Source: Yuukianura sp. NJ FZ-2021
Lineage: Eukaryota
Assembly: GCA_046563655.1 (NCBI GenBank)
Contig: JAJCTO010000010.1
Coordinates: forward strand, 930,001 to 994,000
Reading direction: 5' to 3'
Length of the DNA stretch: 64,000 nucleotides
The notes under the pieces: generated by a model
Database searches by the model: none
What the model was told of the DNA's origin: nothing
What the model saw: only the letters and a program-made list of their open reading frames with translations
Position numbers and translations under genes: made by a program
Shown here: positions 1 through 64,000 of the stretch, one piece after another
Position numbering within the stretch: the first letter of the stretch is position 1
Layout of the letters: each line of letters begins with the position of its first letter

Positions 1-338
1 TCGCGTTCTAAGGGGAAGGATGTGTGGAGATTCATATAGATGATGGATTGAGGGCCACCGTCTGGACTACAGCCAACGTGACTTTCTTGCGTGTGCTTAT
101 ACATCATGGCCAATGTCCAGTGGGTTAGTTGGTTGGTATTATTGATAGGATATTTGTCCAGGGAAAGTTGTTGGGATTTTTCAACCGAAGGCGGATCCTC
201 AATCAAAAGTTGGTGGAGGTCCGCGTCGGTATTATTGAGTAGGGCTACCAATTGGTTGTCATTCACGGCGATGATCTTAGCGCGGCAAACGGTAACACAC
301 AATAGGGTGATGCCAAGAAAGATGTTTGAGAAGGCCAT
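1..338 (-). CDS. Env-like paralog 4, partial (runs off window; not in the ORF track)
   Basis: Hand translation from ATG at 338 is open to the edge: MAFSNIFLGITLLCVTVCRA-KIIAVNDNQ...THWTLAMM...VGCSP. It has a signal peptide and the WTL motif shared with paralogs 2 and 3 (IWTLG). A pyrimidine-rich AG acceptor lies just upstream. Confidence 0.6.
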   Translation of the reverse strand, partial: MAFSNIFLGITLLCVTVCRAKIIAVNDNQLVALLNNTDADLHQLLIEDPPSVEKSQQLSLDKYPINNTNQLTHWTLAMMYKHTQESHVGCSPDGGPQSIIYMNLHTSFPLER

Positions 339-596
339 TGTGTACTTAAAAGAAAATGATTCACATAATTAAGACTAAGTTATCACATACACTAAATTGT
401 ATACTAAAGAATTTGAAAACCCGAGAAGGAAAATATGACCTATCAGCAATAGAAAAGGAAAAAAGGTAGAGACTTGCCAATTGTCAGAAGTGGTGCTATT
501 GAAACCCAAATTTTGTTAAAAATATGGTTGAATAAACAGATTACATTGAACTAGAAAAGACTAAACAGTGTACGAAAGGTGTGTAAAGATAGTTGG

Positions 597-2159
597 TTAG
601 ATGTGGTTGAGTAGATCCGTCGAACGCGACTGAGCAGTCGTGATGACTGGTGGGTCCTTATATACCTGTTGCTGCTCAGCTTGATTACCTTCGACTTCTG
701 GGTGCGGTCGCGTTAACAAAACCTGATAGAAGTGGGGTTCAAAAAAGTGGTTCTGTGCTCGACGTGTAGTATGGGAGTCTGGAAATTCTGGTTCGGAATT
801 ATGGTCGTGTGCCGTCACCATGTGGTGGTTCTGTTCGAGTACGGCGGGATAGAAGGGTTGGCTGGCCTGCTCCAAAAGTTGATCATGGGCTCCCCTCATG
901 TCTTCCTCTCCCTCATGATACAGAAAAATCGGAGGTCTGGAGCCATTACGGTGTGTTGTGAGCCCTGAATCGATGCTGTAATTTGGATAATTGTCCCATT
1001 GCGGGGAAATCGCCCAAGGATTGAGGCTGAATCGCTCCGGGTTTCCGCCAAAATTGTGAGACGAAGTTTTGGGGGTGACAGTTTCCTTATCAGCAGTTGG
1101 GACATATTCCCAATCCTGATCGGCTTCATTGGTATGGTACTGGACGGTGTGGGGTACGGATCCTGTCTCACAAGAGCTAATGTGTAAAATTTTTAAAAAT
1201 GACTGGCGTCCAAGTCGTACAGTTTCATACAGATGACGAAACTTCATATCGATGTGAAATTTTGCGGTGGTGTCAATTGTATCTTGTGTGGATGTATCCA
1301 ACTGGTTCGTCTCTTCGACTATTCCGCGACAAAGACCGAGTCTCGCTCCGCATGTGTCCACTTTGGTGTCCTGGTAATCCTGGACACTTAATCCAAATTC
1401 TGGACAAATGAGACTAGTGGGATTAATGTAGCATTCCGATGCTACTCGTTTCTGGAGCGTGCAGTTGGTATTCGCCTCGCCGTAGATTCGCCAAATAACG
1501 ACTCCGGTGGACGAGTAGCAAACATGGGAATCAAAAGGACAGTCGTTTTGTAAACCTTGTACATCGTGTGACCGAATAAATCCTGTGTATTGGTCATAGG
1601 AAATCTGTATTTCGGTGACGAAGTAGTTGACAATTCGATATCCCCAAGCTTTGGATGATCGGAACTGAGTGTCATTTGTTAAAAGTAGATTCTTTGTGCC
1701 ACGAGTGGTTTGGTTGATGGTAGACAATGGCCATCCCAGTGGATCAAATCCAGAGTTGATGAGATGAGCGCATTGATGCGGTTGTAAGTCGTCGGGTTTG
1801 GAAATGACAGTAGTTTTAAATGGCATCAGACTACTGGGCGTGCGAATGACCTCTGTTGTTTCCTTGACGCAGTGGTAGGCAGTAACACTGCGGGATGGGT
1901 GTTGAGTGCTCCAGAAAGCAGCGGAAACTAGAATGGAGTTCGAAAGTAAGTATGGGCAGGAGTCTGGCCTGGATTTCAAGACCCCCAGTGTCCAAATCCG
2001 GGGAGGCGGAGTAGGCTCCGTAGTAGTACTGTCAAGACGTTCGTTAATGTGTAAGATGTGATTTTCAGGATCAACATGCACCGCCAGGGCTCGGGTATCC
2101 GCTGTACTCCAACGGTACCAATTGCTAAGCACAAAAAGGGTAAGTAGTAACGGCGGCAT
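597..2159 (-). CDS. Env-like paralog 3: secreted, TM-less class III fusion-protein homolog
   Basis: Probable ATG at 2159 (MPPLLLTLFVLS signal peptide). The Cys pattern matches env: AYHC, QCAHL, VNYFVTEIQI, CPFDSHVCYSSTGVVIW, CTLQKRVASECYINPTSLICPE, helix HIDMKFRHLYE...SSC. The C-terminus is polar with no TM. Confidence 0.75.
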   Translation of the reverse strand: MPPLLLTLFVLSNWYRWSTADTRALAVHVDPENHILHINERLDSTTTEPTPPPRIWTLGVLKSRPDSCPYLLSNSILVSAAFWSTQHPSRSVTAYHCVKETTEVIRTPSSLMPFKTTVISKPDDLQPHQCAHLINSGFDPLGWPLSTINQTTRGTKNLLLTNDTQFRSSKAWGYRIVNYFVTEIQISYDQYTGFIRSHDVQGLQNDCPFDSHVCYSSTGVVIWRIYGEANTNCTLQKRVASECYINPTSLICPEFGLSVQDYQDTKVDTCGARLGLCRGIVEETNQLDTSTQDTIDTTAKFHIDMKFRHLYETVRLGRQSFLKILHISSCETGSVPHTVQYHTNEADQDWEYVPTADKETVTPKTSSHNFGGNPERFSLNPWAISPQWDNYPNYSIDSGLTTHRNGSRPPIFLYHEGEEDMRGAHDQLLEQASQPFYPAVLEQNHHMVTAHDHNSEPEFPDSHTTRRAQNHFFEPHFYQVLLTRPHPEVEGNQAEQQQVYKDPPVITTAQSRSTDLLNHI

Positions 2160-2245
2160 AGTCTTTCTGCATGCCACGGAGTTGAGTGTGAAGCGTTGGT
2201 GTCGCGAAAGCAAACTAACCGGAGGTTGGAGAGAGGAAGAAGTAT

Positions 2246-3253
2246 TTAACACTTTTCGAGTGGAACAGCGTGGATGACTGCAGGGGATAAATGCTGTAAA
2301 CTGGCATGTATGCGGGAGAAGTTAGTGTCAATTTGAAACTGGTCCAGACTGGAAGGACTGGGTGGGCTAGAGGGCTGTACGATGAGTCGAACAAACATAG
2401 GCCGACTGGATAACGGAGAAGATTGTAGTGCTGTTACTGCCACTGAAGATAAGGGGCAATAGATGGTGTGAAGCTGAACCAAGCAGAGGTGATCTAGGTG
2501 AAGATCTATCTGGCACTGTTTTCGTTGCCATGGCGCGGGTGTAGGTGAGACGCGGTTAAACAACACTCCATTAGGAAAAGGACAAATTGCTTGAGTAGTA
2601 CTACAATTAAAGATCGTAGTGTTAGAGGACGGGAGCACTAATGTGGAATTAGAAAAACGGTGTACGGTAGGAAGAACGAATTGTAAATGAATATCTTTGT
2701 ACACCGCTTTACTGCGTTGTTGGCTGTCGAATTCTGTTTGCAGGATTTGACTTCTGTCCTGGAAATGAAGGAGGCGATTTTGTGGCTTCACCCAGGTGCT
2801 GTATACGGGGGATAGGCTGCTGTGATTGTGGATTACACCAGGTGGCAAAATGTCATCAGAGATTATTGAAAGTGGGTTTCCATTCAGACTTTGAAACGTG
2901 TGGAGGGCATGCCAACAGTAATCAACGGGAATATTCTCGGGGGGATGTTCGTGGAAAGTGTGCACAATATGACCAGTAGAATTTCGTTCGATGGTGGTTA
3001 ACGTGTACGTACAAACGTACGCCCCTTGGGAAGTAAAAGACGGTGTAAATTTGATGATTCGTAACGTGGCGACATAAGTGTTGGCTAACAAAAAAGTTCG
3101 CGGGCTATGCAAATGGTAGGCTTTGCCGAGGGTCCAAATGGGTTCTGTATGCTGGAGATGGAAACGAGAGAATGCTAGACCGTACGGGACATAGGAAAAA
3201 CAGATATAGATTGTCGGTAGAAGGAAAAAATACTCGTAGGATAAAGTAAACAT
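2246..3253 (-). CDS. Env-like paralog 2: short secreted class III fusion-protein homolog
   Basis: Hydrophobic N-terminus. AYVCTYTLTT, YCWHALHTFQSLNG, CSTTQAICPFPNGVLF and CQIDLHLDHLCLVQLHTIYCP align with the env N-terminal half. The ORF ends around the central helix with no TM. Confidence 0.72.
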   Translation of the reverse strand: MFTLSYEYFFLLPTIYICFSYVPYGLAFSRFHLQHTEPIWTLGKAYHLHSPRTFLLANTYVATLRIIKFTPSFTSQGAYVCTYTLTTIERNSTGHIVHTFHEHPPENIPVDYCWHALHTFQSLNGNPLSIISDDILPPGVIHNHSSLSPVYSTWVKPQNRLLHFQDRSQILQTEFDSQQRSKAVYKDIHLQFVLPTVHRFSNSTLVLPSSNTTIFNCSTTQAICPFPNGVLFNRVSPTPAPWQRKQCQIDLHLDHLCLVQLHTIYCPLSSVAVTALQSSPLSSRPMFVRLIVQPSSPPSPSSLDQFQIDTNFSRIHASLQHLSPAVIHAVPLEKC

Positions 3254-3322
3254 AAAATAGGAAGTGTAGGAAGTTCCGATACGCGAGTCGTCTGGAAATA
3301 GTGTGATGGTGATAGGGGAGGC

Positions 3323-6181
3323 TTATTGTAGCTGGGGGTGTCCCGTCCAGAGAAAGCCGGAAAAGGGGGCCTGTTCCTGTTGGTTCACCGGATAGTAAAC
3401 TTGTCCCGCGAGAACTGCAGTTCGACCAGCCAGGGTGGAAGTGTACTCAGGGTTTGGATGAGATAAAGACTGATACGGTGGTAAAAAAGCATCCTCTTCT
3501 GTTTGTACCTCCTGATCATCTCTATTTGGGGCTGACGTCTCGAGATAATTCATTTCTATGGCGGCGACTTGATGATGGGTCCTGGGAGGAGTTGAGTGAC
3601 GGCTACAAATGTGTCGCCAGACTCTCCTCCCTGCGTGCATAATGTTTTGGTTGTACCGAACTGCACCGTACAACACTAAAATGAAAACAGTTAACGTCAG
3701 GAGGCCTGCGACTACGTTGGTTGCCCACCGTTTAATGGGGTCAAGGGTCCAGCTCTGTACGGCATCAGCTACTTGCTGTTGAGGCTCTGACCATTTTTGC
3801 CCTTGCATCCGCGCTTTAAAAACGTTGTCCACCGTGATTGGAGCCCGAAGTTGTCGTAGTATCGAGAGGAGTGACTCGGAACCCGTCGCTTGCCGTACTG
3901 CAATTGTGCCTGGATTTGAAAACGTAATGGCGGACAGCGGTTGATTCTGAACTTTATTAGTAAATGGAAGAGGTAAAACCGGCATTTGAATGGCAGTGGT
4001 AGTATCGTTGTTGAGAAGAAGCATTTTGGATCCGATATTGAAATAAAATGGGACCCGGTCTTCGCATGGGATAAATTCTGGTTCCAATGTTATGTGTCGA
4101 GAGAGTTGATTCAGATATCCGTCGACTTTCTGGTGATGGTAAAGAAATGTGATGGGCATATTCAAGGTACAATTTCCGTCTTCGTTTTGGGGTCGAAAGT
4201 GGTAGGAGTCAATTTCCTGGCATCGTGTCAGGGAGATGGCATCGCCATGTAATTTGGAAATGTAACGTTGATCTTTTAGTAATAGTCGAGCCACCACATT
4301 GGGATCGTTTTGTTCGGCTAGGTACGTCGCGACGCTGAGGATGGACTGTTGGTTGATACATGTTTGAAATACGACATTTTGAATGGCGTAGGTGACATTG
4401 TTGCGCAGCATATCGTAAAGATATTGTAAACGGCCATTTACGTGCGAGGCGACCAGGAGAGTGTCTTCGGTTGGTATGGGAGGCGGCCGTGGGGAGGTGG
4501 AAGAAATCATGTGTAAAATATCCTCATCTGTACCTTGATAGATGAGTGAGCCTTTGTAAGGGTACCGATGGGGCGGTGTTGGAAATTGGGGAAATGGGGT
4601 TCGAGACTCTGGTTCGGGCCTAGGACGTGCAGGTGGTGAACCCGAAACAACTGGCTTAGAAGAGGAATACGTGTGTACTGGTTCTATAGGTGGTGGGTTG
4701 ACTGTACTGCGTTCTGCCGAAGGAGATGTAATGAAGGTTGGTTTTGGGGTAGTTGAAGGAATAGTAGATGATGGCTCGTCAGGATTTGAACCCATCCATT
4801 CAGTTTGAATCGCAAGTTCTTCCTGAGGAGAAATCCTGCCCGCCGTCGGATTGTGACGAGTCGATTCGTCTTGTGCCGGTATGTGCGGTTTTAATGTGTG
4901 CGTTAGGGGAAGGTGTGTATGAAATCTGTGATTTTCCAGAGGTATTGGAATCGCAATGGGTAAGGAACCACTTTGGTCAATGTCCAGAATAGTGTCAGTA
5001 GTAGTAGAGGATATAGCTGGAATGGAATTAAGAGTAGAAAGTGAGTCAAAGGAAGTGGAAGGCCGAGATGTAGTCGAAAATGGTAACGCCTTTGGGCCAG
5101 GACCCAAATTAGTGCTGTAATCCATAATGAGAACATCCAGCGGATCTGTTGGAGCTGCTGTGGGTTGTAACTTGGGGAGGGGTGGTGCTCGTCTCCCCGG
5201 TCCATATCGAGTATCGGAAATAATAGAGAAGTCGTTAGTGTGTAGTGTGTCTCGTCTCTGGCGTGGGTATCGGTCAGCTAAGAGATGGACTCGTGTGGCT
5301 CGTTCGAAGTCTTCGGTACTGGACAGTGGAATAGGGAAGCTATCTGCGTGTACTGGTGAATACATGGCACCTCCTGCTCCGGTTCCCATCAACAAGTCAC
5401 AGTAGGGAATAGAGCGTATATTTGGAATGCTCATCGTAATTTCCGGGCATGATAAATGGTTTTCATTAGAAAGGATACAATCAGTTTGGAAGGCTTTTTG
5501 TATACGGCACGTTTTGAACAAATTACTAGACCAGACGATAACTGACCCCAAAATGCCAGGACAACTTTCCGCAGTGTAATCACATGAGGCAGCTAAAGGG
5601 ACTGGTGCGACAATACTAGCATCGAAGTTGCTGGCTGTGATGGTGATCGAAGAATAATAGAAATTGGTTACGCTTTTGGTTACAGTTTTGGGCCAAACGT
5701 AGTCAATGTCCACCACATGGGAGGTGCCCCAAAGGCCATCAGCAAGTGCTGTCATTGCTGATCCATCCGGAGATTTGGTAGTCTCAACCATTTTCATACA
5801 TTCGTCCCGTGTGACAACGCGTGGTTCCTCCCAGGAGTCCCGGGAGTGACTCAGCCAAAAGAAGTAACTTCGGGTTTCAGTAGTTGTGGTTGCCTTACAC
5901 AGCCATGCTCGCACAGAATGGCTGTTGGGGTTGTCGACCCATACCGTGATTGGCACAATCCGAGTCGGAGTAACAAGCTCAGCCAATTCGCATGTAGGCA
6001 TCTCGGGAAGGCGATAAGTAAGTGATCCAACGTTAGGGTCACAGAAGTAGAGTGTTGGTTGTTTCGGAGCTAAAGATGAAAAATAAACCCGATGTAACGC
6101 CTCATCTTCGGCAGAAGGGAGCGCACCGTGAATCGTGGAGAGGTGTAGAAGAAGAAGTAACTCGAAGAACAGAAGTTGCAT
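3323..6181 (-). CDS. env: Envelope glycoprotein, class III (herpesvirus gB-like) fusogen
   Basis: Signal peptide; aromatic putative fusion loops (SYFFWLS, DYVWP); furin site RYPRQRR; S/T/P-rich insert; gB-like motifs RLQYLYD...TC, ARLLL...LHGDAISLTRC, CTLNMPITF...GYL, FIPC...FYF; C-terminal TM VVAGLLTLTVFILVLYGAV. Lies directly 3' of pol. Confidence 0.85.
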   Translation of the reverse strand: MQLLFFELLLLLHLSTIHGALPSAEDEALHRVYFSSLAPKQPTLYFCDPNVGSLTYRLPEMPTCELAELVTPTRIVPITVWVDNPNSHSVRAWLCKATTTTETRSYFFWLSHSRDSWEEPRVVTRDECMKMVETTKSPDGSAMTALADGLWGTSHVVDIDYVWPKTVTKSVTNFYYSSITITASNFDASIVAPVPLAASCDYTAESCPGILGSVIVWSSNLFKTCRIQKAFQTDCILSNENHLSCPEITMSIPNIRSIPYCDLLMGTGAGGAMYSPVHADSFPIPLSSTEDFERATRVHLLADRYPRQRRDTLHTNDFSIISDTRYGPGRRAPPLPKLQPTAAPTDPLDVLIMDYSTNLGPGPKALPFSTTSRPSTSFDSLSTLNSIPAISSTTTDTILDIDQSGSLPIAIPIPLENHRFHTHLPLTHTLKPHIPAQDESTRHNPTAGRISPQEELAIQTEWMGSNPDEPSSTIPSTTPKPTFITSPSAERSTVNPPPIEPVHTYSSSKPVVSGSPPARPRPEPESRTPFPQFPTPPHRYPYKGSLIYQGTDEDILHMISSTSPRPPPIPTEDTLLVASHVNGRLQYLYDMLRNNVTYAIQNVVFQTCINQQSILSVATYLAEQNDPNVVARLLLKDQRYISKLHGDAISLTRCQEIDSYHFRPQNEDGNCTLNMPITFLYHHQKVDGYLNQLSRHITLEPEFIPCEDRVPFYFNIGSKMLLLNNDTTTAIQMPVLPLPFTNKVQNQPLSAITFSNPGTIAVRQATGSESLLSILRQLRAPITVDNVFKARMQGQKWSEPQQQVADAVQSWTLDPIKRWATNVVAGLLTLTVFILVLYGAVRYNQNIMHAGRRVWRHICSRHSTPPRTHHQVAAIEMNYLETSAPNRDDQEVQTEEDAFLPPYQSLSHPNPEYTSTLAGRTAVLAGQVYYPVNQQEQAPFSGFLWTGHPQLQ

Positions 6182-6319
6182 GATGCTGTGTGATGATACA
6201 CTTGTAAGTGGAAAAGAGTTAGACTAAAGCGAAATTGATAAACGTAGCGTAAATTATGAACATGCACACCGTAAAGGTAACTACTAGTAAAAACTAAAAC
6301 TAAAAGTTTTATGGCCAAC

Positions 6320-9300
6320 TCAAAATTTAGAATAAGTAAGGCGATCCGGTGGTTTGGTGATCCTACGTGGTCGAGAGATTTCTCGCAACTGACACGACTC
6401 TGGGGTTTGTTGCTCAGATTTATCAGGATTGGAGTCCGGAGGAGAGGAGTTGAGGATAGGAGAAGGTGGAGGTGACTCTGAAGACATTGGAATGGCATGC
6501 GACCCTTTTTCTGACCATAATTCCTTGTGAAGGTCAGACTCCACATTTTCCATCTTATCCTCAGGTAAAGCAATGTCTGAAGCAGACAGACCTGAGCAAC
6601 GTGCTTGTTTCTGAAACCCATATTGCTCGGTTTTCAAGAACGTTAAAATTCGGTCCTTATGTTTGGATTGCGTTAAAATATGCATAAGACCCCCAAAAAC
6701 GGAAATATACATTCGATGATGCATTGAAGAGAGCAATAAAATGGAAAGAAAACACTCTTCCCAACCTTCGCCAATAATTAGAACGTCGGTAGACAGTAAT
6801 TTGTCTCGAAGTTCGATATATTTCCGGAGCGTGATCGGATTAACTATTTGATGAATAAAGAGACCCTCTGGAGTGGTCACTTGGACTTTAGTATTATTAG
6901 ATTTATGGACGTTAAACGTTATAGGGTGTGCAGAATTAATAAGAATAATATCAGTGAGCTTGTGTGTCAAACATAGTTGTAAAATTTGATCATCAGGAAT
7001 GCGCTCGTCAGTAACTTGTGCGTTTAAAACAAAGAAGTGGACGGGTAGCGTGCTACCGGCCAAAATATCGGTGGTGTGTCCCCACTCTTGAATTTGAAAG
7101 ATATATTCAATCAACTGATCGAAACATAGAATATCCTCTAGAAATTGTTCTGGGTCAACCATGATCTCTAAGGATTCTGTTTCCATTACATCGTCAATAC
7201 TAATTAGGCGCATTCGTCTTACGTGTGTCTTAAACTGTCTACCTGTAGTCGAACATTTGACGAGGTAGACATCCGGTCCCAGCTTCTGTAAGACTTCATA
7301 GGAACCCCAGTAGTAAGCAACCCATTTGGTGGTTTGTCCCCTCTCCCCTTGGCGTGGATATGTCAGGCGCACTTTATCTCCCACTTTGTAAAATACGGGC
7401 ATTCTGAACTTGTTAGCTTGTTCTTGGGTTTTCCTCTGCTGTTCTGCAATAGCAGTCCGGATTTGGGACCATAATTCTTGAAACGTCTGTTGTTTAGTGT
7501 AAAGGTCCCGATTGTCGATCTCCAACGGAGATGTGTATGGAAAAGTAGGTTGTTGATGAAACATGAGGGAGTGAGGAGAGTGGTATTTTAAAGATTTTAA
7601 AGGGGCCGTATTAAGGCAAAAATTAACATGACGTAAATTCTGTGACCAATTACTATGATTGTCGTTGACAAAACTGCGAATGATGGAATGGCATGTGGAG
7701 TGTGTACGTTCGGCCAAGGAGTTACCAGTTTTGCCATAATAAGTAACGTGTCTAATGCTTGTACCAAAAATTTGAGTAAAAGCCTTCAAGAATTCAGAAG
7801 TGTAGGAGCTACCGTTATCCGTATAAATGATACGTGGAGTAGAAAACCGCAAAAATACTTCATTTTCCCAAAATTTAGCAATGTCGGAAGACCGGATCTT
7901 TTTCAATGGGGCTAAGATAGTATATTTAGTCAGAAGACAGACCATGTTAATAATATATATAAAACCATTACTTGCCGCGACTGGTCCTAGAATGTCTGAT
8001 GCGCAACATTCCATTGGATAGTTACCGACAGGCAACTCACCCATCAACCCAGGTATCTTACCATAATGCCGCTTCATCTTACCGCATTTTTCACATGCTT
8101 GGATATGGTTAAGTAAATCTCGTTTCTGTGATGGCCAAGCATAAGCTCGAGAGAGACGTTGATACGTTTTCGTGAACCCCATGTGACCTGATATAATATT
8201 GTTATGAACTTCGTTGAGGATACATTTGCGTTGGACTACAGGTACGTAAACACGACTGAAGCCCTGACGCATGTCGTACAGAATGTCGTCTTTAATGATG
8301 TATCTGGCTCTGGTGTGAATATCATTTTTTAACCAAGCGGTTTTGATGCGAGTACATTCGGCGTCTGCGAGTTGTAGGGTTTTCCAATCAAATGAGTTGG
8401 TTTGACCAATCCATTCACTTTTAGCATCCCCCTCCTGAGTAAGAAAAATCTCGTGAACAAGGACTAACGCATCTGGAAGTATCGCACTATCCTCCGTGAG
8501 TGCATCGGACGGTGCTCGACTCAACATATCGGGAAAATCCATATTTCTACCTCGCCGATATTTGAGGTCGTAAGTATAACTCATCATAATAACAGCCCAT
8601 TTCGTAAGATCCCTGTTCCAGCGTTTAGCTGGTGTCAAGGAACTTTTAGCTTGCACCAACGGAAGAGAATCGGTAATGATTGTAAACTTGATATCCGAGA
8701 GGTACATATGAAAAACCGAACAACAAGTGACAATGGCATACATTTCTTTCATGAATGCTGGAAAATCTAACTGACGTCCTTTAAGCAGTGAGGAGTGATA
8801 AGCGACTGGTACTTCTAAGTCATCAACTGTCACTTGAATCAGTATGCCGCCAATACCAATATCACTGGCATCTGTGTACAGTCGCGTCTCCCTGTTTCGG
8901 TCAAACCAATGTAGTAATGGAGGGGAGGCTAACACTTTTTTAATTTCGTCAATTCTATCCTCATGAATTTTGTCCAATTTAAATGGTTTATCTTTCCGCA
9001 AAAGCTGGTACAAGGGCTGTGTGAGACTGGAAAAGTTTGGAATACTTCGACGAAACCAGTTAAAGCTGCCCAGAATCCGTTGTAACTTCTTAACTGTTGT
9101 GGGGTACGGGATTTGTTGAATGGCTTTCAACTTTTCAGGATTATGTCGAATGCCCTCCCTATTGACCAACAGCCCTAGCAATGGAACTTCAAAATAACCG
9201 AAGTAACACTTATGGATCGCTAATTTGACCCCATAGGCTCGTAGCCTTTCAAATGTTCGACGTAAATCAATTAAATGATTTGCCCAGGAATCACTACCCA

Positions 9301-11143
9301 TAATTAAATCATCAATGTATAGTACGTTATGAACCATCAAGGTGTCGCCTAGAACCATATACATACAGCGCGTAAAGGATTGGGGCGCAGTGCTAATTCC
9401 AAATGGAAGGTATTTGAAGGCAAATGTACCTTTAGGTGTACAAAAACCTAAATATTGAATACTATCGTCTGCAACGCGAATTCCCCAATATCCTTTCTGC
9501 AAATCACAGGTTGAATAGAAAGCGTGCCGAGTTTGTAACCATTCTAAAATAGCTTCCACACTAAGCATTGGAAACTCGATGGGAGCAATAATGGAATTGA
9601 GTACAGAGTAGTCGACACAGAAACGATAAGATTTAGTGCCATCGGGCTGAGTATGCCCTGGGACTAACACGGTACGTGAGACGTAATTGGTATTACATGG
9701 TACTATCCGTTGGTGTTTGAGTAATTCGTCAATTTGTTTGTTTTCGAACGCTGTCATTTCTGGCGTTCGCCGAGCTGGTTGGTTTCTGAAAGTATGCGCG
9801 TTAGGGCGAAGAATGACGTGATGTACGTAATTTTTAATTTCACCGATTTCTTTCTGATAAGCAAAAACATCTTTGAACTCAACCAAAAGGTCCTGTAACT
9901 GCACCTTTTGAGTTGAGTCTAAATCTGGGTTAATTCGTGCAATTATACGATTCACATGTTCCTCCATCAATTTTGGTGGTAAGTCGAAAATACTAAAAGT
10001 CGGTAGAGTCTCATCAATCCTTTGCTCGTCCATACTGGGAATGGATTCCGTTGTGGCTGCGTTAAGATTCACCAACGTGGAAAGACCGTGTGGACTCTGT
10101 AACTCACTGGGGAGGTGCGGACCGTCGCGCCAGTGCTCTTCCGTATCCTGGCCGTGGATATCGGAAAAGGTTTCATTGCAAATCGCGTTGCAATCTTCCC
10201 GGGGAATAAACTCTTCGCTGTCTGTCGACAAACACGATTCAGGGACCCTTGTATAAACCATGTTTGAAGTTTCAGCGGTACACTCAAGAAACTCTGTGAT
10301 ATGTGGCTCATGATCATCATCATTGTGGGTCATCATGCTCGTGTTCGGTTCAAAACCATGTAGGTTAGGAGTTACAGATCGACCAGCTGCGGATTCCGTC
10401 GAACCAGCATCCTGGGAGTCACAACCCACATGATTTTTAAAAGGTACCTGAGGGGAACCAGAGCATGGGAAAAAGGGGAACAGCCTGGGCTGTGTAACTT
10501 TCTTGTCAACAATTTTCAACGTAAAAACGGCACATCGGAGTGAAGCTTCGTTATCGCGTAAGGGAATCATTTGTATTATTGTGCCTTTCCAACTGATAAT
10601 TAAACGGTCGAAATCGATTATAACACGTTGGTTTCGTAGGAAATCGTTTCCCAGTAGGACTTGTAGAGCGAAATTTTTTACAACAACCATGGAGTGAAGT
10701 ACCTTTTGTGCATCAATTTGTATAGAAATGTCAGCCATTCCGAGTGAGGACGTAAGGGTGTCACCAATACCTTTCAGCATGACTGTGCGAGCCATCGGCT
10801 GAATACTACTATTGTTAACTAACTGTGAACTAATTACGCTAACTTCTGCCCCTGTATCCAACATTATTTCTGTTTGGTGTTCGTCGGCATAACCACATAC
10901 TTTCAGAAGACCATTCGTCCCCATCTGCAAAACAAACATGGAATTCGTGTCATCGGTTTGGAGAACGGGAGCTGTGTATGTAGTGGAAATTGCGTTGATG
11001 GTCAATGGCTGACTTATGGAGTGTAGCTGGTGTTGAGAGAATTGATCAGTGGGTCGGTAGGGATAGCATTGGGTTTGCGGCTCTGTGGTGATGGAAGGGA
11101 CGGATGGGGGGTGGCCGCATACCCCGTCCCTTGGTTGTTTTTT
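6320..11143 (-). CDS. pol: Ty3/Gypsy Pol polyprotein (PR-RT-RNaseH-IN plus C-terminal extension), entered by -1 frameshift
   Basis: LDTGAEVS protease; RT motifs RFCVDY, DLQKGYW, LPFGISTAP, YIDD; RNase H LYTDAS/KEMYA/TDS; integrase HHCC, SDILGP, TDNGS, AER, GSY. The frame is uninterrupted. Confidence 0.95.
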   Translation of the reverse strand, partial: KKQPRDGVCGHPPSVPSITTEPQTQCYPYRPTDQFSQHQLHSISQPLTINAISTTYTAPVLQTDDTNSMFVLQMGTNGLLKVCGYADEHQTEIMLDTGAEVSVISSQLVNNSSIQPMARTVMLKGIGDTLTSSLGMADISIQIDAQKVLHSMVVVKNFALQVLLGNDFLRNQRVIIDFDRLIISWKGTIIQMIPLRDNEASLRCAVFTLKIVDKKVTQPRLFPFFPCSGSPQVPFKNHVGCDSQDAGSTESAAGRSVTPNLHGFEPNTSMMTHNDDDHEPHITEFLECTAETSNMVYTRVPESCLSTDSEEFIPREDCNAICNETFSDIHGQDTEEHWRDGPHLPSELQSPHGLSTLVNLNAATTESIPSMDEQRIDETLPTFSIFDLPPKLMEEHVNRIIARINPDLDSTQKVQLQDLLVEFKDVFAYQKEIGEIKNYVHHVILRPNAHTFRNQPARRTPEMTAFENKQIDELLKHQRIVPCNTNYVSRTVLVPGHTQPDGTKSYRFCVDYSVLNSIIAPIEFPMLSVEAILEWLQTRHAFYSTCDLQKGYWGIRVADDSIQYLGFCTPKGTFAFKYLPFGISTAPQSFTRCMYMVLGDTLMVHNVLYIDDLIMGSDSWANHLIDLRRTFERLRAYGVKLAIHKCYFGYFEVPLLGLLVNREGIRHNPEKLKAIQQIPYPTTVKKLQRILGSFNWFRRSIPNFSSLTQPLYQLLRKDKPFKLDKIHEDRIDEIKKVLASPPLLHWFDRNRETRLYTDASDIGIGGILIQVTVDDLEVPVAYHSSLLKGRQLDFPAFMKEMYAIVTCCSVFHMYLSDIKFTIITDSLPLVQAKSSLTPAKRWNRDLTKWAVIMMSYTYDLKYRRGRNMDFPDMLSRAPSDALTEDSAILPDALVLVHEIFLTQEGDAKSEWIGQTNSFDWKTLQLADAECTRIKTAWLKNDIHTRARYIIKDDILYDMRQGFSRVYVPVVQRKCILNEVHNNIISGHMGFTKTYQRLSRAYAWPSQKRDLLNHIQACEKCGKMKRHYGKIPGLMGELPVGNYPMECCASDILGPVAASNGFIYIINMVCLLTKYTILAPLKKIRSSDIAKFWENEVFLRFSTPRIIYTDNGSSYTSEFLKAFTQIFGTSIRHVTYYGKTGNSLAERTHSTCHSIIRSFVNDNHSNWSQNLRHVNFCLNTAPLKSLKYHSPHSLMFHQQPTFPYTSPLEIDNRDLYTKQQTFQELWSQIRTAIAEQQRKTQEQANKFRMPVFYKVGDKVRLTYPRQGERGQTTKWVAYYWGSYEVLQKLGPDVYLVKCSTTGRQFKTHVRRMRLISIDDVMETESLEIMVDPEQFLEDILCFDQLIEYIFQIQEWGHTTDILAGSTLPVHFFVLNAQVTDERIPDDQILQLCLTHKLTDIILINSAHPITFNVHKSNNTKVQVTTPEGLFIHQIVNPITLRKYIELRDKLLSTDVLIIGEGWEECFLSILLLSSMHHRMYISVFGGLMHILTQSKHKDRILTFLKTEQYGFQKQARCSGLSASDIALPEDKMENVESDLHKELWSEKGSHAIPMSSESPPPSPILNSSPPDSNPDKSEQQTPESCQLREISRPRRITKPPDRLTYSKF

Positions 11144-12621
11144 GGCTGAGCACGGCAATCTGCATCACTGTGTTTGGTTGACTGATGAAATGAACACCAA
11201 AGGCCATATGCTTCCGGTCGTCGACTCATGCCATTATCGCTGCGATGTCGAGAACAGTTCTGGTCGGAATGCCCACTAGTGTTATGATAGGTGCAAAACT
11301 GTCGCGGCGTGCCTGGGGCCCGACAGTTGCTCGCGATGTGGCCAAGCTGGGAACAGCGGTTGCAGCGGCGACGAGGGCACTGTGCACTAATATGATTGGG
11401 GTCGTTGCATACGTAACACCGCCGAGCTAATCCATTTCCGCGGGCTGGGTTACCCTGCCCACCACCACGGGATCGTAACGGCTTCGAATATCCCCCAACT
11501 CGGGTATTTACCCCGAAGTGTTCAGCAGTGGTGTAATCTGGTGGCGTCGGTTGTGGCTGAAGAGAAGTAGATGTGCCCTCGTTGTGTTGCTTAACAATGT
11601 ATGTATGCATCTCTTCGATGATGCGTCCAAATTTATCCAATTGCTCTGTCTGTCCCGCCAGGACCGCTGGAGCTTGGGTCATAACATTGACATCTTTCTT
11701 GTGTAAAAGTAGCTCATTTGTTTCTTCAATTGATTTCATCGCTTTTAAGAACTCGTCGATACTTTGCGGCTTCTGTGCTCCAAGAGCTGTCAAATTGGAT
11801 GGACGTAAATTGCGGATAAGCCAACGTACTTGGCGGGATTCTGGCATATCTGGGTCCATCTGTCGAAGGACATTGGTCAGATCGTAAGTATATTCCGTAG
11901 CAGATTCGTTCAGATGTTGACGTCTATTAATAACTTTTTGTTCAGCTGACATAGTACTAGTGTTGCCAAATGCTTTGATGAGAGCTTGTTCCACCATGCC
12001 GTAGTCAACTAACAGGGCGGGGGCTGGTGGTGATGTTGAACATCGAGTGGATTCCAAGAACGAAAAAAGCCAAGCTTCGGCAGTACCGGTTAAATGATTA
12101 CTCAGCAAAATCGGCCATTCAGATCGTGGGATTGAGTTCCCGGTCATCGCTAATTGGAACTTGGTGAGGTACCGCATAACATCCTCTCCAGGTTTGCCGC
12201 TGAACGTCGGTACCTTAATTTTATAATGTGTTTTGCCGGAGTCGGACTTAGCTCCGACCGACGTTGACGCTTGGGACATTGTGATTGGAAGATTGTGTAA
12301 ACCTTGGAATGGTGTTGTAGGGAATGGTAATGAAGTGGGGATGTGCGTAGGTGATTTGGGGTCACTGAGGGTGGATGGAAAGGTTACTTGAGGGAGAGGT
12401 AGCGGTGAAGGGATGTAGGGGGGTGGGTTCGAGGGGTTAAGTGAGGTTTGGGAAGTGGCTTTCGGGAGAGGTGGGGCGCTAGGAATAGTAGACGGCAAAA
12501 CTACCCGAGGTTGTAAGTTCAGTTTCCCCTTGTGTTGTGAAAACGCGGGAGTTTGTGATTGTTCGGTGTTAGGATGAGGAGGAGGTGATGGGACAGAGGA
12601 CCGTGTAGTTATCTTGGGCAT
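11014..12621 (-). CDS. gag: Gag with Pro-rich N-terminus, capsid domain and four zinc knuckles
   Basis: Capsid start KVPTFSGKPGEDV; two CCHC knuckles (CYVCNDPNHISAQC, CNRCSQLGHIASNC) and two CHHC knuckles (CTYHNTSGHSDQNC, CSFHQSTKHSDADC). Overlaps pol. Confidence 0.93.
   Translation of the reverse strand: MPKITTRSSVPSPPPHPNTEQSQTPAFSQHKGKLNLQPRVVLPSTIPSAPPLPKATSQTSLNPSNPPPYIPSPLPLPQVTFPSTLSDPKSPTHIPTSLPFPTTPFQGLHNLPITMSQASTSVGAKSDSGKTHYKIKVPTFSGKPGEDVMRYLTKFQLAMTGNSIPRSEWPILLSNHLTGTAEAWLFSFLESTRCSTSPPAPALLVDYGMVEQALIKAFGNTSTMSAEQKVINRRQHLNESATEYTYDLTNVLRQMDPDMPESRQVRWLIRNLRPSNLTALGAQKPQSIDEFLKAMKSIEETNELLLHKKDVNVMTQAPAVLAGQTEQLDKFGRIIEEMHTYIVKQHNEGTSTSLQPQPTPPDYTTAEHFGVNTRVGGYSKPLRSRGGGQGNPARGNGLARRCYVCNDPNHISAQCPRRRCNRCSQLGHIASNCRAPGTPRQFCTYHNTSGHSDQNCSRHRSDNGMSRRPEAYGLWCSFHQSTKHSDADCRAQPKNNQGTGYAATPHPSLPSPQSRKPNAIPTDPLINSLNTSYTP
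11095..11143 (-). promoter_or_regulatory. -1 programmed ribosomal frameshift signal
   Basis: A AAA AAC heptamer (11143-11137) in the gag frame, followed by a 9-bp stem AAGGGACGG/CCGTCCCTT. Pol is in the -1 frame. Confidence 0.88.
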
Positions 12622-12800
12622 AATCCACCCAGAACCATAAGAAATCGGTAATATTATCGCTTACCCTCAAGAGGACTTACTGTTGAGCACTCCTGTGAGT
12701 GGTGATCGTGTATCGGTGGAGATGGGCACTGCGCTGCGGAGTTGGATGAGTCCGAACTGGTAATGATGATGAGTTGTTGCCCGAGAGGGAAGAAGTGGAC

Positions 12801-12838
12801 GACTGTGGCGTCGTACTTCAGATTTACCTGACTTTATA
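12801..12838 (-). promoter_or_regulatory. Candidate internal core promoter upstream of gag
   Basis: Minus-strand TATAAA (12838-12833) about 30 nt before an Inr-like ACAGTC. Donor-like GTAAG sites follow at 12680 and 12664. Confidence 0.35.
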
Positions 12839-13114
12839 CGAGCATGCCTTCATTGTTGTTTCTCCCTGCCAGGAGTCACGTCAACGGTAGGGCGATGCTC
12901 GAAGGGTGAGCATAGGTCTTCTGGAGGGAGTGGACAATTGATATGACTTTAAACCCGTCTGTCTCAAAATATAGAATAAATGAGAGGCCGCTTTCATGGA
13001 GTTGATGTATCAAAACGTCACTCAATATTTTAGTGTGGATGTAAAGTGCTATTTTGTGCATGAGCTGTGATCAAAAATTGGGTTGGCAAGTTGACCATTA
13101 AATTGCGCCAAAAT

Positions 13115-13164
13115 CTAGGTTGGGTTAGGTTAGAATAGGTTAGGCTAGGTTAGGTTAGGTTAGG
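13115..13164 (+). repeat. Short degenerate (TTAGG)n tract
   Basis: ctaggttgggttaggttagaataggttaggctaggttaggttaggttaggg; TTAGG is the common arthropod telomeric repeat. Confidence 0.7.
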
Positions 13165-14004
13165 GTAATCCCATTACGACCTTGCCTAATGTTCCAGTTT
13201 TGAGCCCCAAAATAGTGCACTGAATTGATGTTCGTAGTTTGTGGAGTAAAATAGGTTAGGTTCCTAAAGATGCACCTAATATATTGTCGGTGTTGCCATG
13301 GCAATGTAGTATTAGCGAAAAGAGCGTAAATCAACCGGCATCAAATCAGTGATATCGAACTGAGATTTGTGCATGATCAACAAATGTGAACACTGAGCAG
13401 GATGGGTCGAATATGCCTTCTTTTAAATCGAAAACTCTCATTCAGGATACCATTCTCAACCGCTGATTCACCTTTCCCCCCGGAAACAACTGTCTCACGT
13501 TCTCAATATCAATAATCTCAATAACAGTCAACGAACCCTAATCTTTAACTCTACTTCAACCGTATTTCACCGTATTTCCAATTTCTAAATTCTAAATTCC
13601 AAATTCCAATTCCAAATTCCACTTCACCCTAAATCTAAACTAAATGTAAACGAAGCTGTAACTTGATAGGGCAATTGCCAATGTCAACTAAACTAATGGA
13701 TTGATTGATTAAGTCGAAGACGGTTCAGGAAGAAGCACAGTGTGTTAAACTAAGTGCATAAGTTAATCAGTCGAAAATCGCTTGTTTATAATGATGTCAT
13801 GCAAAGGTAAATGTTGACTCTGCTGGACTCTGTTGACATATTATGAATTTAAGTCAGCATTTCTCCCCTCTGAACAGGCTGAATTTAACAACGTAATTAG
13901 ACTAGTCTATAGTATAACTTAAACTAGTATAAATTGAACCGCTACCTAACTGTCAGAAAATGACCCGATCAGAACTCCGTTGGTCATAAACACTTCAAGG
14001 GAAG

Positions 14005-14263
14005 GCGAAACCAAAACTGTTTTGCGAAGCCACGATACTGCGGTTACGTAAAGTAGCCGCCAACTTCTACGTTGTTAGTTTAGTACTTTGAGTACAATGG
14101 AGACCTAATGAAAACATTTGAGTCTTAGATAACCCCCCGACTGCGATGGGGCTTATGGTTCATTGAAAAGGGTCTGAAACAATGTTACGGACAGACGGAC
14201 AGACAAAGTCGTATCAATAGTCCTCTTCAGCACGTCTACGACGTGCGTCTCCAGGAGACCAAA
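14005..14263 (-). mobile_element. Possible non-autonomous Helentron/DINE-like (HINE) fragment
   Basis: Minus strand starts TTTTGGTCTCC, then a hairpin GCACGTC-gta-GACGTGC and a GTCTGTCCGTCTGTCC microsatellite. Boundaries are uncertain. Confidence 0.35.
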
Positions 14264-15613
14264 AGCAAAATGCCCAAGTCAACGTTTATGTATCTCTTGT
14301 AATCATAAGTGTGCCTCATGCAGGAAATTAGGCGTTGAGTGCGTATTAAAGCCATGTATGTTCGGCGTGCGACCATTTTTCGAGAGTGAAGTTGAACTGC
14401 GGGTGTCAGCAGGGCGGAAGGTGCTGATGTGGAAAATGGGAGACGTGGAAGAACACGCATCTCCCAGCAGGTGCACGAGGTGGGGATCCAAGTGCCAGTG
14501 AGGCCCCGAGCGTGGGTCGGAATACGATTTAGGTCAAGCGTCTGCGACACGCGGGGCAGAGTGCGATTTTGGCTGTGCGACGTCGGTGCGTGGTTGCGAC
14601 CACCGCACGCGGAAGCGGGTGCGATCTTGGCCATGCGGCCACGGTACTCGAGGGTATGGCGTGATACTTATTGTAAGTTAACAAAGCAAAAATACCCCTC
14701 ACCAAGCTGGGCTTATACAAGCAAATCTAAGGCGGATTTAAGTCAGAATAAACACCCTCAAAACAGGCGGAGTTGAAGATCAGAGTTACAATGGCCATCA
14801 GAAAATGAGGATCTCGAGACAACTGGGTTGTTTCTCAAAAATATGTGGAGTATAATGTTGAACTATGCGGCGAAATGAGAAGTCAGTAACGCTAAGCCGC
14901 CGTCCCCTACTACGTTGTAGAGTGAATGATTTGAGTGCAAAGTTACATCCCTAGGCTGCTGCATTAAATCCTTACTTAAGGAAGCCAATTAGTAAAATAA
15001 AACCAGGTTGAGATTAACAAGAAGGCGGGATGCGTCGGACGTGAGGTGGTGCGTGGTGTGCCGTGTTGTGTCGTTTGCGAGTAGGCACCCCCCATGGTAT
15101 TTACATGCGACAACGAGCGTAGTGTAAATCAGAGGAATAGTGGAGACAGCTGCATCCAGATAAGCAAGAGGTAGCAATTTAAATGCAAGTTAAAGGATGT
15201 ACTGTCGTTATCGTGAAACCATGACCCTCAGTCACACAGTGGGCGATATAAGATTGTGGTTATGCAGAAGAATCTGTCGTTATCAACAGGATGACCCAGG
15301 GTAAGGTTCATGTTGAAGAGACACTCATTTAAGCGGAAATCAAGGCAAGTGGTTTGAATGGTTTTATCTTTCCTGTGATATTGTAGCCCCATTGGAATTC
15401 GAGAGCGAAAGGAAACAATGTTCGTGGCAGTCGGAACTGATATGTGGGCATGACGTAATGGATTTTATTCTAATTATGGGAAGAAGCATAAATCGATACG
15501 GGAAAGGCTAAAATTAGCATATTTATAACCACTCGTAGGTATTAAGAGCATGGTGCACAAAACTGGAAGATGAAGACTGTAAGGACGACTGGGATAGGAA
15601 AGGGTAGGTCACA

Positions 15614-17410
15614 TTAAATTCGGGGGCATTTGATCATCCGGTCACAAATTTGGCCCTCGATTACCCGTTTTAATACCGGCCTCGATGCGGTTGCTACCTG
15701 GTACCGCTCGAGGCGGTGTCTGTCCGCTTGGGAAAGCGGAGGTTGCAGATGGTTCAATTTAACGACTGCGTGTGGCATGCTGCGTTTGATCATTTGCGCT
15801 CCTTTAACAGTTAGTTGAGCACAGAAAATGGTTTCGAAGTAAGAAAGGTTGAGTCGAGTCGCGAGGGTAACAAGGCTTAAAGAAGAGAATCCATAACCTT
15901 TTAAAGTCAAATGACATAGCTGGGGACAATCTAACAGTCCAAAGTAAATGGCACAACTAGTCAGAAACTTGGAGCTCAAATACAGTTCCTTCAGTTGCAG
16001 GAGCTGGGAGAGTCGAGGGTTGTATTTATGTCGGTCTAATGAGTAAATTTGTCCGTCTGTCATGAGTTCCAGGGCGGTCTGCATCAGCTTCTGGTCGGTT
16101 CCAGTTATAGCTTCATCATCATAAAGGCCATCATTGGCTATCAGCGTGGTTAAATTAGGAAGGGACGTAATCACTGCTCGGAAGGCCTTGTTGGTCAAAA
16201 ACCGGATATTCAATGTGCGCAGGTTAGGAAACCAGGAGCCCCAGGTGCGTATAACGATTGGAAGAACCTTGTATTCGGGTTCAATTTGATCAATAAGTAG
16301 ACTGTGCAATGATATGTTGGGAGTTGGGGGATCACGGGAGTAGAAATGATTGCTTAGGTTACGCGCCTTCCGAAGTGTGAGAGAAAGCAAATTAGGGATT
16401 CGATGTATAAATTCCAGTACGTAGAGAGGGTGATAAGAAATGAATTCGAGGGAGGTGAGGTGAGTGAAATTTTGAAGATATTTAAAATGTTCTAGCCTGC
16501 TAACATTAGCTCCGGTTTGATAGTCGACAGCATATGTGAAGTCCATTATTAGTGTCGTCAGAGTGTGACAGTAACTATTGACAAGTGTGTGAATGGAGAA
16601 AGCCGATTGCCTTTGTGTTATTACCCAACTTAATTTAGTTAGTGGGAAGGATCGGTGCTTGAGTTGGTCCGGGTGTGTCCAAGGGTGGAATGGTAAATCA
16701 AGGTGCTGGAGGCGTGGAAAGTAGTGGTCTTCCATACTTAAAACAGCGTCGAGGATAGGTGATGTGTTGGCAGAAGCTCGTATTGGCTCCTCCACGATAT
16801 GGCCGAAGAGATCCGTATGCGTTGGCTGGTATGGATTTGTGGAAAGGAATTCCACATTGGGCATAGAAGAGAAGAGGAAATGAAGGAAATTGGTTTGTTG
16901 GGTCCGTTGGATTAGAGTAAAAATTGTATCATAATCTAACGTAATACGTACAGTGTGAACCTTATTTAAAATTCTTCCAGATGTCGGCACTTTGGTTTTA
17001 AAGATATTAGGTGTAGGGAGAGTGCCGAGTGTGAATGATAGTTTGGTTAAATTAGGCAAAAAGTGAAAAGCTAAAGTTGGTATTAAGACAGTCCACGTGG
17101 GCTTAACGAGATCCAATGTTGTAACATGGATGCCGATGGTTTGGGCCAGGCTGATTTCGAAGCGTAAGCCAGACAAGAACCGGAGGTTGCAGGGTCTCGG
17201 GTGGGTACGTAGGAGGTCACGTGCTTGGTCCTCATTACTAATGCAAATGGGGTGGGCTCGCCTACTCAAGACGCGACTAACTTCCTTATTCCAGAGCTTC
17301 GAAACTTGCCGGCATGATTTTAACTCGGCCATGGAAAAGTACATCAGTAGTATTTCCAACATCTCTGGAACCCGGAGGGGGTTTGTTTTTCCTTTATGTA
17401 CCACTTTCAT
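15614..17410 (-). CDS. F-box / leucine-rich-repeat protein (598 aa, intronless CDS)
   Basis: N-terminal F-box (NPLRVPEMLEILLMYFSMAELKSCRQVSKLWNKEV) followed by many LxxLxxLxL repeats (LPNLTKLSF, FPRLQHLDL, FPNLRTLNI, CPQLCHLTL). Acceptor TTTCTACAG just upstream of the ATG. Confidence 0.88.
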   Translation of the reverse strand: MKVVHKGKTNPLRVPEMLEILLMYFSMAELKSCRQVSKLWNKEVSRVLSRRAHPICISNEDQARDLLRTHPRPCNLRFLSGLRFEISLAQTIGIHVTTLDLVKPTWTVLIPTLAFHFLPNLTKLSFTLGTLPTPNIFKTKVPTSGRILNKVHTVRITLDYDTIFTLIQRTQQTNFLHFLFSSMPNVEFLSTNPYQPTHTDLFGHIVEEPIRASANTSPILDAVLSMEDHYFPRLQHLDLPFHPWTHPDQLKHRSFPLTKLSWVITQRQSAFSIHTLVNSYCHTLTTLIMDFTYAVDYQTGANVSRLEHFKYLQNFTHLTSLEFISYHPLYVLEFIHRIPNLLSLTLRKARNLSNHFYSRDPPTPNISLHSLLIDQIEPEYKVLPIVIRTWGSWFPNLRTLNIRFLTNKAFRAVITSLPNLTTLIANDGLYDDEAITGTDQKLMQTALELMTDGQIYSLDRHKYNPRLSQLLQLKELYLSSKFLTSCAIYFGLLDCPQLCHLTLKGYGFSSLSLVTLATRLNLSYFETIFCAQLTVKGAQMIKRSMPHAVVKLNHLQPPLSQADRHRLERYQVATASRPVLKRVIEGQICDRMIKCPRI

Positions 17411-20400
17411 GGTGTGGCTGCTGTAGAAAGTTAAAACTCGGTCAGAATAAAAAAGTGTAGGAGAATGTGGGAGTCTACATCATAAAGTAAAACGCAAAGG
17501 AATTCGGAGTGTCGATCATGTTACACGATGGTGTGACATGGACGGAGAAAAATGAGCATTATATGTGAGACTACTATATTTCTTGTGTGTTTCCCATTAC
17601 AGGATGGACAGAAACTCGGGTTGGAACTCTACCTGGCGGTCGATCCTGCGCTGATGATAGAGATGTGAAAGAATGCTAGCATGATGTCTAAACAACGTCC
17701 AGAGTGTGACTTTAATAAGTAAGTTGGGGTGGTGAGAGGGAAGGTTTAGTATGGGGCCGTGTTGGAGAAAAGGTCAACTGCAGACAGGCTTTGTAATAAT
17801 AGTTTGTGGTCTGTTATAGATTACCCTGGGAAGACGGATAGCTAAGGTCAAGCGGACCTCGCGACCCGTGTCGTAATGGTAGAAATGATGGGGAAATTGC
17901 GAAGGACTGTTAATAAATTGGAAGAAGGAAACAAGAGCGATAACCAAAACCGCCTCGGTGCCATGGCCGGATGCCTTAGAAGTACTGAAATATATATGCT
18001 AGCACTGAGTCAAGACGGCTACAATGTATTGTTCAAGGTCTATAGATATCAACGAGAATAGAAAGCTGACTAGCGTTTAAGCCTCGCCTTGACCTCGGGA
18101 TTTGTTGAGACGAGAGAAAATAGAATAGTAAGTGAAAAGTAAACATGGGGAGAAAGATGGTGAAAGTACTGCAAAATGCATTGAAATAATAAAATAGTGA
18201 CTGCAGTCCTATGCCCTTCGATTCACACTTCGAAGGACGGCAGCAGGAATGTACAGGAAGAGGGACATTCGCGTAAGCGGATTTTCCAGCATACGTCAAT
18301 AGTGATGGTTGAATGTATTGTGGATAAAACTTACTTGCGTTGGTGGTTATGTGTACTGTTAATTGTGAAACTCCCCAAGTGGATAGAATTAGCTAATCGG
18401 ATCGGGTTACGGACTGATGGAAGTTAAGGCAGAGACAGATGCACGAAGCTAAGACTATGCTCAACTAATCCACTCCTGCGCTGCGGAGGCCATTATAATT
18501 ACGTTTGATGGACGCACAGCGACTCGACATGGGGAAGGAGATGGAGGAATAAAGGGAGGGTGGTTTGTTTTGTATAATGTGCGAAAATTAGGCATCGACC
18601 CTGTGTTTGGGTGAGAAGGAGCGTGACGACTGAATGGGAAATTCCCACATCCAAGTTAACGAGGACAAGGGCAGCAGCTTTTTACATTGTTTTCGTGATG
18701 GTCTATGTTTGGCGTGGTGTGGCCAAAATCTGAAAAACCAGTGGACACGCACGCCCTCCGCAATATAAAAGTGTCTATGAATATGCATTTTCGCTAAATT
18801 CACATGGACCGAGCGAAGCCGTGTCCATAAATGCGGAAATGAAGTTGTGCGATGTAACTACAAAGAAAACCTTCCAGATGACCTTGTGAATGAAAGAGGG
18901 GGACAAAAAATTGTTTGCAAAACAATGTAAGAATGAGCACAAGGAAATTATGTGCCAAGGTGAGCGTGTGCGCGCATGAGTAAAATTTGGCGTTATATCC
19001 CAATGAACTTGGGTGTTGTTGTGTCCAAAACCAGTTTTTGTGTCATGGTGGTGCCAAGTCACGCCATTGTTATTCTTCCGTCTGGGCTTGACCAAGGGAA
19101 CATGAGACAAGGTCGACGAGAATTACACTTCCTGGATCCATCAAGTAGTTGGATCTTTGTTGAAGACAAGGACACAAAAAATATGCGCAAAAAGAAAAAG
19201 AACCAACCGCTCAATTCTTCCTGGTTCTGGTGTCAATGGATACGCCAAACTGGACTATTTAAGCTGGGAGCAATGCATCTATGGAGTTTCTGTTGTCCTT
19301 ACAACTGACCATCTGCGGCAGCCATCAGATCTAGGTTCGGTACTTAACCTGGTCTAACCTAACACTTGTTCTGTGGTACGCCCTGTGTCTTGTTCAACAA
19401 AACAAAAAGCAACCCGAGGTAAGCAATTATACCCGCAAGAGAAAAAAAAATAACGTTCGTAGTGGGATAAAACAAGAGAAACACGTATTGAACCACATTC
19501 CGTAGACTGATTCGTGCGGTGAAAGTGAAACGAATCAAAGAATTAGGAAGCAAAGACAAGTAACAGAAATTAGAGTGCCGCAGCAAGGTTTGTAAAGAAG
19601 AAAATAGTTTCCCCTTCAACAGGTTAGGCAATAACTCAAGAGTTTTAATCTTTATTTCGAAATTAGCAAAACTTGGGTCATCGAGCCTTTCTATGGTAAG
19701 GATTTATATACAAGCAAATAGGATGGGAGGGAAATCAGAATTAAAAAAAAAAAAAAAATTGTTTGGACCGACTTTTCTCGTACACAGGACTTATGGCCAA
19801 ACCTATTAAAGCATGTCGTCGCCATAGAAACCTTGCTGTCGCAGTGTGTTAGTAAAAAGCGGAGAAAAGCTGAGTGAGTTGAATATGGGCCTATAATTAA
19901 TTTGTAGGACTAGGTGGCTCCGCTACCTTTTGTAGAACAATTTCTGATAACTACTGAAGATTAGGCATGTTTTAGAGTCAGGAGAAAGGTTTAAGATCAA
20001 CGTAGGTAGTCACCTAGAGCCTTCACATGTACGGGAGAGTATGGCATGACTTTGAAAGCGTTTAACCCTTTGAAAAGGTACAACGGATTTAAGAAAGTGA
20101 GGTATGAATTATCATTGTTGTGTAAGTTTCAGCGTGGGAAGCTGAAAGTTTGTTGATCCGTTGGGATCCACGCAGCCGCGTGTCGCAGAGTGTGATGCCA
20201 TTAATTATATTTCTAAATCCACTCACAAGGTCCATGTTTGTACTTGTATCAGCATCCCCAGAATTGAAAAAAGAGGGGGGTTTATGATTTTTTATGAAGG
20301 CAAGTGGAGTTATGTTGGAATTTCCCGTCTTCCTATTCAATCAAAGTGTGGAAACCATTCCTGTTGCAGTAAGGTTAGATTATCGTGCTTGTGCTAGCTT

Positions 20401-21234
20401 GGGGAAGAGTGATGTTGTATAGCAGCAATTGGAGAATTAATTAATGAATTGAATTTGAATTAATGGACGCATAATCAAAAAGTTGTATTATGACACGGTG
20501 CAACTAGTTAACGGTAAATAGAAACTTTCGCTACCGTATGGTTACAAGGACACTCAATAAACCGAGCCCAACCCGAGTGTTGTCTTAGGTTCAGTTTTCA
20601 GGGCTATTCGATCCATTACGGAGAAACAACTACTGTAACAATCATGCTGCTAGCAGTTATTAATCTGTAGATTACTGATTTGCTCAACGTGCTGCTGATG
20701 AAGTGAACCAATGCACGGGGCGTCTGTTGGGTTTTTGTAGTTTATTGCAAACTATGAGGGGCGCATCGAAGCGTAAAAGAGGAAACCAAATGCGAATGTG
20801 TGCGAGCGAAATGGATGACGTACTGATCAACCGGAATACGTGGGTTAAATGAGATTGAGACCTTCCCGAAAAGGTAACCAAAGTATTGTTCCCCTTTGTA
20901 GGTAGTCAAGCGACAGAATCACTGGCTGTAGTGCGGCTAGGGTGGCCTAACGCAACGCTACCCTCGCTGTACAATAACGTAAATTAACTGTCAACCCCTT
21001 AATTTAATCCAAAAGCGAGAACCGGTGTATAAAATAGCGTGTGCCGGTCTATGTGTCCGCGGTCGAGAGGATATATAAAACACTTAGACAATCCCGCTTG
21101 CGCAATAAAGTTGTGTGGGCTAGTCTGATTCAACAAAGTCTAACCTTTTGCCGAGTATGAGTAAAGAGCGACCAGTTGAATGACGAGTGGCAGTGCCTCG
21201 TTGTGACATGTTGTTTTATCGTGTTTAGATAGCA

Positions 21235-22194
21235 ATGTGGAGGCAACCTACTCGGAGCCAGTTCGTGTACACTCATCCATGTTTGGCTGCCAGCGCCGCT
21301 CAATATATTACCAAATTGCTTTTTCAAAAGTTGCCATTCGATGGGAGTGCGGGGGCCGAGGAGAACGTTGCGCTGCTGCGAGAGTTACCTTTTGCGAATG
21401 GAGGGGAGGCATACGATGACGAAGACATAGCAGTGCTGCCGGATCCGAATGACGCAGAGCCCAAATATCATTCGGACCATGTCATGTACACCCTTCCGAC
21501 TGTTGTAGTCTCAAATATCGTGTCATATCTAAACACTTTAGAAGTACAAAATGTTTCTATGTTTTTCCCAGTATTTCGCCGAGTGGCAAGGCGCAGGATT
21601 AAAAACATGGAAAAGGCGCGTAAAAAATTTGCGCGCTTCATACGATGTAGAGATAGGTATGCCACTACTATATTAACCTGCTCCGTATTCAAAACGCTGC
21701 CATTGAGCCTCTCGCCCATGACTTTTCTATCCATTGTTATGTATCTAAGCCGATTTGACTTATCAATAGATATAAACGTGGTAGGTCGTCATATGAGTGT
21801 GGTTGAATTGAGAAGTTTGTTACACAACAGGCGGTTAAGCAGAACCTTCCACGATGAGTTCAATTGGGTCTACATCTCAGAAGATGAACCATATCACTTC
21901 GACCGATCGTATCTGCTAGACCGTCGTGTGGTTAGCACGTATCGAGACATCGCTTTTAGTTATCGGTGGTTGAGCCAAACTGTCCGCACCTCCGAAGTAT
22001 CAGGGCGTCTACTTACCACTTTCCCAGAACATTTCGAAACGTTTGTGGATGGGATGATGCGTCACTATCAAGCCCTGTCTCGATTAGAAGCTGCAAACCT
22101 CGAAGGAATAGCTAGAGACGTTCGGCGCCAAGTATTAATATTAATCAATAAGAACTTTGTGGAAAGAGATTTAGATGAGCCGTTAATTATTTAA
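21235..22194 (+). CDS. F-box-like protein (319 aa)
   Basis: F-box-like segment TLPTVVVSNIVSYLNTLEVQNVSMFFPVFRRVA; TATA-like tatataaa near 21072; AATAAA downstream near 22270 and 22298. Confidence 0.65.
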   Translation: MWRQPTRSQFVYTHPCLAASAAQYITKLLFQKLPFDGSAGAEENVALLRELPFANGGEAYDDEDIAVLPDPNDAEPKYHSDHVMYTLPTVVVSNIVSYLNTLEVQNVSMFFPVFRRVARRRIKNMEKARKKFARFIRCRDRYATTILTCSVFKTLPLSLSPMTFLSIVMYLSRFDLSIDINVVGRHMSVVELRSLLHNRRLSRTFHDEFNWVYISEDEPYHFDRSYLLDRRVVSTYRDIAFSYRWLSQTVRTSEVSGRLLTTFPEHFETFVDGMMRHYQALSRLEAANLEGIARDVRRQVLILINKNFVERDLDEPLII

Positions 22195-22551
22195 TGATAA
22201 GCGAATGTCGTTGTCGTTGGATCTGTACGAATTACGAGCATATATTTTGATGTAATTTGAATGGGGTAGAAATAAACTTTGAGTCGAATTCGGAAGAGAA
22301 TAAAACACTACGGAACACGTAATGTACTCAAAAATTATTGGCGCTATGTGAAGTTATTGTGGCTATTAATAATAGTTGGCTTGGAAACCTTTGTACGGAT
22401 CGCGTGTAAGTGGGTATTTCGTGTACTAATGTTAACAGAATGCAGCCCAAATTCTTGACCACTCCTGTGTAACCCTGAATATTATAACATTAGAAGCTAA
22501 TTATGGAAAGTGCTGATTCATGTATGTTCTTGTTTGTTTGCAGAAAGTGCA

Positions 22552-25110
22552 ATGGGCCGTTCCCGCAAAAACAATCGTCAAACCGCAGATCCGCTACTGA
22601 GCTATAGGGGGTCGAGTCTGGAGAACTCTAACCCGTCCAGCAGAGAGAGTTCCCCGTTTCCTGTTCTACGGACCCTACTCAGCGCGCCCGGAACAATTAC
22701 TCGGCAGGTGAACATCATACCGCGTCAGAGGGGCACTGTAGGGCATAAGACAGTCAAGCAGACGGTAGTTAACCAGAATGACTCTAATTTGCCCATTACG
22801 ATCCTCGTGCCCAGGAATAACGGACCCAACCATCCACTACACGGTGGAAAAGTTCCTCGGGGAACCCCGATCTTATGTCCATCGCCCTCCACTGCCTCTT
22901 CCATAACTTCTCCCCCTCAATCGCCCGCTATTGGTAGTGCTCCTCGGACTCTAATGGACGAGGAAAGTCTGCCGGATGAATTGTTGTCTGCGTAAGTATT
23001 AATTTAGGCGAGTGGGGCGCGTGATTATTGACCTCTAAGAACTTGTTGATAACTACAGAGATACCATGGGATTGGAGGCTTCTACATGGAGACCGGCGCA
23101 GTCGGGTGGGGATTCGACCTCCACGCACCCAGCTGCAGATGATCTACTTTTTAGCCGTGCAGAATTACGTGTCATCGAGTACATGAAGTACTTCTTCCTC
23201 CCACCAGATGACCCAGCGAAATATAGAGGGGACTCGGTCACGAAGTCGTCGTGGGACTACAACCTCCTGCCACCCTTGCGTACTAGAGGATACGGCATGC
23301 AAATTGCGCGATTAATTTGGGGAATCCTGATGCCCTTCCTGACTCACGACCCCGATGTTTTGTTTAGAACGGTAAGTTGTATGTAGTCCCTCCTCCAAAG
23401 GGCGTTGCTAAATTTCTTTTTCTGAACTAGTTGAACCGCCTGCGAGGATGTTTACTGCAAGGCTACACAACTGATGAAGAAAAACGATTCTTTGCTGACG
23501 GGATTCTACACTGGGGATTCCGGTATACTGAAACCCATGGAACCTCTGGCAAAGACCTAATCCGAAAAATTTGTGAGGTAAGAAACTATTTACATGAATC
23601 AAAGTAAATCACATGTAATCCTATGATAACTATTTATGAACTGTCAGTGGTTAATTTTCTGCCCACGGCTACGGGAGGTCCGCATTGCCCAACGACGCAA
23701 TGTTCCAATTCGATGGGAGTCGTTCATGTCTGGCCGATTATTTTGGCATATTCAAGACGACCTGACGACTCTTAACAGCCGTTTTATAGGAAACGTCAAT
23801 TGGAAGGCCCCACCTCACAACTACTTTGAGATGTTTTCTGCTTGCCGTACCATGATTCGCGGCTTAGGAATTCGTTATGTAAGTAATGTAACGTGATTAC
23901 CCTGAGCAGAAATGTAGAGTGGTGCAACCTGACGAATACATTGATGATATTATGATTTTTGCAGCATTTAGTGGACGGAATTGAGAGACGTATCCAGGAG
24001 GAGTTTCCAGTCTCCAACACACCGTTACAACTTTCCAACGAGAAGATGGCATCCGCCAGCGGATTTTTACGAAAATTGGCGGGAATCATCCGAGATCGTC
24101 TTTTAAATCCAAACGTAATCCCTGATTGTGAACAAGACATCTACAACTTAGTGTCAATCTGCCCCGTATTACGAAAGGGTCAAGTGATGAGCAAGAATTT
24201 CTCCATCATGTAAGTACAGATAGATTGCCTCCGTCATCAATGTAAGTTGAACATTGGACTGGAATGAAACCACTACAACGTTTTCCGTTGGATCAGGTTC
24301 TGGGACACATCAGCCAACCAAATGCGATCGCTGGACACCCTGGATGAGACGCATGAAGAGATGAACCGAGAAGGATTTACCTACTATCGCTGCGACTTTT
24401 TAGCGGGCCGAAACAGCACACCAGAGATCTTAGCGGTTCCTCACTTTTTGGACATTGATCTGCCATCTTATCTAAAGTGCAGTCCGATCCATGACCCTAG
24501 TCGTTGGTTCTGTGGGTTCTGCGAAGCGGAAAATCACGCGAAAAGTCATTTTCCTGGAATTGCCAACGATCAACCTCCCAACACTTTTGATGACACGGAA
24601 GTGTGGAGGGAACACGTTCGACATCATCTGTCGGTTCCGAGAGTTGTACAAGCTTGCCCGTGTGACCGAGTTTCGGGGGTGGGGCGTGGAGAATGGCATC
24701 GCCATGTTTGTGTAGCGACCTGCTTATGCGGAACACCATGCAATACCGTAAGTTTAAATGAACGATTCGATCCTGCGGAAAATCTAAACCAATCCATCAT
24801 TGAATACTAGGTGGAAGAGCGGATCGAACATAGTTATAAACGACTGGAACGGAAGACCAAAACCCGAGGGTGCTGGTATGACTCGATTTGCAAGCGGAGG
24901 TTCCGAAGTGAAGCTGACCTGTACAGTCATCTTGCGTCCGATTGCGCTGTTTGCTACCGGTGTCATGAGGAGTTCAATTTGGAGAAAGAAAGTCGCGTAC
25001 AACATTTAGATCGCTGTTTCGCCTGCAGTTTTTGCGGAATGGCCCACGGCTCACAAACCGAGATGAATCAGTGTCCCATTAATTGTTTGAGACGTACATT
25101 CTATTTGTAG
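22552..25110 (+). CDS. Seven-exon gene, 708 aa, with Cys/His-rich (zinc-binding-like) C-terminus; function unknown
   Basis: Exons 22552-22991, 23059-23371, 23431-23577, 23648-23878, 23965-24209, 24297-24747, 24811-25110. All six short introns are GTAAG...AG with matching phases, giving 2127 nt in frame. AATAAA at 25220. Confidence 0.85.
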
Positions 25111-25249
25111 GTTACATTTAATTGCACGCAATATTTTTGTGTTAAAGTTGCGTCGCGGTTCGGTGGGGGTTCTAAGTAGATGGTGGTGGGTTTGTAGATT
25201 ACACAATGATAACAATTTTAATAAAGAAAAAAAAAAATTTTAATTCTAC

Positions 25250-25260
25250 CTTACCTTGTG
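25250..25260 (-). promoter_or_regulatory. Candidate major splice donor just downstream of the PBS
   Basis: CACAAG|GTAAG on the minus strand (intron starts at 25254), about 40 nt after the PBS. Confidence 0.55.
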
Positions 25261-25294
25261 CCGTAATATCACCTTTGAGCTGGGTAGAAAGTCA

Positions 25295-25312
25295 ATCCGG
25301 TTCGAAGGACCA
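25295..25312 (-). promoter_or_regulatory. Primer-binding site, tRNA-Tyr type
   Basis: TGGTCCTTCGAACCGGAT, 3 nt after the LTR end GTCACA. It is complementary to the typical eukaryotic tRNA-Tyr 3' end (...CCGGCUCGAAGGACCA) with one mismatch. Confidence 0.9.
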
Positions 25313-25315
25313 TTA

Positions 25316-25696
25316 TGTGACCTCTCATCCTGGGTGAACCAGGACTCAGGCCGCATACGTCGCCGCGTAACAGACGGACTACTGGCTGCTTGACCTCTGT
25401 GCCCAGGTCCGAACCCCACCGAGGTGGCGCAGGTCCTGGGTGCCAGCTCTACGGATCATGGCCGCAGAATATGGCTCAATGCCATCACAAAGGAAACAGT
25501 AAACGAAGGGAACGTGTGGCTACTCTCCTTTATTGCTTGTAGAATCTCCCTACTCCAGTAACTGGACGTCACCGTGACAGGCGCTGGGAAGAGGAGCTAT
25601 CTCGAGGACAACTCCTCCTCAACCGAGCGCTCTCTACTCACTGACTGACCATCGGGATATGACTGAGAACCTAGCCTCATCCCGAGTGCCGTCACA
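25316..25696 (-). repeat. Long terminal repeat (381 bp), 5' LTR of a minus-strand element
   Basis: 6-bp inverted termini TGTGAC...GTCACA; AATAAA at 25534-25529; immediately followed by the PBS. Confidence 0.8.
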
Positions 25697-26065
25697 CACC
25701 CCTGCTTGGAGACGAAGTGAGGAACCCCGCCCGGTGGGGTTACTCACACTAAAACCTGATAAAAAAGTTCAACATTAGTTCATAAGTGCACTGAATTTCA
25801 CTAAATGCGGAAGACAGAATAGTAGATGTTCAACCTTTAAGATTTCAAAGATTTTAACTGAAATTATCAGAGACGTAATCAGTTGTCTTAAGCCATGCGC
25901 ATGAAGATGTGGTAGTATTCCGGATGGGAATGTTTGACATGTCACTGTAGTTTAACTGAAAATAACTATCTTAATCCCAAGCTCACAAGGAAGTTAACCT
26001 AATTAGCAATTAGTAAGAAGAATCAAAAACTTTAGTAAATGAGTTAGGAACTCTATTACGTTTAG

Positions 26066-26335
26066 ATGCCGCGTAGCTGTACTTGGTGTGGCCGGCCGAA
26101 TTCCGGTGGAAAACCAAGAACGCGTTTGTTAAAACCCGACTCGCTAAACCAGGAACTCCGTATTCCAATGGAACACTTCTGGATGGAGTTCTGCGGAGGA
26201 TGCCAGAAGAAGGCAATGTGCGAACTTGAGGAAGGAGACACCCTTCGATTTTATATGGACTATCGCGTCAACCCTAGTTGTGCACTTTCAGCATCTTACA
26301 AAGACAAACCTCTAAAATATAATCCAAAGAAATAA
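26066..26335 (+). CDS. Small CxxC...CxxC protein (89 aa)
   Basis: CTWC and CGGC pairs; AG acceptor directly before the ATG; co-oriented with the downstream cassette. Confidence 0.45.
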   Translation: MPRSCTWCGRPNSGGKPRTRLLKPDSLNQELRIPMEHFWMEFCGGCQKKAMCELEEGDTLRFYMDYRVNPSCALSASYKDKPLKYNPKK

Positions 26336-26474
26336 GCATACGGGCAGGGCATCTGTTCTGAAGATTAGGACATAGTACTCAGGGGTAGCGAGCTAGAACA
26401 GTAAAATAAACAGAATATTGTAAAAACAATAGACTAAAGACACGTCATTTTCAGAATTCAAAATTGTAAAACCC

Positions 26475-27278
26475 ATGTCATTGAACGGCCTCCACAACCT
26501 GCCAGCTGGATTCATAGACGCAGTTCGAGAAAGAAATCAACCAAATCAGCGGTACGAGAGAGCGAAGTTTCTCGCCTCGAGGAGTGTAATCGAGTTGAGT
26601 CTCCTCAAAGACTGTTTTCCCGAACTAAAGGAACTGATAGACAGTTTGGTCAAGACTACTAAGCTCGCCTGGAAACCACTGATCAACAAGCTAGAAATCT
26701 GGATTTGGGAAGATCCACGCTCTACTTATAGGTACCAGCTGACTCACTGCAGACACGAGCTAATCTACAGATTCGCCCAGATTAGAATCGATCGATTCCC
26801 GCTAACTCTCGTGTCATTCGTCCGACACTGTGAAGGAATACTTGATCTTGGGATCAAGACAGACGAGTTCCTGCGACTTGGCTTACAGGAAAAGCTAGAA
26901 CTAACTCACTTCACCACCATACACATCACCCGTCAGCCAGGAGCTCCACTAACTGATTTTCGGACCGACAGTCTGATATTAGCTGTAACTCGACGACCCT
27001 ACCGACCATACTGCTTCCGAGACTTGGCCGACATCCTTCACTGCAACAGCGGACGGAGGGAAGAAGTAAAGTACTTCTTCAGTCTTTACGAAACGGAGAA
27101 AATCATTTACTGGAGTACGCTGTCTGAACGCCAAGTCCAACGCCGAGAAAAGACAAAGGAGACTCAGGAACGCAGAGGGTTGAGTACAGACGACCAGCTC
27201 ATCGACGAAATTTGTATCGCAGGCGACGCTTACGCCGAGACTTGCGACGACTACTTGGAGTCAGATAAGGAAAACTAG
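26475..27278 (+). CDS. Cassette copy 1, gene A: unknown protein, possibly degenerate F-box family
   Basis: 267 aa; close paralog of 31120-31923; weak similarity to the 21235 protein (FPLTLVSFVRH..ILDLGI vs SPMTFLSIVMY.SRFDLSI). Confidence 0.8.
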   Translation: MSLNGLHNLPAGFIDAVRERNQPNQRYERAKFLASRSVIELSLLKDCFPELKELIDSLVKTTKLAWKPLINKLEIWIWEDPRSTYRYQLTHCRHELIYRFAQIRIDRFPLTLVSFVRHCEGILDLGIKTDEFLRLGLQEKLELTHFTTIHITRQPGAPLTDFRTDSLILAVTRRPYRPYCFRDLADILHCNSGRREEVKYFFSLYETEKIIYWSTLSERQVQRREKTKETQERRGLSTDDQLIDEICIAGDAYAETCDDYLESDKEN

Positions 27279-27301
27279 TTTCATTTCATTTTCCTTTCAT
27301 A

Positions 27302-28213
27302 ATGGCTTACTTTGAGCCCATAGAGTTCACTTTACACTCTCCTGACGCCAAGGCACCTCACTGGGGGGAAGCCCATGAGGCTGGCCTTACTATTTACACT
27401 TCTGCGGATTATGACATTTCGCCAGGGGACCGTTGTGTTGTTTCTACCGGAATCGCCTTGCGTATTCCGTTAGGACTTTTCGGAAGAATAACTTCCATTT
27501 ACAGACATACGCTTAGCCATGGAATAACCGTTGCCCCAGAGGTCATGGAAGGGGGTACAATATCAGGCATTTGCAAAATAACGATTTTCAATCATGGCAA
27601 GAAATCTTTCCATCTAAGAAAGGGTGATGCAATTGCGCAGGTCACGTGTGAAAAATTCTACAAACCGGAGATCAAAGACAAACCCTTAGGGTTTCACTAC
27701 CACGCTGAGGACGATGACAAATGGCATATTAACTATCAAGCAAATGAGGGTCTTAGTAACATGTTAGGGAATCGGGACGACTTAAGTCGCTTTATCCGAA
27801 TCATCCCTTTTTCAAAGGAGGTTCGAGAACGAATCGGATTTCAAAAGTTGGAAATGTGGGCAAATCCAGGTCCTAAGAAAGACCTTCATGACCTTTTAGA
27901 AGAGATCAGTGATTGTGGAAGTACAAGACCCATTCAAGTCGCGATAAAAGCTTCTTTCTTCGTTCAACTCGATGTTGAAGATATACGGCGCGTAGGAACA
28001 AGGTTTCAATATTGTCCACCATACTTTTCTGACATGTACCCTGGAAATATTTGCGTGGATTTAAATGGGTTCTTTCCGAGAAAAGGCTTCGCCTTTCTAT
28101 TAGGACAGTTGAGCAGAATCCCTAAAGAAAAAGTTCCCGAGGAACTTATAAAAAGAGTTATTAAATTGGCAGATTCGGCTCCTGAGGACCGCGAAGGATG
28201 GGTAGATTATTAA
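27302..28213 (+). CDS. Cassette copy 1, gene B: pseudo-dUTPase fused to an unknown C-terminal domain
   Basis: dUTPase scaffold (AGLTIY, VSTGIALRIP.GLFGRI, IFNHG, KGDAIAQ), but the catalytic residues of motifs 1-3 are replaced and motif 5 is absent. Confidence 0.85.
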   Translation: MAYFEPIEFTLHSPDAKAPHWGEAHEAGLTIYTSADYDISPGDRCVVSTGIALRIPLGLFGRITSIYRHTLSHGITVAPEVMEGGTISGICKITIFNHGKKSFHLRKGDAIAQVTCEKFYKPEIKDKPLGFHYHAEDDDKWHINYQANEGLSNMLGNRDDLSRFIRIIPFSKEVRERIGFQKLEMWANPGPKKDLHDLLEEISDCGSTRPIQVAIKASFFVQLDVEDIRRVGTRFQYCPPYFSDMYPGNICVDLNGFFPRKGFAFLLGQLSRIPKEKVPEELIKRVIKLADSAPEDREGWVDY

Positions 28214-28374
28214 TAATTTTTCTTTCTCCCAGAAAAAAACAAAAACTATAATGTATATTAAATGGGACTAATCATAGATTCATAGGTAGTCAGTAATTTT
28301 AGAATGGGGTTAAAATGAAAACTATTCATGTTTAATTTTTTTTTATTGACTTATTTATTTTCACCATAAGAAAA

Positions 28375-29802
28375 ATGGCGACATCCAGCAGTGTCTATTA
28401 CGAAAAACGACAAGCCTTGAATGCCACTGAAGATTTTCCCGAAAAGAGCGACCATGCAGAACGCCTTGCTGCAGTAAATGAGGGAAAGCTGACACAGAGA
28501 CTACTTCAGTTTCGAGCTCCAGAAAAAGAATCTGGCTGGAGACACACCACTGTCAGTGACGATGGAGCAGCCGCTTGGTTGATTCGTCAAGCCATGTCCC
28601 AAGACCTCGTTTTCGTGAGCTGCCGAGAAAATCCGAATACGTATTTGGGAGAAACCGTGACTATACTCATTCTAACATGCATCACCGGCTTTGTTCTCAA
28701 CGTGCGACATCTAACCGACAAATCCATCCTCGTGCTTCGAACATTGCTCGAGAGCCCAACCATTCCAAAGGTGGCCTACGACTGCACATCACAATCTATC
28801 ATGCTGAGAAGAGACTTGAATATTTTTCCCGTTGGCTTTCTGGATTTAGCAAAACTCTTTCGTACAGGCGTCACGACTGAGGACACCTTCCCGGGACTTT
28901 GCCAAAAATTCATTGCCACAAGATTTCGGAAAACATTCAACTACGAGTTGCCGAACTCCGCATGCTATCATCCCACCGAACACGCTCATGTTAAAATTCT
29001 TCAGGACCACGTTGTTGCCATCATGCAGTTGTGGAACGGAGTTGCCAGCGAGATCCGAGCAAACTTCCAGGCTACTCGCGGAGTAATTTTGCGAAAGCTG
29101 ATTCAGGACGCTAACGAAACGTTGGTGCTGCCAATTCCAACTCCGAAATTCCGGCAACACATCACCATCCGTTCCCAACATGAAGAATTGCTCTATGAAG
29201 TCATCAGCTTCCTAGCACAACAGTTTGACCTCTCGTTGCGATACTTTGAGGAATTCTATGAAAATTGTGGCCTCGAGAACAATGACAAATTACGTCAACA
29301 GTTCCAGTGGAAAGTGGACGAACTTGTAATACCACCTGGAGCCAAATTCGACAAAACAAAAATAATGGAAAGAGTAACCCGCATGTTAGATCACGATCTG
29401 TCACGTCGGCCAGGGGAACCCAGTTACGCCACTCTGTCTGCCCAATCACTCATTACATGGACATCATTAGAGGAACTCAGCAAAGAAGCAGAATCAGAAC
29501 ACAATGAACTGATGTCGACGAAGCCCAGTGACCACCAAGGACATCGCTGGCCAGGACATTCTCAACACCGAGAAAGAAATCGGAACCATGTCACCCCTTA
29601 TCAGAGGACCCAGGATGATTCCCGAGCTCGCATCTCTGCACTGGAACATCAGGTCCAAACACTTCAAACCCAGGTCAAAGGTCTCCAGGAAACAGTCCAA
29701 CGACTCTCGGACAATCAACCACGCTGGCCAGCCACCAACAACACAAACTCCCATGGTCAGCCAAACAAGCCATACCCTGACGAAATTTTTAACTTCTTTT
29801 AA
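28375..29802 (+). CDS. Cassette copy 1, gene C: inactive DEDDy 3'-5' exonuclease-like (EXD1/Egalitarian/Mut-7 family) with C-terminal coiled coil
   Basis: LRTLLESPTIPKVAYDC...LRRDLNIFPVGFLDL matches the family signature. ExoI reads VSCRE instead of xDxE. Heptad repeat RISALEHQVQTLQTQVKGLQETVQRL. Confidence 0.78.
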   Translation: MATSSSVYYEKRQALNATEDFPEKSDHAERLAAVNEGKLTQRLLQFRAPEKESGWRHTTVSDDGAAAWLIRQAMSQDLVFVSCRENPNTYLGETVTILILTCITGFVLNVRHLTDKSILVLRTLLESPTIPKVAYDCTSQSIMLRRDLNIFPVGFLDLAKLFRTGVTTEDTFPGLCQKFIATRFRKTFNYELPNSACYHPTEHAHVKILQDHVVAIMQLWNGVASEIRANFQATRGVILRKLIQDANETLVLPIPTPKFRQHITIRSQHEELLYEVISFLAQQFDLSLRYFEEFYENCGLENNDKLRQQFQWKVDELVIPPGAKFDKTKIMERVTRMLDHDLSRRPGEPSYATLSAQSLITWTSLEELSKEAESEHNELMSTKPSDHQGHRWPGHSQHRERNRNHVTPYQRTQDDSRARISALEHQVQTLQTQVKGLQETVQRLSDNQPRWPATNNTNSHGQPNKPYPDEIFNFF

Positions 29803-29996
29803 AATTTTCCATTTGTGCACCATAAGAGTTAAACTTACTAAATGGAGTTACTTAAATACTTGGATAGGGTAATATCATGATTTCCTTTTATCAGTTCAGG
29901 CTTCAAGTTCATGTCATCAAAGTTTTAGACTAGGTCAGATCCACCACCAATGTTAATGTTAGGTTGTACAATTTTGGGGATCAAATAAGCTAGTTA

Positions 29997-30037
29997 AAAT
30001 CTACGAGGACGTAGATTTAGGTCAAGTTGGGGAATAA
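29997..30037 (+). promoter_or_regulatory. Pre-PPT hairpin plus polypurine tract
   Basis: Perfect 9-bp stem AAATCTACG-agga-CGTAGATTT (CGAGGACG core, common upstream of Gypsy PPTs), then GGGGAATAA abutting TGTAAC. Confidence 0.7.
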
Positions 30038-30643
30038 TGTAACGCCGGATTTCGAGCCACCCGGAGACTTTGAGATCTCCCGGTGGGCCGAAACCGGACG
30101 ATTGTAAAATAAACATTAGTTTTAATAGAACAAGTAGGAAAGCAAAGACTCAGCTTCTTTTCCTCTTTCTTAAGAGGATCAAGTGTCAAAGATTTATGAC
30201 AATTGATCTTTGACATGACGGATCAGTGGGAGGGCAAGCAACAAAGTTGCTTGTTTAACAAGTTTTTCACTTGTTAGACATGTGAATGTCAACTCATCAA
30301 AAGTTGACATTCATACAAAGTGCCCAGATAATCAACTTGCATAGTCCCACAACTTAGTTCAATCTTGGACTTTAATGACAGAACAGGATCATAGATCCTG
30401 GTCATTAACGTCCAACTATGAACTCAGGTCGCTAAGCGTCCCTCGGTTGAAGGACAAGCTGGGTCAAGAGTAAGGTTATAAATATAAGTAACAACTTGTT
30501 AGCGTTAAGTCATTTCTAGATTAGCTTCTGGCCAAGTACTCTCTCTCTCCAACTTAAGGTCTAAGGTCGAAACACTAAGTCTTTTGCAAATAAACACTGT
30601 TCTTGGGAAGATCTTTCGTCATTCTTCAACTCCACGTCTCACA
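30038..30643 (+). repeat. Putative 3' LTR of a plus-strand element (right end uncertain)
   Basis: Starts TGTAAC after the PPT; TATAAATA at 30477; AATAAA at 30589; candidate end GTCTCACA at 30643. No PBS follows and no second copy is in the window. Confidence 0.6.
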
Positions 30644-31119
30644 GCTAAACGCATCTCCACGGCTTCATCTCCACAGCTCACGCATCTGCCACTGCCGCTT
30701 TCACCGATCCGACTGTAGCTGACAGAGGTAAGGGAATCTTCCCTTCTTATATAGGTTCGAGAGTTAGTTAGACATCCACTTTTCAAGCGTCATTTAAGGT
30801 GGGTCCGGTGGGACCGGCCCCACCTAGATAGAAGGCAAGGTAGAGAATGAGACTGCGGCGTGGTTCACTTTGAGGTCATACATCCAAATGAGTCCCAGGG
30901 GACCCAGAAGGGTCAAGTTTCAGGTCAGGAGGGGTGGGGCGGGTGTTAGACCCGCCATTTTGATTGTTTTCAGAGAACAATCAAAGGGAAGCGTTAATGT
31001 TAGATTAGCGAAACATGCACATCAATTTTCACCCTGTTTCAGAACTATTGATTAATTTTAGCCGAAATAAAGTCAGGTACTCTTGACATAATTAACGTTC
31101 ATTGCAGACCTTTTGTCAA

Positions 31120-31923
31120 ATGACCGGAAACAACCCAACCAACATTTCCACTGAATTTTTGGACGCCATTCGTGAACGAAACCTCCCACACCAACGCTAC
31201 GAGAGAGCGAGATTCCTTGCCTCAAGAAGTGTAATAGAATTAAGCATTCTCAGGGACGCAATACCCGAATTGACCGAACTAATAGACAGCCTCGTTAAAA
31301 CCACTAGACAATCATGGAAACCATTGATCAATAAGTTAGAAATTTGGATCTGGGAAGATCCCCGTACGACGTACAGATATCAACTATCCCATTGTAGACA
31401 CGAACTAATTTACAGATTCGCCCAGATACGGATTGACCGATTCCCGTTAACCTTGGCGACACTCGTCCGACATTTAGCGGGTACACTTGACCTAGGCATC
31501 AAGACTGACGAATTTCTTAAACTTGGGCTTCAAGAAAAACTTGACCTAACTCACTTCACAACGATACATATCACACGACGGCCAGGAGCCCCATTAACTG
31601 ACTTCACGACACAAAGTTTAATACTTGCGGTAACCAGATGTCCTTATCGACCATACTGTTTCCGTGACGTGGCTGACATCCTACACTGTAACGGAGGACT
31701 CCGAGAAGAAGTCAAGTACTTCTTCCGTCTGTACGAGACCGAGAAATTCATTTATTGGAGCACACTCTCCGAACGACAAGTTCAACGACGAGAACACACA
31801 AAGAAGAACCAGGAACGTAGAGGACTCAGTACCGACGAACAATTGATTGACGAGATCTGTATTGCGGGAGACGCCTACGCTGAGAGTTGCGACGATTACC
31901 TTGCGTCAGATAAGGAAAACTAG
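31120..31923 (+). CDS. Cassette copy 2, gene A
   Basis: Paralog of 26475-27278 with long identical peptide blocks; ATG at 31120 after the acceptor TTCATTGCAG. Confidence 0.82.
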   Translation: MTGNNPTNISTEFLDAIRERNLPHQRYERARFLASRSVIELSILRDAIPELTELIDSLVKTTRQSWKPLINKLEIWIWEDPRTTYRYQLSHCRHELIYRFAQIRIDRFPLTLATLVRHLAGTLDLGIKTDEFLKLGLQEKLDLTHFTTIHITRRPGAPLTDFTTQSLILAVTRCPYRPYCFRDVADILHCNGGLREEVKYFFRLYETEKFIYWSTLSERQVQRREHTKKNQERRGLSTDEQLIDEICIAGDAYAESCDDYLASDKEN

Positions 31924-31956
31924 AATTCTCTTATTTTTAAATTTTAGTATTTTTCA

Positions 31957-32865
31957 ATGGCATACTTTGAGCCGATAGAGTTTAACTTACTTTCACCTAA
32001 CGCTAAAGCACCCAATTGGGGCGAAGCCCATGAGGCAGGACTAACGTTATATACTTCACTAGATTACGTCATACCTCCAAGGGAACGTCGCGTCGTCCAT
32101 ACGGACGTCATCATACGCATCCCTTTGGGACTTTACGGCAGGGTCACTGCTCTGTACAATCACACTTACAGCCACGGGATTGTAGCATCCCATGATCAGA
32201 TTGACGGTGGCACATTTACAAGTCTAAAGATAATTGTTTTTAACCATGGAGATATTGCATTTCAACTAAACAAAGGTGATGCATTTGCCAAGCTCATCTG
32301 TGAGAGATTTTACAAACCCGAACTAAAAGCGTCACCTACCTATTTTCCAAATCAGCCAGGAAATAATGCAGAATGGCCAAATATAGAACATGTCAATCTT
32401 GAGGGTAGCCCCCCATTAGGAAACCGAGATGATCTAAGCAAATTTATCAGGATTATCCCTTCTTCTAAAGAAGTACGTGACCGAATCGGTTTTCAGAAGC
32501 TGGAAATGTGGGCTAACCCAGGACAAAAGAACGATTTGCACGACCTATTAGAGGAAATTAGCGATTGTGGTGACATCAGACCAGTTCAGGTTGCAATTAA
32601 AACGTCTTACTTTTTAACGTTAGATGTCGAAGATATCCGTAGAGTTGGAATCAGATACCAATATTGCCCTCCGTATTTTAGTACCATGTATCCAGGATAC
32701 ATTTGTGTAGATCTAAACGGGCCTTCCCCACGAAAGGGTTTTTCATTTCTTCTGGGACAATTATACAGAATCACTAAAGAAAAAGTCCCTAACGAGCTTA
32801 TTTCTAGAATAATAGGGCTCACAGAAACAGCCCCAGTAGACCGTGAAGGTTGGATAGATTACTAG
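31957..32865 (+). CDS. Cassette copy 2, gene B: pseudo-dUTPase fusion
   Basis: Paralog of 27302-28213; both start MAYFEPIEF and end REGWxDY. Confidence 0.85.
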   Translation: MAYFEPIEFNLLSPNAKAPNWGEAHEAGLTLYTSLDYVIPPRERRVVHTDVIIRIPLGLYGRVTALYNHTYSHGIVASHDQIDGGTFTSLKIIVFNHGDIAFQLNKGDAFAKLICERFYKPELKASPTYFPNQPGNNAEWPNIEHVNLEGSPPLGNRDDLSKFIRIIPSSKEVRDRIGFQKLEMWANPGQKNDLHDLLEEISDCGDIRPVQVAIKTSYFLTLDVEDIRRVGIRYQYCPPYFSTMYPGYICVDLNGPSPRKGFSFLLGQLYRITKEKVPNELISRIIGLTETAPVDREGWIDY

Positions 32866-33046
32866 CAACTCACTTACATAAAATAATATTTAGGTATTCG
32901 GGACTGGGTAGTCTATTAAATATTTTCTTTTCCCTAAAATAATATAATCAGATTGAGTTATAACTACATACTAGAGTAAGGGTTGAGGAATTACAAATTA
33001 TATTGGAAATTTTTAATTTTTGCTTTATTCACAATTTGTTAAGACA

Positions 33047-33255
33047 ATGGCAGCATCCGATGCAAAAGCACCCATCCACGTGAAATATTGCGAAAAGAGG
33101 CAATTGCTCAATGCCACAACAAGCTTCCCTGAGACGAGCGAATACGCTGAACAGTTAGAATCTGTAAATTACGGGAAGCTCTTAACTAAGCTGCTGCAGT
33201 TCCGTTCCGAAGGAAAGGTCCCCGAATGGAAACAGGACGCCGTGTCGAACGAATG
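33047..33255 (+). pseudogene. Cassette copy 2, gene C: 5' fragment, truncated
   Basis: YCEKRQLLNATTSFPE...LLQFRS...W aligns with the N-terminus of the 28375 protein. Homology stops at the LINE junction. Confidence 0.8.
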
Positions 33256-33258
33256 TAC

Positions 33259-35238
33259 TATCATAATGGAGAACAGGAACGGACCCAGTACTGAGCCTTG
33301 AGGAACTGATAAAATGGTTTCTCTGGATTGTGACGTCTCACCATTTACCCGTACACTTTGAGATCTGTCGTTCAAATATGATTCAAACCACGAAGATGAA
33401 ACGTTGTACCATCGCAGTTTTTCACAAAGAATGCCCTTGTTTACAGTGTCGAAAGCTTTCTTTAAATCCATTGAAATAACCATACACAAATCACCGCGAT
33501 TTAGATGGCTATAAATTAGTTCGGTGAGGGCTATTTGTGCCATTGTGGTAGAATGATGATCACGAAACCCAAATTGTGCACTACTGAGTAAACTGTGGCG
33601 ATTGAAGAATAATTTTAGCTGATTGAGGGCGAACTTTTCACATAATTTCGCAATTACTGGTTGTAGAGAAATTGGGCGTGTTTCGTTTGGATGTGATGGT
33701 TTGGGTACTTTAGGTAGCGGTATTACTGATGAATGTTTGAGACATTTAGGGAAAGTTCCACTTCTCAGCGTTTTGTTGATAAGGTAGATGATCTGTTTTT
33801 CAATATTAGGTGATCCAAATCAGTGTGCTAATATCCAGTTTGACATTCCAAAATTATCTTTGCTTTTGCTATTTTTGTTTTTTAGATTCTTCCAAGTTTG
33901 CTTGAACATTGAACTGGTTACGTCGGAGAAACTAAACTGATCAGCGGGTGTGATGATGAGATCTGGTTTCGTTGGTAGAAGAGTAGAAACAAATTGTGGT
34001 GTGGTAATTGATGTGAAATAGTCATTAATTTCGTCTGCTGAGAACTGCAGAACTTGACTTTTTGAATTTGCAGTTGAACGAATCTTTGCAATCGCTTTGA
34101 ATGGGCCAAGCTTTTTTATATCAAGGTTGAGTGCGTCTCTCCTGTCTTGAGCGATTTTTAATTTCAATGACTTCGTAAGTTTTCTCAGATGTGCATGCTG
34201 GACCTGGGACAGCGGTTTCATACTTTCTAACTTTCTTCTTTCTGTCATAAGCATTTTAGTGTGATCAGAAAGTACGAGTGGTAGTGGTCGCGGAACGAAG
34301 GAAACATTACGTACTTTAACTGTAGATTCAAAATTAGAATTGATTTTTGACATGGACGCAGTGAAGAGAGAGTCAAGATCATCTGTTTCTGAATTGTCAA
34401 ATGTTGTATAGATTGATTTCAATCCAAATTCTTCAAAATCAAAGTTGTTGTAGTCGTGGTATTGGAATGTCGTTTTTTTGACTTTTGGTTTTGACAGATT
34501 CACAGACACCGATGTAACACTGTGATCAGAAATGGACGGATCAAAGATCTTAACATCAAGTACAAGATCCGGATTATTGCAGAAAATTAAATCCAGAACA
34601 GAGTCACCACGGGTCGGAAGTTTAACTAATTGTTTGAAGATAGCATTAAGGTGTTTCACTCCGTGTTTACATCTCTGAGGAATGTAAGTAGGGTTAAGGT
34701 TAAAGTCACCAAGCACAAACGAAGCATTCTTGATAATATTAAGTTCACTAAACAGTTTCACAATAGTGTCAAGGTCACAGTCAATGATTGCATGGTTGTA
34801 GTTTGGGATTCTGTAGACACTGCTGATTAATATAGATTTGTTGTAGTTTAATTGAATTTTTGCTGTGATCACTTCCATGTTCTTGTTTTCGGGTAATTCA
34901 ATGTTTTTTACGTTAAATTTTAAAGATGATCGTAGGAGGATTCCGACTCCTCCTTTTCCTTGCCAGTCACGATCTTTATGAAGAAAGTCATAGCCATCGA
35001 TAGGCCTTGGTGGGTTGTTTTCTTTCAAATGAGTTTCGGTGATGCACAGAACGTCAAACTGATACATGTCAAGTAGTATTTTTATTAAGTCAGCTTTTGA
35101 ATTGAAGCCACAGACATTTAAGGCTGCTATATTGAGTCGATTTTTTAAAATACAAGGAGAATTGATGTTTGTACTGCTTGCAAGTCGGTTTCTGCATTGA
35201 TTGACGCGATCTCGACCGGAGTAATCAAGTTTTGATAG
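33259..35238 (-). pseudogene. LINE ORF2 (AP endonuclease + partial RT) with one in-frame TGA at 33820-33822
   Basis: Motifs LNVCG, CITETHL, GGVGI, VYRIP, GDFN, LDLIF, ISDH; after the TGA the same frame gives RPISL, QFGFR, DLKKAFDTV, VPQGSVLGP. Confidence 0.9.
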
Positions 35239-35991
35239 TCAGATTGGAGAACGGGGTGTAATACTGCTACGTCCAAACCCTGAAGTTCGAGCAACGGAAG
35301 CGAAAGTTGGAGCTTGAGAGGTAGTAGTATTCATGTGAACGTTGCCAGTATTTTGCATACGGTATTTGATTGCTAGTTTTTGTCGTGTACTGAAAGGGAG
35401 GTCTTGTGTGATTTTGATGCCCGGGTGTGCAATTTTGATTTTATCACGATTCTTCCAGATCATGTTTCTAGCTTCAAGCGATTTAAAGATAATTTTGACA
35501 GGTTTGTTTGGATTTTGAGGGGTTGATTTGCCAAGTCTAAATGCTTCAGAGACAAGAGTCGAATTGGTAATTTGGAGACTATTGGAGAAGATCGTTTCGA
35601 GTCCGGAAAGAAGTGATTCTGTAGTTTCGTTCGTGTACCGTTGAAGTCCATGCAACACGAGGTTAGTCTTGTTAATGGCGATTTGAAGCTTTTCAATTTC
35701 TGAGTCATGGGTTTGAACGTTTTGAATTATGTACTTCTGCTCATTTTCAGTTGCTTGAACTCTTTCCTTGATTGAGGTAACTTCTGATGTAAGCGACTGT
35801 AATTGCTGTGAAAGTTCAACATGATTGGTTTTGACTTGGTCACTAAGATCTTTGATTTGATCTTTGATTGTAGTCAGGATTGAGGCAATGTCAGTGTCGC
35901 CCATCTTCAGTGCTTTTTGAGTGTTGGTTTCAGAGTTAGTAATAGCTTTACGTTTTGTTCCTCTGGTATTTGGTTTCTCCAAAGAAGTCAT
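35239..35991 (-). CDS. LINE ORF1 (coiled coil + RRM-like)
   Basis: Heptad region followed by NLVLHGL, AFRLGK, PVKIIF, ITQDLP. Confidence 0.85.
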   Translation of the reverse strand: MTSLEKPNTRGTKRKAITNSETNTQKALKMGDTDIASILTTIKDQIKDLSDQVKTNHVELSQQLQSLTSEVTSIKERVQATENEQKYIIQNVQTHDSEIEKLQIAINKTNLVLHGLQRYTNETTESLLSGLETIFSNSLQITNSTLVSEAFRLGKSTPQNPNKPVKIIFKSLEARNMIWKNRDKIKIAHPGIKITQDLPFSTRQKLAIKYRMQNTGNVHMNTTTSQAPTFASVARTSGFGRSSITPRSPI

Positions 35992-36321
35992 CGGTTCATC
36001 ATCAGGAAGTAAACTAGATAAATACCAGAACTGTGCCAGTATCTTTTGATTTCAATGTGGATGATTATGACCTTCGGGTCACTACAAATACTAATGTAAG
36101 ACGGAACTTACTTATAGTCGTTTGCACGGTGCCATGAGTTAAATCGTAGTCAGCTGATTGTTGATGATGATGAACGCGCAATTAACGTCCGTCGTTTGGT
36201 AAGTATCGCTTGCTTTACCGTGGAGGCTGAATGTCACACTTGAAATATTTCTATGAAAATTTGTGTCGTTGTACTTTATAAGAGTTTGTCGGTTGTCAAC
36301 TCCACAGTAAAAAATGCTTTC

Positions 36322-39300
36322 CATGCTTTCCTTTAATGCTTTAAGCGAGATAATTTGCAAAAATTATTTGTTGCTGATAAGCTGTCATTGATACGTTGCT
36401 ATAAGTTTGAGTAAGCGCCACACGGCGTTTAACACCCCTGGTAACGTTTTCCATACCTCAGCTTTGCGTTTAAGAAAAATATCGCAAAATAGGAATAAGA
36501 ACGCTGCTAGTCAGAAGCGTTATTACTCAGTTTCCTTTGAGCGCCTTCTCATTCCTATAATGCGACATTTTTTTTAAATGCAAAGCAGAGGTAGGTAAAA
36601 TGTTACCAGGGCGATTAAACGCCGTGTGGCGTTTCCTCAAACTTATAGCAACGTATTAGTTACAGCTTAGTAGCAACAAATAGTTTATAGAAATTATCTC
36701 GCATAAAAATATTAAAGGAAAAAATGTCTGCCGTATCGCCTTCTGATTCTTCTCCTGCGATATTCACCTTAAACGCCAAGTTGAGGTATTAAAAGTATTA
36801 TAAAGGATTTTAAACGCCAAATGGCGTTTAATTGACCTGGTAAAACTTTATATGCTGTTGAAGTCTCAGCTTTGCGTTGAAGGAAAATGTCGCAAAATAG
36901 GAATAAGAACGCTGCTAGTCAGAAGAGTTTTTATCAGTTTTCTTTGAGCGCCTTCTGATTCCTATATTGCGAAAAATTTTTTAAACGCAAAGCTGAGTTA
37001 TGTAAAATGTTACCAGGGCGATTAAACGCCGTGTGGCGTTTACTCAAACTTATAGCAACGTATGAATGACAGCTTAGTAGCAACAAATAGTTTATAGAAA
37101 TTATCACGCATAAAAATATTAAAGGATAAAATGTCCGACGTATCGTCTTCTGATTCTTCGCCTGCGATATTCACCTTAAACGCCAAGTTGAGGTAATAAA
37201 AGTATTACCAAGGATTTTAAACGCCAAATGGCGTTTAATTGACCTGGTAAAACTTTATATGCTGTTGAAGTCTCAGATTTGCGTTGAAGGAAAATATCGC
37301 AAAATAGGAATAAGAACGCTGCTAGTCAGAAGAGTTTTTATCAGTTTTCTTTGAGCGCTTTCTGATTCCTATAATGCGACATTTTTTTTAAATGCAAAGC
37401 AGAGGTAGGTAAAATGTTACCAGGTCGATTAAACGCCGCGTTGCGTTTCCTCAAACTTATAGCAACGTATTAGTTACAGCTTAGTAGCAACAAATAGTTT
37501 ATAGAAATTATCTCGCATAAAAATATTAAAGGAAAAAATGTCTGCCGTATCGCCTTCTGATTCTTCTCCTGCGATATTCACCTTAAACGCCAAGTTGAGG
37601 TATTAAAAGTATTATAAAGGATTTTAAACGCCAAATGGCGTTTAATTGACCTGGTAAAACTTTATATGCTGTTGAAGTCTCAGCTTTGCGTTGAAGGAAA
37701 ATATCGCAATATAGAAATGAGAAGGCGAGACGTCAGACATGCTTTCCTTTAATGCTTGTAAGCGAGATAATTTGCAAAAATTATTTGTTGCTTATAAGCT
37801 GTCATTAATACGTTGCTATAAGTTTGAGTAAGCGCCACACGGCGTTTAACACCTCTGGTAACGTTTTCCGTATCTCAGCTTTGCGTTTAAGAAAAATATC
37901 GCAAAATAGGAATAAGAACGCTGCTAGTCAGAAGAGTTTTTATCAGTTTTCTTTGAGCGCCTTCTGATTCCTATAATGCGACATTTTTTTTAAATGCAAA
38001 GCAGAGGTAGGTAAAATGTTACCAGGGCGATTAAACGCCGTGTGGCGTTTCCTCAAACTTATAGCAACGTATTAGTTACAGCTTAGTAGCAACAAATAGT
38101 TTATAGAAATTATCACGCATAAAAATATTAAAGAAAAACATGTCTGACGTCTCGCCTTCTGATCCTTACTCTGTGATATTTTCCTTAAACGCCAAGTTGA
38201 GGTATTAAAGGTATTACCAAGGATATTAAACGCCAAATGGCGTTTAATTGACCTGGTAAAAGTTTATATGCTGTTGAAATCTCAGCTTTGCGTTGAAGGA
38301 AAATATCGCAAAATAGGAATAAGAACGCTGCTAGTCAGAAGAGTTTTTATCAGTTTTCTTTGAGCGCCTTCTGATTCCTATATTGCGAAAATTCTTTTAA
38401 ACGCAAAGCTGAGTTATGTAAAATGTTACCAGGGCGATTAAACGGCGTGTGGCGTTTACTCAAACTTATAGCAACGTATGAATGACAGCTTAGTAGCAAC
38501 AAATAGTTTATAGAAATCTCACGCATAAAAATATTAAAGAAAAACATGTCTGACGTCTCGCCTTCTGATTCTTCTCCTGCGATATTCACCTTAAACGCCA
38601 AGTTGAGGTATTAAAAGTATTACCAAGGATATTAAACGCCAAATGGCGTTTAATTGACCTGGTAAAACTTTATATGCTGTTGAAGTCTCAGCTTTGCGTT
38701 GAAGGAAAATATCGCGATATAGAAATGAGAAGGCGAGACGTCAGACATGCTTTCCTTATAAGCTGTCATTAATACGTTGCTATAAGTTTGAATAAGCGCC
38801 ACACGGCGTTTAATCCCCCTGGTAACATTTTATATACCTCAGCTTTGCGTTTAAGATAAATATCGCAGAATTGGAATAAGAAGGCTGCTATTCAGAAATG
38901 TTTTTATCAGTTTTCTTTGAGCGCCTTCTGATTCCTATAATGCGACATTTTTTTTAAATGCAAAGCAGAGGTAGGTAAAATGTTACCAGGGCGATTAAAC
39001 GCCGTGTGGCGTTTCCTCAAACTTATAGCAACGTATTAGTTACAGCTTAGTAGCAACAAATAGTTTATAGAAATTATCTCGCATAAAAATATTAAAGGAA
39101 AAAATGTCTGACGTATCGCCTTCTGATTCTTATCCTGCGATATTCACCATAAACGCCAAGTTGAGGTATTAAAAGTATTACCAAGGATATTAAACGCCAA
39201 ATGGCGTTTAATTGACCTGGTAAAACTTTATATGCTGTTGAAGTCTCAGCTTTGCGTTGAAGGAAAATATCGCGATATAGAAATGAGAAGGCGAGACGTC

Positions 39301-42147
39301 AGACATGCTTTCCTTATAAGCTGTCATTAATACGTTGCTATAAGTTTGAATAAGCGCCACACGGCGTTTAATCCCCCTGGTAACATTTTATATACCTCAG
39401 CTTTGCGTTTAAGATAAATATCGCAGAATTGGAATAAGAAGGCTGCTATTCAGAAATGTTTTTATCAGTTTTCTTTGAGCGCCTTCTGATTCCTATATTG
39501 CGAAAAATTTTTTAAACGCAAAGCTGAGTTATGTAAAATGTTACCAGGGCGATTAAACGCCGTGTGGCGTTTACTCAAACTTATAGCAACGTATTAGTTA
39601 CAGCTTAGTAGCAACAAATAGTTTATAGAAATTATCTCGCATAAAAATATTAAAGGAAAAAATGTCTGACGTATCGCCTTCTGATTCTTATCCTGCGATA
39701 TTCACCATAAACGCCAAGTTGAGGTATTAAAAGTATTACCAAGGATATTAAACGCCAAATGGCGTTTAATTGACCTGGTAAAACTTTATATGCTGTTGAA
39801 GTCTCAGCTTTGCGTTGAAGGAAAATATCGCGATATAGAAATGAGAAGGCGAGACGTCAGACATGCTTTCCTTATAAGCTGTCATTAATACGTTGCTATA
39901 AGTTTGAGTAAGCGCCACACGGCGTTTAACACCCCTGGTAACGTTTTCCATACCTCAGCTTTGCGTTTAAGAAAAATATCGCAAAATAGGAATAAGAAGG
40001 CTGCTAGTCAGAAATGTTTTTATCAGTTTTCTTTGAGCGCCTTCTGATTCCTATAATGCGACATTTTTTTTAAATGCAAAGCAGAGGTAGGTAAAATGTT
40101 ACCAGGGCGATTAAACGCCGTGTGGCGTTTCCTCAAACTTATAGCAACGTATTAGTTACAGCTCAGTAGCAACAAATAGTTTATAGAAATTATCTCGCAT
40201 AAAAATATTAAAGGAAAAAATGTCTGACGTATCGCCTTTTGATTCTTATCCTGCGATTTTCACCATAAACGCCAAGTTGAGGTATTAAAAGTATTACCAA
40301 GGATATTAAACGCCAAATGGCGTTTAATTGACCTGGTAAAACTTTATATGCTGTTGAAGTCTCAGCTTTGCGTTGAAGGAAAATATCGCAATATAGAAAT
40401 GAGAAGGCGAGACGTCAGACATGCTTTCCTTATAAGCTGTCATTAATACGTTGCTATAAGTTTGAGTAAGCGCCACACGGCGTTTAACACCCCTGGTAAC
40501 GTTTTCCATACCTCAGCTTTGCGTTTAAGAAAATATCGCAAAATAGGAATAAGAAGGCTGCTATTCAGAAATGTTTTTATCAGTTTTCTTTGAGCGCCTT
40601 CTGATTCCTATAATGCGACATTTTTTTTAAATGCAAAGCAGAGGTAGGTAAAATGTTACCAGGGCGATTAAACGCCGTGTGGCGTTTCCTCAAACTTATA
40701 GCAACGTATTAGTTACAGCTTAGTAGCAACAAATAGTTTATAGAAATTATCTCGCATAAAAATATTAAAGGAAAAAATGTCTGACGTATCGCCTTCTGAT
40801 TCTTATCCTGCGATATTCACCATAAACGCCAAGTTGAGGTATTAAAAGTATTACCAAGGATATTAAACGCCAAATGGCGTTTAATTGACCTGGTAAAACT
40901 TTATATGCTGTTGAAGTCTCAGCTTTGCGTTGAAGGAAAATATCGCGATATAGAAATGAGAAGGCGAGACGTCAGACATGCTTTCCTTATAAGCTGTCAT
41001 TAATACGTTGCTATAAGTTTGAGTAAGCGCCACACGGCGTTTAACACCCCTGGTAACGTTTTCCATACCTCAGCTTTGCGTTTAAGATAAATATCGCAGA
41101 ATTGGAATAAGAAGGCTGCTATTCAGAAATGTTTTTATCAGTTTTCTTTGAGCGCCTTCTGATTCCTATATTGCGACATTTTTTTTAAACGCAAAGCAGA
41201 GGTAGGTAAAATGTTACCAGGGCGATTAAACGCCGTGTGGCGTTTCCTCAAACTTATAGCAACGTATTAGTTACAGCTCAGTAGCAACAAATAGTTTATA
41301 GAAATTATCTCGCATAAAAATATTAAAGGAAAAAATGTCTGACGTATCGCCTTTTGATTCTTATCCTGCGATTTTCACCATAAACGCCAAGTTGAGGTAT
41401 TAAAAGTATTACCAAGGATATTAAACGCCAAATGGCGTTTAATTGACCTGGTAAAACTTTATATGCTGTTGAAGTCTCAGCTTTGCGTTGAAGGAAAATA
41501 TCGCAATATAGAAATGAGAAGGCGAGACGTCAGACATGCTTTCCTTATAAGCTGTCATTAATACGTTGCTATAAGTTTGAGAAAGCGCCACACGGCGTTT
41601 AATCCCCCTGGTAACATTTTATATACCTCAGCTTTGCGTTTAAGATAAATATCGCAGAATTGGAATAAGAAGGCTGCTATTCAGAAATGTTTTTATCAGT
41701 TTTCTTTGAGCGCCTTCTGATTCCTATAATGCGACATTTTTTTTAAATGCAAAGCAGAGGTAGGTAAAATGTTACCAGGGCGATTAAACGCCGTGTGGCG
41801 TTTCCTCAAACTTATAGCAACGTATTAGTTACAGCTTAGTAGCAACAAATAGTTTATAGAAATTATCTCGCATAAAAATATTAAAGGAAAAAATGTCTGA
41901 CGTATCGCCTTCTGATTCTTATCCTGCGATATTCACCATAAACGCCAAGTTGAGGTATTAAAAGTATTACCAAGGATATTAAACGCCAAATGGCGTTTAA
42001 TTGACCTGGTAAAACTTTATATGCTGTTGAAGTCTCAGCTTTGCGTTGAAGGAAAATATCGCAAAATAGGGATAAGAACGCTGCTAGTCAGAAGAGTTTT
42101 TATCAGTTTTCTTTGAGCGCCTTCTGATTCCTATAATGCGGTATTTT
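36322..42147. repeat. Satellite 1, block A: palindromic ~560-600 bp monomer
   Basis: Identical markers recur at 39766, 40324 and 40881 (558/557 bp). Each monomer consists of two imperfect inverted arms, and deletion variants are present. Confidence 0.95.
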
Positions 42148-45100
42148 GGTAATCGCTAACTAACGTAGCAGTTAACAGGGTGAGTTAACAGGGTGTCAAT
42201 TGAACAAATGTGGTGATGAGCTAATCATTGTGCTATAATCAATTGTGTAATCGTGTACTTTGTGTATTCTTGAATCTTTGGTCATGTCATTGTGTTTACT
42301 GGCAACAGTCATTGTCTAACTTATCGTGTGTGGCTCTTTTTGAGTAAAATTAATCAAAGTTGACAAACTGTTGACCAGGAAGGAAGCCAAAGAATCGTCT
42401 TTGGCCATGTCTGACCAAGAACAAGAGAGTAAGGTGGCTGCAGCAAAAGGTCAAGGTCAGGTCAAACCGACTGGCTCGAAATCAATGCTGAGCGTGTCAC
42501 TACCAAGTGTGGAGTCTGAAAACATGCAGAGGATGGTAAAAGCCATAAGAGGTTTCAACTTTGACCTCCAGTATTTTCAGCAAAAAGTGGAGGAGTACAG
42601 CACAACTCCCACCCTTGTATCCAAGCCCAGGATGGCGATGGAACGAAAGAAACTTGAAGGTTTTGAAACAAGGCTAAGTGAATTGCGCAGCGATGTGTAC
42701 ATGAACTGCGACGACGAAACGCAAATACGCGCGCAGGCTGCGGAATTAAATGTGTGTGATAAGTTTTTAGATGCAATTAATCTGAAATTGATTTCTTTTG
42801 AGTCCCAGGTCAGTGGAGGCTCAGCATCTGCAAAAATGAAAGTGAACATGCCGAAGTTGGAACTGCCAACTTTCAGCGGCAAATACGAAGACTGGCTTTC
42901 GTACAAGGATTTGATCATGACGTACATTGTCAACAATCCTGATTTGACTGGAAGCCAGAAGTTGGGCTATCTTCAACCTACACTGAAGGGTGAGGCTGAA
43001 GACGCACTGAAGTACTTCGATTTGAGCAATGGGACTTTTGAAGAGGCATGGGACAGCCTCAAAGAGCGGTATGAAAATCCGCGACAAATTGTATTTTCAT
43101 TTTTGAAAAACATTGTTCATTTTAAACCCATTCAAAATGAGTCCGCACAAGCATTGAGAAAGTTGCTTGACGTGTTTAATCAGTCCATCAGGTCACTTCA
43201 GGTGTTGAAGGAGCCTGTGGACAAGTGGGACTCTTTTTTGATTTTTTTGATTTTAGAGAAAGTCTCCAGTGAAACGAAACGTGAGTGGACCCGCCATTTT
43301 AAAGGTACACAGATGCCAAAATTTAGCGAGGTCAAGGACTTTCTGGAAGATCATCTCCGTGGGTTGAATGTCGGCTCAGAAAAATCAAGTCACAGTGAGA
43401 AAAAGACTGCTGACAAACCCACAGAGAAGAAATCACATCAATCGTCCTCTAAAGTCGCGTGTCCAAAATGCGCAGGAGAACATTCATTGTTCAAATGTGA
43501 ACAGTTCAACTCCATGGCAGTCGACGAAAGTGAGAAACTTGTAAAGTCAAAAAATTTGTGTTTTTGCTGTCTTAGGAGTGGTCACGGTGAGAGCAAGTGT
43601 ACTTCGAAATTTAAATGTGGTAAATGTCAAAAACGACATAACACACTGCTCCAATACGACCGAAAACCAAGGGCTCAAACCGTGGACACAAAGGAGGAGA
43701 AACCCTCTACTTCAACCACAGCATTGTACTGTTCCAGTACTCGTGTGATTTTGGCTACTGCTGTGGTGAGTGTCATGGACTCATTTGGTGATTACCAAAA
43801 TTGTCGTGTGTTGTTGGACCAAGGTTCAGAGTCCAACTTCATTTCAAATTCGTGTGTCAAAAAATTGGGTCTTAAAAAACATCGTGCTAATGTGACCATT
43901 ACAGGCATTTCAGGTACCAAGGTCGAGAGAGCACTGGGAGAGACTAACTTTTGTGTCAAATCCAGGTTTAACAATTTTGAGCTTAATGTTTGTGCTCTAG
44001 TTTTGAACAAAGTTACAGGTTCTCTGCCCTCGTTCCTTGTCACAAACACTGATTGGCCACATTTGAAAAATTTGGAACTGGCAGATCCTGCCTATCTTCA
44101 GCCCAGCGATGTGGACATTCTACTCGGCAGTGAATTTGTGGCCCGTTTGAAGACTGGAAAGAAGGTCCAGAGTAGCCTAAGTCTTCCCATCGCTGAGGAA
44201 ACTGAATTTGGGTGGGTCATATCTGGCCCGGTAAGCTCCACAAAAAATGTAAGTGTCAATTTCTGTACTTCTGTGTGTGAGTCATATGTCAAAAAATTTA
44301 GGGAACTTGAGAGTGTCCCAATCCGACCAGTGTACACTCAAGAGGAGTCACTGGCAGAACAACATTTTGTGTCCAACCACTCCAGGACTGAGAGTGGAAG
44401 ATATGTGGTAAAACTACCATTCAAAACCGATTGTGTCAAATTGGGCTCGTCACGTGACATGGCCGTGAGCAGGTTGATGGGTATCGAGAAACGATTACTA
44501 AAATTCCCTCAACACAAAGAGGAGTACCATCAATTCATGAGAAAATACCAAGAACTTGGCCACATGAGCGCAGTGACCAAGTCGGAGGAGGGTGAGGTCA
44601 TAGGAGTGACAAACTACTTGCCCCATCACTTTGTGTTAAAAGACACGAGTACCACTACCAAACTACGAGTGGTTTTTGACGGTTCTGCGAAAACATCGAA
44701 TAATGTGTCTTTGAATGATTGTCTGTTAGTTGGTCCTACCATTCAAACTGATATTTTTTCTCATTTGTTGTTTTTTAGGTCAAAACCAATTGCACTTAAG
44801 GCAGACATCGTTAAGATGTACCGTCAATTCCTCGTGGACAAAAGTGACCAGAGAAAACAAAGGACACTCTGGAGACAAACACCAAGTGATGAAATTGCTG
44901 AATTCGAACTCAAAACGGTGACATACGGCACAAGCTCCGCCCCATTTCATGCCGTCAGATGCCTCCAGCAACTCGCAGAAGACGAGAAGGCTAAACTTCC
45001 CATGGCTGCTGAGGTTTTAAAGTCAAATTTTTACGTGGACGATCTGATGGGAGGAGCTAACAGTGTCGACGAGGCCAATCAACTCGTGACGGAACTAGAA

Positions 45101-48100
45101 GGACTTTTACGTCATGGTTGCATTCAAATTTCGAAGTGGGACTCGAATTCGAAAGAGGTTCTAAAGTCCATTCCTAAGGTAAACCGTGGAAAAAATGACG
45201 TAATTACATGTGATGCAGATTTTGACAGAGTTCTAGGTGTTTGTTGGGACAGTGGAGGTGATTACTTTCACTTCAAGGGTTACACTCCAAAACAAGTGGG
45301 CGTGGTTACAAAGAGGACAGTCTTGTCGACTATGTCCAAGGTTTTTGACCCACTTGGTTTTTTGTCCCCCCTAACAGTCAAAATCAAAGTTTATTTTCAG
45401 GTCTTGTGGTCACCAGTACAGGGAAAAGAAAATGGAATCTTGTCATGGGACGATGAGATTCCCCCTGACTTAGTCGGACAATGGCATGATTATGTCAGAA
45501 GTGTCCATGAAATTAAAAGTCTAACCATTCCCAGGTTTTTATTATATTTTCCAGGAATCATCGAAATTCATGGATTTAGTGACGCCTCGGAACTTGCATA
45601 CTGTGCGGTAGTGTACATCCGATCAATTCAGAGGAATGGTGGAGTCACTACTAACATTGTTGCTTCAAAGACAAAAGTGGCTCCGATGAAGCAGATAAGT
45701 CTCCCCAGACTTGAACTTTGCGGTGCTCTACTTTTGGCAAAACTATTTCCGAAAGTCATGGAAGCAACTCGACTACAATGTCCCATCATGGCCTGGACTG
45801 ACAGTGAAACAGTCCTAAAATGGCTAAGGAACACAAGTCGTAAGTTTGTCACGTTTGTTGCTAATCGTGTTTCAGAAATCCAAGAGGTACTTCCAGTCAG
45901 TTCGTGGAATTTCGTTCCTGGAATGGACAATCCAGCTGACCTTGGTACTCGTGGAATTTCTGCTGAGGAACTCGTAAGTTCTAAATTGTGGTGGTGTGGC
46001 CCAGAGTGGCTAAAAAATGTAGATTTACCAGTGTTTGAGTCAGTTGGGAAAGTAAGTGAGCCCTCTGAACTTCTGGAATTACGAAAGGTAAAGGTGAATT
46101 TGGCCATAATTGATCGTGACATGATGAAAAGATTTTCAAATTATGTTAGGCTTAACCGTGCAGTGGCATATGCCATTAGATTTGTTTCCAATTGCAGGAA
46201 TTTGAAACAGGGGGAGAGGCTTACTGGTGACTTGTCAGTCGAAGAAACTGACCGAGCCTTCCTCATCTGCATCAAAGTAGTACAAGAAGACGACTACAAC
46301 GATGACATAATGGCCCTGAAGAAGAACAATCGAGTGGACAAGGGAAGTGCACTGGAATCACTAAATCCGTTCCTTGACAGTCATGGAGTCATGCGTGTTG
46401 GAGGTAGACTCCAAAAGTCAGACCTACCAAGTGACCAGTGCCATCCCATCATTTTATCAGGTCATAATCATTTCACCAAAATCATGGTAAGGTATTTCCA
46501 CCATTTTTACTTACATGCCAATTACCAGTTGTTGTGGGCAAACTTGTCCAAACGATTTTGGATCGTGCGTGCTCGAGTCACAATTCGTCAGGTGGTCAGA
46601 GACTGCCTGAAGTGCAAAAAACTACGAGCCAGAGCCAGTGAACAATTGATGGGATCACTACCAAAGGCGAGAGTAACTCCATCTCCGCCATTCACACACT
46701 GTGGTGTCGACTACGCAGGTCCAATTAAGCTGCAGGAAAAATATGGGCGTGGTAAAAGGCAGTTTGATGCCTATTTTTGTGTATTTGTCTGTTTTGCGAC
46801 ACGGGCAATCCATTTGGAACCCGTGACAGACTTGACCACGGCAGCGTTCATTGCGACTTTAAAAAGATTTATCTCCAGACGTGGACTCGTGACTGAAATT
46901 CATTCTGATTGTGGCAAAAACTTCGTTGGAGCAGCCAACGAAATGAAAGAATGGATAAAAATTATTCATGATTCTAAAATATCCGATTTTTTATGTGTTT
47001 CAGGGATACAATGGAAATTTATCCCCCCTGATGCCCCACACATGGGTGGACTTTGGGAATCTGGAGTAAAATCGGCAAAGTACCACCTCAGGAGAGTGGT
47101 TGGAACCACAACTTTGACCTTGGAGGAATTCCATACGCTCCTGACAATGGTGGAGGCAGTCCTCAACTCAAGGCCGATTTGTGCAAAATCTCGTGACCCC
47201 GATGACGTTGAAGCGCTGACTCCAGGCCACTTTCTCATTGGGAAGCCACTACTCGCCATTCCATTGGCCGAAATAAAAGAAAACCGACTGTCGAGATGGC
47301 AACGTGTCCAACAGATGTCGGAGCATTTCTGGAATCGCTGGAAGAAAGAATATTTGAATCTACTCCAGCAGCGTAACAAATGGCGAAACGAATCCGAAAA
47401 TGTGAAAACTGGTGATCTCGTCCTAATCAAAGACGACGATACTCCACCGCTGAAGTGGAAACTCGCCAGAATTACCAAAACATTCCCTGGAGAAGACAAT
47501 TTGGTTCGTTCTGTGGAAGTGACTTACAAGACGACAGAAATCGACAAGAAAGGTCAATCCAAAGTTAAGGATCATGTGTTTCTGCGTCCAATTGTGAAAA
47601 TTGTGAAACTACTCGAGCGAGAGTAGCGTAAGTCTAGGGAACTTGTGTAAATAGTGTTAAAATTTAAAATCATTTAAGTGTTAATTTCAAAAATATTTAT
47701 TGATTTATTTTAGAACTTTAAAATTTTGGGTTAAAGTTAGCTTTAAAATCATAAGTGTTAAGTAGCTTTTTCAAGCTATCAAAACATAGGTGTTGAGTTA
47801 GGATTAGTTTCTAAGTCCTATCTCTTTCCAAAATTTAAATTAGGGGTAAATATCACTTGCCGAAACACCTTCCGTTTGAGTAGAGTAATCACTAAACGTA
47901 AGGTGACTTAATTTTGGATGTGTGACTGTGTGGGTGATCTTTTGTGTTCTGATCTACTGGTAGGGTCCAGTAAACGGCAAAATCCAGCCTGAGCAACTGG
48001 AAGAAGGCTTGGTCCACCTTCAGCCACCGAATCCAGTAGCATCGGAGCACCCTTCAATTTTTCAATTTGTGTATAACTAAACTTAGTCACCATTTTTCTT

Positions 48101-48235
48101 TTGTATTTTTTAAAAATTGAATGACTCAGTCATTCAATGGAGGGCGGTGTTTTGGCATTTGAGACGCTTCTCAACAGGGAAGCGCCAATTTCAAACTGTC
48201 GAAATTGTTATGATATATAGTACAGCAAAAGTACT
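42148..48235 (+). mobile_element. BEL/Pao LTR retrotransposon lacking its 5' LTR, with truncated 3' LTR
   Basis: Intact single ORF; PPT-like GGAGGGCGG then TGTT at 48148; satellite resumes about 90 bp later. Confidence 0.88.
42407..47626 (+). CDS. BEL/Pao Gag-Pol polyprotein
   Basis: PKLELPTFSG gag, three Cys/His knuckles, LLDQGSESNF protease, YVDD RT, HGFSDASELAY RNase H, integrase VDYAGP/HSDCG/WESGVK. First ATG at 42407. Confidence 0.95.
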   Translation: MSDQEQESKVAAAKGQGQVKPTGSKSMLSVSLPSVESENMQRMVKAIRGFNFDLQYFQQKVEEYSTTPTLVSKPRMAMERKKLEGFETRLSELRSDVYMNCDDETQIRAQAAELNVCDKFLDAINLKLISFESQVSGGSASAKMKVNMPKLELPTFSGKYEDWLSYKDLIMTYIVNNPDLTGSQKLGYLQPTLKGEAEDALKYFDLSNGTFEEAWDSLKERYENPRQIVFSFLKNIVHFKPIQNESAQALRKLLDVFNQSIRSLQVLKEPVDKWDSFLIFLILEKVSSETKREWTRHFKGTQMPKFSEVKDFLEDHLRGLNVGSEKSSHSEKKTADKPTEKKSHQSSSKVACPKCAGEHSLFKCEQFNSMAVDESEKLVKSKNLCFCCLRSGHGESKCTSKFKCGKCQKRHNTLLQYDRKPRAQTVDTKEEKPSTSTTALYCSSTRVILATAVVSVMDSFGDYQNCRVLLDQGSESNFISNSCVKKLGLKKHRANVTITGISGTKVERALGETNFCVKSRFNNFELNVCALVLNKVTGSLPSFLVTNTDWPHLKNLELADPAYLQPSDVDILLGSEFVARLKTGKKVQSSLSLPIAEETEFGWVISGPVSSTKNVSVNFCTSVCESYVKKFRELESVPIRPVYTQEESLAEQHFVSNHSRTESGRYVVKLPFKTDCVKLGSSRDMAVSRLMGIEKRLLKFPQHKEEYHQFMRKYQELGHMSAVTKSEEGEVIGVTNYLPHHFVLKDTSTTTKLRVVFDGSAKTSNNVSLNDCLLVGPTIQTDIFSHLLFFRSKPIALKADIVKMYRQFLVDKSDQRKQRTLWRQTPSDEIAEFELKTVTYGTSSAPFHAVRCLQQLAEDEKAKLPMAAEVLKSNFYVDDLMGGANSVDEANQLVTELEGLLRHGCIQISKWDSNSKEVLKSIPKVNRGKNDVITCDADFDRVLGVCWDSGGDYFHFKGYTPKQVGVVTKRTVLSTMSKVFDPLGFLSPLTVKIKVYFQVLWSPVQGKENGILSWDDEIPPDLVGQWHDYVRSVHEIKSLTIPRFLLYFPGIIEIHGFSDASELAYCAVVYIRSIQRNGGVTTNIVASKTKVAPMKQISLPRLELCGALLLAKLFPKVMEATRLQCPIMAWTDSETVLKWLRNTSRKFVTFVANRVSEIQEVLPVSSWNFVPGMDNPADLGTRGISAEELVSSKLWWCGPEWLKNVDLPVFESVGKVSEPSELLELRKVKVNLAIIDRDMMKRFSNYVRLNRAVAYAIRFVSNCRNLKQGERLTGDLSVEETDRAFLICIKVVQEDDYNDDIMALKKNNRVDKGSALESLNPFLDSHGVMRVGGRLQKSDLPSDQCHPIILSGHNHFTKIMVRYFHHFYLHANYQLLWANLSKRFWIVRARVTIRQVVRDCLKCKKLRARASEQLMGSLPKARVTPSPPFTHCGVDYAGPIKLQEKYGRGKRQFDAYFCVFVCFATRAIHLEPVTDLTTAAFIATLKRFISRRGLVTEIHSDCGKNFVGAANEMKEWIKIIHDSKISDFLCVSGIQWKFIPPDAPHMGGLWESGVKSAKYHLRRVVGTTTLTLEEFHTLLTMVEAVLNSRPICAKSRDPDDVEALTPGHFLIGKPLLAIPLAEIKENRLSRWQRVQQMSEHFWNRWKKEYLNLLQQRNKWRNESENVKTGDLVLIKDDDTPPLKWKLARITKTFPGEDNLVRSVEVTYKTTEIDKKGQSKVKDHVFLRPIVKIVKLLERE

Positions 48236-49642
48236 AAAATATCGCAAAATAGGAATAAGAAGGCTGCTAGTCAGAAGAGTTTTTATCAGTTTTCTTTGAG
48301 CGCCTTCTGATTCCTATAATGCGACATTTTTTTTAAATGCAAAGCAGAGGTAGGTAAAATGTTACCAGGGCGATTAAACGCCGTGTGGCGTTTCCTCAAA
48401 CTTATAGCAACGTATTAGTTACAGCTTAGTAGCAACAAATAGTTTATAGAAATTATCTCGCATAAAAATATTAAAGGAAAAAATGTCTGACGTATCGCCT
48501 TCTGATTCTTATCCTGCGATATTCACCATAAACGCCAAGTTGAGGTATTAAAAGTATTACCAAGGATATTAAACGCCAAATGGCGTTTAATTGACCTGGT
48601 AAAACTTTATATGCTGTTGAAATCTCAGCTTTGCGTTGAAGGAAATTATCGCAAAATAGAAATGAGAAGGCGAGACGTCAGACATGCTTTCCTTTAATGC
48701 TTGTTAGCGAGATAATTTGCAAAAGTTATTTGTTGCTTATAAGCTGTCATTAATACGTTGCTATAAGTTTGAGTAAGCGCCACACGGCGTTTAACACCCC
48801 TGGTAACGTTTTCCATACCTCAGCTTTGCGTTTAAGAAAAATATCGCAAAATAGGAATAAGAACGCTGCTAGTCAGAAGAGTTTTTATCAGTTTTCTTTG
48901 AGCGCCTTCTGATTCCTATAATGCGACATTTTTTTAAATGCAAAGCAGAGGTAGGTAAAATGTTATCAGGGCGATTAAACGCCGTGTGGCGTTTCCTCAA
49001 ACTTATAGCAACGTATTAGTTACAGCTTAGTAGCAACAAATAGTTTATAGAAATTATCTCGCATAAAAATGTTAAAGGAAAAAATGTCTGACGTATCGCC
49101 TTCTGATTCTTATCCTGCGATATTCACCATAAACGCCAAGTTGAGGTATTAAAAGTATTACCAAGGATATTAAACGCCAAATGGCGTTTAATTGACCTGG
49201 TAAAAGTTTATATGCTGTTGAAATCTCAGCTTTGCGTTGAAGGAAATTATCGCAAAATAGAAATGAGAAGGCGAGACGTCAGACATGCTTTCCTTTAATG
49301 CTTGTAAGCGAGATAATTTGCAAAAATCATTTGTTGCTGATAAGCTGTCATTGATACGTTGCTATAAGTTTGAGTAAGCGCCACACGGCGTTTAACACCC
49401 CTGGTAACGTTTTCCATACCTCAGCTTTGCGTTTAAGAAAAATATCGCAAAATAGGAATAAGAACGCTGCTAGTCAGAAGAGTTTTTATCAGTGTTCTTT
49501 GAGCGCCTTCTGATTCCTATAATGCGACATTTTTTTTAAATGCAAAGCAGAGGTAGGTAAAATGTCACCAGGGCGATTAAACGCCGTGTGGCGCTTCCTC
49601 AAACTTATAGCAACGTATTAGTTACAGCTTAGTAGCAACAAA

Positions 49643-50528
49643 TCTACTTATATAAAATCGAGACCCTGTTTATCTGTGTGTTTGTCCTGCTACTCCTCTG
49701 AAACTACTGAACCGATTTGGACAAATGAGGTGTCCTTTTCTTCGTGAGGTCATCCCGAAGAGCGTGGGCTATGTCACATCTTGACCTGTGACCTTTGACC
49801 CTTGACCTAGCGCGATGACCTCACAAAATCATACCAAACACAGGCAAGTGACATAGCGTTCGAAAGCAGAGGTCAAATGCAGTCGATTGATGTATGACAC
49901 ATTGACATGTGACCTTTGACCCTTGACCCAGAGCGGTGACCTCTCACAGAATTAAACCAAATACAGGCAAGTGACATGTCATTATAAAGCAGAGGTCAAA
50001 TGCAGTCGATTGACGTATGAAATATTGACCTATGACCTTTGACCATTGACCCGGAGCGATGAACCCTCATAGAAAAACCAAACACAGGCAAGTGACATGT
50101 CACTCGAAAGCAGATGTCAAATGCTGATGATTGATGTATGAAATATTTATCTGTGGCTTTTAATCTTTGATCTATGGCAGTGACCCCATAAGAAGTACAC
50201 ACAAACATAGGCCGGTGATATATCATTCGAAAGAGGCGGTCAAATAGACTCGGTTAACGTATGGCGCGTTAATTTTGTGTAGCACCAAACAGAGTTAAGT
50301 AACACAGTTTTATTTGTTGTCTCTAATGTTAAACATTAATTGGATGGAGGGGTAGTTTTCCGCCTGGACAAAGGGTAGGGTAGGATATTTTCATAAAAAT
50401 AATCCAAGCGGGTCAGCATGTATCTCAAATGAGTAGCGGGTTCCCAAAACTGATACGTTTTTCTATGTGTGTTCGTATACACTACCACAAAAGCTAGCCC
50501 CGCTTTCACAAGCGGGTATCATACCTTG
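49643..50528 (+). mobile_element. Non-autonomous Helitron-like element, copy 1 (886 bp)
   Basis: Inserted at A|T with no TSD; 5' TC; 3' hairpin CCCGCTT-tcac-AAGCGGG then CTTG; internal ~120-bp subrepeats. Confidence 0.82.
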
Positions 50529-53500
50529 TAGTTTATAGAAATTATCTCGCATAAAAATATTAAAGGAAAAAATGTCTGACGTATCGCCTTCTGATTCTTA
50601 TCCTGCGATATTCACCATAAACGCCAAGTTGAGGTATTAAAAGTATTATAAAGGATATTAAACGCCAAATGGCGTTTAATTGACCTGGTAAAACTTTATA
50701 TGCTGTTGAAGTCTCAGCTTTGCGTTGAAGGAAAATATCGCAAAATAGAAATGAGAAGGCGAGACGTCAGACATGCTTTCCTTTAATGCTTGTAAGCGAG
50801 ATAATTTGCAAAAATTATTTGTTGCTGATAAGCTGCCATTAATACGTTGCTATAAGTTTGAGTAAGCGCCACACGGCGTTTAACACCCCTGGTAACGTTT
50901 TCCATACCTCACCTTTGCGTTTAAGAAAAATATCGCAAAATAGGAATAAGAACGCTGCTAGTCAGAAGAGTTTTTATCAGTTTCCTTTAAGCGCCTTCTG
51001 ATTCCTATAATGCGACATTTTTTTTTAAATGCAAAGCAGAGGTAGGTAAAATGTTACCAGGGCGATTAAACGCCGTGTGGCGTTTACTCAAACTTAAAGC
51101 AACGTATGAGTGACAGCTTAGTAGCAACAAATAGTTTATAGAAATTATTTTGCATAAAAATATTAAAGGAAAACATGTCTGACGTATCGCTTTCTGATTC
51201 TTCTCCTGTGATATTCTCCTTAAACGCCAAGTTGAGGTATTAAAGGTATTACCAAGGATATTAAACGCCAAATGGCGTTTAATTGACATGGTAAAACTTT
51301 ATATGCTGTTGAAGTCTCAGCTTTGCGTTGAAGGAAATTATCGCAAAATAGAAATGAGAAGGCGAGACGTCAGACATGCTTTCCTTTAATGCTTGTAAGC
51401 GAGATAATTTGCAAAAATTATTTGTTGCTGATAAGCTGCCATTAATACGTTGCTATAAGTTTGAGTAAGCGCCACACGGCGTTTAACACCCCTGGTAACG
51501 TTTTCCATACCTCACCTTTGCGTTTAAGAAAAATATCGCAAAATAGGAATAAGAACGCTGCTAGTCAGAAGAGTTTTTATCAGTTTCCTTTAAGCGCCTT
51601 CTGATTCCTATAATGCGACAATTTTTTAAATGCAAAGCAGAGGTAGGTAAAATGTTACCAGTCCGATTAAACGCCGTGTGGCGTTTACTCAAGCTTAAAG
51701 CAACGTATGAGTGACAGCTTAGTAGCAACAAATAGTTTATAGAAATTATTTCGCATAAAAATATTAAAGGAAAACATGTCTGACGTAGCGCTTTCTGATT
51801 CTTCTCCTGCGATATTCTCTTAAACGCCAAGTTGAGGTATTAAAAGTATTACCAAGGATATTAAACGCCAAATGGCGTTTAATTGACCTGGTAAAACTTT
51901 ATATGCTGTTGAAGTCTCAGCTTTGCGTTGAAGGAAAATATCGCAAAATAGAAATGAGAAGGAGAGACGTCAGACATGCTTTCCCTTAATGCTTGTATGC
52001 GAGATAATTTGCAAAAACTATTTGTTGCTGATAAGCTGTCATTGATACGTTGCTATAAGTTTGAGAAAGCGCCACACGGCGTTTAATCCCCCTGGTAACA
52101 TTTTATATACCTCAGCTTTGCGTTTAAGATAAATATCGCAGAATTGGAATAAGAAGGCTGCTATTCAGAAGAGTTTTTATCAGTGTTCTTTGAGCGCCTT
52201 CTGATTCCTATAATGCGACATTTATCTTAAACGCAAAGCTGAGGTATATAAAATGTTACCAGGGGGATTAAACGCCGTGTGGCGCTTTCTCAAACTTATA
52301 GCAACGTAGCAATGACAGCTTAGTAGCAACAAATAGTTTATAGAAATTATCTCGCATAAAAATATTAAAGGAAAACATGTCTGACGTACCGCCTTCTGAT
52401 TCTTATCCTGCGATATTCACCATAAACGCCAAGTTGAGGTATTAAAAGTATTACCAAGGATATTAAACGCCAAATGGCGTTTAATTGACCTGGTAAAACT
52501 TTATATGCTGTTGAAATCTCAGCTTTGCGTTGAAGGAAATTATCGCAAAATAGAAATGAGAAGGCGAGACGTCAGACATGCTTTCCTTTAATGCTTGTAA
52601 GCGAGATAATTTGCAAAAATCATTTGTTGCTGATAAGCTGTCATTGATACGTTGCTATAAGTTTGAGCAAGCGCCACACGGCGTTTAACACCCCTGGTAA
52701 CGTTTTCCATACCTCACCTTTGCGTTTAAGAAAAATATCGCAAAATAGGAATAAGAACGCTGCTAGTCAGAAGAGTTTTTATCAGTTTTCTTTAAGCGCC
52801 TTCTGATTCCTATAATGCGACATTTTTTTAAATGCAAAGCAGAGGTAGGTAAAATGTTATCAGGGCGATTAAACGCCGTGTGGCGTTTCCTCAAACTTAT
52901 AGCAACGTATTAGTTACAGCTTAGTAGCAACAAATAGTTTATAGAAATTATCTCGCATAAAAATGTTAAAGGAAAAAATGTCTGACGTATCGCCTTCTGA
53001 TTCTTATCCTGCGATATTCACCATAAACGCCAAGTTGAGGTATTAAAAGTATTACCAAGGATATTAAACGCCAAATGGCGTTTAATTGACCTGGTAAAAG
53101 TTTATATGCTGTTGAAATCTCAGCTTTGCGTTGAAGGAAATTATCGCAAAATAGAAATGAGAAGGCGAGACGTCAGACATGCTTTCCTTTAATGCTTGTA
53201 AGCGAGATAATTTGCAAAAATCATTTGTTGCTGATAAGCTGTCATTGATACGTTGCTATAAGTTTGAGTAAGCGCCACACGGCGTTTAACACCCCTGGTA
53301 ACGTTTTCCATACCTCACCTTTGCGTTTAAGAAAAATATCGCAAAATAGGAATAAGAACGCTGCTAGTCAGAAGAGTTTTTATCAGTTTCCTTTAAGCGC
53401 CTTCTGATTCCTATAATGCGACAATTTTTTAAATGCAAAGCAGAGGTAGGTAAAATGTTACCAGTCCGATTAAACGCCGTGTGGCGTTTACTCAAGCTTA

Positions 53501-54137
53501 AAGCAACGTATGAGTGACAGCTTAGTAGCAACAAATAGTTTATAGAAATTATTTCGCATAAAAATATTAAAGGAAAACATGTCTGACGTACCGCCTTCTG
53601 ATTCTTCTCCTGCGATATTCTCCTTAAACGCCAAGTTGAGGTATTAAAAGTATTACCAAGGATATTAAACGCCAAATGGCGTTTAATTGACCTGGTAAAA
53701 CTTTATATGCTGTTGAAGTCTCAGCTTTGCGTTGAAGGAAAATATCGCAAAATAGAAATGAGAAGGCGAGACGTCAGACATGCTTTCCTTTAATGCTTGT
53801 AAGCGAGATAATTTGCAAAAATTATTTGTTGCAGATAAGCTGTCATTAATACGTTGCTATAAGTTTGAGCAAGCGCCACACGGCGTTTAACACCCCTGGT
53901 AACGTTTTCCATACCTCAGCTTTGCGTTTAAGAAAAATATGGCAAAATAGGAATAAGAACGCTGCTAGTCAGAAGAGTTTTTATCAGTGTTCTTTGAGCG
54001 CCTTCTGATTCCTATAATGCGACATTTTTTTTAAATGCAAAGCAGAGGTAGGTAAAATGTCACCAGGGCGATTAAACGCCGTGTGGCGCTTCCTCAAACT
54101 TATAGCAACGTATTAGTTACAGCTTAGTAGCAACAAA

Positions 54138-55023
54138 TCTACTTATATAAAATCGAGACCCTGTTTATCTGTGTGTTTGTCCTGCTACTCCTCCGAAACT
54201 ACTGAACCGATTTGGACAAATGAGGTGTCCTTTTCTTCGTGAGGTCATCCCGAAGAGCGTAGGCTATGTCACATCTTGACCTGTGACCTTTGACCCTTGA
54301 CCTAGCGCGATGACCTCACAAAATCATACCAAACACAGGCAAGTGACATATCGTTCGAAAGCAGAGGTCAAATGCAGTCGATTGATGTATGACACATTGA
54401 CATGTGACCTTTGACCCTTGACCCAGAGCGGTGACCTCTCACAGAATTAAACCAAATACAGGCAAGTGACATGTCATTATAAAGCAGAGGTCAAATGCAG
54501 TCGATTGACGTATGAAATATTGACCTATGACCTTTGACCATTGACCCGGAGCGATGAACCCTCATAGAAAAACCAAACACAGGCAAGTGACATGTCACTC
54601 GAAAGCAGATGTCAAATGCTGATGATTGATGTATGAAATATTTATCTGTGGCTTTTAATCTTTGATCTATGGCAGTGACCCCATAAGAAGTACACACAAA
54701 CATAGGCCGGTGATATATCATTCGAAAGAGGCGGTCAAATAGACTCGGTTAACGTATGGCGCGTTAATTTTGTGTAGCACCAAACAGAGTTAAGTAACAC
54801 AGTTTTATTTGTTGTCTCTAATGTTAAACATTAATTGGATGGAGGGGTAGTTTTCCGCCTGGACAAAGGGTAGGGTAGGATATTTTCATAAAAATAATCC
54901 AAGCGGGTCAGTATGTATCTCAAATGAGTAGCGGGTTCCCAAAACTGATACGTTTTTCTATGTGTGTTCGTATAAACTACCACAAAAGCTAGCCCCGCTT
55001 TCACAAGAGGGTATCATACCTTG
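54138..55023 (+). mobile_element. Non-autonomous Helitron-like element, copy 2 (886 bp)
   Basis: Near-identical to copy 1 and at the same monomer position; one substitution in the hairpin. Confidence 0.82.
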
Positions 55024-56181
55024 TAGTTTATAGAAATTATCTCGCATAAAAATATTAAAGGAAAAAATGTGTGACGTATCGCCTTCTGATTCTTATCCTG
55101 CGATATTCACCATAAACGCCAAGTTGAGGTATTAAAAGTATTATAAAGGATATTAAACGCCAAATGGCGTTTAATTGACCTGGTAAAACTTTATATGCTG
55201 TTGAAGTCTCAGCTTTGCGTTGAAGGAAAATATCGCAAAATAGAAATGAGAAGGCGAGACGTCAGACATGCTTTCCTTTAATGCTTGTAAGCGAGATAAT
55301 TTGCAAAAATTATTTGTTGCTGATAAGCTGCCATTAATACGTTGCTATAAGTTTGAGTAAGCGCCACACGGCGTTTAACACCTCTGGTAACGTTTTCCGT
55401 ATCTCAGCTTTGCGTTTAAGAAAAATATCGCAAAATAGGAATAAGAACGCTGCTAGTCAGAAGAGTTTTTATCAGTTTTCTTTGAGCGCCTTCTGATTCC
55501 TATAATGCGACATTTTTTTTAAATGCAAAGCAGAGGTAGGTAAAATGTTACCAGGGCGATTAAACGCCGTGTGGCGTTTCCTCAAACTTATAGCAACGTA
55601 TTAGTTACAGCTTAGTAGCAACAAATAGGTTATAGAAATTATCTCGCATAAAAATATTAAAGGAAAAAATGTCTGCCGTATCGCCTTCTGATTCTTCTCC
55701 TGCGATATTCACCTTAAACGCCAAGTTGAGGTATTAAAAGTATTACCAAGGATTTTAAACGCCAAATGGCGTTTAATTGACCTGGTAAAACTTTATATGC
55801 TGTTGAAGTCTCAGCTTTGCGTTGAAGGAAAATATCGCAAAATAGAAATGAGAAGGCGAGACGTCAGACATGCTTTCCTTTAATGCTTGTAAGCGAGATA
55901 AGTAGTAGGTAGGTAGGACGGACTTTCACGTCAAATCGACCTTTGGACCCATAAGGTTTTAAACCCACTGACGTGAGATCCTACAAGTCAGATTAATTAA
56001 GACTAATTAACACTTCCTGTGACTAAGCTTAACATTAATTAAGACCAATCTGAATACCGCGACCAGGACGGTTAAAAGGAGACGATGAAGTCTAAATAGT
56101 CAGTTACTTTGTCAGCTTCACAGCATCATGGCCATATTTTTCGATTTAAGGGCAAGCCGGTTTCCTGTCTACCATTTCTTG

Positions 56182-56281
56182 NNNNNNNNNNNNNNNNNNN
56201 NNNNNNNNNNNNNNNNNNNNNNNNNNNNNNNNNNNNNNNNNNNNNNNNNNNNNNNNNNNNNNNNNNNNNNNNNNNNNNNNN
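56182..56281. other. Assembly gap (100 N)
   Basis: Run of N. Confidence 1.
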
Positions 56282-59200
56282 TATTTCCTACCGACTAGCA
56301 CATTAAATACATCATGTCTGAAAACTTCTGCCCAACAATAGTCTGAAATTGTTATTTAGCACAACTCCACCATACAACAAGTGCATAAGTCTAACTACGA
56401 TTTAGGTTTAACTTAGGGTTGACACTATACAACAAGGTGTTAAACGTTCTGAAAAATGGAATTTATGCCTTGTTACCGCTCATACCAAAATTCTTGGTAT
56501 TCATCAAATAACGGTCCACTTCGTCGTAGTGCATAACTGACTAAATCACACGTTGAAAAACATGTCAGCCTCCATCTTTGAGCTTAAACTAGAAGTGCCG
56601 GTGAAGTGTCAAGCATGCCTTCACTTCAGATGCAAACCATGCGTTCTCACTTTGACACCATGAATCATGATAACTCACACGTCGATGGAACTTCAGGGAA
56701 AAACCGACTATTACATTTTCTAAATCAAAGTTGAACATTCAGCATTTTTGGGCATTTTTGGATAAAATTTTTGGAAAATACTTTTTTATATTTCCTACCG
56801 ACTAGCACATTAAATACATCATGTCTGAAAACTTCTGCCCAACAATAGTCTGAAATTGTTATTTAGCACAACTCCACCATACAACAAGTGCATAAGTCTA
56901 ACTACGATTTAGGTTTAACTTAGGGTTGACACTATACAACAAGGTGTTAAACGTTCTGAAAAATGGAATTTATGCCTTGTTACCGCTCATTCCAAAATTC
57001 TTGGTATTCATCAAATAACGGTCCACTTCGTCGTAGTGCATAACTGACTAAATCACACGTTGAAAAACATGTCAGCCTCCATCTTTGAGCTTAAACTAGA
57101 AGTGCCGGTGAAGTGTCAAGCATGCCTTCACTTCAGATGCAAACCATGCGTTCTCACTTTGACACCATGAATCATGATAACTCACACGTCGATGGAACTT
57201 CAGGGAAAAACCGACTATTACATTTTCTAAATCAAAATTGAACATTCAGCATTTTTGGCCATTTCTGAATAGAAATTTTGGAAAATACTTTTTTATATTT
57301 CCTACCGACTTGCACATTAAATAGATCATGTCTGAAAACTTCTGCCCAACAATAGTCCGAAATTGTATTTTAGCACAGCATCACCATACCACAAGTGCAT
57401 AAGTCTAACTACGATTTAGGTTTAACTTAGGGTTGAAACTTTACAACAAGGTGTTAAACGTTCTGAAAAATGGAATTTATGCCTTGTTACCGCTCATACC
57501 AAAATTCTTGGTATTCATCAAATAACGGTCCACTCCGTCGTAGTGCATAACTGACTAAATCACACGTTGAAAAACATGTCAGCCTCCATCTTTGAGCTTA
57601 AACTAGAAGTGCCGGTGAAGTGTCAAGCATGCCTTCACTTCAGATGCAAACCATGCGTTCTCACTTTGACACCATGAATCATGATAACTCACACGTCGAT
57701 GGAACTTCAGGGAAAAACCGACTATTACATTTTCTAAATCAAAGTTGAACATTCAGCATTTTTGGCCATTTTTGGATAAAATTTTTGGAAAATACTTTTT
57801 TATATTTCCTACCGACTAGCACATTAAATACATCATGTCTGAAAACTTCTGCCCAACAATAGTCTGAAATTGTTATTTAGCACAACTCCACCATACAACA
57901 AGTGCATAAGTCTAACTACGATTTAGGTTTAACTTAGGGTTGACACTATACAACAAGGTGTTAAACGTTCTGAAAAATGGAATTTATGCCTTGTTACCGC
58001 TCATACCAAAATTCTTGGTATTCATCAAATAACGGTCCACTTCGTCGTAGTGCACAACTGACTAAATCACACGTTGAAAAACATGTCAGCCTCCATCTTT
58101 GAGCTTAAACTAGAAGTGCCGGTGAAGTGTCAAGCATGCCTTCACTTCAGATGCAAACCATGCGTTCTCACTTTGACACCATGAATCATGATAACTCACA
58201 CGTCGATGGAACTTCAGGGAAAAACCGACTATTACATTTTCTAAATCAAAATTGAACATTCAGCATTTTTGGCCATTTCTGAATAGAAATTTTGGAAAAT
58301 ACTTTTTTATATTTCCTACCGACTTGCACATTAAATAGATCATGTCTGAAAACTTCTGCCCAACAATAGTCCGAAATTGTATTTTAGCACAGCATCACCA
58401 TACCACAAGTGCATAAGTCTAACTACGATTTAGGTTTAACTTAGGGTTGAAACTTTACAACAAGGTGTTAAACGTTCTGAAAAATGGAATTTATGCCTTG
58501 TTACCGCTCATACCAAAATTCTTGGTATTCATCAAATAATGGTCCACTTCGTCGTAGTGCATAACTGACTAAATCACACGTTGAAAAACATGTTGTCAGA
58601 CTCCATCCTTGAGCTTAAACTAGAAGTGGCGGTGAAGTGTCAAGCATGCCTTCACTTCACATGCAATCCATGAGTTCTCACTTTGACACCATGAATCATG
58701 ATAACTCACACGTCGATGGAACTTCAGGGAAAAACCGACTATTACATTTTCTAAATCAAAGTTGAACATTCAGCATTTTTGGTCATTTTTGGATAAAATT
58801 TTTGGAAAATACTTTTTATATTTCCTACCGACTAGCACATTAAATACATCATGTCTGAAAACTTCTGCCCAACAATAGTCTGAAATTGTTATTTAGCACA
58901 ACTCCACCATACAACAAGTGCATAAGTCTAACTACGATTTAGGTTTAACTTAGGGTTGACACTATACAACAAGGTGTTAAACGTTCTGAAAAATGGAATT
59001 TATGCCTTGTTACCGCTCATACCAAAATTCTTGGTATTCATCAAATAACGGTCCACTTCGTCGTAGTGCATAACTGACTAAATCACACGTTGAAAAACAT
59101 GTCAGCCTCCATCTTTGAGCTTAAACTAGAAGTGCCGGTGAAGTGTCAAGCATGCCTTCACTTCAGATGCAAACCATGCGTTCTCACTTTGACACCATGA

Positions 59201-62200
59201 ATCATGATAACTCACACGTCGATGGAACTTCAGCAGGAAAAACCGACTATTACATTTTCTAAATCAAAGTTGAACATTCAGCATTTTTGGGCATTTTTGG
59301 ATAAAATTTTTGGAAAATACTTTTTTATATTTCCTACCGACTAGCACATTAAATACATCATGTCTGAAAACTTCTGCCCAACAATAGTCTGAAATTGTTA
59401 TTTAGCACAACTCCACCATACAACAAGTGCATAAGTCTAACTACGATTTAGGTTTAACTTAGGGTTGACACTATACAACAAGGTGTTAAACGTTCTGAAA
59501 AATGGAATTTATGCCTTGTTACCGCTCATTCCAAAATTCTTGGTATTCATCAAATAACGGTCCACTTCGTCGTAGTGCATAACTGACTAAATCACACGTT
59601 GAAAAACATGTCAGCCTCCATCTTTGAGCTTAAACTAGAAGTGCCGGTGAAGTGTCAAGCATGCCTTCACTTCAGATGCAAACCATGCGTTCTCACTTTG
59701 ACACCATGAATCATGATAACTCACACGTCGATGGAACTTCAGGGAAAAACCGACTATTACATTTTCTAAATCAAAATTGAACATTCAGCATTTTTGGCCA
59801 TTTCTGAATAGAAATTTTGGAAAATACTTTTTTATATTTCCTACCGACTTGCACATTAAATAGATCATGTCTGAAAACTTCTGCCCAACAATAGTCCGAA
59901 ATTGTATTTTAGCACAGCATCACCATACCACAAGTGCATAAGTCTAACTACGATTTAGGTTTAACTTAGGGTTGAAACTTTACAACAAGGTGTTAAACGT
60001 TCTGAAAAATGGAATTTATGCCTTGTTACCGCTCATACCAAAATTCTTGGTATTCATCAAATAACGGTCCACTCCGTCGTAGTGCATAACTGACTAAATC
60101 ACACGTTGAAAAACATGTCAGCCTCCATCTTTGAGCTTAAACTAGAAGTGCCGGTGAAGTGTCAAGCATGCCTTCACTTCAGATGCAAACCATGCGTTCT
60201 CACTTTGACACCATGAATCATGATAACTCACACGTCGATGGAACTTCAGGGAAAAACCGACTATTACATTTTCTAAATCAAAGTTGAACATTCAGCATTT
60301 TTGGCCATTTTTGGATAAAATTTTTGGAAAATACTTTTTTATATTTCCTACCGACTAGCACATTAAATACATCATGTCTGAAAACTTCTGCCCAACAATA
60401 GTCTGAAATTGTTATTTAGCACAACTCCACCATACAACAAGTGCATAAGTCTAACTACGATTTAGGTTTAACTTAGGGTTGACACTATACAACAAGGTGT
60501 TAAACGTTCTGAAAAATGGAATTTATGCCTTGTTACCGCTCATACCAAAATTCTTGGTATTCATCAAATAACGGTCCACTTCGTCGTAGTGCACAACTGA
60601 CTAAATCACACGTTGAAAAACATGTCAGCCTCCATCTTTGAGCTTAAACTAGAAGTGCCGGTGAAGTGTCAAGCATGCCTTCACTTCAGATGCAAACCAT
60701 GCGTTCTCACTTTGACACCATGAATCATGATAACTCACACGTCGATGGAACTTCAGGGAAAAACCGACTATTACATTTTCTAAATCAAAATTGAACATTC
60801 AGCATTTTTGGCCATTTCTGAATAGAAATTTTGGAAAATACTTTTTATATTTCCTACCGACTTGCACATTAAATAGATCATGTCTGAAAACTTCTGCCCA
60901 ACAATAGTCCGAAATTGTATTTTAGCACAGCATCACCATACCACAAGTGCATAAGTCTAACTACGATTTAGGTTTAACTTAGGGTTGAAACTTTACAACA
61001 AGGTGTTAAACGTTCTGAAAAATGGAATTTATGCCTTGTTACCGCTCATACCAAAATTCTTGGTATTCATCAAATAACGGTCCACTCCGTCGTAGTGCAT
61101 AACTGACTAAATCACACGTTGAAAAACATGTCAGCCTCCATCTTTGAGCTTAAACTAGAAGTGCCGGTGAAGTGTCAAGCATGCCTTCACTTCAGATGCA
61201 AACCATGCGTTCTCACTTTGACACCATGAATCATGATAACTCACACGTCGATGGAACTTCAGGGAAAAACCGACTATTACATTTTCTAAATCAAAGTTGA
61301 ACATTCAGCATTTTTGGCCATTTTTGGATAAAATTTTTGGAAAATACTTTTTTATATTTCCTACCGACTAGCACATTAAATACATCATGTCTGAAAACTT
61401 CTGCCCAACAATAGTCTGAAATTGTTATTTAGCACAACTCCACCATACAACAAGTGCATAAGTCTAACTACGATTTAGGTTTAACTTAGGGTTGACACTA
61501 TACAACAAGGTGTTAAACGTTCTGAAAAATGGAATTTATGCCTTGTTACCGCTCATACCAAAATTCTTGGTATTCATCAAATAACGGTCCACTTCGTCGT
61601 AGTGCACAACTGACTAAATCACACGTTGAAAAACATGTCAGCCTCCATCTTTGAGCTTAAACTAGAAGTGCCGGTGAAGTGTCAAGCATGCCTTCACTTC
61701 AGATGCAAACCATGCGTTCTCACTTTGACACCATGAATCATGATAACTCACACGTCGATGGAACTTCAGGGAAAAACCGACTATTACATTTTCTAAATCA
61801 AAATTGAACATTCAGCATTTTTGGCCATTTCTGAATAGAAATTTTGGAAAATACTTTTTTATATTTCCTACCGACTTGCACATTAAATAGATCATGTCTG
61901 AAAACTTCTGCCCAACAATAGTCCGAAATTGTATTTTAGCACAGCATCACCATACCACAAGTGCATAAGTCTAACTACGATTTAGGTTTAACTTAGGGTT
62001 GAAACTTTACAACAAGGTGTTAAACGTTCTGAAAAATGGAATTTATGCCTTGTTACCGCTCATACCAAAATTCTTGGTATTCATCAAATAACGGTCCACT
62101 CCGTCGTAGTGCATAACTGACTAAATCACACGTTGAAAAACATGTCAGCCTCCATCTTTGAGCTTAAACTAGAAGTGCCGGTGAAGTGTCAAGCATGCCT

Positions 62201-64000
62201 TCACTTCAGATGCAAACCATGCGTTCTCACTTTGACACCATGAATCATGATAACTCACACGTCGATGGAACTTCAGGGAAAAACCGACTATTACATTTTC
62301 TAAATCAAAGTTGAACATTCAGCATTTTTGGCCATTTTTGGATAAAATTTTTGGAAAATACTTTTTTATATTTCCTACCGACTAGCACATTAAATACATC
62401 ATGTCTGAAAACTTCTGCCCAACAATAGTCTGAAATTGTTATTTAGCACAACTCCACCATACAACAAGTGCATAAGTCTAACTACGATTTAGGTTTAACT
62501 TAGGGTTGACACTATACAACAAGGTGTTAAACGTTCTGAAAAATGGAATTTATGCCTTGTTACCGCTCATACCAAAATTCTTGGTATTCATCAAATAACG
62601 GTCCACTTCGTCGTAGTGCACAACTGACTAAATCACACGTTGAAAAACATGTCAGCCTCCATCTTTGAGCTTAAACTAGAAGTGCCGGTGAAGTGTCAAG
62701 CATGCCTTCACTTCAGATGCAAACCATGCGTTCTCACTTTGACACCATGAATCATGATAACTCACACGTCGATGGAACTTCAGGGAAAAACCGACTATTA
62801 CATTTTCTAAATCAAAATTGAACATTCAGCATTTTTGGCCATTTCTGAATAGAAATTTTGGAAAATACTTTTTTATATTTCCTACCGACTTGCACATTAA
62901 ATAGATCATGTCTGAAAACTTCTGCCCAACAATAGTCCGAAATTGTATTTTAGCACAGCATCACCATACCACAAGTGCATAAGTCTAACTACGATTTAGG
63001 TTTAACTTAGGGTTGAAACTTTACAACAAGGTGTTAAACGTTCTGAAAAATGGAATTTATGCCTTGTTACCGCTCATACCAAAATTCTTGGTATTCATCA
63101 AATAATGGTCCACTTCGTCGTAGTGCATAACTGACTAAATCACACGTTGAAAAACATGTTGTCAGACTCCATCCTTGAGCTTAAACTAGAAGTGGCGGTG
63201 AAGTGTCAAGCATGCCTTCACTTCACATGCAATCCATGAGTTCTCACTTTGACACCATGAATCATGATAACTCACACGTCGATGGAACTTCAGGGAAAAA
63301 CCGACTATTACATTTTCTAAATCAAAGTTGAACATTCAGCATTTTTGGCCATTTTTGGATAAAATTTTTGGAAAATACTTTTTTATATTTCCTACCGACT
63401 AGCACATTAAATACATCATGTCTGAAAACTTCTGCCCAACAATAGTCTGAAATTGTTATTTAGCACAACTCCACCATACAACAAGTGCATAAGTCTAACT
63501 ACGATTTAGGTTTAACTTAGGGTTGACACTATACAACAAGGTGCTAAACGTTCTGAAAAATGGAATTTATGCCTTGTTACCGCTCATACCAAAATTCTTG
63601 GTATTCATCAAATAACGGTCCACTTCGTCGTAGTGCATAACTGACTAAATCACACGTTGAAAAACATGTCAGCCTCCATCTTTGAGCTTAAACTAGAAGT
63701 GTCGGTGAAGTGTCAAGCATGCCTTCACTTCAGATGCAAACCATGCGTTCTCACTTTGACACCATGAATCATGATAACTCACACGTCGATGGAACTTCAG
63801 GGAAAAACCGACTATTACATTTTCTAAATCAAAGTTGAACATTCAGCATTTTTGGCCATTTTTGGATAAAATTTTTGGAAAATACTTTTTTATATTTCCT
63901 ACCGACTTGCACATTAAATAGATCATGTCTGAAAACTTCTGCCCAACAATAGTCCGAAATTGTATTTTAGCACAGCATCACCATACCACAAGTGCATAAG
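56282..64000. repeat. Satellite 2: 507-bp monomer, about 15 copies, A/B variants
   Basis: The marker TATTTCCTACCGAC recurs at 56282, 56789, 57296 and onward; monomers are nearly identical. Confidence 0.97.

Follow-up and report, generated by a model that had tools for sequence, protein, structure and literature searches.

Ty3/gypsy elements that carry an envelope gene are the closest described relatives of the element reported here. In the accessible part of the survey that named them 'ancient errantiviruses' (Chary & Hayashi, eLife 2026, PMC13524379), these errantivirus-like elements share with it the order gag-pol-env, a pol arranged as PR-RT-RNaseH-IN, a herpes-gB-like class III envelope placed after pol, a multi-copy state and a tRNA-type primer binding site (PBS) adjoining a TG...CA long terminal repeat (LTR). 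Only LTR pairs lying 5-14 kb apart were accepted in that survey. The planarian element Burro (GYPSM1) and plant Ogre, as presented in the available sections of PMC6431247, resemble the present locus in having a pol of gypsy type, an envelope of viral type and a size put at more than 25 kb; they also carry ubiquitination-linked accessory domains, where this locus has an F-box-like open reading frame (ORF). The extras of Burro, however, lie within one huge polyprotein, with env in frame between gag and pol, whereas here they are separate ORFs upstream of gag, mostly antisense. Moreover, thousands of Burro copies with paired LTRs establish the size of that element, while no pair is seen in the window, i.e. 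the whole 64-kb stretch of DNA that was analysed. Finally, the bdelloid rotifer elements Juno, Vesta and TelKA and the Terminons, in the same account and in the accessible part of PMC5408684, are alike in associating a dUTPase and a DEDDy-type exonuclease (here a DEDDy-like candidate) with retroelements, in the apparently degenerate motif of that exonuclease and, for Terminons, in short telomeric-repeat tracts and arrays of captured genes.

The window contains an intact, endogenous retrovirus-like element of gypsy type whose envelope gene is herpesvirus-gB-like. The element occupies the minus strand from position 1 to ~12,886, its 3' end lying beyond the window's left edge, and gag, pol and env are all open, as the first-pass annotation had stated. 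The gag gene (11014..12621, minus strand) encodes 535 aa with zf-CCHC zinc knuckles (2.8e-07) and a weak Ty3_capsid match (9.4e-05, under the Pfam cut-off). It overlaps pol, which is in the -1 frame, by 145 nt, and the slippery heptamer A AAA AAC is found in the gag frame within this overlap (11137..11143, minus strand); nothing notable was seen in the fold 3' of the heptamer (z -0.98). The pol gene (6320..11158, or from 10939, minus strand) carries the catalytic motifs of PR (DTG), RT (YIDD), RNase H and integrase, the latter with both an HHCC motif and a DDE core. Its Pfam matches follow the order PR-RT-RNaseH-IN: aspartyl protease (4e-08), RVT_1 (1.8e-17), RT_RNaseH_2 (2e-21), Integrase_H2C2 (3.6e-14) and rve (9.1e-09). 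PR and RT are separated by a ~320-aa spacer, and a ~430-aa C-terminal extension has no assigned kind. These long additional regions differ from the pol of errantivirus-like elements as the available text gives it (PMC13524379). A search of 5.8 billion proteins gave 75 matches to pol, at best 31% identical and each carrying the Pfam set of Ty3/gypsy type; this gag-pol is Ty3/gypsy.

BEL/Pao elements are likewise animal LTR retroelements, but their Peptidase_A17, DUF1759 and DUF5641 domains are absent from 6320-12621, and a BEL/Pao assignment of gag-pol was rejected. The same families were readily recognized in a control BEL/Pao ORF at 42407-47626 of the window (3e-44, 1.4e-34 and 2.1e-32, respectively).

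The env gene (3323..6181, minus strand) encodes 952 aa with a signal peptide, a class III fusion core and a C-terminal membrane anchor, the hydrophobic segments being at residues 3-21 (signal peptide) and 818-836 (anchor). It matches PF24664 above the cut-off of 27 (3.4e-11, 42.3 bits) and PF00606 below the Pfam cut-off (4.5e-08); gB accounts for 16/16 PDB matches, the best with an E of 8.4e-04, in the central-helix region. Taken together, these features assign env, as a predicted protein, to the herpesvirus-gB/Monjiviricetes-type class III fusion proteins. A search with the env region returned nothing. Past env, on the same strand, come three further signal-peptide ORFs, one a truncated gB paralogue, which sets the locus apart from errantivirus-like elements as far as the accessible description of these goes (PMC13524379): an ORF of 335 aa (3253..2246), one of 520 aa (2159..597) and a third (338..3) that runs past the window's left end. 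The 520-aa product is a paralogue of env residues 69-270 (42/211 identical, E 6e-08) with conserved cysteines and a signal peptide but without the membrane anchor. The multiple envelope genes proposed earlier thus come down to one complete gB-type env and one transmembrane-less paralogue of its N-terminal half, the other two being signal-peptide ORFs.

The only candidate LTR lies far from these genes. It is a 381-bp segment (25316..25696, minus strand) with the termini TGTGAC...GTCACA and an AATAAA at 25534, and its end is 12,694 nt from the gag ATG, a distance that again departs from the errantivirus-like elements in the available part of PMC13524379. The outer boundary at 25696 may be wrong, since it is drawn from a 6-bp inverted repeat alone and contig depth is high in the right-hand bin; the bin holding the LTR (24977-25643) has depths of 1073/949/183 in X1/X2/X3, against about 80-200 for internal parts. 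It takes a second copy to define an LTR. BLAST of this one against the window returned itself and matches of at most 20 nt, and direct repeats of at least 25 nt in 1-35500 were limited to a gene-cassette duplication and one 32-nt pair at chance level. Three nucleotides past the CA of the LTR begins a tRNA-Tyr(GUA)-type PBS, TGGTCCTTCGAACCGGATT (25294..25312, minus strand), whose first 11 bases exactly complement the last 11 of two Tyr_GUA 12-mers given in Supplementary file 1 of PMC13524379. With up to one mismatch allowed, a scan of both strands of the 64-kb window gave this 11-mer a single time. A consensus-like predicted splice donor, AAG|GTAAGG, follows at 25249..25256 (minus strand; junction 25255/25254); the plus strand at this site reads AATAAAG(A)11 (25220-25237). 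Just outside the LTR, the minus strand reads AAGCAGGGG, in which 8/9 bases are purines. The LTR is flanked on both sides by plus-strand ORFs.

The sequence features of an LTR-like segment with inverted termini, a Tyr-type PBS and a donor on the strand of gag-pol-env, reported in the first-pass annotation, are therefore confirmed, and neither the repeat search nor the Tyr PBS search found an LTR or PBS nearer to gag. Tyr PBSs are typical of BEL/Pao elements, and that annotation had cautioned that the LTR could be a remnant belonging to such an element. In the gap, 0/106 ORF pieces between LTR and gag gave a match to an RT, integrase, protease or gag family, which leaves the LTR without any other visible coding partner. 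Nor does a Tyr-type PBS accompany the BEL/Pao ORF at 42407-47626 on either strand of the window.

The gap itself, 12.4 kb from the PBS to the element, is a mosaic. It combines genes of both strands that have signals of their own with very-high-copy repeat fragments, a telomere-type tract, an insert resembling a SINE and DNA that is nearly single-copy. Three substantial genes had been claimed for it; a single substantial ORF is in the sense orientation, and the other four ORFs are antisense. The sense ORF (15614..17410, minus strand, 598 aa) is F-box-like and leucine-rich-repeat-like: its Pfam matches to F-box (E 0.026) and F-box-like (E 0.023) are under the cut-off, its top ESM Atlas clusters are F-box proteins (score 0.96), and its AF2 model is unusable (pLDDT 35). 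Its third-position composition nearly equals that of gag and env, and the segment 14301-19262 has the same C-over-G skew on the sense strand. An AATAAA stands at 15469 on the sense strand, 145 nt past the stop; such signals in the shared parts of the gap number 1, against 3.3 expected, which is not significant. On the plus strand lie ORFs of 319 aa (21235-22194; best F-box match E 0.32), 147 aa (22552-22995), 106 aa (23066-23386) and 162 aa (24322-24810, Cys-rich), none with an assigned family. The 319-aa ORF is flanked by TATA-like motifs at ~21029 and ~21073 and by AATAAA at 22271/22299. Codon bias in the antisense ORFs is that of their own strand and gives no sign of a shared strand-specific mutation bias.

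Between gag and the F-box-like ORF, ~1.4 kb (12886..14304) is a patchwork of very-high-copy repeat fragments, with contig depths of 11,627-63,311 in X1 for bins 12304-14304, against about 80-200 for gag-pol, and with loose contig ends, among those listed, at 12886, 12950, 13028, 13792, 13860 and 14006. A degenerate (TTAGG)~10 occurs solely at 13115-13164, 495 nt upstream of gag (8 overlapping matches, 0.06 expected). Athena/Penelope-type RT was not found in the ORFs scanned, and a Terminon or Penelope-like nature was rejected; 1-36000 contains no Rfam family, hammerhead ribozyme included. Further on, 19263..21155 (plus strand) is missing from the listed contigs of other copies, whose similarity breaks at 19262 and 21156-21182. 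This stretch consists of a SINE-like high-copy piece with an A18 end at ~19745-19763, then ~1.4 kb of near-single-copy DNA (28/50/0 in X1/X2/X3 for bin 20308-20974); an exact contig of depth 17.9 runs across 18943-20785.

Elsewhere, contigs of other copies, among those listed, cover 21182-23502 and 22245-22866. The listed gap contigs, from public data, diverge by 3-4.6% and fall in the depth class of the gag-pol contigs, which suggests, summed contig depth not being a copy number, that gap segments are multi-copy, with a depth and a 3-5% divergence about those of gag-pol. The DNA past the LTR behaves similarly: in X3, a 3.8%-diverged contig over 25884-26300 has a depth of 49.8, against 30.5-41.2 for gag-pol and gap contigs, and at position 25944 in X1 the non-window letter makes up 154.5 of 167.9 in depth. 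Because this DNA appears multi-copy at like depth and divergence, the amplified block does not end at the LTR, and co-amplification consequently does not prove that the LTR bounds a single retroviral unit. No contig among those listed spans LTR to gag. The contigs listed are the longest pieces, out of a set with 3541 further pieces, 870 further loose ends and 53 further joints.

The LTR and tRNA-Tyr PBS at 25,696..25,294 look like the true 5' end of a same-strand LTR element; a 25-kb genomic RNA probably does not have its functional 5' end there. For the remote LTR and the 12.7 kb of genes that separate it from gag, a co-duplicated mosaic is a more likely reading than a single 25-kb retrovirus. 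The element belongs with the Ty3/gypsy elements already known to carry a gB-type envelope gene, and it sits inside a co-amplified block. The simplest account, which we hold to be about as likely as not, would be a repeat-rich, subtelomere- or heterochromatin-like block copied several times as DNA, its contents being an env element without LTR or truncated at its 5' end, a remnant of LTR and PBS, and an island of genes that lack introns. The env element would have replicated in the same manner as other envelope-carrying gypsy elements, presumably making gag-pol through frameshifting and env from a subgenomic RNA.

A single giant complex LTR retroelement, with 25696..25316 as its 5' LTR, appears unlikely. 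Its RNA would open with a 12.7-kb leader containing the sense F-box-like gene and the antisense genes, followed by gag-pol-env and the glycoprotein array; a tandem copy next to it would share that LTR and contribute, as its 3' part, the DNA to the right, in a unit of at least 33 kb. Such a unit would fit the correct strand of LTR, PBS and donor relative to gag-pol-env, a gap with no other pol remnant, the equal depth class and divergence of the listed gag-pol and gap contigs, the several-fold higher depth at the LTR, the gag- and env-like composition of the F-box-like ORF, and the purines of AAGCAGGGG, which are PPT-compatible provided that the LTR is bordered by internal sequence in both directions. 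Precedents, within the available portions of the reports, are Burro, for gypsy elements above 30 kb (PMC6431247), and the dUTPase and DEDDy exonuclease genes accessory to rotifer LTR elements and Terminons (PMC5408684); giants would also have escaped a survey whose LTR pairs had to lie within 14 kb of each other (PMC13524379). Yet no second LTR is visible within the window, an AATAAA directly follows the F-box-like ORF on the sense strand, high-copy fragments and a telomere-type tract separate this ORF from gag, ~1.9 kb of the gap is absent from the listed contigs of other copies, the antisense ORFs have a codon bias of their own strand, and the amplified block runs on beyond the LTR. The single retrovirus-like unit envisaged in the first-pass annotation thus agrees with a gap that is multi-copy like gag-pol and devoid of another pol, but sits poorly with its mosaic, mostly antisense make-up and a block that passes the LTR.

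That LTR and PBS are the element's own 5' end and the gap secondary is decidedly improbable. An ordinary leader (~75 nt after the LTR and ~264 nt before gag) would have been split by later insertions or rearrangements, and the stuffed, dead copy afterwards duplicated as DNA. The unique leader pieces 25315..25240 and 12885..12622 do total ~340 nt, the usual length of a leader, the high-copy fragments start exactly at 12886, and A-runs of the retroposed-insert type stand at 25227-25237 and ~19745-19763. However, gag, pol and env are all open although copies are ~3% divergent, suggesting recent activity or selection; an organism B contig covers 24313-25280, making the junction at ~25240 old; and the supposed inserts have no identified target-site duplications. 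We judge it very improbable that the whole GC-richer stretch from 1 to ~33,258 is part of a larger mobile or viral island of non-retroviral kind. Such an island would be an endogenous unit resembling a large DNA virus or a giant transposon, with genes in both orientations, into which the retroelement parts were inserted or recruited. GC is 0.41-0.48 across 1-32 kb and 0.35-0.39 beyond, both strands carry intronless ORFs, and the gene cassette to the right of the LTR has old, constrained paralogues (pN 0.10 and 0.19 vs pS 0.76 and 0.85), its dUTPase-to-exonuclease order being kept, in decayed form, in an unrelated metagenome contig (L001). Nevertheless, the scanned ORFs include no DNA polymerase, capsid, packaging ATPase or transposase family, env is exactly where gypsy elements have it, and the right edge at ~33,258 is a truncation of a cassette gene plus a LINE rather than a clean terminus.

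The cassette (26475..33258, plus strand), which lies outside the LTR, is tandemly duplicated. It encodes a 267-aa protein with no assigned family, a dUTPase that bears a C-terminal domain and a DEDDy-like exonuclease containing a coiled coil. Copy 1 spans 26475-29802, and copy 2 (31120-33258) is cut at its junction with a 3'-truncated LINE. In the accessible description of rotifer LTR elements, pol includes the dUTPase as a domain and the sense-strand ORF3 is the exonuclease (PMC5408684); in the window, each of the two is a separate gene on the plus strand, located beyond the LTR, and pol lacks a dUTPase. The 475-aa exonuclease-like product matches PF01612 below the cut-off (E 0.033); the relative closest to it, P0076 (E 1.9e-13), scores above the cut-off at 32.9 bits. 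In the alignment, a Cys occupies what we take to be the position of the first acidic residue of the motif. The surroundings in the window comprise a LINE, two satellite arrays and the BEL/Pao element at 42407-47626.

On the minus strand of the window, gag (12621..11014) carries CCHC knuckles and a weak match to the Ty3 capsid. It is followed, in the -1 frame, by pol, which is open from 11158, has its first ATG at 10939 and extends to 6320. Profile matches to protease, RT, RNase H, H2C2 and the integrase core come in the gypsy order, and the translation shows the DTG, YIDD and HHCC motifs as well as the D, D, E positions. Within the 145-nt gag/pol overlap lies the heptamer A AAA AAC (11143..11137, minus strand), in the gag frame; the RNA fold of the 97 nt downstream of this slippery site is no better than that of shuffled sequences (z -0.98). 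The BEL/Pao domains are all absent from this gag-pol, whereas the control BEL/Pao ORF at 42407-47626 has them (3e-44 to 2e-32). Two long segments of pol are without a Pfam match: a spacer of ~320 aa between protease and RT (residues about 110-430) and a tail of ~430 aa past the integrase (residues about 1110-1539).

The ORF next after pol is env (6181..3323, minus strand, 952 aa). It passes the threshold of the Pfam Monjiviricetes fusion glycoprotein family (42.3 bits vs a cut-off of 27) and also matches the herpes gB ectodomain, below the cut-off of that family; its PDB matches, 16/16 of them gB, fall in the central-helix region. A hydrophobic segment at the N-terminus and a membrane anchor at residues 818-836 are predicted. 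A word-indexed protein search with residues 540-840 gave no match at E <=0.001, and related loci were not found in viral contigs. Past env come a 335-aa ORF, a 520-aa ORF and a signal-peptide ORF that runs out of the window. Residues 69-270 of env align with the 520-aa ORF (42/211 identical, E 6e-08, cysteines conserved), which is without a membrane anchor; this gB paralogue may act as a decoy or as a partner in receptor binding, or it may be a duplicate in decay. The proposal of multiple envelope genes is therefore retained for one full gB-type env and one truncated paralogue, but not for the two other ORFs. A second full gB gene, frameshifted and left of env, was looked for and not found, the 520-aa ORF being the only paralogy seen.

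An LTR with inverted termini, a Tyr-type PBS, a splice donor and gag-pol-env can be read from the sequence on one strand (minus), as had been claimed. The candidate LTR (25696..25316) starts with TGTGAC and ends with GTCACA. The candidate PBS, TGGTCCTTCGAACCGGATT (25312..25294), begins 3 bases past the LTR end, and the candidate donor, AAG/GTAAGG (25255/25254), lies downstream of it. The first 11 PBS bases are exactly complementary to the final 11 in both Tyr_GUA 12-mers of Supplementary file 1 of PMC13524379, whose element sheet is without 'Tyr' as tRNA type. This 11-mer, with at most one mismatch, has a single occurrence on both strands of the 64-kb window, where a tRNA scan found no tRNA gene. 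BLAST of the LTR against the window returned, besides the LTR itself, no match longer than 20 nt, and direct repeats of at least 25 nt in 1-35500 are limited to the gene-cassette duplication and one 32-nt pair. The reading as a solo LTR bounded by a target-site duplication was rejected because the 5 bases outside either end differ and a PBS follows. Directly outside the LTR is the purine-rich AAGCAGGGG, which would suit an LTR shared by a tandem pair.

The gap between LTR/PBS and gag (12622-25315) was said to be filled with genes. One long ORF, F-box-like and of 598 aa (17410..15614, minus strand), does lie there on the element's strand, but the four others (21235-22194, 22552-22995, 23066-23386 and 24322-24810, plus strand) are antisense and without a family match. 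The F-box matches of the 598-aa ORF are sub-threshold (0.023-0.026), and in the ESM Atlas its neighbours belong to F-box clusters (0.96); its composition is like that of gag and env, and a sense-strand AATAAA occurs 145 nt past its stop. The sole match of the 319-aa antisense ORF (21235-22194) is to F-box, at E 0.32, and TATA-like and AATAAA motifs stand on either side of it. AlphaFold single-sequence models of these two ORFs were too poor for use (mean pLDDT 35.3 and 32.6, respectively). An open frame at 24811-25107, immediately following the Cys-rich antisense ORF of 162 aa, has a sub-threshold C2H2 zinc-finger match (E 0.022); together they may represent a single gene interrupted by a frameshift or an intron. 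In a family scan of 106 of the 110 stop-to-stop gap pieces of at least 50 aa, RT, integrase, protease and gag families were found in 0/106, so that the LTR is not explained by a second pol remnant; 6/106 had sub-threshold matches, to unrelated families. Sense-strand AATAAA counts are too small to serve as a read-through test. Third-position composition gave no sign of a shared strand bias, as it follows each ORF's own strand, and an Rfam scan of 1-36000 found no family.

Beyond the LTR lies a plus-strand cassette of a 267-aa ORF, a dUTPase extended by a C-terminal domain and a 475-aa exonuclease-like ORF. The best PDB match of the dUTPase ORF is human dUTPase (6e-19); a word-indexed protein search gave no match at E <=0.001, and related loci were not found in viral contigs. 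A search of 1.84 billion representatives gave 2 relatives for the 475-aa ORF, and the nearer passes the Pfam 3'-5' exonuclease family (32.9 bits). The ORF's own matches are weak (PF01612 0.033, Rrp6 0.087), and the ESM Atlas gave no usable match. The second relative is on a 9-kb metagenome contig, L001, which carries at 1280-3662 a dUTPase (Pfam 2.2e-29) and then an exonuclease-like gene on the same strand, both broken, with RT or gag in 0/62 of its ORF pieces. Since the same arrangement recurs there, the dUTPase-exonuclease pair is a module conserved across distant genomes. The cassette is repeated at 31120-33258, with a DNA identity of ~70%; the paralogue pairs (pN 0.10 and 0.19 vs pS 0.76 and 0.85) are old and constrained. 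This second copy breaks off at about 33,258, where it abuts a 3'-truncated LINE RT. The LINE (33169-35991, minus strand) comprises a coiled-coil ORF1, an endonuclease and the start of the RT, which ends at about 33,258. This point, where the LINE RT and the exonuclease-like paralogue both break, marks a rearrangement rather than the edge of an insertion.

Parts of 15701-25700 are present in 5 public runs, 0/5 of them recorded as RNA. Four runs were compared over 6301-26300, all as contigs: X1-X3, which come from a single organism A sample, and X4, from organism B. Summed contig depth, which is not copy number, is 81-199, 101-163 and 31-77 (X1, X2 and X3) in the gag-pol bins, 85-178, 88-123 and 21-77 in gap bins 14305-18973, and 89-382, 120-239 and 26-96 in gap bins 20975-24976. 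Among the longest contigs listed, other copies diverge from the window by 1.7-3.7% in gag-pol (e.g. 168/5371), and in the gap by 3.3% (16785-17737), 3.6% (15788-16287), 4.6% (16098-19262) and 3.4% (21182-23502). This likeness in depth and divergence is what gap and gag-pol would show if amplified together. Three results point the other way: a like class for the DNA outside the LTR, the loss of other-copy matching within the gap, and the very-high-copy repeats of bins 12304-14304. Outside the LTR, X3 has a contig over 25884-26300 that is 3.8% diverged and has depth 49.8, and at position 25944 a non-window letter takes 154.5/167.9 of the depth in X1. Organism B has gag-pol pieces, gap pieces (14864-16287, 17785-18179, 20243-20663 and 24313-25280) and pieces of the junction near 25240. 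In the LTR region (bin 24977-25643), summed depth is 1073/949/183 (X1/X2/X3), several-fold above internal parts but not copy number, and it is uneven in X1 (4247 at position 25415 vs 306 at position 25489). Other-copy matching ends, among the contigs listed, at 19262 and at 21156-21182; between these points are a high-copy piece ending in A18 and then DNA at depth 28/50/0. A contig identical to the window over 18943-20785 has depth 17.9 in X1. Bins 12304-14304, with depths of 11,627-63,311 in X1 and numerous loose ends, are a patchwork of very-high-copy repeats. Amid these fragments, 495 nt upstream of gag, sits the window's sole telomere-type tract, a degenerate (TTAGG)~10 (13115-13164) with a perfect right end, which could be a mark of old chromosome-end healing or break repair.

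Block duplication is common in settings of satellites, LINE and BEL/Pao, and we give about an even chance to a composite, co-duplicated block. That LTR, gap and gag-pol-env form a single true giant element is unlikely. It is favoured by the agreement in strand of LTR, PBS, donor and gag-pol-env, by an LTR with no other coding partner among the 106 gap pieces, by a gap equal to gag-pol in depth class and divergence, by the gag- and env-like composition of the F-box-like ORF, and by AAGCAGGGG, if a tandem pair shares the LTR. However, the window holds no LTR twin, the gap genes have independent-looking signals, junk and the telomere-type tract separate the F-box ORF from gag, and 1.9 kb of the gap is unshared. 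Moreover, a plus-strand gene series stands on either side of the LTR, the amplified block runs past it, and satellites, LINE and BEL/Pao form the setting.

About as unlikely is the single unit in its fullest form, a complex, retrovirus-like gypsy element at least 25 to 33 kb long, with a tRNA-Tyr-primed LTR and LTR-sharing tandem copies. Its cargo would be an F-box-like gene in sense orientation ahead of gag and antisense clusters at both ends, which would include the conserved dUTPase/DEDDy-like exonuclease module, and its gB-type envelope would be followed downstream by an array of paralogous secreted glycoproteins. It is improbable that the LTR is the element's own and the gap secondary stuffing, and very improbable that the whole is part of a larger non-retroviral island.

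The element's core is not new, since gB-type env is by now established as widespread on gypsy elements across animal phyla (Chary & Hayashi, PMC13524379). The element appears to be a very divergent member of this group, the closest of 75 pol database relatives being 31% identical. What the locus adds is a divergent lineage with an extra secretory ORF array, including the anchor-less gB paralogue, and the tight adjacency of F-box-like, dUTPase and exonuclease-like genes, kinds taken up by planarian and rotifer retroelements. In the portions of PMC5408684 concerned with rotifer LTR elements and Terminons, dUTPase and exonuclease are accessory genes lying on the sense strand or inside pol, whereas here they are plus-strand and outside the LTR. 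Searches of the open-access literature and bioRxiv yielded no account of a gypsy element that carries this combination of genes. Gypsy elements above 30 kb do exist, as passages of PMC6431247 on Burro state. Section 15 of PMC13524379 indicates that its survey took only LTR pairs 5-14 kb apart, so a 25-kb unit would be invisible to it. If the single LTR-to-env unit were true, it would be a second case in animals of a retroelement larger than 25 kb, and the first such element to have antisense gene clusters; it would bear on the maximum size of reverse-transcribed genomes, and surveys with an LTR spacing limit of 14 kb would miss such elements.

The right-hand part of the window is occupied by two large arrays (36458-42149 and 48217-55925), with units of about 407-602 bp, at least 21 copies and 67-100% likeness; 100 N at 56182-56281 mark an assembly gap in this region, outside the element and the gap upstream of gag. 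The arrays flank the intact 1739-aa BEL/Pao gag-pol ORF (42407-47626). They may be expanded LTR-derived sequence, because an 85-nt stretch beside that ORF, on either side (about 42055-42140 and 48240-48325), is common to the array units.

Follow-up and report, generated by a model that had tools for sequence, protein, structure and literature searches.

F-box/LRR and F-box-like genes carried by a giant env-bearing Ty3/gypsy element of a probable springtail

The prevailing view is that animal retrotransposons escape silencing chiefly at the RNA level, and proteins that counter host defence by hijacking ubiquitin ligases have been described in true viruses. The element described here has gag, a pol of order PR-RT-RH-IN, a gB-type env, LTRs and a tRNA primer-binding site (PBS) in common with the Ty3/gypsy 'errantiviruses' that carry a gB/HSV-type env (Chary & Hayashi, eLife 2026, PMC13524379), among which springtail members are listed. 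It differs from them in its length of 27.6 kb (27,559 bp), in a 12.7-kb gene-bearing leader, in extra 3' open reading frames (ORFs) and in its Tyr PBS, which occurs in 0 of the 17 springtail rows in the available part of that paper. The survey covered only 3 kb past gag and left out LTR pairs with a spacing of more than 14 kb, and F-box is not mentioned in the main text, as available; such cargo would therefore have been missed. Plant Ogre (16–25 kb) and the giant planarian gypsy element Burro (>30 kb) are of a similar size class and show a likeness in their accessory domains, some of which touch on ubiquitination (MATH/TRAF, BIR); the term 'F-box' is absent from the available text of that source (PMC6431247). 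The extra domains of Burro lie mostly inside one polyprotein, whereas the extras of the present element are independent genes distributed over both strands, and one of them can be traced to a specific host gene.

The element is complete, with both LTRs, and its features are listed in Table 1 with their positions in the window, the whole stretch of 64,000 nucleotides that was analysed. The LTRs differ at three of 433 bp (99.3% identity). The PBS is separated from the 5' LTR by 3 nt and corresponds to two host tRNA genes with identical 15 terminal bases; ARAGORN gives just 'gt' for the anticodon, and Tyr was assigned by reading the tRNA sequence. The env product was matched to PF24664 (E = 3e-11, above the cut-off) and to PF00606 at an E value (5e-8) below the cut-off for that family, and ORF 597-2159 is a paralogue of the N-terminal half of env. 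An earlier note on this DNA had placed an intronless F-box/LRR gene (here FB1) and an F-box-like gene (G2) on opposite strands between the PBS and gag. Their coordinates and open frames were confirmed, and the two uninterrupted genes lie head-to-head. A donor-like motif similar to that in Table 1 follows the LTR of a diverged sister element (C5), in which the FB1 homologue has an acceptor-like site 10 nt ahead of its ATG; the chance of such a site is about 2.5% per 15-nt stretch in this leader.

Table 1. Positions of the features of the FB1/G2 element and of its surroundings (window coordinates unless prefixed C10).
Feature	Position	Strand	Description
Two extra 3' ORFs	597..3253	-	597-2159 and 2246-3253
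env	3323..6181	-	Class III / gB-type fusion glycoprotein, 3' of pol
pol	6320..10939	-	Order PR-RT-RH-IN, Ty3/gypsy
gag	11014..12621	-	Ty3 capsid-like, CCHC knuckles
FB1	15614..17410	-	Intronless, 598 aa, F-box/LRR; on the element's own strand
Acceptor-like site	17418..17440	-	Polypyrimidine tract and CAG, 7-10 nt ahead of the FB1 start codon
G2	21235..22194	+	Intronless, 319 aa; antisense to the element
Gene 3	22552..25110	+	Cargo gene on the antisense strand; open over 708 codons in 7 exons
Splice-donor-like motif	25248..25257	-	About 40 nt past the PBS; candidate major donor
PBS	25295..25312	-	18 nt, complementary to the host tRNA-Tyr(GTA) 3' end and CCA
5' LTR	25316..25748	-	433 bp, TG...CA
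Target-site duplication	25749..25753	+	CTAAA; twin beside the 3' LTR, left of the window (C10:928185-928189)
3' LTR	C10:928190-928622		Just left of the window
Cassette gene A	26475..27278	+	In the flanking LTR element, beyond the 5' LTR of the FB1/G2 element
LTRs of the flanking element	30038-31041 and C10:916132-917134		Element holding gene A

As judged from its predicted structure and its family, FB1 is a true F-box/LRR protein. The direct Pfam match is weak (E = 0.022, below the cut-off), and the class was therefore assigned from the structure model, the Foldseek matches and the PF00646 matches of the family, 18 of 57 members of the family alignment being matched at E ≤ 0.01. The model (pLDDT 83, pTM 0.81) has three helices at residues 15–51, within an F-box at approximately residues 12–50, followed by a C-terminal LRR solenoid; its top Foldseek matches were TIR1, FBXL2, COI1 and MAX2 (E = 3e-9 to 5e-9). 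A word-index protein search found no relative among 7358 candidates, and a full HMM search gave 320 matches that make up a springtail F-box/LRR family, with named relatives from Orchesella cincta and O. dallaii (e.g. ODM99831.1 and CAL8137121.1). FB1 nests within this family, in agreement with the resemblance to springtail families noticed earlier. In the tree the four element copies form one clade (support 96/91). Its sister group (100/100) comprises C2:4966k, a host gene, together with two proteins from databases; a 55-row tree has the same topology with support 81. Two introns interrupt the host gene; FB1 is continuous across both sites, and numerous genomic database relatives stop at the first of them. 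Because FB1 lacks both introns of its sister gene and the element copies form a single clade, these sequences point to a single capture of a host F-box/LRR gene through mRNA. FB1 and its host parent now share about 30% amino-acid identity, and BLASTN of FB1 against the host C2 tiles gave no match. The C-terminal LRRs are best kept, with 44–49% identity to the C5 and C4 copies versus 22–27% at the N-terminus.

FB1 and G2 are unrelated by BLASTP. G2 consists of a degenerate F-box-like motif (residues 82–110, approximately 21478-21564), a small α/β domain and a helical hairpin, with helices at residues 89–97, 101–107 and 112–135; it lacks the usual F-box letters P-x-E and V-C-x-x-W. The whole protein had no match in Pfam, the isolated segment scored 14.5 bits as an F-box against a cut-off of 20.5 (E = 0.034) and Atlas F-box clusters reached 0.84–0.88 at most. 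As these values are under the family threshold, G2 is named F-box-like and not an F-box family member. The complex of G2(76–145) with Orchesella Skp1 was modelled with a score of 0.73, compared with 0.00 for the best of three controls; the contacts fall on Skp1 residues 99–146, with contact agreement of at least 69% and partner pLDDT of at least 73. Among microbial pairs, the mark used was passed by 51 of 78 solved and two of 108 mismatched ones; the corresponding eukaryotic figures were 71 of 105 solved and two of 126 unrelated pairs. The Skp1 used in the model comes from a different springtail (97% identity in the C-terminal 58 residues) and the pass could stem from memorised solved F-box–Skp1 complexes, so the predicted F-box-like docking of the N-terminal motif is taken as a likeness, not as binding. 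For the whole G2 model no clear fold match was found by Foldseek (best E = 0.24), which is not evidence of a new fold, and the best VIA match (Z = 7.0) was confined to the helical hairpin. A word-index search with the G2 alignment found no outside relative among 5702 candidates, and the score against PRANC was at chance level (E = 0.06). Two G2 relatives are present in the genome, at C1:575k and C7:4140k (context viewed within about 1.5 kb).

A second full insertion at another site (TSD AGTAG, LTRs 99.8% identical) carries both genes. In the 34.3-kb sister element (LTRs 99.8% identical) the head-to-head layout recurs: an FB1 homologue occupies the same strand and two G2 homologues the other, with a SET-domain ORF between its two F-box genes. 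A search of the window turned up no remnant of this ORF or of the sister element's two additional sense ORFs. The view that the F-box genes are retroelement cargo was thereby upheld, and the possibility that they are single-copy syntenic host genes was rejected, as they travel in complete elements at different sites. The further suggestion that such elements spread F-box genes through the host was rejected: the flow observed is from host to element, and all element-type copies found outside complete elements are broken. Three intact FB1 copies lie within elements, a low copy number, and copies in dead elements decay. When genomic homologues beside LTR elements were counted, only one of 63 PF12937 matches lay within 25 kb of any of the 107 gypsy RT matches listed. 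Three members of the clade whose LTR pairs are intact (C1, C10:1.06M and C3:7.98M) lack an FB1 homologue, and in a subfamily of 83% identity eight LTR pairs enclose no match to either gene; neither FB1 nor G2 is therefore needed in cis. Related elements were found neither in viral contigs nor in the metagenomes searched with RT, and an RT alignment search gave 19 loci of merely 24–48% identity.

Between the two insertions dN/dS is 0.23 for FB1 (30 synonymous and 22 nonsynonymous changes; P = 2e-7) and 0.17 for G2 (14 and 8; P = 7e-5), compared with 0.25 for gag and 0.10–0.11 for pol in the same pair; an independent pair from the G2 family gave 0.16. The insertions differ by 6–7% at synonymous sites, though each LTR pair differs by less than 1%. 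Between the sister lineages synonymous sites are saturated, yet the open frames and the layout are kept. On these sequence comparisons, with dN/dS of about 0.2 between insertions, FB1 and G2 are maintained accessory genes under purifying selection on the protein. They diverge faster than the other genes, with 29% (FB1) and 26% (G2) identity to the sister element versus 62% for pol, 54–55% for env and 49% for gag. Rapid divergence is frequent in host-facing genes; that of the F-box genes could reflect relaxed constraint instead of conflict.

Gene 3 has six GT-AG introns of 59–87 nt and a C2H2-like finger in its final exon, and dN/dS for three exons is 0.11–0.31. One exon was considered as a Plavaka transposase (Atlas cluster at 0.97, family on 45% of members), and this assignment was dropped as Pfam gave no confirmation. 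Gene A was rejected as cargo of the FB1/G2 element because it lies outside the 5' LTR, within a different LTR element into which the FB1/G2 element has inserted. It had been described as distantly related to G2. BLASTP finds no match between the two; the profile–profile probability was 0.7% at first and 4% with more members (E = 0.011), a score that exceeds those of 40 of 40 block shuffles, and what survives of the claim is that gene A is possibly a very distant G2 relative.

Our preferred reading, which we hold to be somewhat more probable than its negation, is that a lineage of giant gB-env Ty3/gypsy elements has kept FB1 and G2 as accessory genes whose products act as substrate adaptors of the host SCF ubiquitin ligase (Skp1–Cul1). 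The purifying selection on both genes and the modelled docking of G2 on Skp1 make such hijacking plausible. The FB1 protein would be made from a spliced subgenomic RNA, and a promoter lying between the two genes in antisense orientation would drive G2. Both products would load onto host Skp1 (modelled for G2 alone) and, by analogy with viral F-box proteins, may send element-limiting host proteins to degradation, whether silencing, innate-immune or other restriction factors; PIWI/AGO would be one possible substrate among many. The degradation of silencing factors put forward in the earlier note found no support, and its parallel with polerovirus P0 proved loose: in the available texts P0 has no LRR (PMC3588083) and P0-driven AGO1 loss proceeds via autophagy (PMC6593998). 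In a bolder version, which we find doubtful, springtail env-bearing gypsy elements would be 'complex' retroviruses that encode SCF adaptors of at least two unrelated forms (the captured F-box/LRR protein and an element-specific G2 family, perhaps with gene A and relatives in other gypsy lineages of the genome) and destroy proteins of the piRNA/siRNA pathways or of chromatin silencing.

FB1 and G2 could instead be decoys or dominant negatives that bind Skp1 or the parent's substrate without degradation, titrating SCF or shielding a needed substrate. G2 lends itself to this role, with a motif that is degenerate at the Cul1-contact position and a C-terminal part that matches no known substrate-binding fold, and the well kept C-terminal LRRs of FB1 could mean that the parent's substrate is still recognised. 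For a simple Skp1 sponge, however, it would be superfluous to keep an entire F-box together with a full LRR solenoid under selection, and FB1 has moved far from its parent; we consider decoys unlikely. It seems to us rather improbable that FB1 and G2 are active SCF adaptors whose targets lie outside host defence: factors of the cell cycle, of membranes or of germline access, or the Gag, Pol or Env of the element itself. The elaborate env region and the lack of any pointer to silencing in the present results would suit such targets, as would the cell-cycle and signalling proteins often hit by viral SCF hijackers (PMC3588083, as available), whereas the SET-domain ORF of the sister element hints at a chromatin or silencing conflict.

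It is highly improbable, and largely refuted, that the genes are neutral passengers (ordinary LTR-mediated retrocopies) or host-benefit genes at a fixed locus. Across animals, mRNAs are indeed taken up by LTR elements as retrocopies (available text of PMC5131818), the copy number is low and selection at a long-lived master locus is formally possible; against this stand the constraint between separate young insertions, the frames and layout kept past synonymous saturation and the decay of copies in dead elements. A decoy acting at the RNA level, of the kind described for telomeric elements of Drosophila, in which a captured sequence gives rise to piRNAs that silence the host gene, is barely credible here. 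The 140–235-bp capture class does include an F-box gene fragment, but about 80% identity is already insufficient for targeting (PMC13534243, available text). FB1, in contrast, spans an entire ORF, is selected at the protein level and has saturated synonymous sites, low amino-acid identity to the parent and no BLASTN match, on which grounds a capture of the TART nxf2/aub/piwi type was rejected.

If the bolder version is true, an animal LTR retroelement would possess a protein-level counter-defence convergent with lentiviral Vif/Vpr/Vpu and polerovirus P0. An LTR element that keeps a full-length selected F-box/LRR gene with a nameable host parent, and that can be compared between two recent insertions and with a diverged sister, makes it directly testable whether invertebrate endogenous retroelements encode host-degrading accessory proteins, and the identity of the substrate would reveal what restricts these elements. 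Accessory genes of this class escape surveys capped at about 14 kb.

Our literature search found no published full-length F-box gene under selection in an LTR retroelement. In the available texts, the captured ORF3 genes of bdelloid LTR elements (DEDDy, GDSL or dUTPase; PMC5408684), the AlkB domain of an orchid Ty3/gypsy element (PMC9289625) and LTR-mediated retrocopies (PMC5131818) resemble FB1 as captured or host-derived cargo, and none is a full-length selected F-box gene; the CG12520 fragment in Drosophila telomeric elements (PMC13534243) is host-derived, but is short and lies in a non-LTR element. Viral F-box proteins such as polerovirus P0 and poxvirus ANK-PRANC are parasite-encoded Skp1-binding adaptors, and G2, like P0, has no more than a degenerate F-box-like motif, set on an unrelated body (PMC3588083, as available). 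FB1 differs from these viral proteins in being a canonical cellular F-box/LRR protein of traceable host origin, carried by an endogenous retroelement. It has the N-terminal F-box and LRR solenoid of the springtail family and of the solved TIR1, COI1, FBXL2 and Skp2, and is set apart from that family in being intronless and mobile and in having a longer branch than its host sister gene.

F-box cargo is a real feature of the studied element, an env-bearing Ty3/gypsy LTR retroelement of 27,559 bp in a genome of 98.7 Mb and 22 contigs (window, C10:930001-994000). Its two LTRs differ at 3 positions over 433 bp and are flanked by the target duplication CTAAA. The 18 nt PBS lies 3 bases inside the 5' LTR; two tRNA genes of the same genome, read from their sequence as probable tRNA-Tyr, match its 15 templated bases. 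The F-box/LRR ORF (FB1) and the F-box-like ORF (G2) lie head-to-head, 3.8 kb apart. The LTR, PBS and gag positions place both between PBS and gag; the arrangement agrees with the earlier note, which had described two divergent F-box-type coding sequences there. Further minus-strand ORFs follow env, one of them a paralog of its N-terminal half. The leader holds a short telomere-like (TTAGG)n run (13116-13170) shortly before gag.

Features of the studied element (window coordinates unless prefixed)
Feature	Position	Strand	Remarks
env, gB-type	3323-6181	minus	domain search
pol	6320-10939	minus	Ty3/gypsy order
gag	11014-12621	minus	downstream of FB1
FB1	15614-17410	minus	598-aa ORF
G2	21235-22194	plus	319-aa ORF
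gene 3 (third, antisense cargo gene)	22552-25110	plus	seven exons, 708 codons in frame, six introns of 59-87 nt
LTR, 433 bp	25316-25748		partner C10:928190-928622; window versus neighbouring genome tiles

Searched alone, FB1 fell under the cut-off for the Pfam F-box (E = 0.022), and a word-index protein search found no relatives. A profile built from five own-genome sequences retrieved 320 proteins at E ≤ 0.001; five of the ten top matches looked up were F-box-domain proteins of Orchesella cincta or O. dallaii. In the 57-row family alignment, PF00646 was detected in 18 members and PF12937 in 17 (E ≤ 0.01). The AlphaFold model (pLDDT 83, pTM 0.81) gave TIR1, FBXL2, COI1 and MAX2 as best structural matches (E = 2.6e-9 to 4.7e-9); FB1 is an F-box/LRR protein. 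The host genome holds at least four Skp1 paralogs (tiles L115-L118), and a host Skp1 exon is 97% identical to O. dallaii Skp1, which makes it likely that the host is a springtail.

For G2, the Pfam search of the whole protein gave no match, a word-index search with its alignment found no database relatives and its model found no fold match. Segment 82-110, modelled as three helices, matched PF00646 at E = 0.034, and the Atlas leads included three F-box clusters (0.84-0.88). Residues 76-145 co-folded with O. dallaii Skp1 scored 0.73 (best of three controls, 0.00), with contact agreement of at least 69%, partner pLDDT of at least 73 and contacts at Skp1 residues 99-146, a pass that could arise from resemblance to solved F-box-Skp1 complexes. 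Judged by the mark used for such models, 51 of 78 solved microbial pairs and 71 of 105 solved eukaryotic pairs pass, as do 2 of 108 mismatched microbial and 2 of 126 unrelated eukaryotic pairs. These results point to G2 being F-box-like.

A second complete copy (C3, ~5703213-5729884, opposite orientation) is ~95% identical to the studied element, with LTRs 99.8% identical, the target duplication AGTAG and both FB1 and G2 intact. A sister element on C5 (3615464-3649718; 34,255 bp, LTRs 99.8%, target duplication ATGTA) has a pol 62% identical to that of the studied element and, on the same strand and in the same place, an FB1 homolog of 29% identity. It also carries two tandem G2 homologs, the same intron-bearing antisense gene and a SET-domain ORF not present in the window. 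The SET ORF lies between its two F-box genes (L034:344-781; C5:3640344-3640781) and has relatives immediately beyond the C1 element and among remnants on C4. That LTR-bounded C1 element (15.3 kb) has one G2 homolog and no FB1 match; three LTR-bounded clade members, C1 included, lack FB1. Sixteen of 21 LTR matches belong to a subfamily 83% identical to the studied LTR and make eight pairs spaced 9-16 kb, between which neither FB1 nor G2 was matched; these pairs are probably shorter, helper-dependent derivatives. They sit on C9, C5, C12 and C4 and are 82-83% identical to the studied LTR. Relatives without one or both genes fit a trans-acting or dispensable function. Viral contigs, metagenomes and an RT alignment yielded no close relative.

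Leader segments at 19290-21182 and 14262-14836 are unlike those of the C3 copy, whose differing segment matches a remnant at C3:7.485M; dS between the copies climbs from ~0.07 in the leader to 0.14-0.17 in the env region. These are signs of recombination between element lineages. Gene 3 is conserved across at least five related elements or remnants and matched no Pfam family; by Atlas features one of its exons looks like a Plavaka-transposase cluster (0.97), and its last exon encodes a weak C2H2 finger.

Own-genome searches gave 18 FB1 matches, which we grouped into 12 loci: three intact genes inside complete elements, seven copies that are fragmentary or carry stops, next to other parts of these elements, and two C2 genes amid ordinary host ORFs (a separate search added a third C2 locus). 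The C2:4966k host gene has two GT-AG introns where FB1 reads through; many database relatives stop at the first intron position, so this intron is ancestral. In a 17-row tree (six own-genome sequences and 11 of 150 database matches), the four element copies formed one clade (96/91) whose sister (100/100) comprised P0004, the C2:4966k gene and P0001, which is 58% identical to that gene; a quick 55-row tree had the same shape (support 81). The simplest reading is a single capture via spliced mRNA, for which LTR-mediated retrocopies are a precedent (PMC5131818). The layout, with intronless sense-strand cargo and introns in antisense gene 3, fits an RNA genome. An acceptor-like site 7-10 nt ahead of the FB1 ATG and a donor-like motif after the PBS, alike in the window and C5 elements, may point to a spliced subgenomic FB1 mRNA.

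The G2 family has 12 own-genome matches at ten loci, none identified as a host-type parent gene; the one unassigned locus is on C7. Counting homologs inside LTR elements, as the earlier note had proposed, placed three of 12 FB1 loci in complete elements and nine of ten G2-family loci within elements or next to cargo genes of elements (C1:575k by eye). That such elements also spread F-box genes through the host was not borne out: every element-type FB1 copy found outside complete elements was broken. One of 63 PF12937 matches lay within 25 kb of any of 107 RT matches, against ~5% of the genome so covered, both lists being lower bounds (at least 63 and at least 107) and the PF12937 model missing FB1-type degenerate F-boxes. 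An antisense F-box-like ORF of 257 aa (L080:7169-7942; C3:7457169-7457942), directly upstream of a gag remnant, shows weak kinship to the G2 family.

Gene A, a plus-strand ORF at 26475, lies beyond the 5' LTR of the studied element, inside a different LTR element (LTRs 30038-31041 and C10:916132-917134, 98.7% identical, GAAC duplication). Its suggested distant relationship to G2 stood only as weak kinship: BLASTP gave no match, and profile-profile comparison (probability 4%, E = 0.011, 196 columns) scored above 40 of 40 block shuffles. In a six-sequence search the G2 profile matched one of five gene-A family members (E = 3e-4) and an F-box-like ORF adjoining another gag (E = 1e-5). Insertions are nested (25753-33170 and C10:903924-928189): the studied element lies inside a second LTR element, which itself appears to lie inside a third, related one. 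Both outer elements carry a cassette that pairs a gene A with a dUTPase, and the second has an exonuclease-like ORF (28375-29802). Tandem ORFs related to gene A, F-box-like at their N-termini by eye, follow the integrase in another gypsy lineage (L111:1342-2994, C8:6235k; L112, C5:557k). The window also holds a minus-strand LINE fragment (33169-35991; ORF1, endonuclease, part of RT) and satellite arrays of 407-602 bp period (36450-64000), into which an uninterrupted plus-strand BEL/Pao polyprotein ORF (42407-47626) is inserted.

Selection was estimated between the window and C3 insertions by the Nei-Gojobori method. The dN/dS was 0.23 for FB1 (30 synonymous and 22 nonsynonymous changes, P = 2e-7) and 0.17 for G2 (14 and 8, P = 7e-5), with backbone values of 0.25 (gag), 0.10-0.11 (pol) and 0.14 (env); a third, partial FB1 copy gave 0.19, and the value for an independent pair of the G2 family was 0.16. 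Divergence between the insertions is 6-7% at synonymous sites, whereas LTR pairs differ by less than 1%, so most of this divergence predates insertion, having arisen during the element's own replication. In the sister-element comparison the F-box genes were the most diverged parts. Substitution patterns indicate that FB1 and G2 are functional accessory genes. Neutral or host-kept passengers are very improbable, and RNA decoys more improbable still.

The most likely mechanism, which we consider somewhat probable, is that FB1 and G2 would act as SCF adaptors that the element encodes and directs against host factors limiting it. As targets, silencing-pathway proteins as a whole seem unlikely, and PIWI/AGO as substrate is a guess. 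It is similarly doubtful that the proteins serve as decoys for Skp1 or for a substrate, and slightly more so that they are adaptors for cell-cycle, membrane or the element's own proteins.

Polerovirus P0 offers an analogy only: it has no LRRs, and how it acts is disputed (PMC3588083). By its backbone, the element is a new member of the gB-env Ty3/gypsy group (PMC13524379). The survey of that group used a 3-kb extension and a 14-kb LTR cap, so the 12.7-kb leader would have been invisible to it; F-box is absent from its main text. In the literature on F-box and host-gene cargo of retroelements, mostly titles and abstract openings with few subscription journals and preprint supplements aside, we found no LTR element reported to carry a full-length F-box gene under selection, although a table entry elsewhere is possible. 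Planarian giant gypsy elements carry ubiquitin-related domains (PMC6431247) and Drosophila telomeric elements a short F-box gene fragment (PMC13534243); to these known cases the present element adds a full-length F-box gene under selection.

Follow-up and report, generated by a model that had tools for sequence, protein, structure and literature searches.

The 64,000-nucleotide stretch of DNA analyzed here (G000:C10:930001-994000, the window) carries on its minus strand a young Ty3/gypsy element of 27,559 bp (27.6 kb) and, on the opposite strand, a predicted zinc-finger gene which lies antisense in the leader of the element, between the PBS and gag (Table 1). Paired LTRs, a TSD, a tRNA PBS, the series gag-protease-RT-RNase H-integrase and a gB-like env past pol place this carrier among the gB-type errantiviruses. 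The PBS matches the 3' ends of two host tRNA genes plus CCA, for which the ARAGORN anticodon output was 'gt' only; we take this tRNA to be that for Tyr. A host gene with a nested LTR was also considered and was ruled out for the window copy by the LTR pair, the TSD and the PBS.

The leader, which extends over 12.7 kb from the PBS to gag, contains the zinc-finger gene, an antisense companion ORF and a sense F-box-like gene. A word-seeded protein search with the companion ORF returned no homolog at E ≤ 0.001, which is a weak negative. The strong splice donor on the element's own strand is a candidate major donor of the element RNA, and AG acceptors occur upstream of the F-box ATG and the env ATG on the same strand; given a donor just past the PBS, the antisense cassette may lie within an intron of spliced sense RNAs. 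This donor motif was found opposite the 3' end of the gene, within 300 nt, in 7 of the 12 own-genome copies and was missing in 5.

Several other features were observed in and around the element. The two ORFs past env are possibly env paralogs, with weak tblastn cross-matches to env in relatives. TTAGG-type repeats, the telomere unit of arthropods, occur within the leader at 13116-13170 and are likewise inserted near 455-480 in the homologous gene of metagenome contig L093. Outside the element, a duplicated pair (an unknown ORF and a dUTPase) surrounds a 3'-5' exonuclease-like ORF at 26433-32865 (plus strand), and a similar exonuclease ORF interrupts gag in an element at C10:1.064 Mb. A LINE is present at 33169-36051 (minus strand), and positions 36500-56000 hold an array of palindromic repeats of approximately 400-600 nt that is interrupted by a BEL/Pao polyprotein (42344-47626).

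Table 1. Features of the carrier element and of the predicted antisense gene (window positions unless a contig is named).
Feature	Position	Strand	Remarks
5' LTR, 433 bp	25316..25748	-	TG..CA
Partner LTR	G000:C10:928190-928622		99.3% identical to 5' LTR; TSD CTAAA flanks both element ends
PBS	25294..25312	-	complementary to host tRNA 3' end plus CCA
Strong splice donor	25250..25256	-	AG/GTAAG; 38 nt past PBS, element's own strand
F-box-like gene in leader, sense	15614..17410	-	F-box-like start (E 0.023, below cut-off), leucine-rich body
gag	11014..12621	-	Ty3 capsid-like, CCHC knuckles
pol	6320..11164	-	protease, RT, RNase H, integrase (Pfam)
env, gB-type (class III)	3323..6181	-	PF24664 E 3.6e-11, passing its cut-off; PF00606 E 4.6e-8, below its own
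Two further ORFs past env	597..3322	-	no Pfam match
Companion antisense ORF, 319 aa	21235..22194	+	weak F-box-like stretch, E 0.32, below cut-off
Possible 5'-UTR intron	22406..22543	+	putative; GTAAGT..GCAG, both sites kept in second copy
Coding exon 1	22552..22991	+	basic start; Ser/Pro/Thr/Arg-rich; probably disordered
Coding exon 2	23059..23371	+	second half is start of conserved part
Coding exon 3	23431..23577	+	central domain; no Pfam match
Coding exon 4	23648..23878	+	central domain
Coding exon 5	23965..24209	+	extra phase-0 intron within exon in relatives
Coding exon 6	24297..24747	+	CxxC..H finger and CxC..H..C..C cluster; extra intron in some relatives
Coding exon 7	24811..25110	+	three compact C2HC/C4-like fingers
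Stop codon TAG	25108-25110	+	end of exon 7
Poly(A) signal AATAAA	25220..25225	+	antisense gene

The predicted gene and its protein

In order to predict the gene from the sequence, six GTAAG words were taken as donors and every AG located 40-140 nt downstream was tried as an acceptor. From the ATG at 22552 this splice-combination search reproduced the model of the initial annotation, in which six GTAAG..AG introns (67, 59, 70, 86, 87, and 63 nt) join seven exons into a plus-strand frame of 708 codons. This frame was the longest among 8064 acceptor combinations, and in five of the six introns the acceptor was the first AG at least 40 nt past the donor. Across 22552-25110 there are seven GTAAG words on the plus strand and none on the minus strand; identical splice rules applied to the reverse strand gave a best frame of 114 aa, and 100 donor-preserving shuffles gave longest frames with a median of 102 and a maximum of 243 aa. 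A splice artefact is ruled out by these controls together with the selection measured against a second copy and the junctions of a C5 homolog, both described below. We regard the seven-exon model as almost certainly real. Additionally, the GTAAGT donor at 22406 and the AG acceptor at 22543 suggest an extra, non-coding first exon, and the AATAAA, which had been placed about 70 nt from the PBS, was measured at 68 nt from it.

The first 175 residues begin with a basic stretch, consist to 42% of Ser, Pro, Thr and Arg, and are probably disordered. The many Cys/His clusters noted initially (CGFC..H, CPC..HxHVC, CYRC, CSFC) are all present in the spliced protein, but only the last 190 aa, with 19 of the 27 Cys and 13 of the 25 His, show such clustering. 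Structure and Pfam searches covered single exons, and exon-by-exon scans gave no Pfam match for the central region. In exon 6, nine positions do not vary across nine sequences, seven of them Cys/His; exon 7, also compared across nine sequences, keeps 11 Cys/His unchanged. The structure model of exon 6 was poor (pLDDT 51.8; structure search Z ≤ 2.4), while that of exon 7 reached pLDDT 72.8 and gave no PDB or BFVD fold match at E ≤ 0.001. For exon 7, Pfam returned a weak zf-C2H2_4 match (E 0.0072), the PDB sequence search placed C2H2 arrays on top below significance (best E 0.0037), and the ESM Atlas neighbours belonged to the C2H2 clan, under the recognition mark. Taken together, these searches suggest a weak but consistent resemblance of exon 7 to tandem C2H2-class fingers. 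A classical C2H2 DNA-binding array has TGEKP-type linkers, whereas the fingers predicted here have C2HC/C4 ligands and stand two residues apart.

The gene is copied with its element and is under purifying selection

A second full copy of the element, at C3:5.70-5.73 Mb, is approximately 95% identical along most of its length. Its LTRs are 99.8% alike, it is flanked by the TSD AGTAG as opposed to the CTAAA of the window copy, and it keeps all six introns with the 708-codon frame open; a third copy, at C3:8.20 Mb, is truncated and frameshifted. Between the two full copies the gene shows 51 synonymous and 27 non-synonymous differences (pS 0.105, pN 0.0165), which gives a dN/dS of 0.146 over 708 codons. 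For the same copy pair the values of the neighbours are 0.121 for pol, 0.128 for env, 0.281 for gag, and 0.182 for the companion ORF. The introns differ at 44 of 417 sites (0.1055) compared with a pS of 0.1054, and hence drift at the synonymous rate, while the exons carry zero indels. Only in the predicted frame were the changes mostly synonymous (50 vs. 25 codons). The gene is copied with the element and is under purifying selection.

These two young insertions, with distinct TSDs and six introns each, bear out the earlier statement that the introns persist through transposition. Because the RNA that is packaged is the opposite strand, neither the antisense introns nor the poly(A) signal is recognized in it, and both survive reverse transcription. 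The persistence of the introns can be explained in this way, and the strand bias of AATAAA, with 4 on the genomic-RNA strand and 19 on the antisense strand of window positions 1-25315, fits the same explanation. LTR elements are usually annotated as intron-poor, with extra genes past pol; here, in a natural case, a backwards gene of six to eight introns has outlasted repeated reverse transcription, and selection on it is as strong as on pol. It offers a natural system in which to study how introns are lost or gained, and intact spliced genes can travel within genomes by this route.

Homologs and their position in related elements

Searches with exons 6 and 7 located at least 15 distinct homolog loci in the genome, which split into a type A that includes the window gene and a type B, about 30% apart in the finger region. 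The companion ORF accompanies the type-A copies and is duplicated in the C5 element. The homolog at C5, which encodes 721 aa in nine exons, is 43.6% identical to the window gene end to end; window introns 2-6 lie at the same residues and phases in it, while intron 1 differs. Furthermore, the C5 homolog has two additional introns, splitting the equivalents of window exons 5 and 6 (near 24126 and 24453), and match spacing implies the extra exon-5 intron in four other relatives as well, which suggests that this intron was probably lost cleanly in the window lineage. That two introns of relatives are cleanly absent from the window gene is an instance of intron loss or gain within an antisense gene borne by a retroelement.

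The 3' ends were surveyed at the 12 of 15 loci which retain the last exon, with the fragments C4:10.889, C4:10.779 and C7:5.259 excluded. At 11 of the 12, a PBS-like site and LTR start occur on the opposite strand approximately 60-700 nt past the stop, as judged by eye, with some of the PBS-like sites degenerate. Two metagenome contigs show the same arrangement: L092, with exons 6-7 including the exon 6/7 intron, has the PBS-like site and LTR start about 1150 nt further on, and L093, with exons 6-7, about 650 nt further on. The remaining metagenome loci of the five examined (L094-L096 of L092-L096) gave no convincing match and were dropped. The expectation that homologs always lie beside an LTR and PBS holds for 13 of the 14 ends and fails at one, the copy at C2:3.294 Mb, which has no PBS within 2.5 kb.

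A HMMER profile search of 1.84 billion representatives returned three hits and no named cellular homolog. P0001, whose contig is L092, and P0003 match the Cys/His pattern; P0002 is repetitive sequence and was dropped as a homolog. Word-seeded protein searches with exon 6 and the exon-7 alignment gave no match at E ≤ 0.001, and these are weak negatives.

The 145 RT matches in the genome include seven elements at an RT identity of at least 50%. Five of these seven carry the gene antisense between gag and the PBS, and two are without it despite having both LTRs; the elements across which the gene is conserved have RT identities of 51-66%. Additionally, an RT-deleted family whose LTRs are 80-83% like those of the window element is without the gene in the three members examined, and its LTR pairs are 99.5-99.8% alike, indicative of recent mobility. 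These gene-free relatives indicate that an element does not require the gene in cis and may be able to dispense with it. An element at C3:8.133-8.143 Mb with LTRs 99.2% alike has no gag or pol and retains a type-B gene. The locus at C3:7.44-7.46 Mb, where the closest remnants of gag and env share the strand of the gene, is rearranged or nested and uninformative on orientation to gag. From the spread of carriers and the position of the gene, we consider it very probable that a lineage of large Ty3/gypsy elements with a gB-type env has long borne it as an accessory gene.

Two further observations concern gene-free relatives. The RT-deleted family (G000:C9:107363-117367, C5:827305-837259, C4:8834342-8850881, and five more LTR pairs) shares with the window element the LTR plus 134 nt past it, with the antisense cassette absent. 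A related element at G000:C3:8175684-8181356 (RT 50%) has a leader with two paralogous sense CxxC ORFs and no zinc-finger gene.

Candidate roles, origin and comparison with known systems

The strong donor past the PBS and the acceptors before downstream ATGs mean that the 27-kb RNA must sometimes escape splicing. In the role that we propose, the gene would be driven by its own internal promoter, and its 708-aa protein, with a disordered basic N-terminus, a central domain and a zinc-finger C-terminus, would act in trans in the nucleus on behalf of the element. There it would bind the element's own RNA or its site of transcription, and the 27-kb genomic RNA would thereby escape splicing, retention or silencing. 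We give slightly better than even chances to the explanation as a whole, an old element-borne accessory gene that acts as a nuclear trans regulator. A role like that of Rev or CERV would be its single most likely form, an assignment we make tentatively. In either form the gene is a testable candidate for the regulation of a 27-kb retroelement RNA.

An alternative that we judge unlikely is a counter-defence adaptor, in which the fingers would attach to protein or ubiquitin and, together with the leader's pair of F-box-like genes, direct host silencing or restriction factors to degradation. Both F-box-like genes are under selection in the same leader, the fingers are two residues apart with no TGEKP-type linker, and P0003 matches Zn-C2H2_12 (E 0.0018). 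The sub-threshold fold matches of exon 7 include Cep104, TAX1BP1 UBZ and TRAF arrays, and domains related to ubiquitin and apoptosis are present in the Burro elements of planarians (PMC6431247, available text). However, these fold matches are not significant, both F-box matches are below the Pfam cut-off, and no F-box or companion ORF match was found beside the type-B copies.

Quite unlikely is an HBZ-like brake, whereby the protein or a convergent antisense transcript would dampen the 5' LTR and keep the element latent. The transcript heads toward the 5' LTR with its predicted end 68 nt from the PBS, a position kept at 13 of the 14 ends; the top sequence matches of exon 7 are DNA-binding C2H2 arrays, and a dual protein and dsRNA role has been proposed for plant antisense ORFs in the available text of PMC7264820. 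However, selection acts on the protein, and the last exon shows no shortage of synonymous differences (10 of its 99 codons vs. 50 of 708 overall); both position and domain class are unlike those of HBZ.

As to origin, capture of a host gene by the elements, once or repeatedly, with the C2 copy as its resident form and the element copies kept as cargo, is highly improbable in our view. The C2 copy (G000:C2:3293831-3296322; L054, L055; minus strand) is a type-B homolog whose exons are open and bounded by GT..AG. A PBS was looked for within 2.5 kb and gag, pol and env over 48 kb, all with negative result; its neighbours, judged from their translations, are presumably host genes. In the tree it has a short branch and joins the B side at a fork left open, and an AU test did not reject a grouping of the element copies apart from it (p 0.26) and so does not place it inside them; tree and test were both computed without the fragment row C4:10.889. 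Against capture, the C2 copy is nearer to the type-B element copies (46-62%) than to the window gene (29%) and is without their long N-terminal region, the profile search gave no named cellular homolog, and a domesticated or orphaned element copy would explain the C2 facts equally well. The C2 copy may have been domesticated or may itself be the donor gene, and an ultimate host origin is compatible with an element-borne accessory gene. The initial annotation had named a conserved host ortholog at a TE-free syntenic locus as a finding that would speak against it, and on this point it does not come through cleanly, with one intact-looking, distant homolog at C2. Its phrase 'a true intron-containing cargo gene' stands as regards a real spliced antisense gene, but 'cargo' is too weak given the conservation across elements and in metagenome contigs.

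It is scarcely credible that the gene is what is left of a Plavaka/CACTA-like DNA transposon with introns, nested in the leader: among the ESM Atlas matches of exon 6, at 0.94-0.96, are clusters of Plavaka (45% of members) and Transposase_21 (15%), but Atlas recognition is 2038, under the tool's mark of 2300, no exon has a Pfam transposase match, no inverted repeat among the 25 longest of 33 brackets the gene, and its position against the PBS is fixed in diverged elements.

Returning to the nuclear trans regulator, a broader generalization is conceivable, though somewhat unlikely in its entirety: giant invertebrate errantiviruses may follow a two-strand genome plan, in which a spliced sense programme (gag, pol, env paralogs, F-box) would be paired with an antisense, intron-rich regulatory cassette ending at the PBS. 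The zinc-finger gene would then represent a new class of retroelement regulator which controls the export or silencing of genomic RNA and loses introns within the element, and which the host has domesticated on one or more occasions.

Antisense accessory ORFs in plant gypsy elements, mostly past pol, and giant gypsy elements with extra domains in planarians are already known, as far as the available portions of the sources go. Our literature search, made among mostly open-access papers and their main texts, turned up no description of a multi-intron gene lying antisense between the PBS and gag. The gB-type errantiviruses have the layout LTR-PBS-gag-pol-env with a herpes-gB-like env and young copies (Chary and Hayashi, eLife 2026, PMC13524379). 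In the part of that paper available the layout is shared, whereas the window element adds its 27.6 kb size and a gene-bearing leader of 12.7 kb; LTR pairs more than 14 kb apart were left out of the survey, and neither 'antisense' nor 'accessory' occurs in the main text as available. An antisense position in the 5' leader is missed by ORF-based and by length-capped surveys. The Burro planarian gypsy elements exceed 25 kb and have env and extra regulatory genes, including ubiquitin-related ones (PMC6431247), but their extras are mostly polyprotein domains, where that of the window is a separate antisense gene, and 'antisense' does not occur in the available text. The accessible part of PMC5408684, on the bdelloid ORF3s, contains no passage on introns.

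HBZ and APH-2 of the deltaretroviruses are, like the window gene, antisense regulatory genes within a provirus. HBZ is a bZIP protein from the 3' half of the provirus. Exon-wise scans of the window gene gave no Pfam match to bZIP, and zinc-finger motifs are present instead. Whereas the antisense promoter of HBZ lies inside the 3' LTR (PMC7264820, available text), the ATG of the window gene stands in the 5' leader, some 24 kb away from the 3' LTR, so that the analogy with HBZ drawn initially is a loose one.

In plants, Ty3/gypsy elements carry additional antisense ORFs, namely gene23 of Grande, RIRE2, and TRP28 of Retand (PMC7264820; PMC11963269). As described in the available text, these are likewise antisense, family-wide, conserved like pol, under their own promoter (here putative) and of unknown function, with the Grande protein nuclear. 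The window gene agrees with them in orientation and conservation (5 of the 7 close-RT elements; dN/dS 0.146) but not in position: the plant genes are ORFs mainly in the interval between pol and the 3' LTR, whereas here an animal gene of six to eight introns lies in the 5' leader. Additional ORFs upstream of gag also occur (PMC7264820, in part). The word 'intron' is absent from the available text of PMC11963269, and single-exon scans of the window gene gave no Pfam match to TRP28 (PF04195) or an SMC domain.

The closest parallel to the proposed function is CERV of the C. elegans element Cer1, a spliced accessory protein needed for the export of unspliced genomic RNA (PMC10309623). According to the available text, CERV is, like the window gene, a spliced, Cys-rich and lineage-restricted accessory gene of an animal gypsy element; it differs in being sense, in having exons in common with gag and in ending in the env position, whereas the window gene is antisense and separate from gag.

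Follow-up and report, generated by a model that had tools for sequence, protein, structure and literature searches.

Locus and host element

The DNA analysed here (the window) is a 64,000-nt stretch of Yuukianura sp. NJ FZ-2021, contig JAJCTO010000010.1 (GCA_046563655.1), positions 930,001-994,000, and all coordinates given are those of the window. An open reading frame from an ATG at 28375 to a stop at 29802, i.e. 475 continuous codons for which no intron is needed, encodes a protein with a DEDDy exonuclease fold and closes a Ty3/gypsy element of ~17.35 kb with the order metalloprotease-gag-pol-env-ORF267-dUTPase-like-pseudonuclease (Table 1). The metalloprotease before gag is of the matrixin type, and the element has two LTRs, a primer binding site (PBS), gag, a PR-RT-RH-IN pol, a polypurine tract (PPT) and a target-site duplication. 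Its 5' LTR is found 13 kb before the window begins. The PBS exactly matches a tRNA-Gln(CTG) gene of the host, which was located with a degenerate pattern. As the first-pass annotation had proposed, the gene lies just upstream of a PPT and LTR, with 235 bp between its stop codon and the LTR. A splice-acceptor-like signal before the start codon scored above its own shuffles at the 5% level in only 1 of 8 copies and is at most a lead.

The host element is split between env and ORF267 by a distinct, nested gypsy element of ~27.5 kb. The gag-pol present in the window belongs to this nested element, on the opposite strand, and the pseudonuclease ORF is thus not part of it. The host element is itself inserted into the 3' cassette of an older relative, which comprises ORF267-like and dUTPase-like sequences followed by what a LINE has left of a second pseudonuclease, an N-terminal stub matching query residues 8-64. 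ORF267 has no Pfam match; the environmental contig L129 has a homologue at the corresponding place (E 3e-15), and dN/dS of ORF267 is low. The motifs of the dUTPase-like protein in the window look degenerate compared with the intact-looking L129 relative.

Table 1. Features of the window in and around the pseudonuclease gene
Feature	Coordinates	Strand	Remarks
Nested element gB-like env	3323-6223	-	Pfam
Nested element pol	6320-11164	-	Pfam
Nested element gag	11014-12660	-	Pfam
Nested element LTR	25315..25748	-	99.3% identical to G000:C10:928189-928622
ORF267	26475..27278	+	Opens the conserved 3' accessory cassette
dUTPase-like domain fused to a second domain without assignment	27302..28213	+	PF00692, E 1.2e-13
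Rrp6-like pseudonuclease ORF	28375..29802	+	475 aa; last gene of the host LTR element
N-terminal extension, residues 1-50	28375..28524	+	Precedes EXO (from 28525); superposes on the segment before the Rrp6 EXO domain
DEDDy exonuclease fold, residues 51-255	28525..29139	+	Model, superposition and alignment
Four-helix domain in HRDC position, residues 256-345	29140..29409	+	Whole-chain RRP6 superposition; A281/D285 conserved
Linker, residues 346-407	29410..29595	+	Low confidence, probably disordered; pLDDT <50 at 342-412
Heptad-repeat helix (predicted coiled coil), residues 408-446	29596..29712	+	Model and heptad register
Imperfect PPT AAGTTGGGGAATAA	30024..30037	+	Adjoins LTR; purines 11/14; same tract in C5 copy
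3' LTR, TGT...TCA	30038..31041	+	1004 bp; 5' partner G000:C10:916132-917134, 98.7% identical
Target-site duplication GAAC	31042..31045	+	4 bp; flanks host element
3' cassette of older related element	31096..33301	+	70.7% DNA identity to 26506-28212
LINE-like frames	33169-36051		Open reading frames

Domain architecture and family assignment

We consider it very probable that the protein is a captured Rrp6/EXOSC10-type catalytic core, comprising the N-terminal extension, the EXO domain and a helical domain in the HRDC position, which lacks PMC2NT and the catalytic residues, has a C-terminal coiled coil and is borne as the last gene of an env-bearing Ty3/gypsy lineage. An AlphaFold2 model built on an alignment of dead members only has a pLDDT of 75. 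The first 50 residues are predicted to be helical or coil and align with the Rrp6 extension, the first superposed residue in VIA-align being model residue 4, opposite residue 183 of human RRP6; they give no Pfam match to PMC2NT, Lsm or LOTUS domains. Asn16 within this segment is common to 7/8 dead rows of the alignment and to all 12 rows of active proteins borne by other elements. The EXO region is only mildly basic (21 K+R, 19 D+E). The C-terminal coiled coil noted at first pass is borne out as a predicted heptad helix (pLDDT 62-83 by block), with Leu, Ile or Val at 8/11 a/d positions in one register, and a three-heptad pattern is present in 8 of 12 aligned family members; a homodimer prediction for residues 1-450 scored 0.12.

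On the single window protein the Pfam DEDDy profile PF01612 gives only a weak match (E 0.033), but across the family it is found at E<=1 in 11 of 12 members, the best at 7e-8. A profile of the dead family recovers the fold: Rrp6 chains score E 7e-14 to 3e-12 and are followed by trypanosome RNase D (2e-7), Egalitarian (Egl; 0.005) and EXD2 (0.23); EXD1 is absent from the matches at E<=10. The gap between Rrp6/EXOSC10 and Egl is about 11 orders of magnitude, and a second profile search placed the families in the same order, with Rrp6 first. The structural comparisons agree. The best Foldseek match to the model is human RRP6 (E 1.8e-11), and in VIA-align ranks 1-11 are all Rrp6 entries, with RRP6 at Z 24.4 over 320 aligned residues (rmsd 4.1), compared with Nibbler at 18.4, Egl at 17.1, EXD1 at 16.4 and WRN at 15.8. 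With the comparison confined to EXO, an Rrp6 chain aligned over that domain alone still reaches Z 20.3 against 16.4 for EXD1, and EXO-only profile scores are 45-62 bits for Rrp6, 24-50 for active element proteins, up to 33 for RNase D, 4-27 for host EXD1/Egl-like domains and -1.3 for a host Mut-7-like row. Mut-7/Nibbler, WRN and EXD2 can be rejected as the closest family on these values.

The first-pass annotation had labelled the protein EXD1/Egalitarian-like, a label that profile and fold comparisons replace with Rrp6/EXOSC10. Domain content argues in the same direction: the window protein has no Pfam match to LSM or LOTUS/OST-HTH, and the 50 residues before its nuclease domain leave no room for the Lsm domain of EXD1 or the N-terminal LOTUS-like and BicD-binding region of Egl. 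Superpositions on Egl end at about Egl residues 746-776 and do not consistently cover the four-helix domain of residues 256-345, whereas the RRP6 alignment runs through HRDC, to residue 588. The tree comparison proposed with the earlier label, by contrast, does not separate the two assignments. Host EXD1/Egl-like domains form a clade of their own (100/100), and the clade of dead proteins sits on a long branch and joins Rrp6 and the active element proteins in a polytomy; in AU tests neither a clade of dead proteins with EXD1/Egl (p=0.46) nor one with cellular Rrp6 (p=0.30) was rejected. A feature search of the ESM Atlas ranked an 'Exd1 homolog' cluster first (0.83), a score that by the tool's own notes is a lead only.

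The homology of residues 256-345 to HRDC is something we infer from the model and from their position. Taken alone, the helical domain gave no HRDC match by hhalign and nothing at E<=0.001 with Foldseek; a wide VIA search returned unrelated helical bundles (best Z 6.7), with no HRDC chain and no Egl among the best 50. In a partly circular test, an HRDC helix profile was scored along each of 11 members at ~300-500 positions; the site where the domain should lie came within the best three in seven of them and was 8th in the window protein.

PMC2NT is the N-terminal domain of Rrp6 and binds Rrp47/C1D. Its profile, PF08066, matches neither the window protein nor the family; it does match the host Rrp6 gene (E 9e-9). 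We likewise recognised no C-terminal exosome-binding tail of the Rrp6 type in the pseudonuclease, in a region that is poorly conserved in general. The host has its own Rrp6 gene (L097) and its own EXD1/Egl-like genes, both interrupted by introns and lying apart from the element; the ORF is element-encoded, as first annotated, and is not an ordinary host ortholog.

Loss of the catalytic residues

The alignment places S82 and R84 (ExoI), Q140 (ExoII), and I208 and H212 (ExoIII) of the window protein in the catalytic columns D, E, D, Y and D. The loss of the ExoI and ExoII acidic residues recognised at first pass is therefore accompanied by loss of ExoIII. Glu85 and Asp211 each lie one residue away from a catalytic column, but the ExoI and ExoII Asp residues are absent in either register. 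Among ten dead rows none keeps the ExoI Asp or the ExoI Glu in its column, and one (L012) has Glu at ExoII. As judged from these residues, the protein is catalytically dead.

Other motifs of the Rrp6/RNase D type, i.e. Y90-x-G92, K132, R146-D147 and D157, are retained. The R146-D147 pair is present in 8/8 dead and 5/5 Rrp6 rows and is missing from all seven host EXD1/Egl-like domains; it is of the cellular type, most active element proteins being without it. The DW..RP motif, which follows ExoII in active enzymes, occurs in 12/12 active element rows and 5/5 Rrp6 rows, but in only one of eight dead rows; in the dead proteins Tyr or Phe stands where the KxxHG motif has its His. Because these two motifs are mostly lost or altered, 3'-end binding of the canonical kind is doubtful.

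Distribution, selection and allele exchange

At least five subfamilies of one reverse transcriptase (RT) clade, divergent from each other, carry the pseudonuclease as long open frames 16-46% identical to the window protein. The dead proteins form one clade (100/99), as do the RTs of their elements (100/99). Between groups the pseudonucleases are only 16-27% identical, although their RTs are close. In every subfamily inspected the pseudonuclease is the last gene before the PPT and LTR, and L129 has the same ORF-dUTPase-pseudonuclease order. An in-frame stop is listed in or adjoins 3 of 18 genomic matches. In a word-indexed protein search the dead alignment matched none of 8000 candidates at E<=0.01, a full HMMER scan of cluster representatives gave two matches, and there were no relatives among ten pattern matches in viral contigs.

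The gene is under purifying selection. Between the window copy and the C5 copy dN/dS is 0.19, and 0.13 for residues 1-345 alone (p 8e-10); five further pairs with measurable dS give 0.09-0.19. For the part with the coiled coil (residues 346-475), constraint is not significant in the single close pair compared (dN/dS 0.59, p 0.48).

Pseudonuclease alleles have been swapped between near-identical backbones: L009 and L015, two elements with 91.9% identity across 5.2 kb of pol-env, have pseudonucleases that share only 52%. Such turnover is conflict-like. Mosaicism can also arise by ordinary template switching, without host conflict.

At least ten gypsy subfamilies in the same genome carry Rrp6-like ORFs with D-E-D-Y-D intact. 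Like the dead gene, these are element-borne, intronless and last in their elements, start just before the N-terminal extension and have similar dN/dS values (0.13-0.16). They differ in keeping the catalytic residues, in a Pfam-detectable HRDC (10/12), in a C-terminal zinc knuckle (8/8 checked) and in following directly after pol, whereas the dead gene has env before it and belongs to elements of another RT clade. In the best EXO+HRDC tree (79/67) the two kinds of element protein form one group, which weakly favours a common origin of the two.

Possible roles of the pseudonuclease

The role that we favour, with a probability of roughly 0.4-0.45, is that of a non-catalytic shield or decoy against RNA surveillance by Rrp6/exosome. 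The catalytic residues are lost yet selection retains the gene, which is why an element might use a dead relative of Rrp6 to shield its RNA. The pseudonuclease would be produced during replication of the element, would oligomerise through its C-terminal coiled coil and would occupy either element RNA or a partner of the Rrp6 core, with the host Rrp6/exosome thereby kept from degrading element transcripts. In Drosophila, RRP6 is reported to degrade transposon RNAs, levels of which rise with catalytically inactive RRP6 (PMC4577213), such that Rrp6/exosome surveillance is a documented brake on transposon RNA, and the inactive EXO core of Exd1 is reported to bind ssRNA (PMC4712191). Given that PMC2NT and a recognised exosome-binding tail are absent, likeness in action to full-length dominant-negative mutants cannot be assumed. 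A stronger version, which we think rather unlikely, is that a captured nuclear-exosome nuclease has become a dominant-negative Rrp6 mimic, i.e. an element-encoded antagonist of exosome surveillance in an animal, with alleles swapped as in an arms race and within a virus-like accessory cassette of metalloprotease, pseudo-dUTPase and pseudonuclease.

The nearest competitor to a shield or decoy is a helper in the replication cycle, which would bind, protect or chaperone the genomic RNA of the element (its 3' end or a dimer/packaging signal) in an RNP or particle and would have no host target. Such a role would fit with purifying selection and with the constant position of the gene directly before the PPT and LTR in the subfamilies inspected; the active relatives, moreover, end in a zinc knuckle, a nucleocapsid-like RNA-binding module in place of which the dead form has a coiled coil, and Rodriguez et al. 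propose roles in 3'-end processing for active versions (PMC5408684). The low identity across groups with close RTs, together with allele exchange, fits a changing partner better than a fixed self-RNA, however, and the canonical motif for RNA ends is lost; we consider a helper without a host target somewhat less than a one-in-three prospect, behind the shield or decoy.

It is improbable that the dead protein acts in a conflict between elements, blocking the active Rrp6-like nucleases of other gypsy lineages or the RNAs they trim. Potential targets exist in the subfamilies with active ORFs, and dead and active proteins have N16 in common, start at roughly the same point and group in the tree; but the two sets lie in different RT clades, and the dead family keeps the cellular-type R146-D147 that most active element proteins are without.

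Slightly less probable again is a function derived from EXD1 or Egl, either as a decoy in the piRNA pathway or as an adaptor for BicD-dynein RNA transport, as the first-pass annotation had inferred. A dead DEDDy core with a helical C-terminal part and a coiled coil does resemble Exd1, which is described as inactive and dimeric (PMC4712191), as well as the ExoHD-XAD module of Egl (PMC13186709), and the grouping survives the AU test and has the top ESM Atlas row. Rrp6, however, ranks far above both by profile and fold, the Lsm and LOTUS-like domains that bear the TDRD12 and BicD contacts are missing, residues 256-345 are left unexplained by Egl, and the host EXD1/Egl-like domains form a separate clade. 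With the family being Rrp6, the piRNA-decoy and dynein-adaptor proposals lose their basis; of the earlier ideas, that of a decoy stands as the leading guess, with its target moved from the piRNA pathway to Rrp6/exosome.

We see very little chance that the gene is a non-functional passenger or a decayed pseudogene of an active nuclease, as its lost catalytic residues and the stops in or beside a few matches might suggest, given the long open frames, low dN/dS and confident fold, and the same substitutions common to the whole dead clade; an overlapping RNA element as the source of constraint would not favour synonymous over non-synonymous change.

Relation to known systems

With respect to the Rrp6/EXOSC10 core (PDB 3SAF, 4NLB, 2HBJ), the extension, EXO and HRDC-position domain superpose across 311-323 residues and the Y-x-G, K, R-D and D motifs are kept; the pseudonuclease differs in its five changed catalytic columns, its loss of DW..RP, its lack of PMC2NT and its intronless, element-borne gene, at 12-15% identity. 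EXD1, described as an inactive DEDDy RNA adaptor in a PIWI-EXD1-TDRD12 complex (PMC4712191), shares an inactive core, making a functional analogy plausible; on our reading the two inactive DEDD cores arose by convergence. EXD1 is, however, a host gene with an N-terminal Lsm domain that binds TDRD12 and a dimerisation hook (PMC4712191), and it aligns over only 180 residues, compared with 320 for RRP6. In Egl, too, a small helical domain comes after the DEDDy domain, and catalysis is not used, but Egl is reported to keep its own DEDDy residues (10.1101/2025.08.03.668247). The published accounts describe three LOTUS-like domains and a BicD-binding N-terminus, neither of which we see in the pseudonuclease, and a Dlc motif (PMC13186709; 10.1101/2025.08.03.668247).

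Active DEDDy cargo is already known from rotifer elements, in which ORF3 of Juno/Vesta, shared with Athena/Terminon, is likewise a 3' accessory nuclease ORF of a Ty3/gypsy-type element (PMC5408684; PMC6431247). As described, the rotifer ORFs have their invariant residues intact, replace env and have no coiled coil (PMC5408684), whereas the gene in the window is dead, stands behind env and two further accessory genes, encodes a heptad helix and is specifically Rrp6-like; the two are set apart here by description. The env-carrying Ty3/gypsy 'errantiviruses' of metazoans (PMC13524379) share with the host element the LTR-gag-pol-env order, a tRNA primer site and a 4-bp target duplication; the host element has four extra genes (the matrixin metalloprotease, ORF267, dUTPase-like and pseudonuclease) and is 17 kb long, and the errantivirus account, in its available portions, does not mention nuclease, peptidase or dUTPase cargo (PMC13524379). 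In a search of largely open literature we found no paper on a dead Rrp6-like gene in an LTR element.

A conserved dead copy of Rrp6 beside env is a concrete candidate for an antagonist of surveillance; animal retroelements are not, to our knowledge, known for many counter-defence genes. If the protein is an RNP helper alone, a pseudonuclease would still have arisen independently here, in parallel with EXD1 and Exuperantia. The active versions in the same genome offer a natural contrast with the dead ones for asking why DEDDy nucleases are carried by retroelements, a question raised for the rotifer elements (PMC5408684).

Fold and active site of the pseudonuclease

The last gene of an env-bearing Ty3/gypsy element encodes a folded, selected, non-catalytic Rrp6-type core followed by a heptad helix. 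The 475-aa frame is open and intronless; its PF01612 match is weak for the window protein by itself (Pfam, E 0.033), and the family is matched in 11 of 12 aligned members. An AlphaFold2 model, with an alignment exclusively of the dead family (12 rows) as input, gave a mean pLDDT of 75 and a pTM of 0.66. The catalytic columns D, E, D, Y and D, present in all 12 active element, 5 Rrp6 and 6 RNase D rows of a 41-row alignment, read S82, R84, Q140, I208 and H212 in the window protein; none of 10 dead rows has the ExoI acids in column, and a single row carries E at ExoII. Residues E85 and D211 each lie one position off a catalytic column, the active-site register being alignment-based; two metal-binding aspartates are absent in either register. 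The first-pass annotation had proposed a dead DEDDy protein with a C-terminal coiled coil just upstream of a PPT-LTR, and in these respects was right: five catalytic columns are changed, the fold is recovered by family Pfam and by the model, a heptad helix is predicted, and the stop codon lies 235 bp ahead of an imperfect PPT and a 1004-bp LTR.

Features of the pseudonuclease, its carrier element and related loci (plain numbers, window positions; G000:C10, whole-contig coordinates; L numbers, loci examined)
Feature	Location	Strand	Remark
Pseudonuclease ORF	28375-29802	+
N-terminal extension	residues 1-50		AlphaFold2 model
Alpha/beta nuclease domain	residues 51-255		AlphaFold2 model
Four-helix domain	residues 256-345		AlphaFold2 model
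Low-confidence linker	residues 342-412		AlphaFold2 model
Long helix	residues 408-446		AlphaFold2 model; 8/11 a/d positions hydrophobic
LTR pairing with that 3' of pseudonuclease	G000:C10:916132-917134		98.7% identity
Metalloprotease, matrixin-type	G000:C10:918921-920300 (L037/L038); also L101, L103, L018		between 5' LTR and gag
ORF267 family	26475-27278; L098:2328-4938 + 7939-8877; L102:6178-6900; L129:41-910
dUTPase-like fusion	27302-28213
3' cassette of older relative	31096-33301
Host tRNA-Gln(CTG)	L120:1500-1572	-	3' end identical to primer site
Nested gypsy element	597-25748 + G000:C10:928189-930000		~27.5 kb
Nested-element LTR pair	25315-25748 + G000:C10:928189-928622		99.3% identical
F-box/LRR-like ORF	15614-17479		in nested element
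Repeat array	36450-56000		~21 copies of a 400-600-bp unit
1760-aa frame	42344-47626		intact-looking
598-aa fusion frame	L004:1411-3204 (G000:C10:1068461-1070254)
Active-ORF example sites	G000:C8:6336708; C9:432600; C5:659275
Intact Rrp6-like EXO-HRDC-zinc-knuckle ORFs	L040-L064		at least ten gypsy subfamilies, directly after pol
Host EXD1/Egl-like genes	L089, L091, L095, L066-L068		labels by motif resemblance

Relationship to Rrp6 and to EXD1/Egalitarian

The feature is real but was misnamed as EXD1/Egalitarian-like: the window protein is very probably an Rrp6 relative. A dead-family profile search returned 13 Rrp6/EXOSC10 matches (E 7e-14 to 3e-12), then trypanosome RNase D (2e-7), Egl (0.005) and EXD2 (0.23), with EXD1 absent among the 20 matches listed; for the single window protein the matches listed were to Rrp6 only, and weak. 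With the AlphaFold2 model, the best Foldseek match was human RRP6 (E 1.8e-11; Egl 1.4e-5, EXD1 5.7e-5), and VIA-align superposed model residues 4-351 on RRP6 183-588 (Z 24.4, 320 residues, rmsd 4.1; 20.3 for an Rrp6 chain aligned over residues 21-256 alone), against 18.4 for Nibbler, 17.1 for Egl, 16.4 for EXD1 and 15.8 for WRN. A nuclease-domain dead profile scored Rrp6 rows at 45-62 bits versus 4-27 for host EXD1/Egl-like rows, host labels besides Rrp6 being assigned from similarity of motifs. All 8 dead rows and all 5 Rrp6 rows share R146-D147. The window protein has no counterpart of the Lsm domain of EXD1 (partial text of PMC4712191) or of the LOTUS-like, BicD-binding N-terminus of Egl (partial texts of PMC13186709 and 10.1101/2025.08.03.668247).

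Three results stand against the Rrp6 reading: an AU test does not reject a dead+EXD1/Egl clade (p=0.46); an 'Exd1 homolog' cluster headed an ESM Atlas feature search at 0.83, a level also attained in one third of cases by shuffled proteins; and the four-helix domain, queried alone, was not recognised as HRDC by profile or fold searches. That this domain may be HRDC is suggested by its position in the whole-chain superposition, by conserved A281 and D285, and by a partly circular profile-position test ranking the expected site among the top 3 for 7 of 11 members; in Egl, too, the nuclease is followed by a domain of four helices.

In phylogenies the dead proteins group as a single clade (10 rows, 100/99), and so do the RTs of their elements (7 rows, 100/99; two subfamilies' RTs were not recovered). 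The best EXO+HRDC tree joins dead and active element proteins (79/67), and a dead-plus-cellular-Rrp6 grouping is not rejected (p=0.30); by these trees the source of the dead gene may be either the active gene of other elements or a second capture. The host has an Rrp6 gene of its own, which contains introns and encodes PMC2NT, so the pseudonuclease is no ordinary host ortholog.

A PF01612 genome search gave 64 matches among 70 candidates, of which the best 30 loci and 13 more were examined. Active element ORFs comprise 24 long, intronless frames in about ten subfamilies, mostly directly after integrase, with intact catalytic columns; Pfam finds HRDC in 10 of 12 proteins, and a zinc knuckle is present in 8/8 checked. 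Host EXD1/Egl-like genes are expanded, most with intact DEDDy columns and some with two tandem nuclease domains.

Distribution, selection and precedent

A genome search with the window protein, in which 24 candidates were scored, yielded 18 matches (identity 20-96%, excluding the self match), and the dead copies inspected follow env or a dUTPase-like gene in elements that are built alike. Beyond this genome, 2 proteins emerged from a full HMMER scan, and 3 loci from 427 pattern matches in a metagenome scan; an environmental contig (L129) has the ORF-dUTPase-pseudonuclease order of the window element. By Nei-Gojobori counting with Jukes-Cantor correction, dN/dS between the window gene and that of a second copy on C5 is 0.19, being 0.13 over residues 1-345 (p 8e-10) and 0.59, not significant, over 346-475; five other pairs with measurable dS give 0.09-0.19, and three more are near or at saturation.

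The gene moves between element backbones. Over 5.2 kb of pol-env, L009 matches L015 at 91.9% identity, while the two pseudonucleases reach 52%; between L010 and L009 an LTR stretch is 95% identical, but the pseudonuclease gene is not shared. At L004, a frame joins the gag N-terminus of a gB-type element to a truncated pseudonuclease, a fusion that probably arose through nested insertion.

Publications on bdelloid rotifers already describe DEDDy genes carried by LTR elements; those ORFs differ in having intact residues, standing in place of env and lacking coiled coils (partial texts of PMC5408684 and PMC6431247). The passages searched of a recent survey of env-carrying gypsy elements, which excluded LTR pairs >14 kb apart, contain no mention of such cargo (PMC13524379). 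Within the limited set of papers searched, we found no publication of a dead Rrp6-like gene in an LTR element.

Proposed role

We favour, at a probability of about 0.45, a role in shielding element RNA: the protein would be expressed during the element's replication, would oligomerise and would hold element RNA or an Rrp6 partner, by which the RNA would escape Rrp6/exosome decay. There is precedent in Drosophila, where RRP6 breaks down transposon RNA and an inactive RRP6 raises its level (partial text of PMC4577213), and in Exd1, whose dead core binds ssRNA (partial text of PMC4712191). The weak points of such shielding are real: PMC2NT and a recognised exosome-binding tail (roles from the partial text of PMC3928423) are missing, the DW..RP motif is lost from all but 1 of 8 dead rows, and basic character is mild. 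A splice-acceptor-like signal before the start codon is significant in one of eight copies only.

A helper role in the RNP or particle is less probable, and conflict with the active element nucleases is unlikely. Slightly less likely still is an EXD1/Egl-derived piRNA decoy or dynein adaptor, Rrp6 being far ahead in profile and fold despite the AU and ESM Atlas results above. A mere passenger is very improbable; other roles take the small remainder.

Carrier element and neighbouring sequence

The gag-pol visible in the window lies on the opposite strand and is part of a nested element bounded by a separate pair of 434-bp LTRs; the pseudonuclease ORF does not belong to it. The carrier element has the target duplication GAAC and measures ~17.35 kb minus the nested insertion (17,356 bp in the C5 copy, LTRs 95.7%). 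Its order is LTR, primer site, matrixin metalloprotease, gag, PR-RT-RH-IN pol, env, ORF267, dUTPase-like fusion, pseudonuclease, PPT and LTR, and it is inserted inside an older relative. The primer site exactly matches a host tRNA-Gln(CTG) gene, whose 3' 15-mer occurs at 8 further places, 2 being primer sites of element copies studied. We take env to be such from its signal peptide, RQKR site and C-terminal hydrophobic stretch; its first 362 aa had no match in a Pfam search, and the window copy has an in-frame stop.

The metalloprotease (PF00413, E 2e-44; HExGHxxGxxH; hemopexin-like repeat), whose frame is short in the C5 copy, could, as a guess, let particles cross basement membranes. The dUTPase-like domain presumably is catalytically degenerate, also in two relatives, and intact in L129; if that motif reading is right, two pseudo-enzymes stand in tandem. 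The unnamed ORF267 family, for which no Pfam family was found, has one or several copies per element, with three extra between pol and env at L098.

The nested element carries a gB-like env, two more glycoprotein-like frames and several plus-strand ORFs, and approaches in size the largest LTR elements described (Burro, >30 kb; partial text of PMC6431247). Further downstream, an array of units with internal inverted repeats is broken by a 1760-aa frame, which we take to be of BEL/Pao type.
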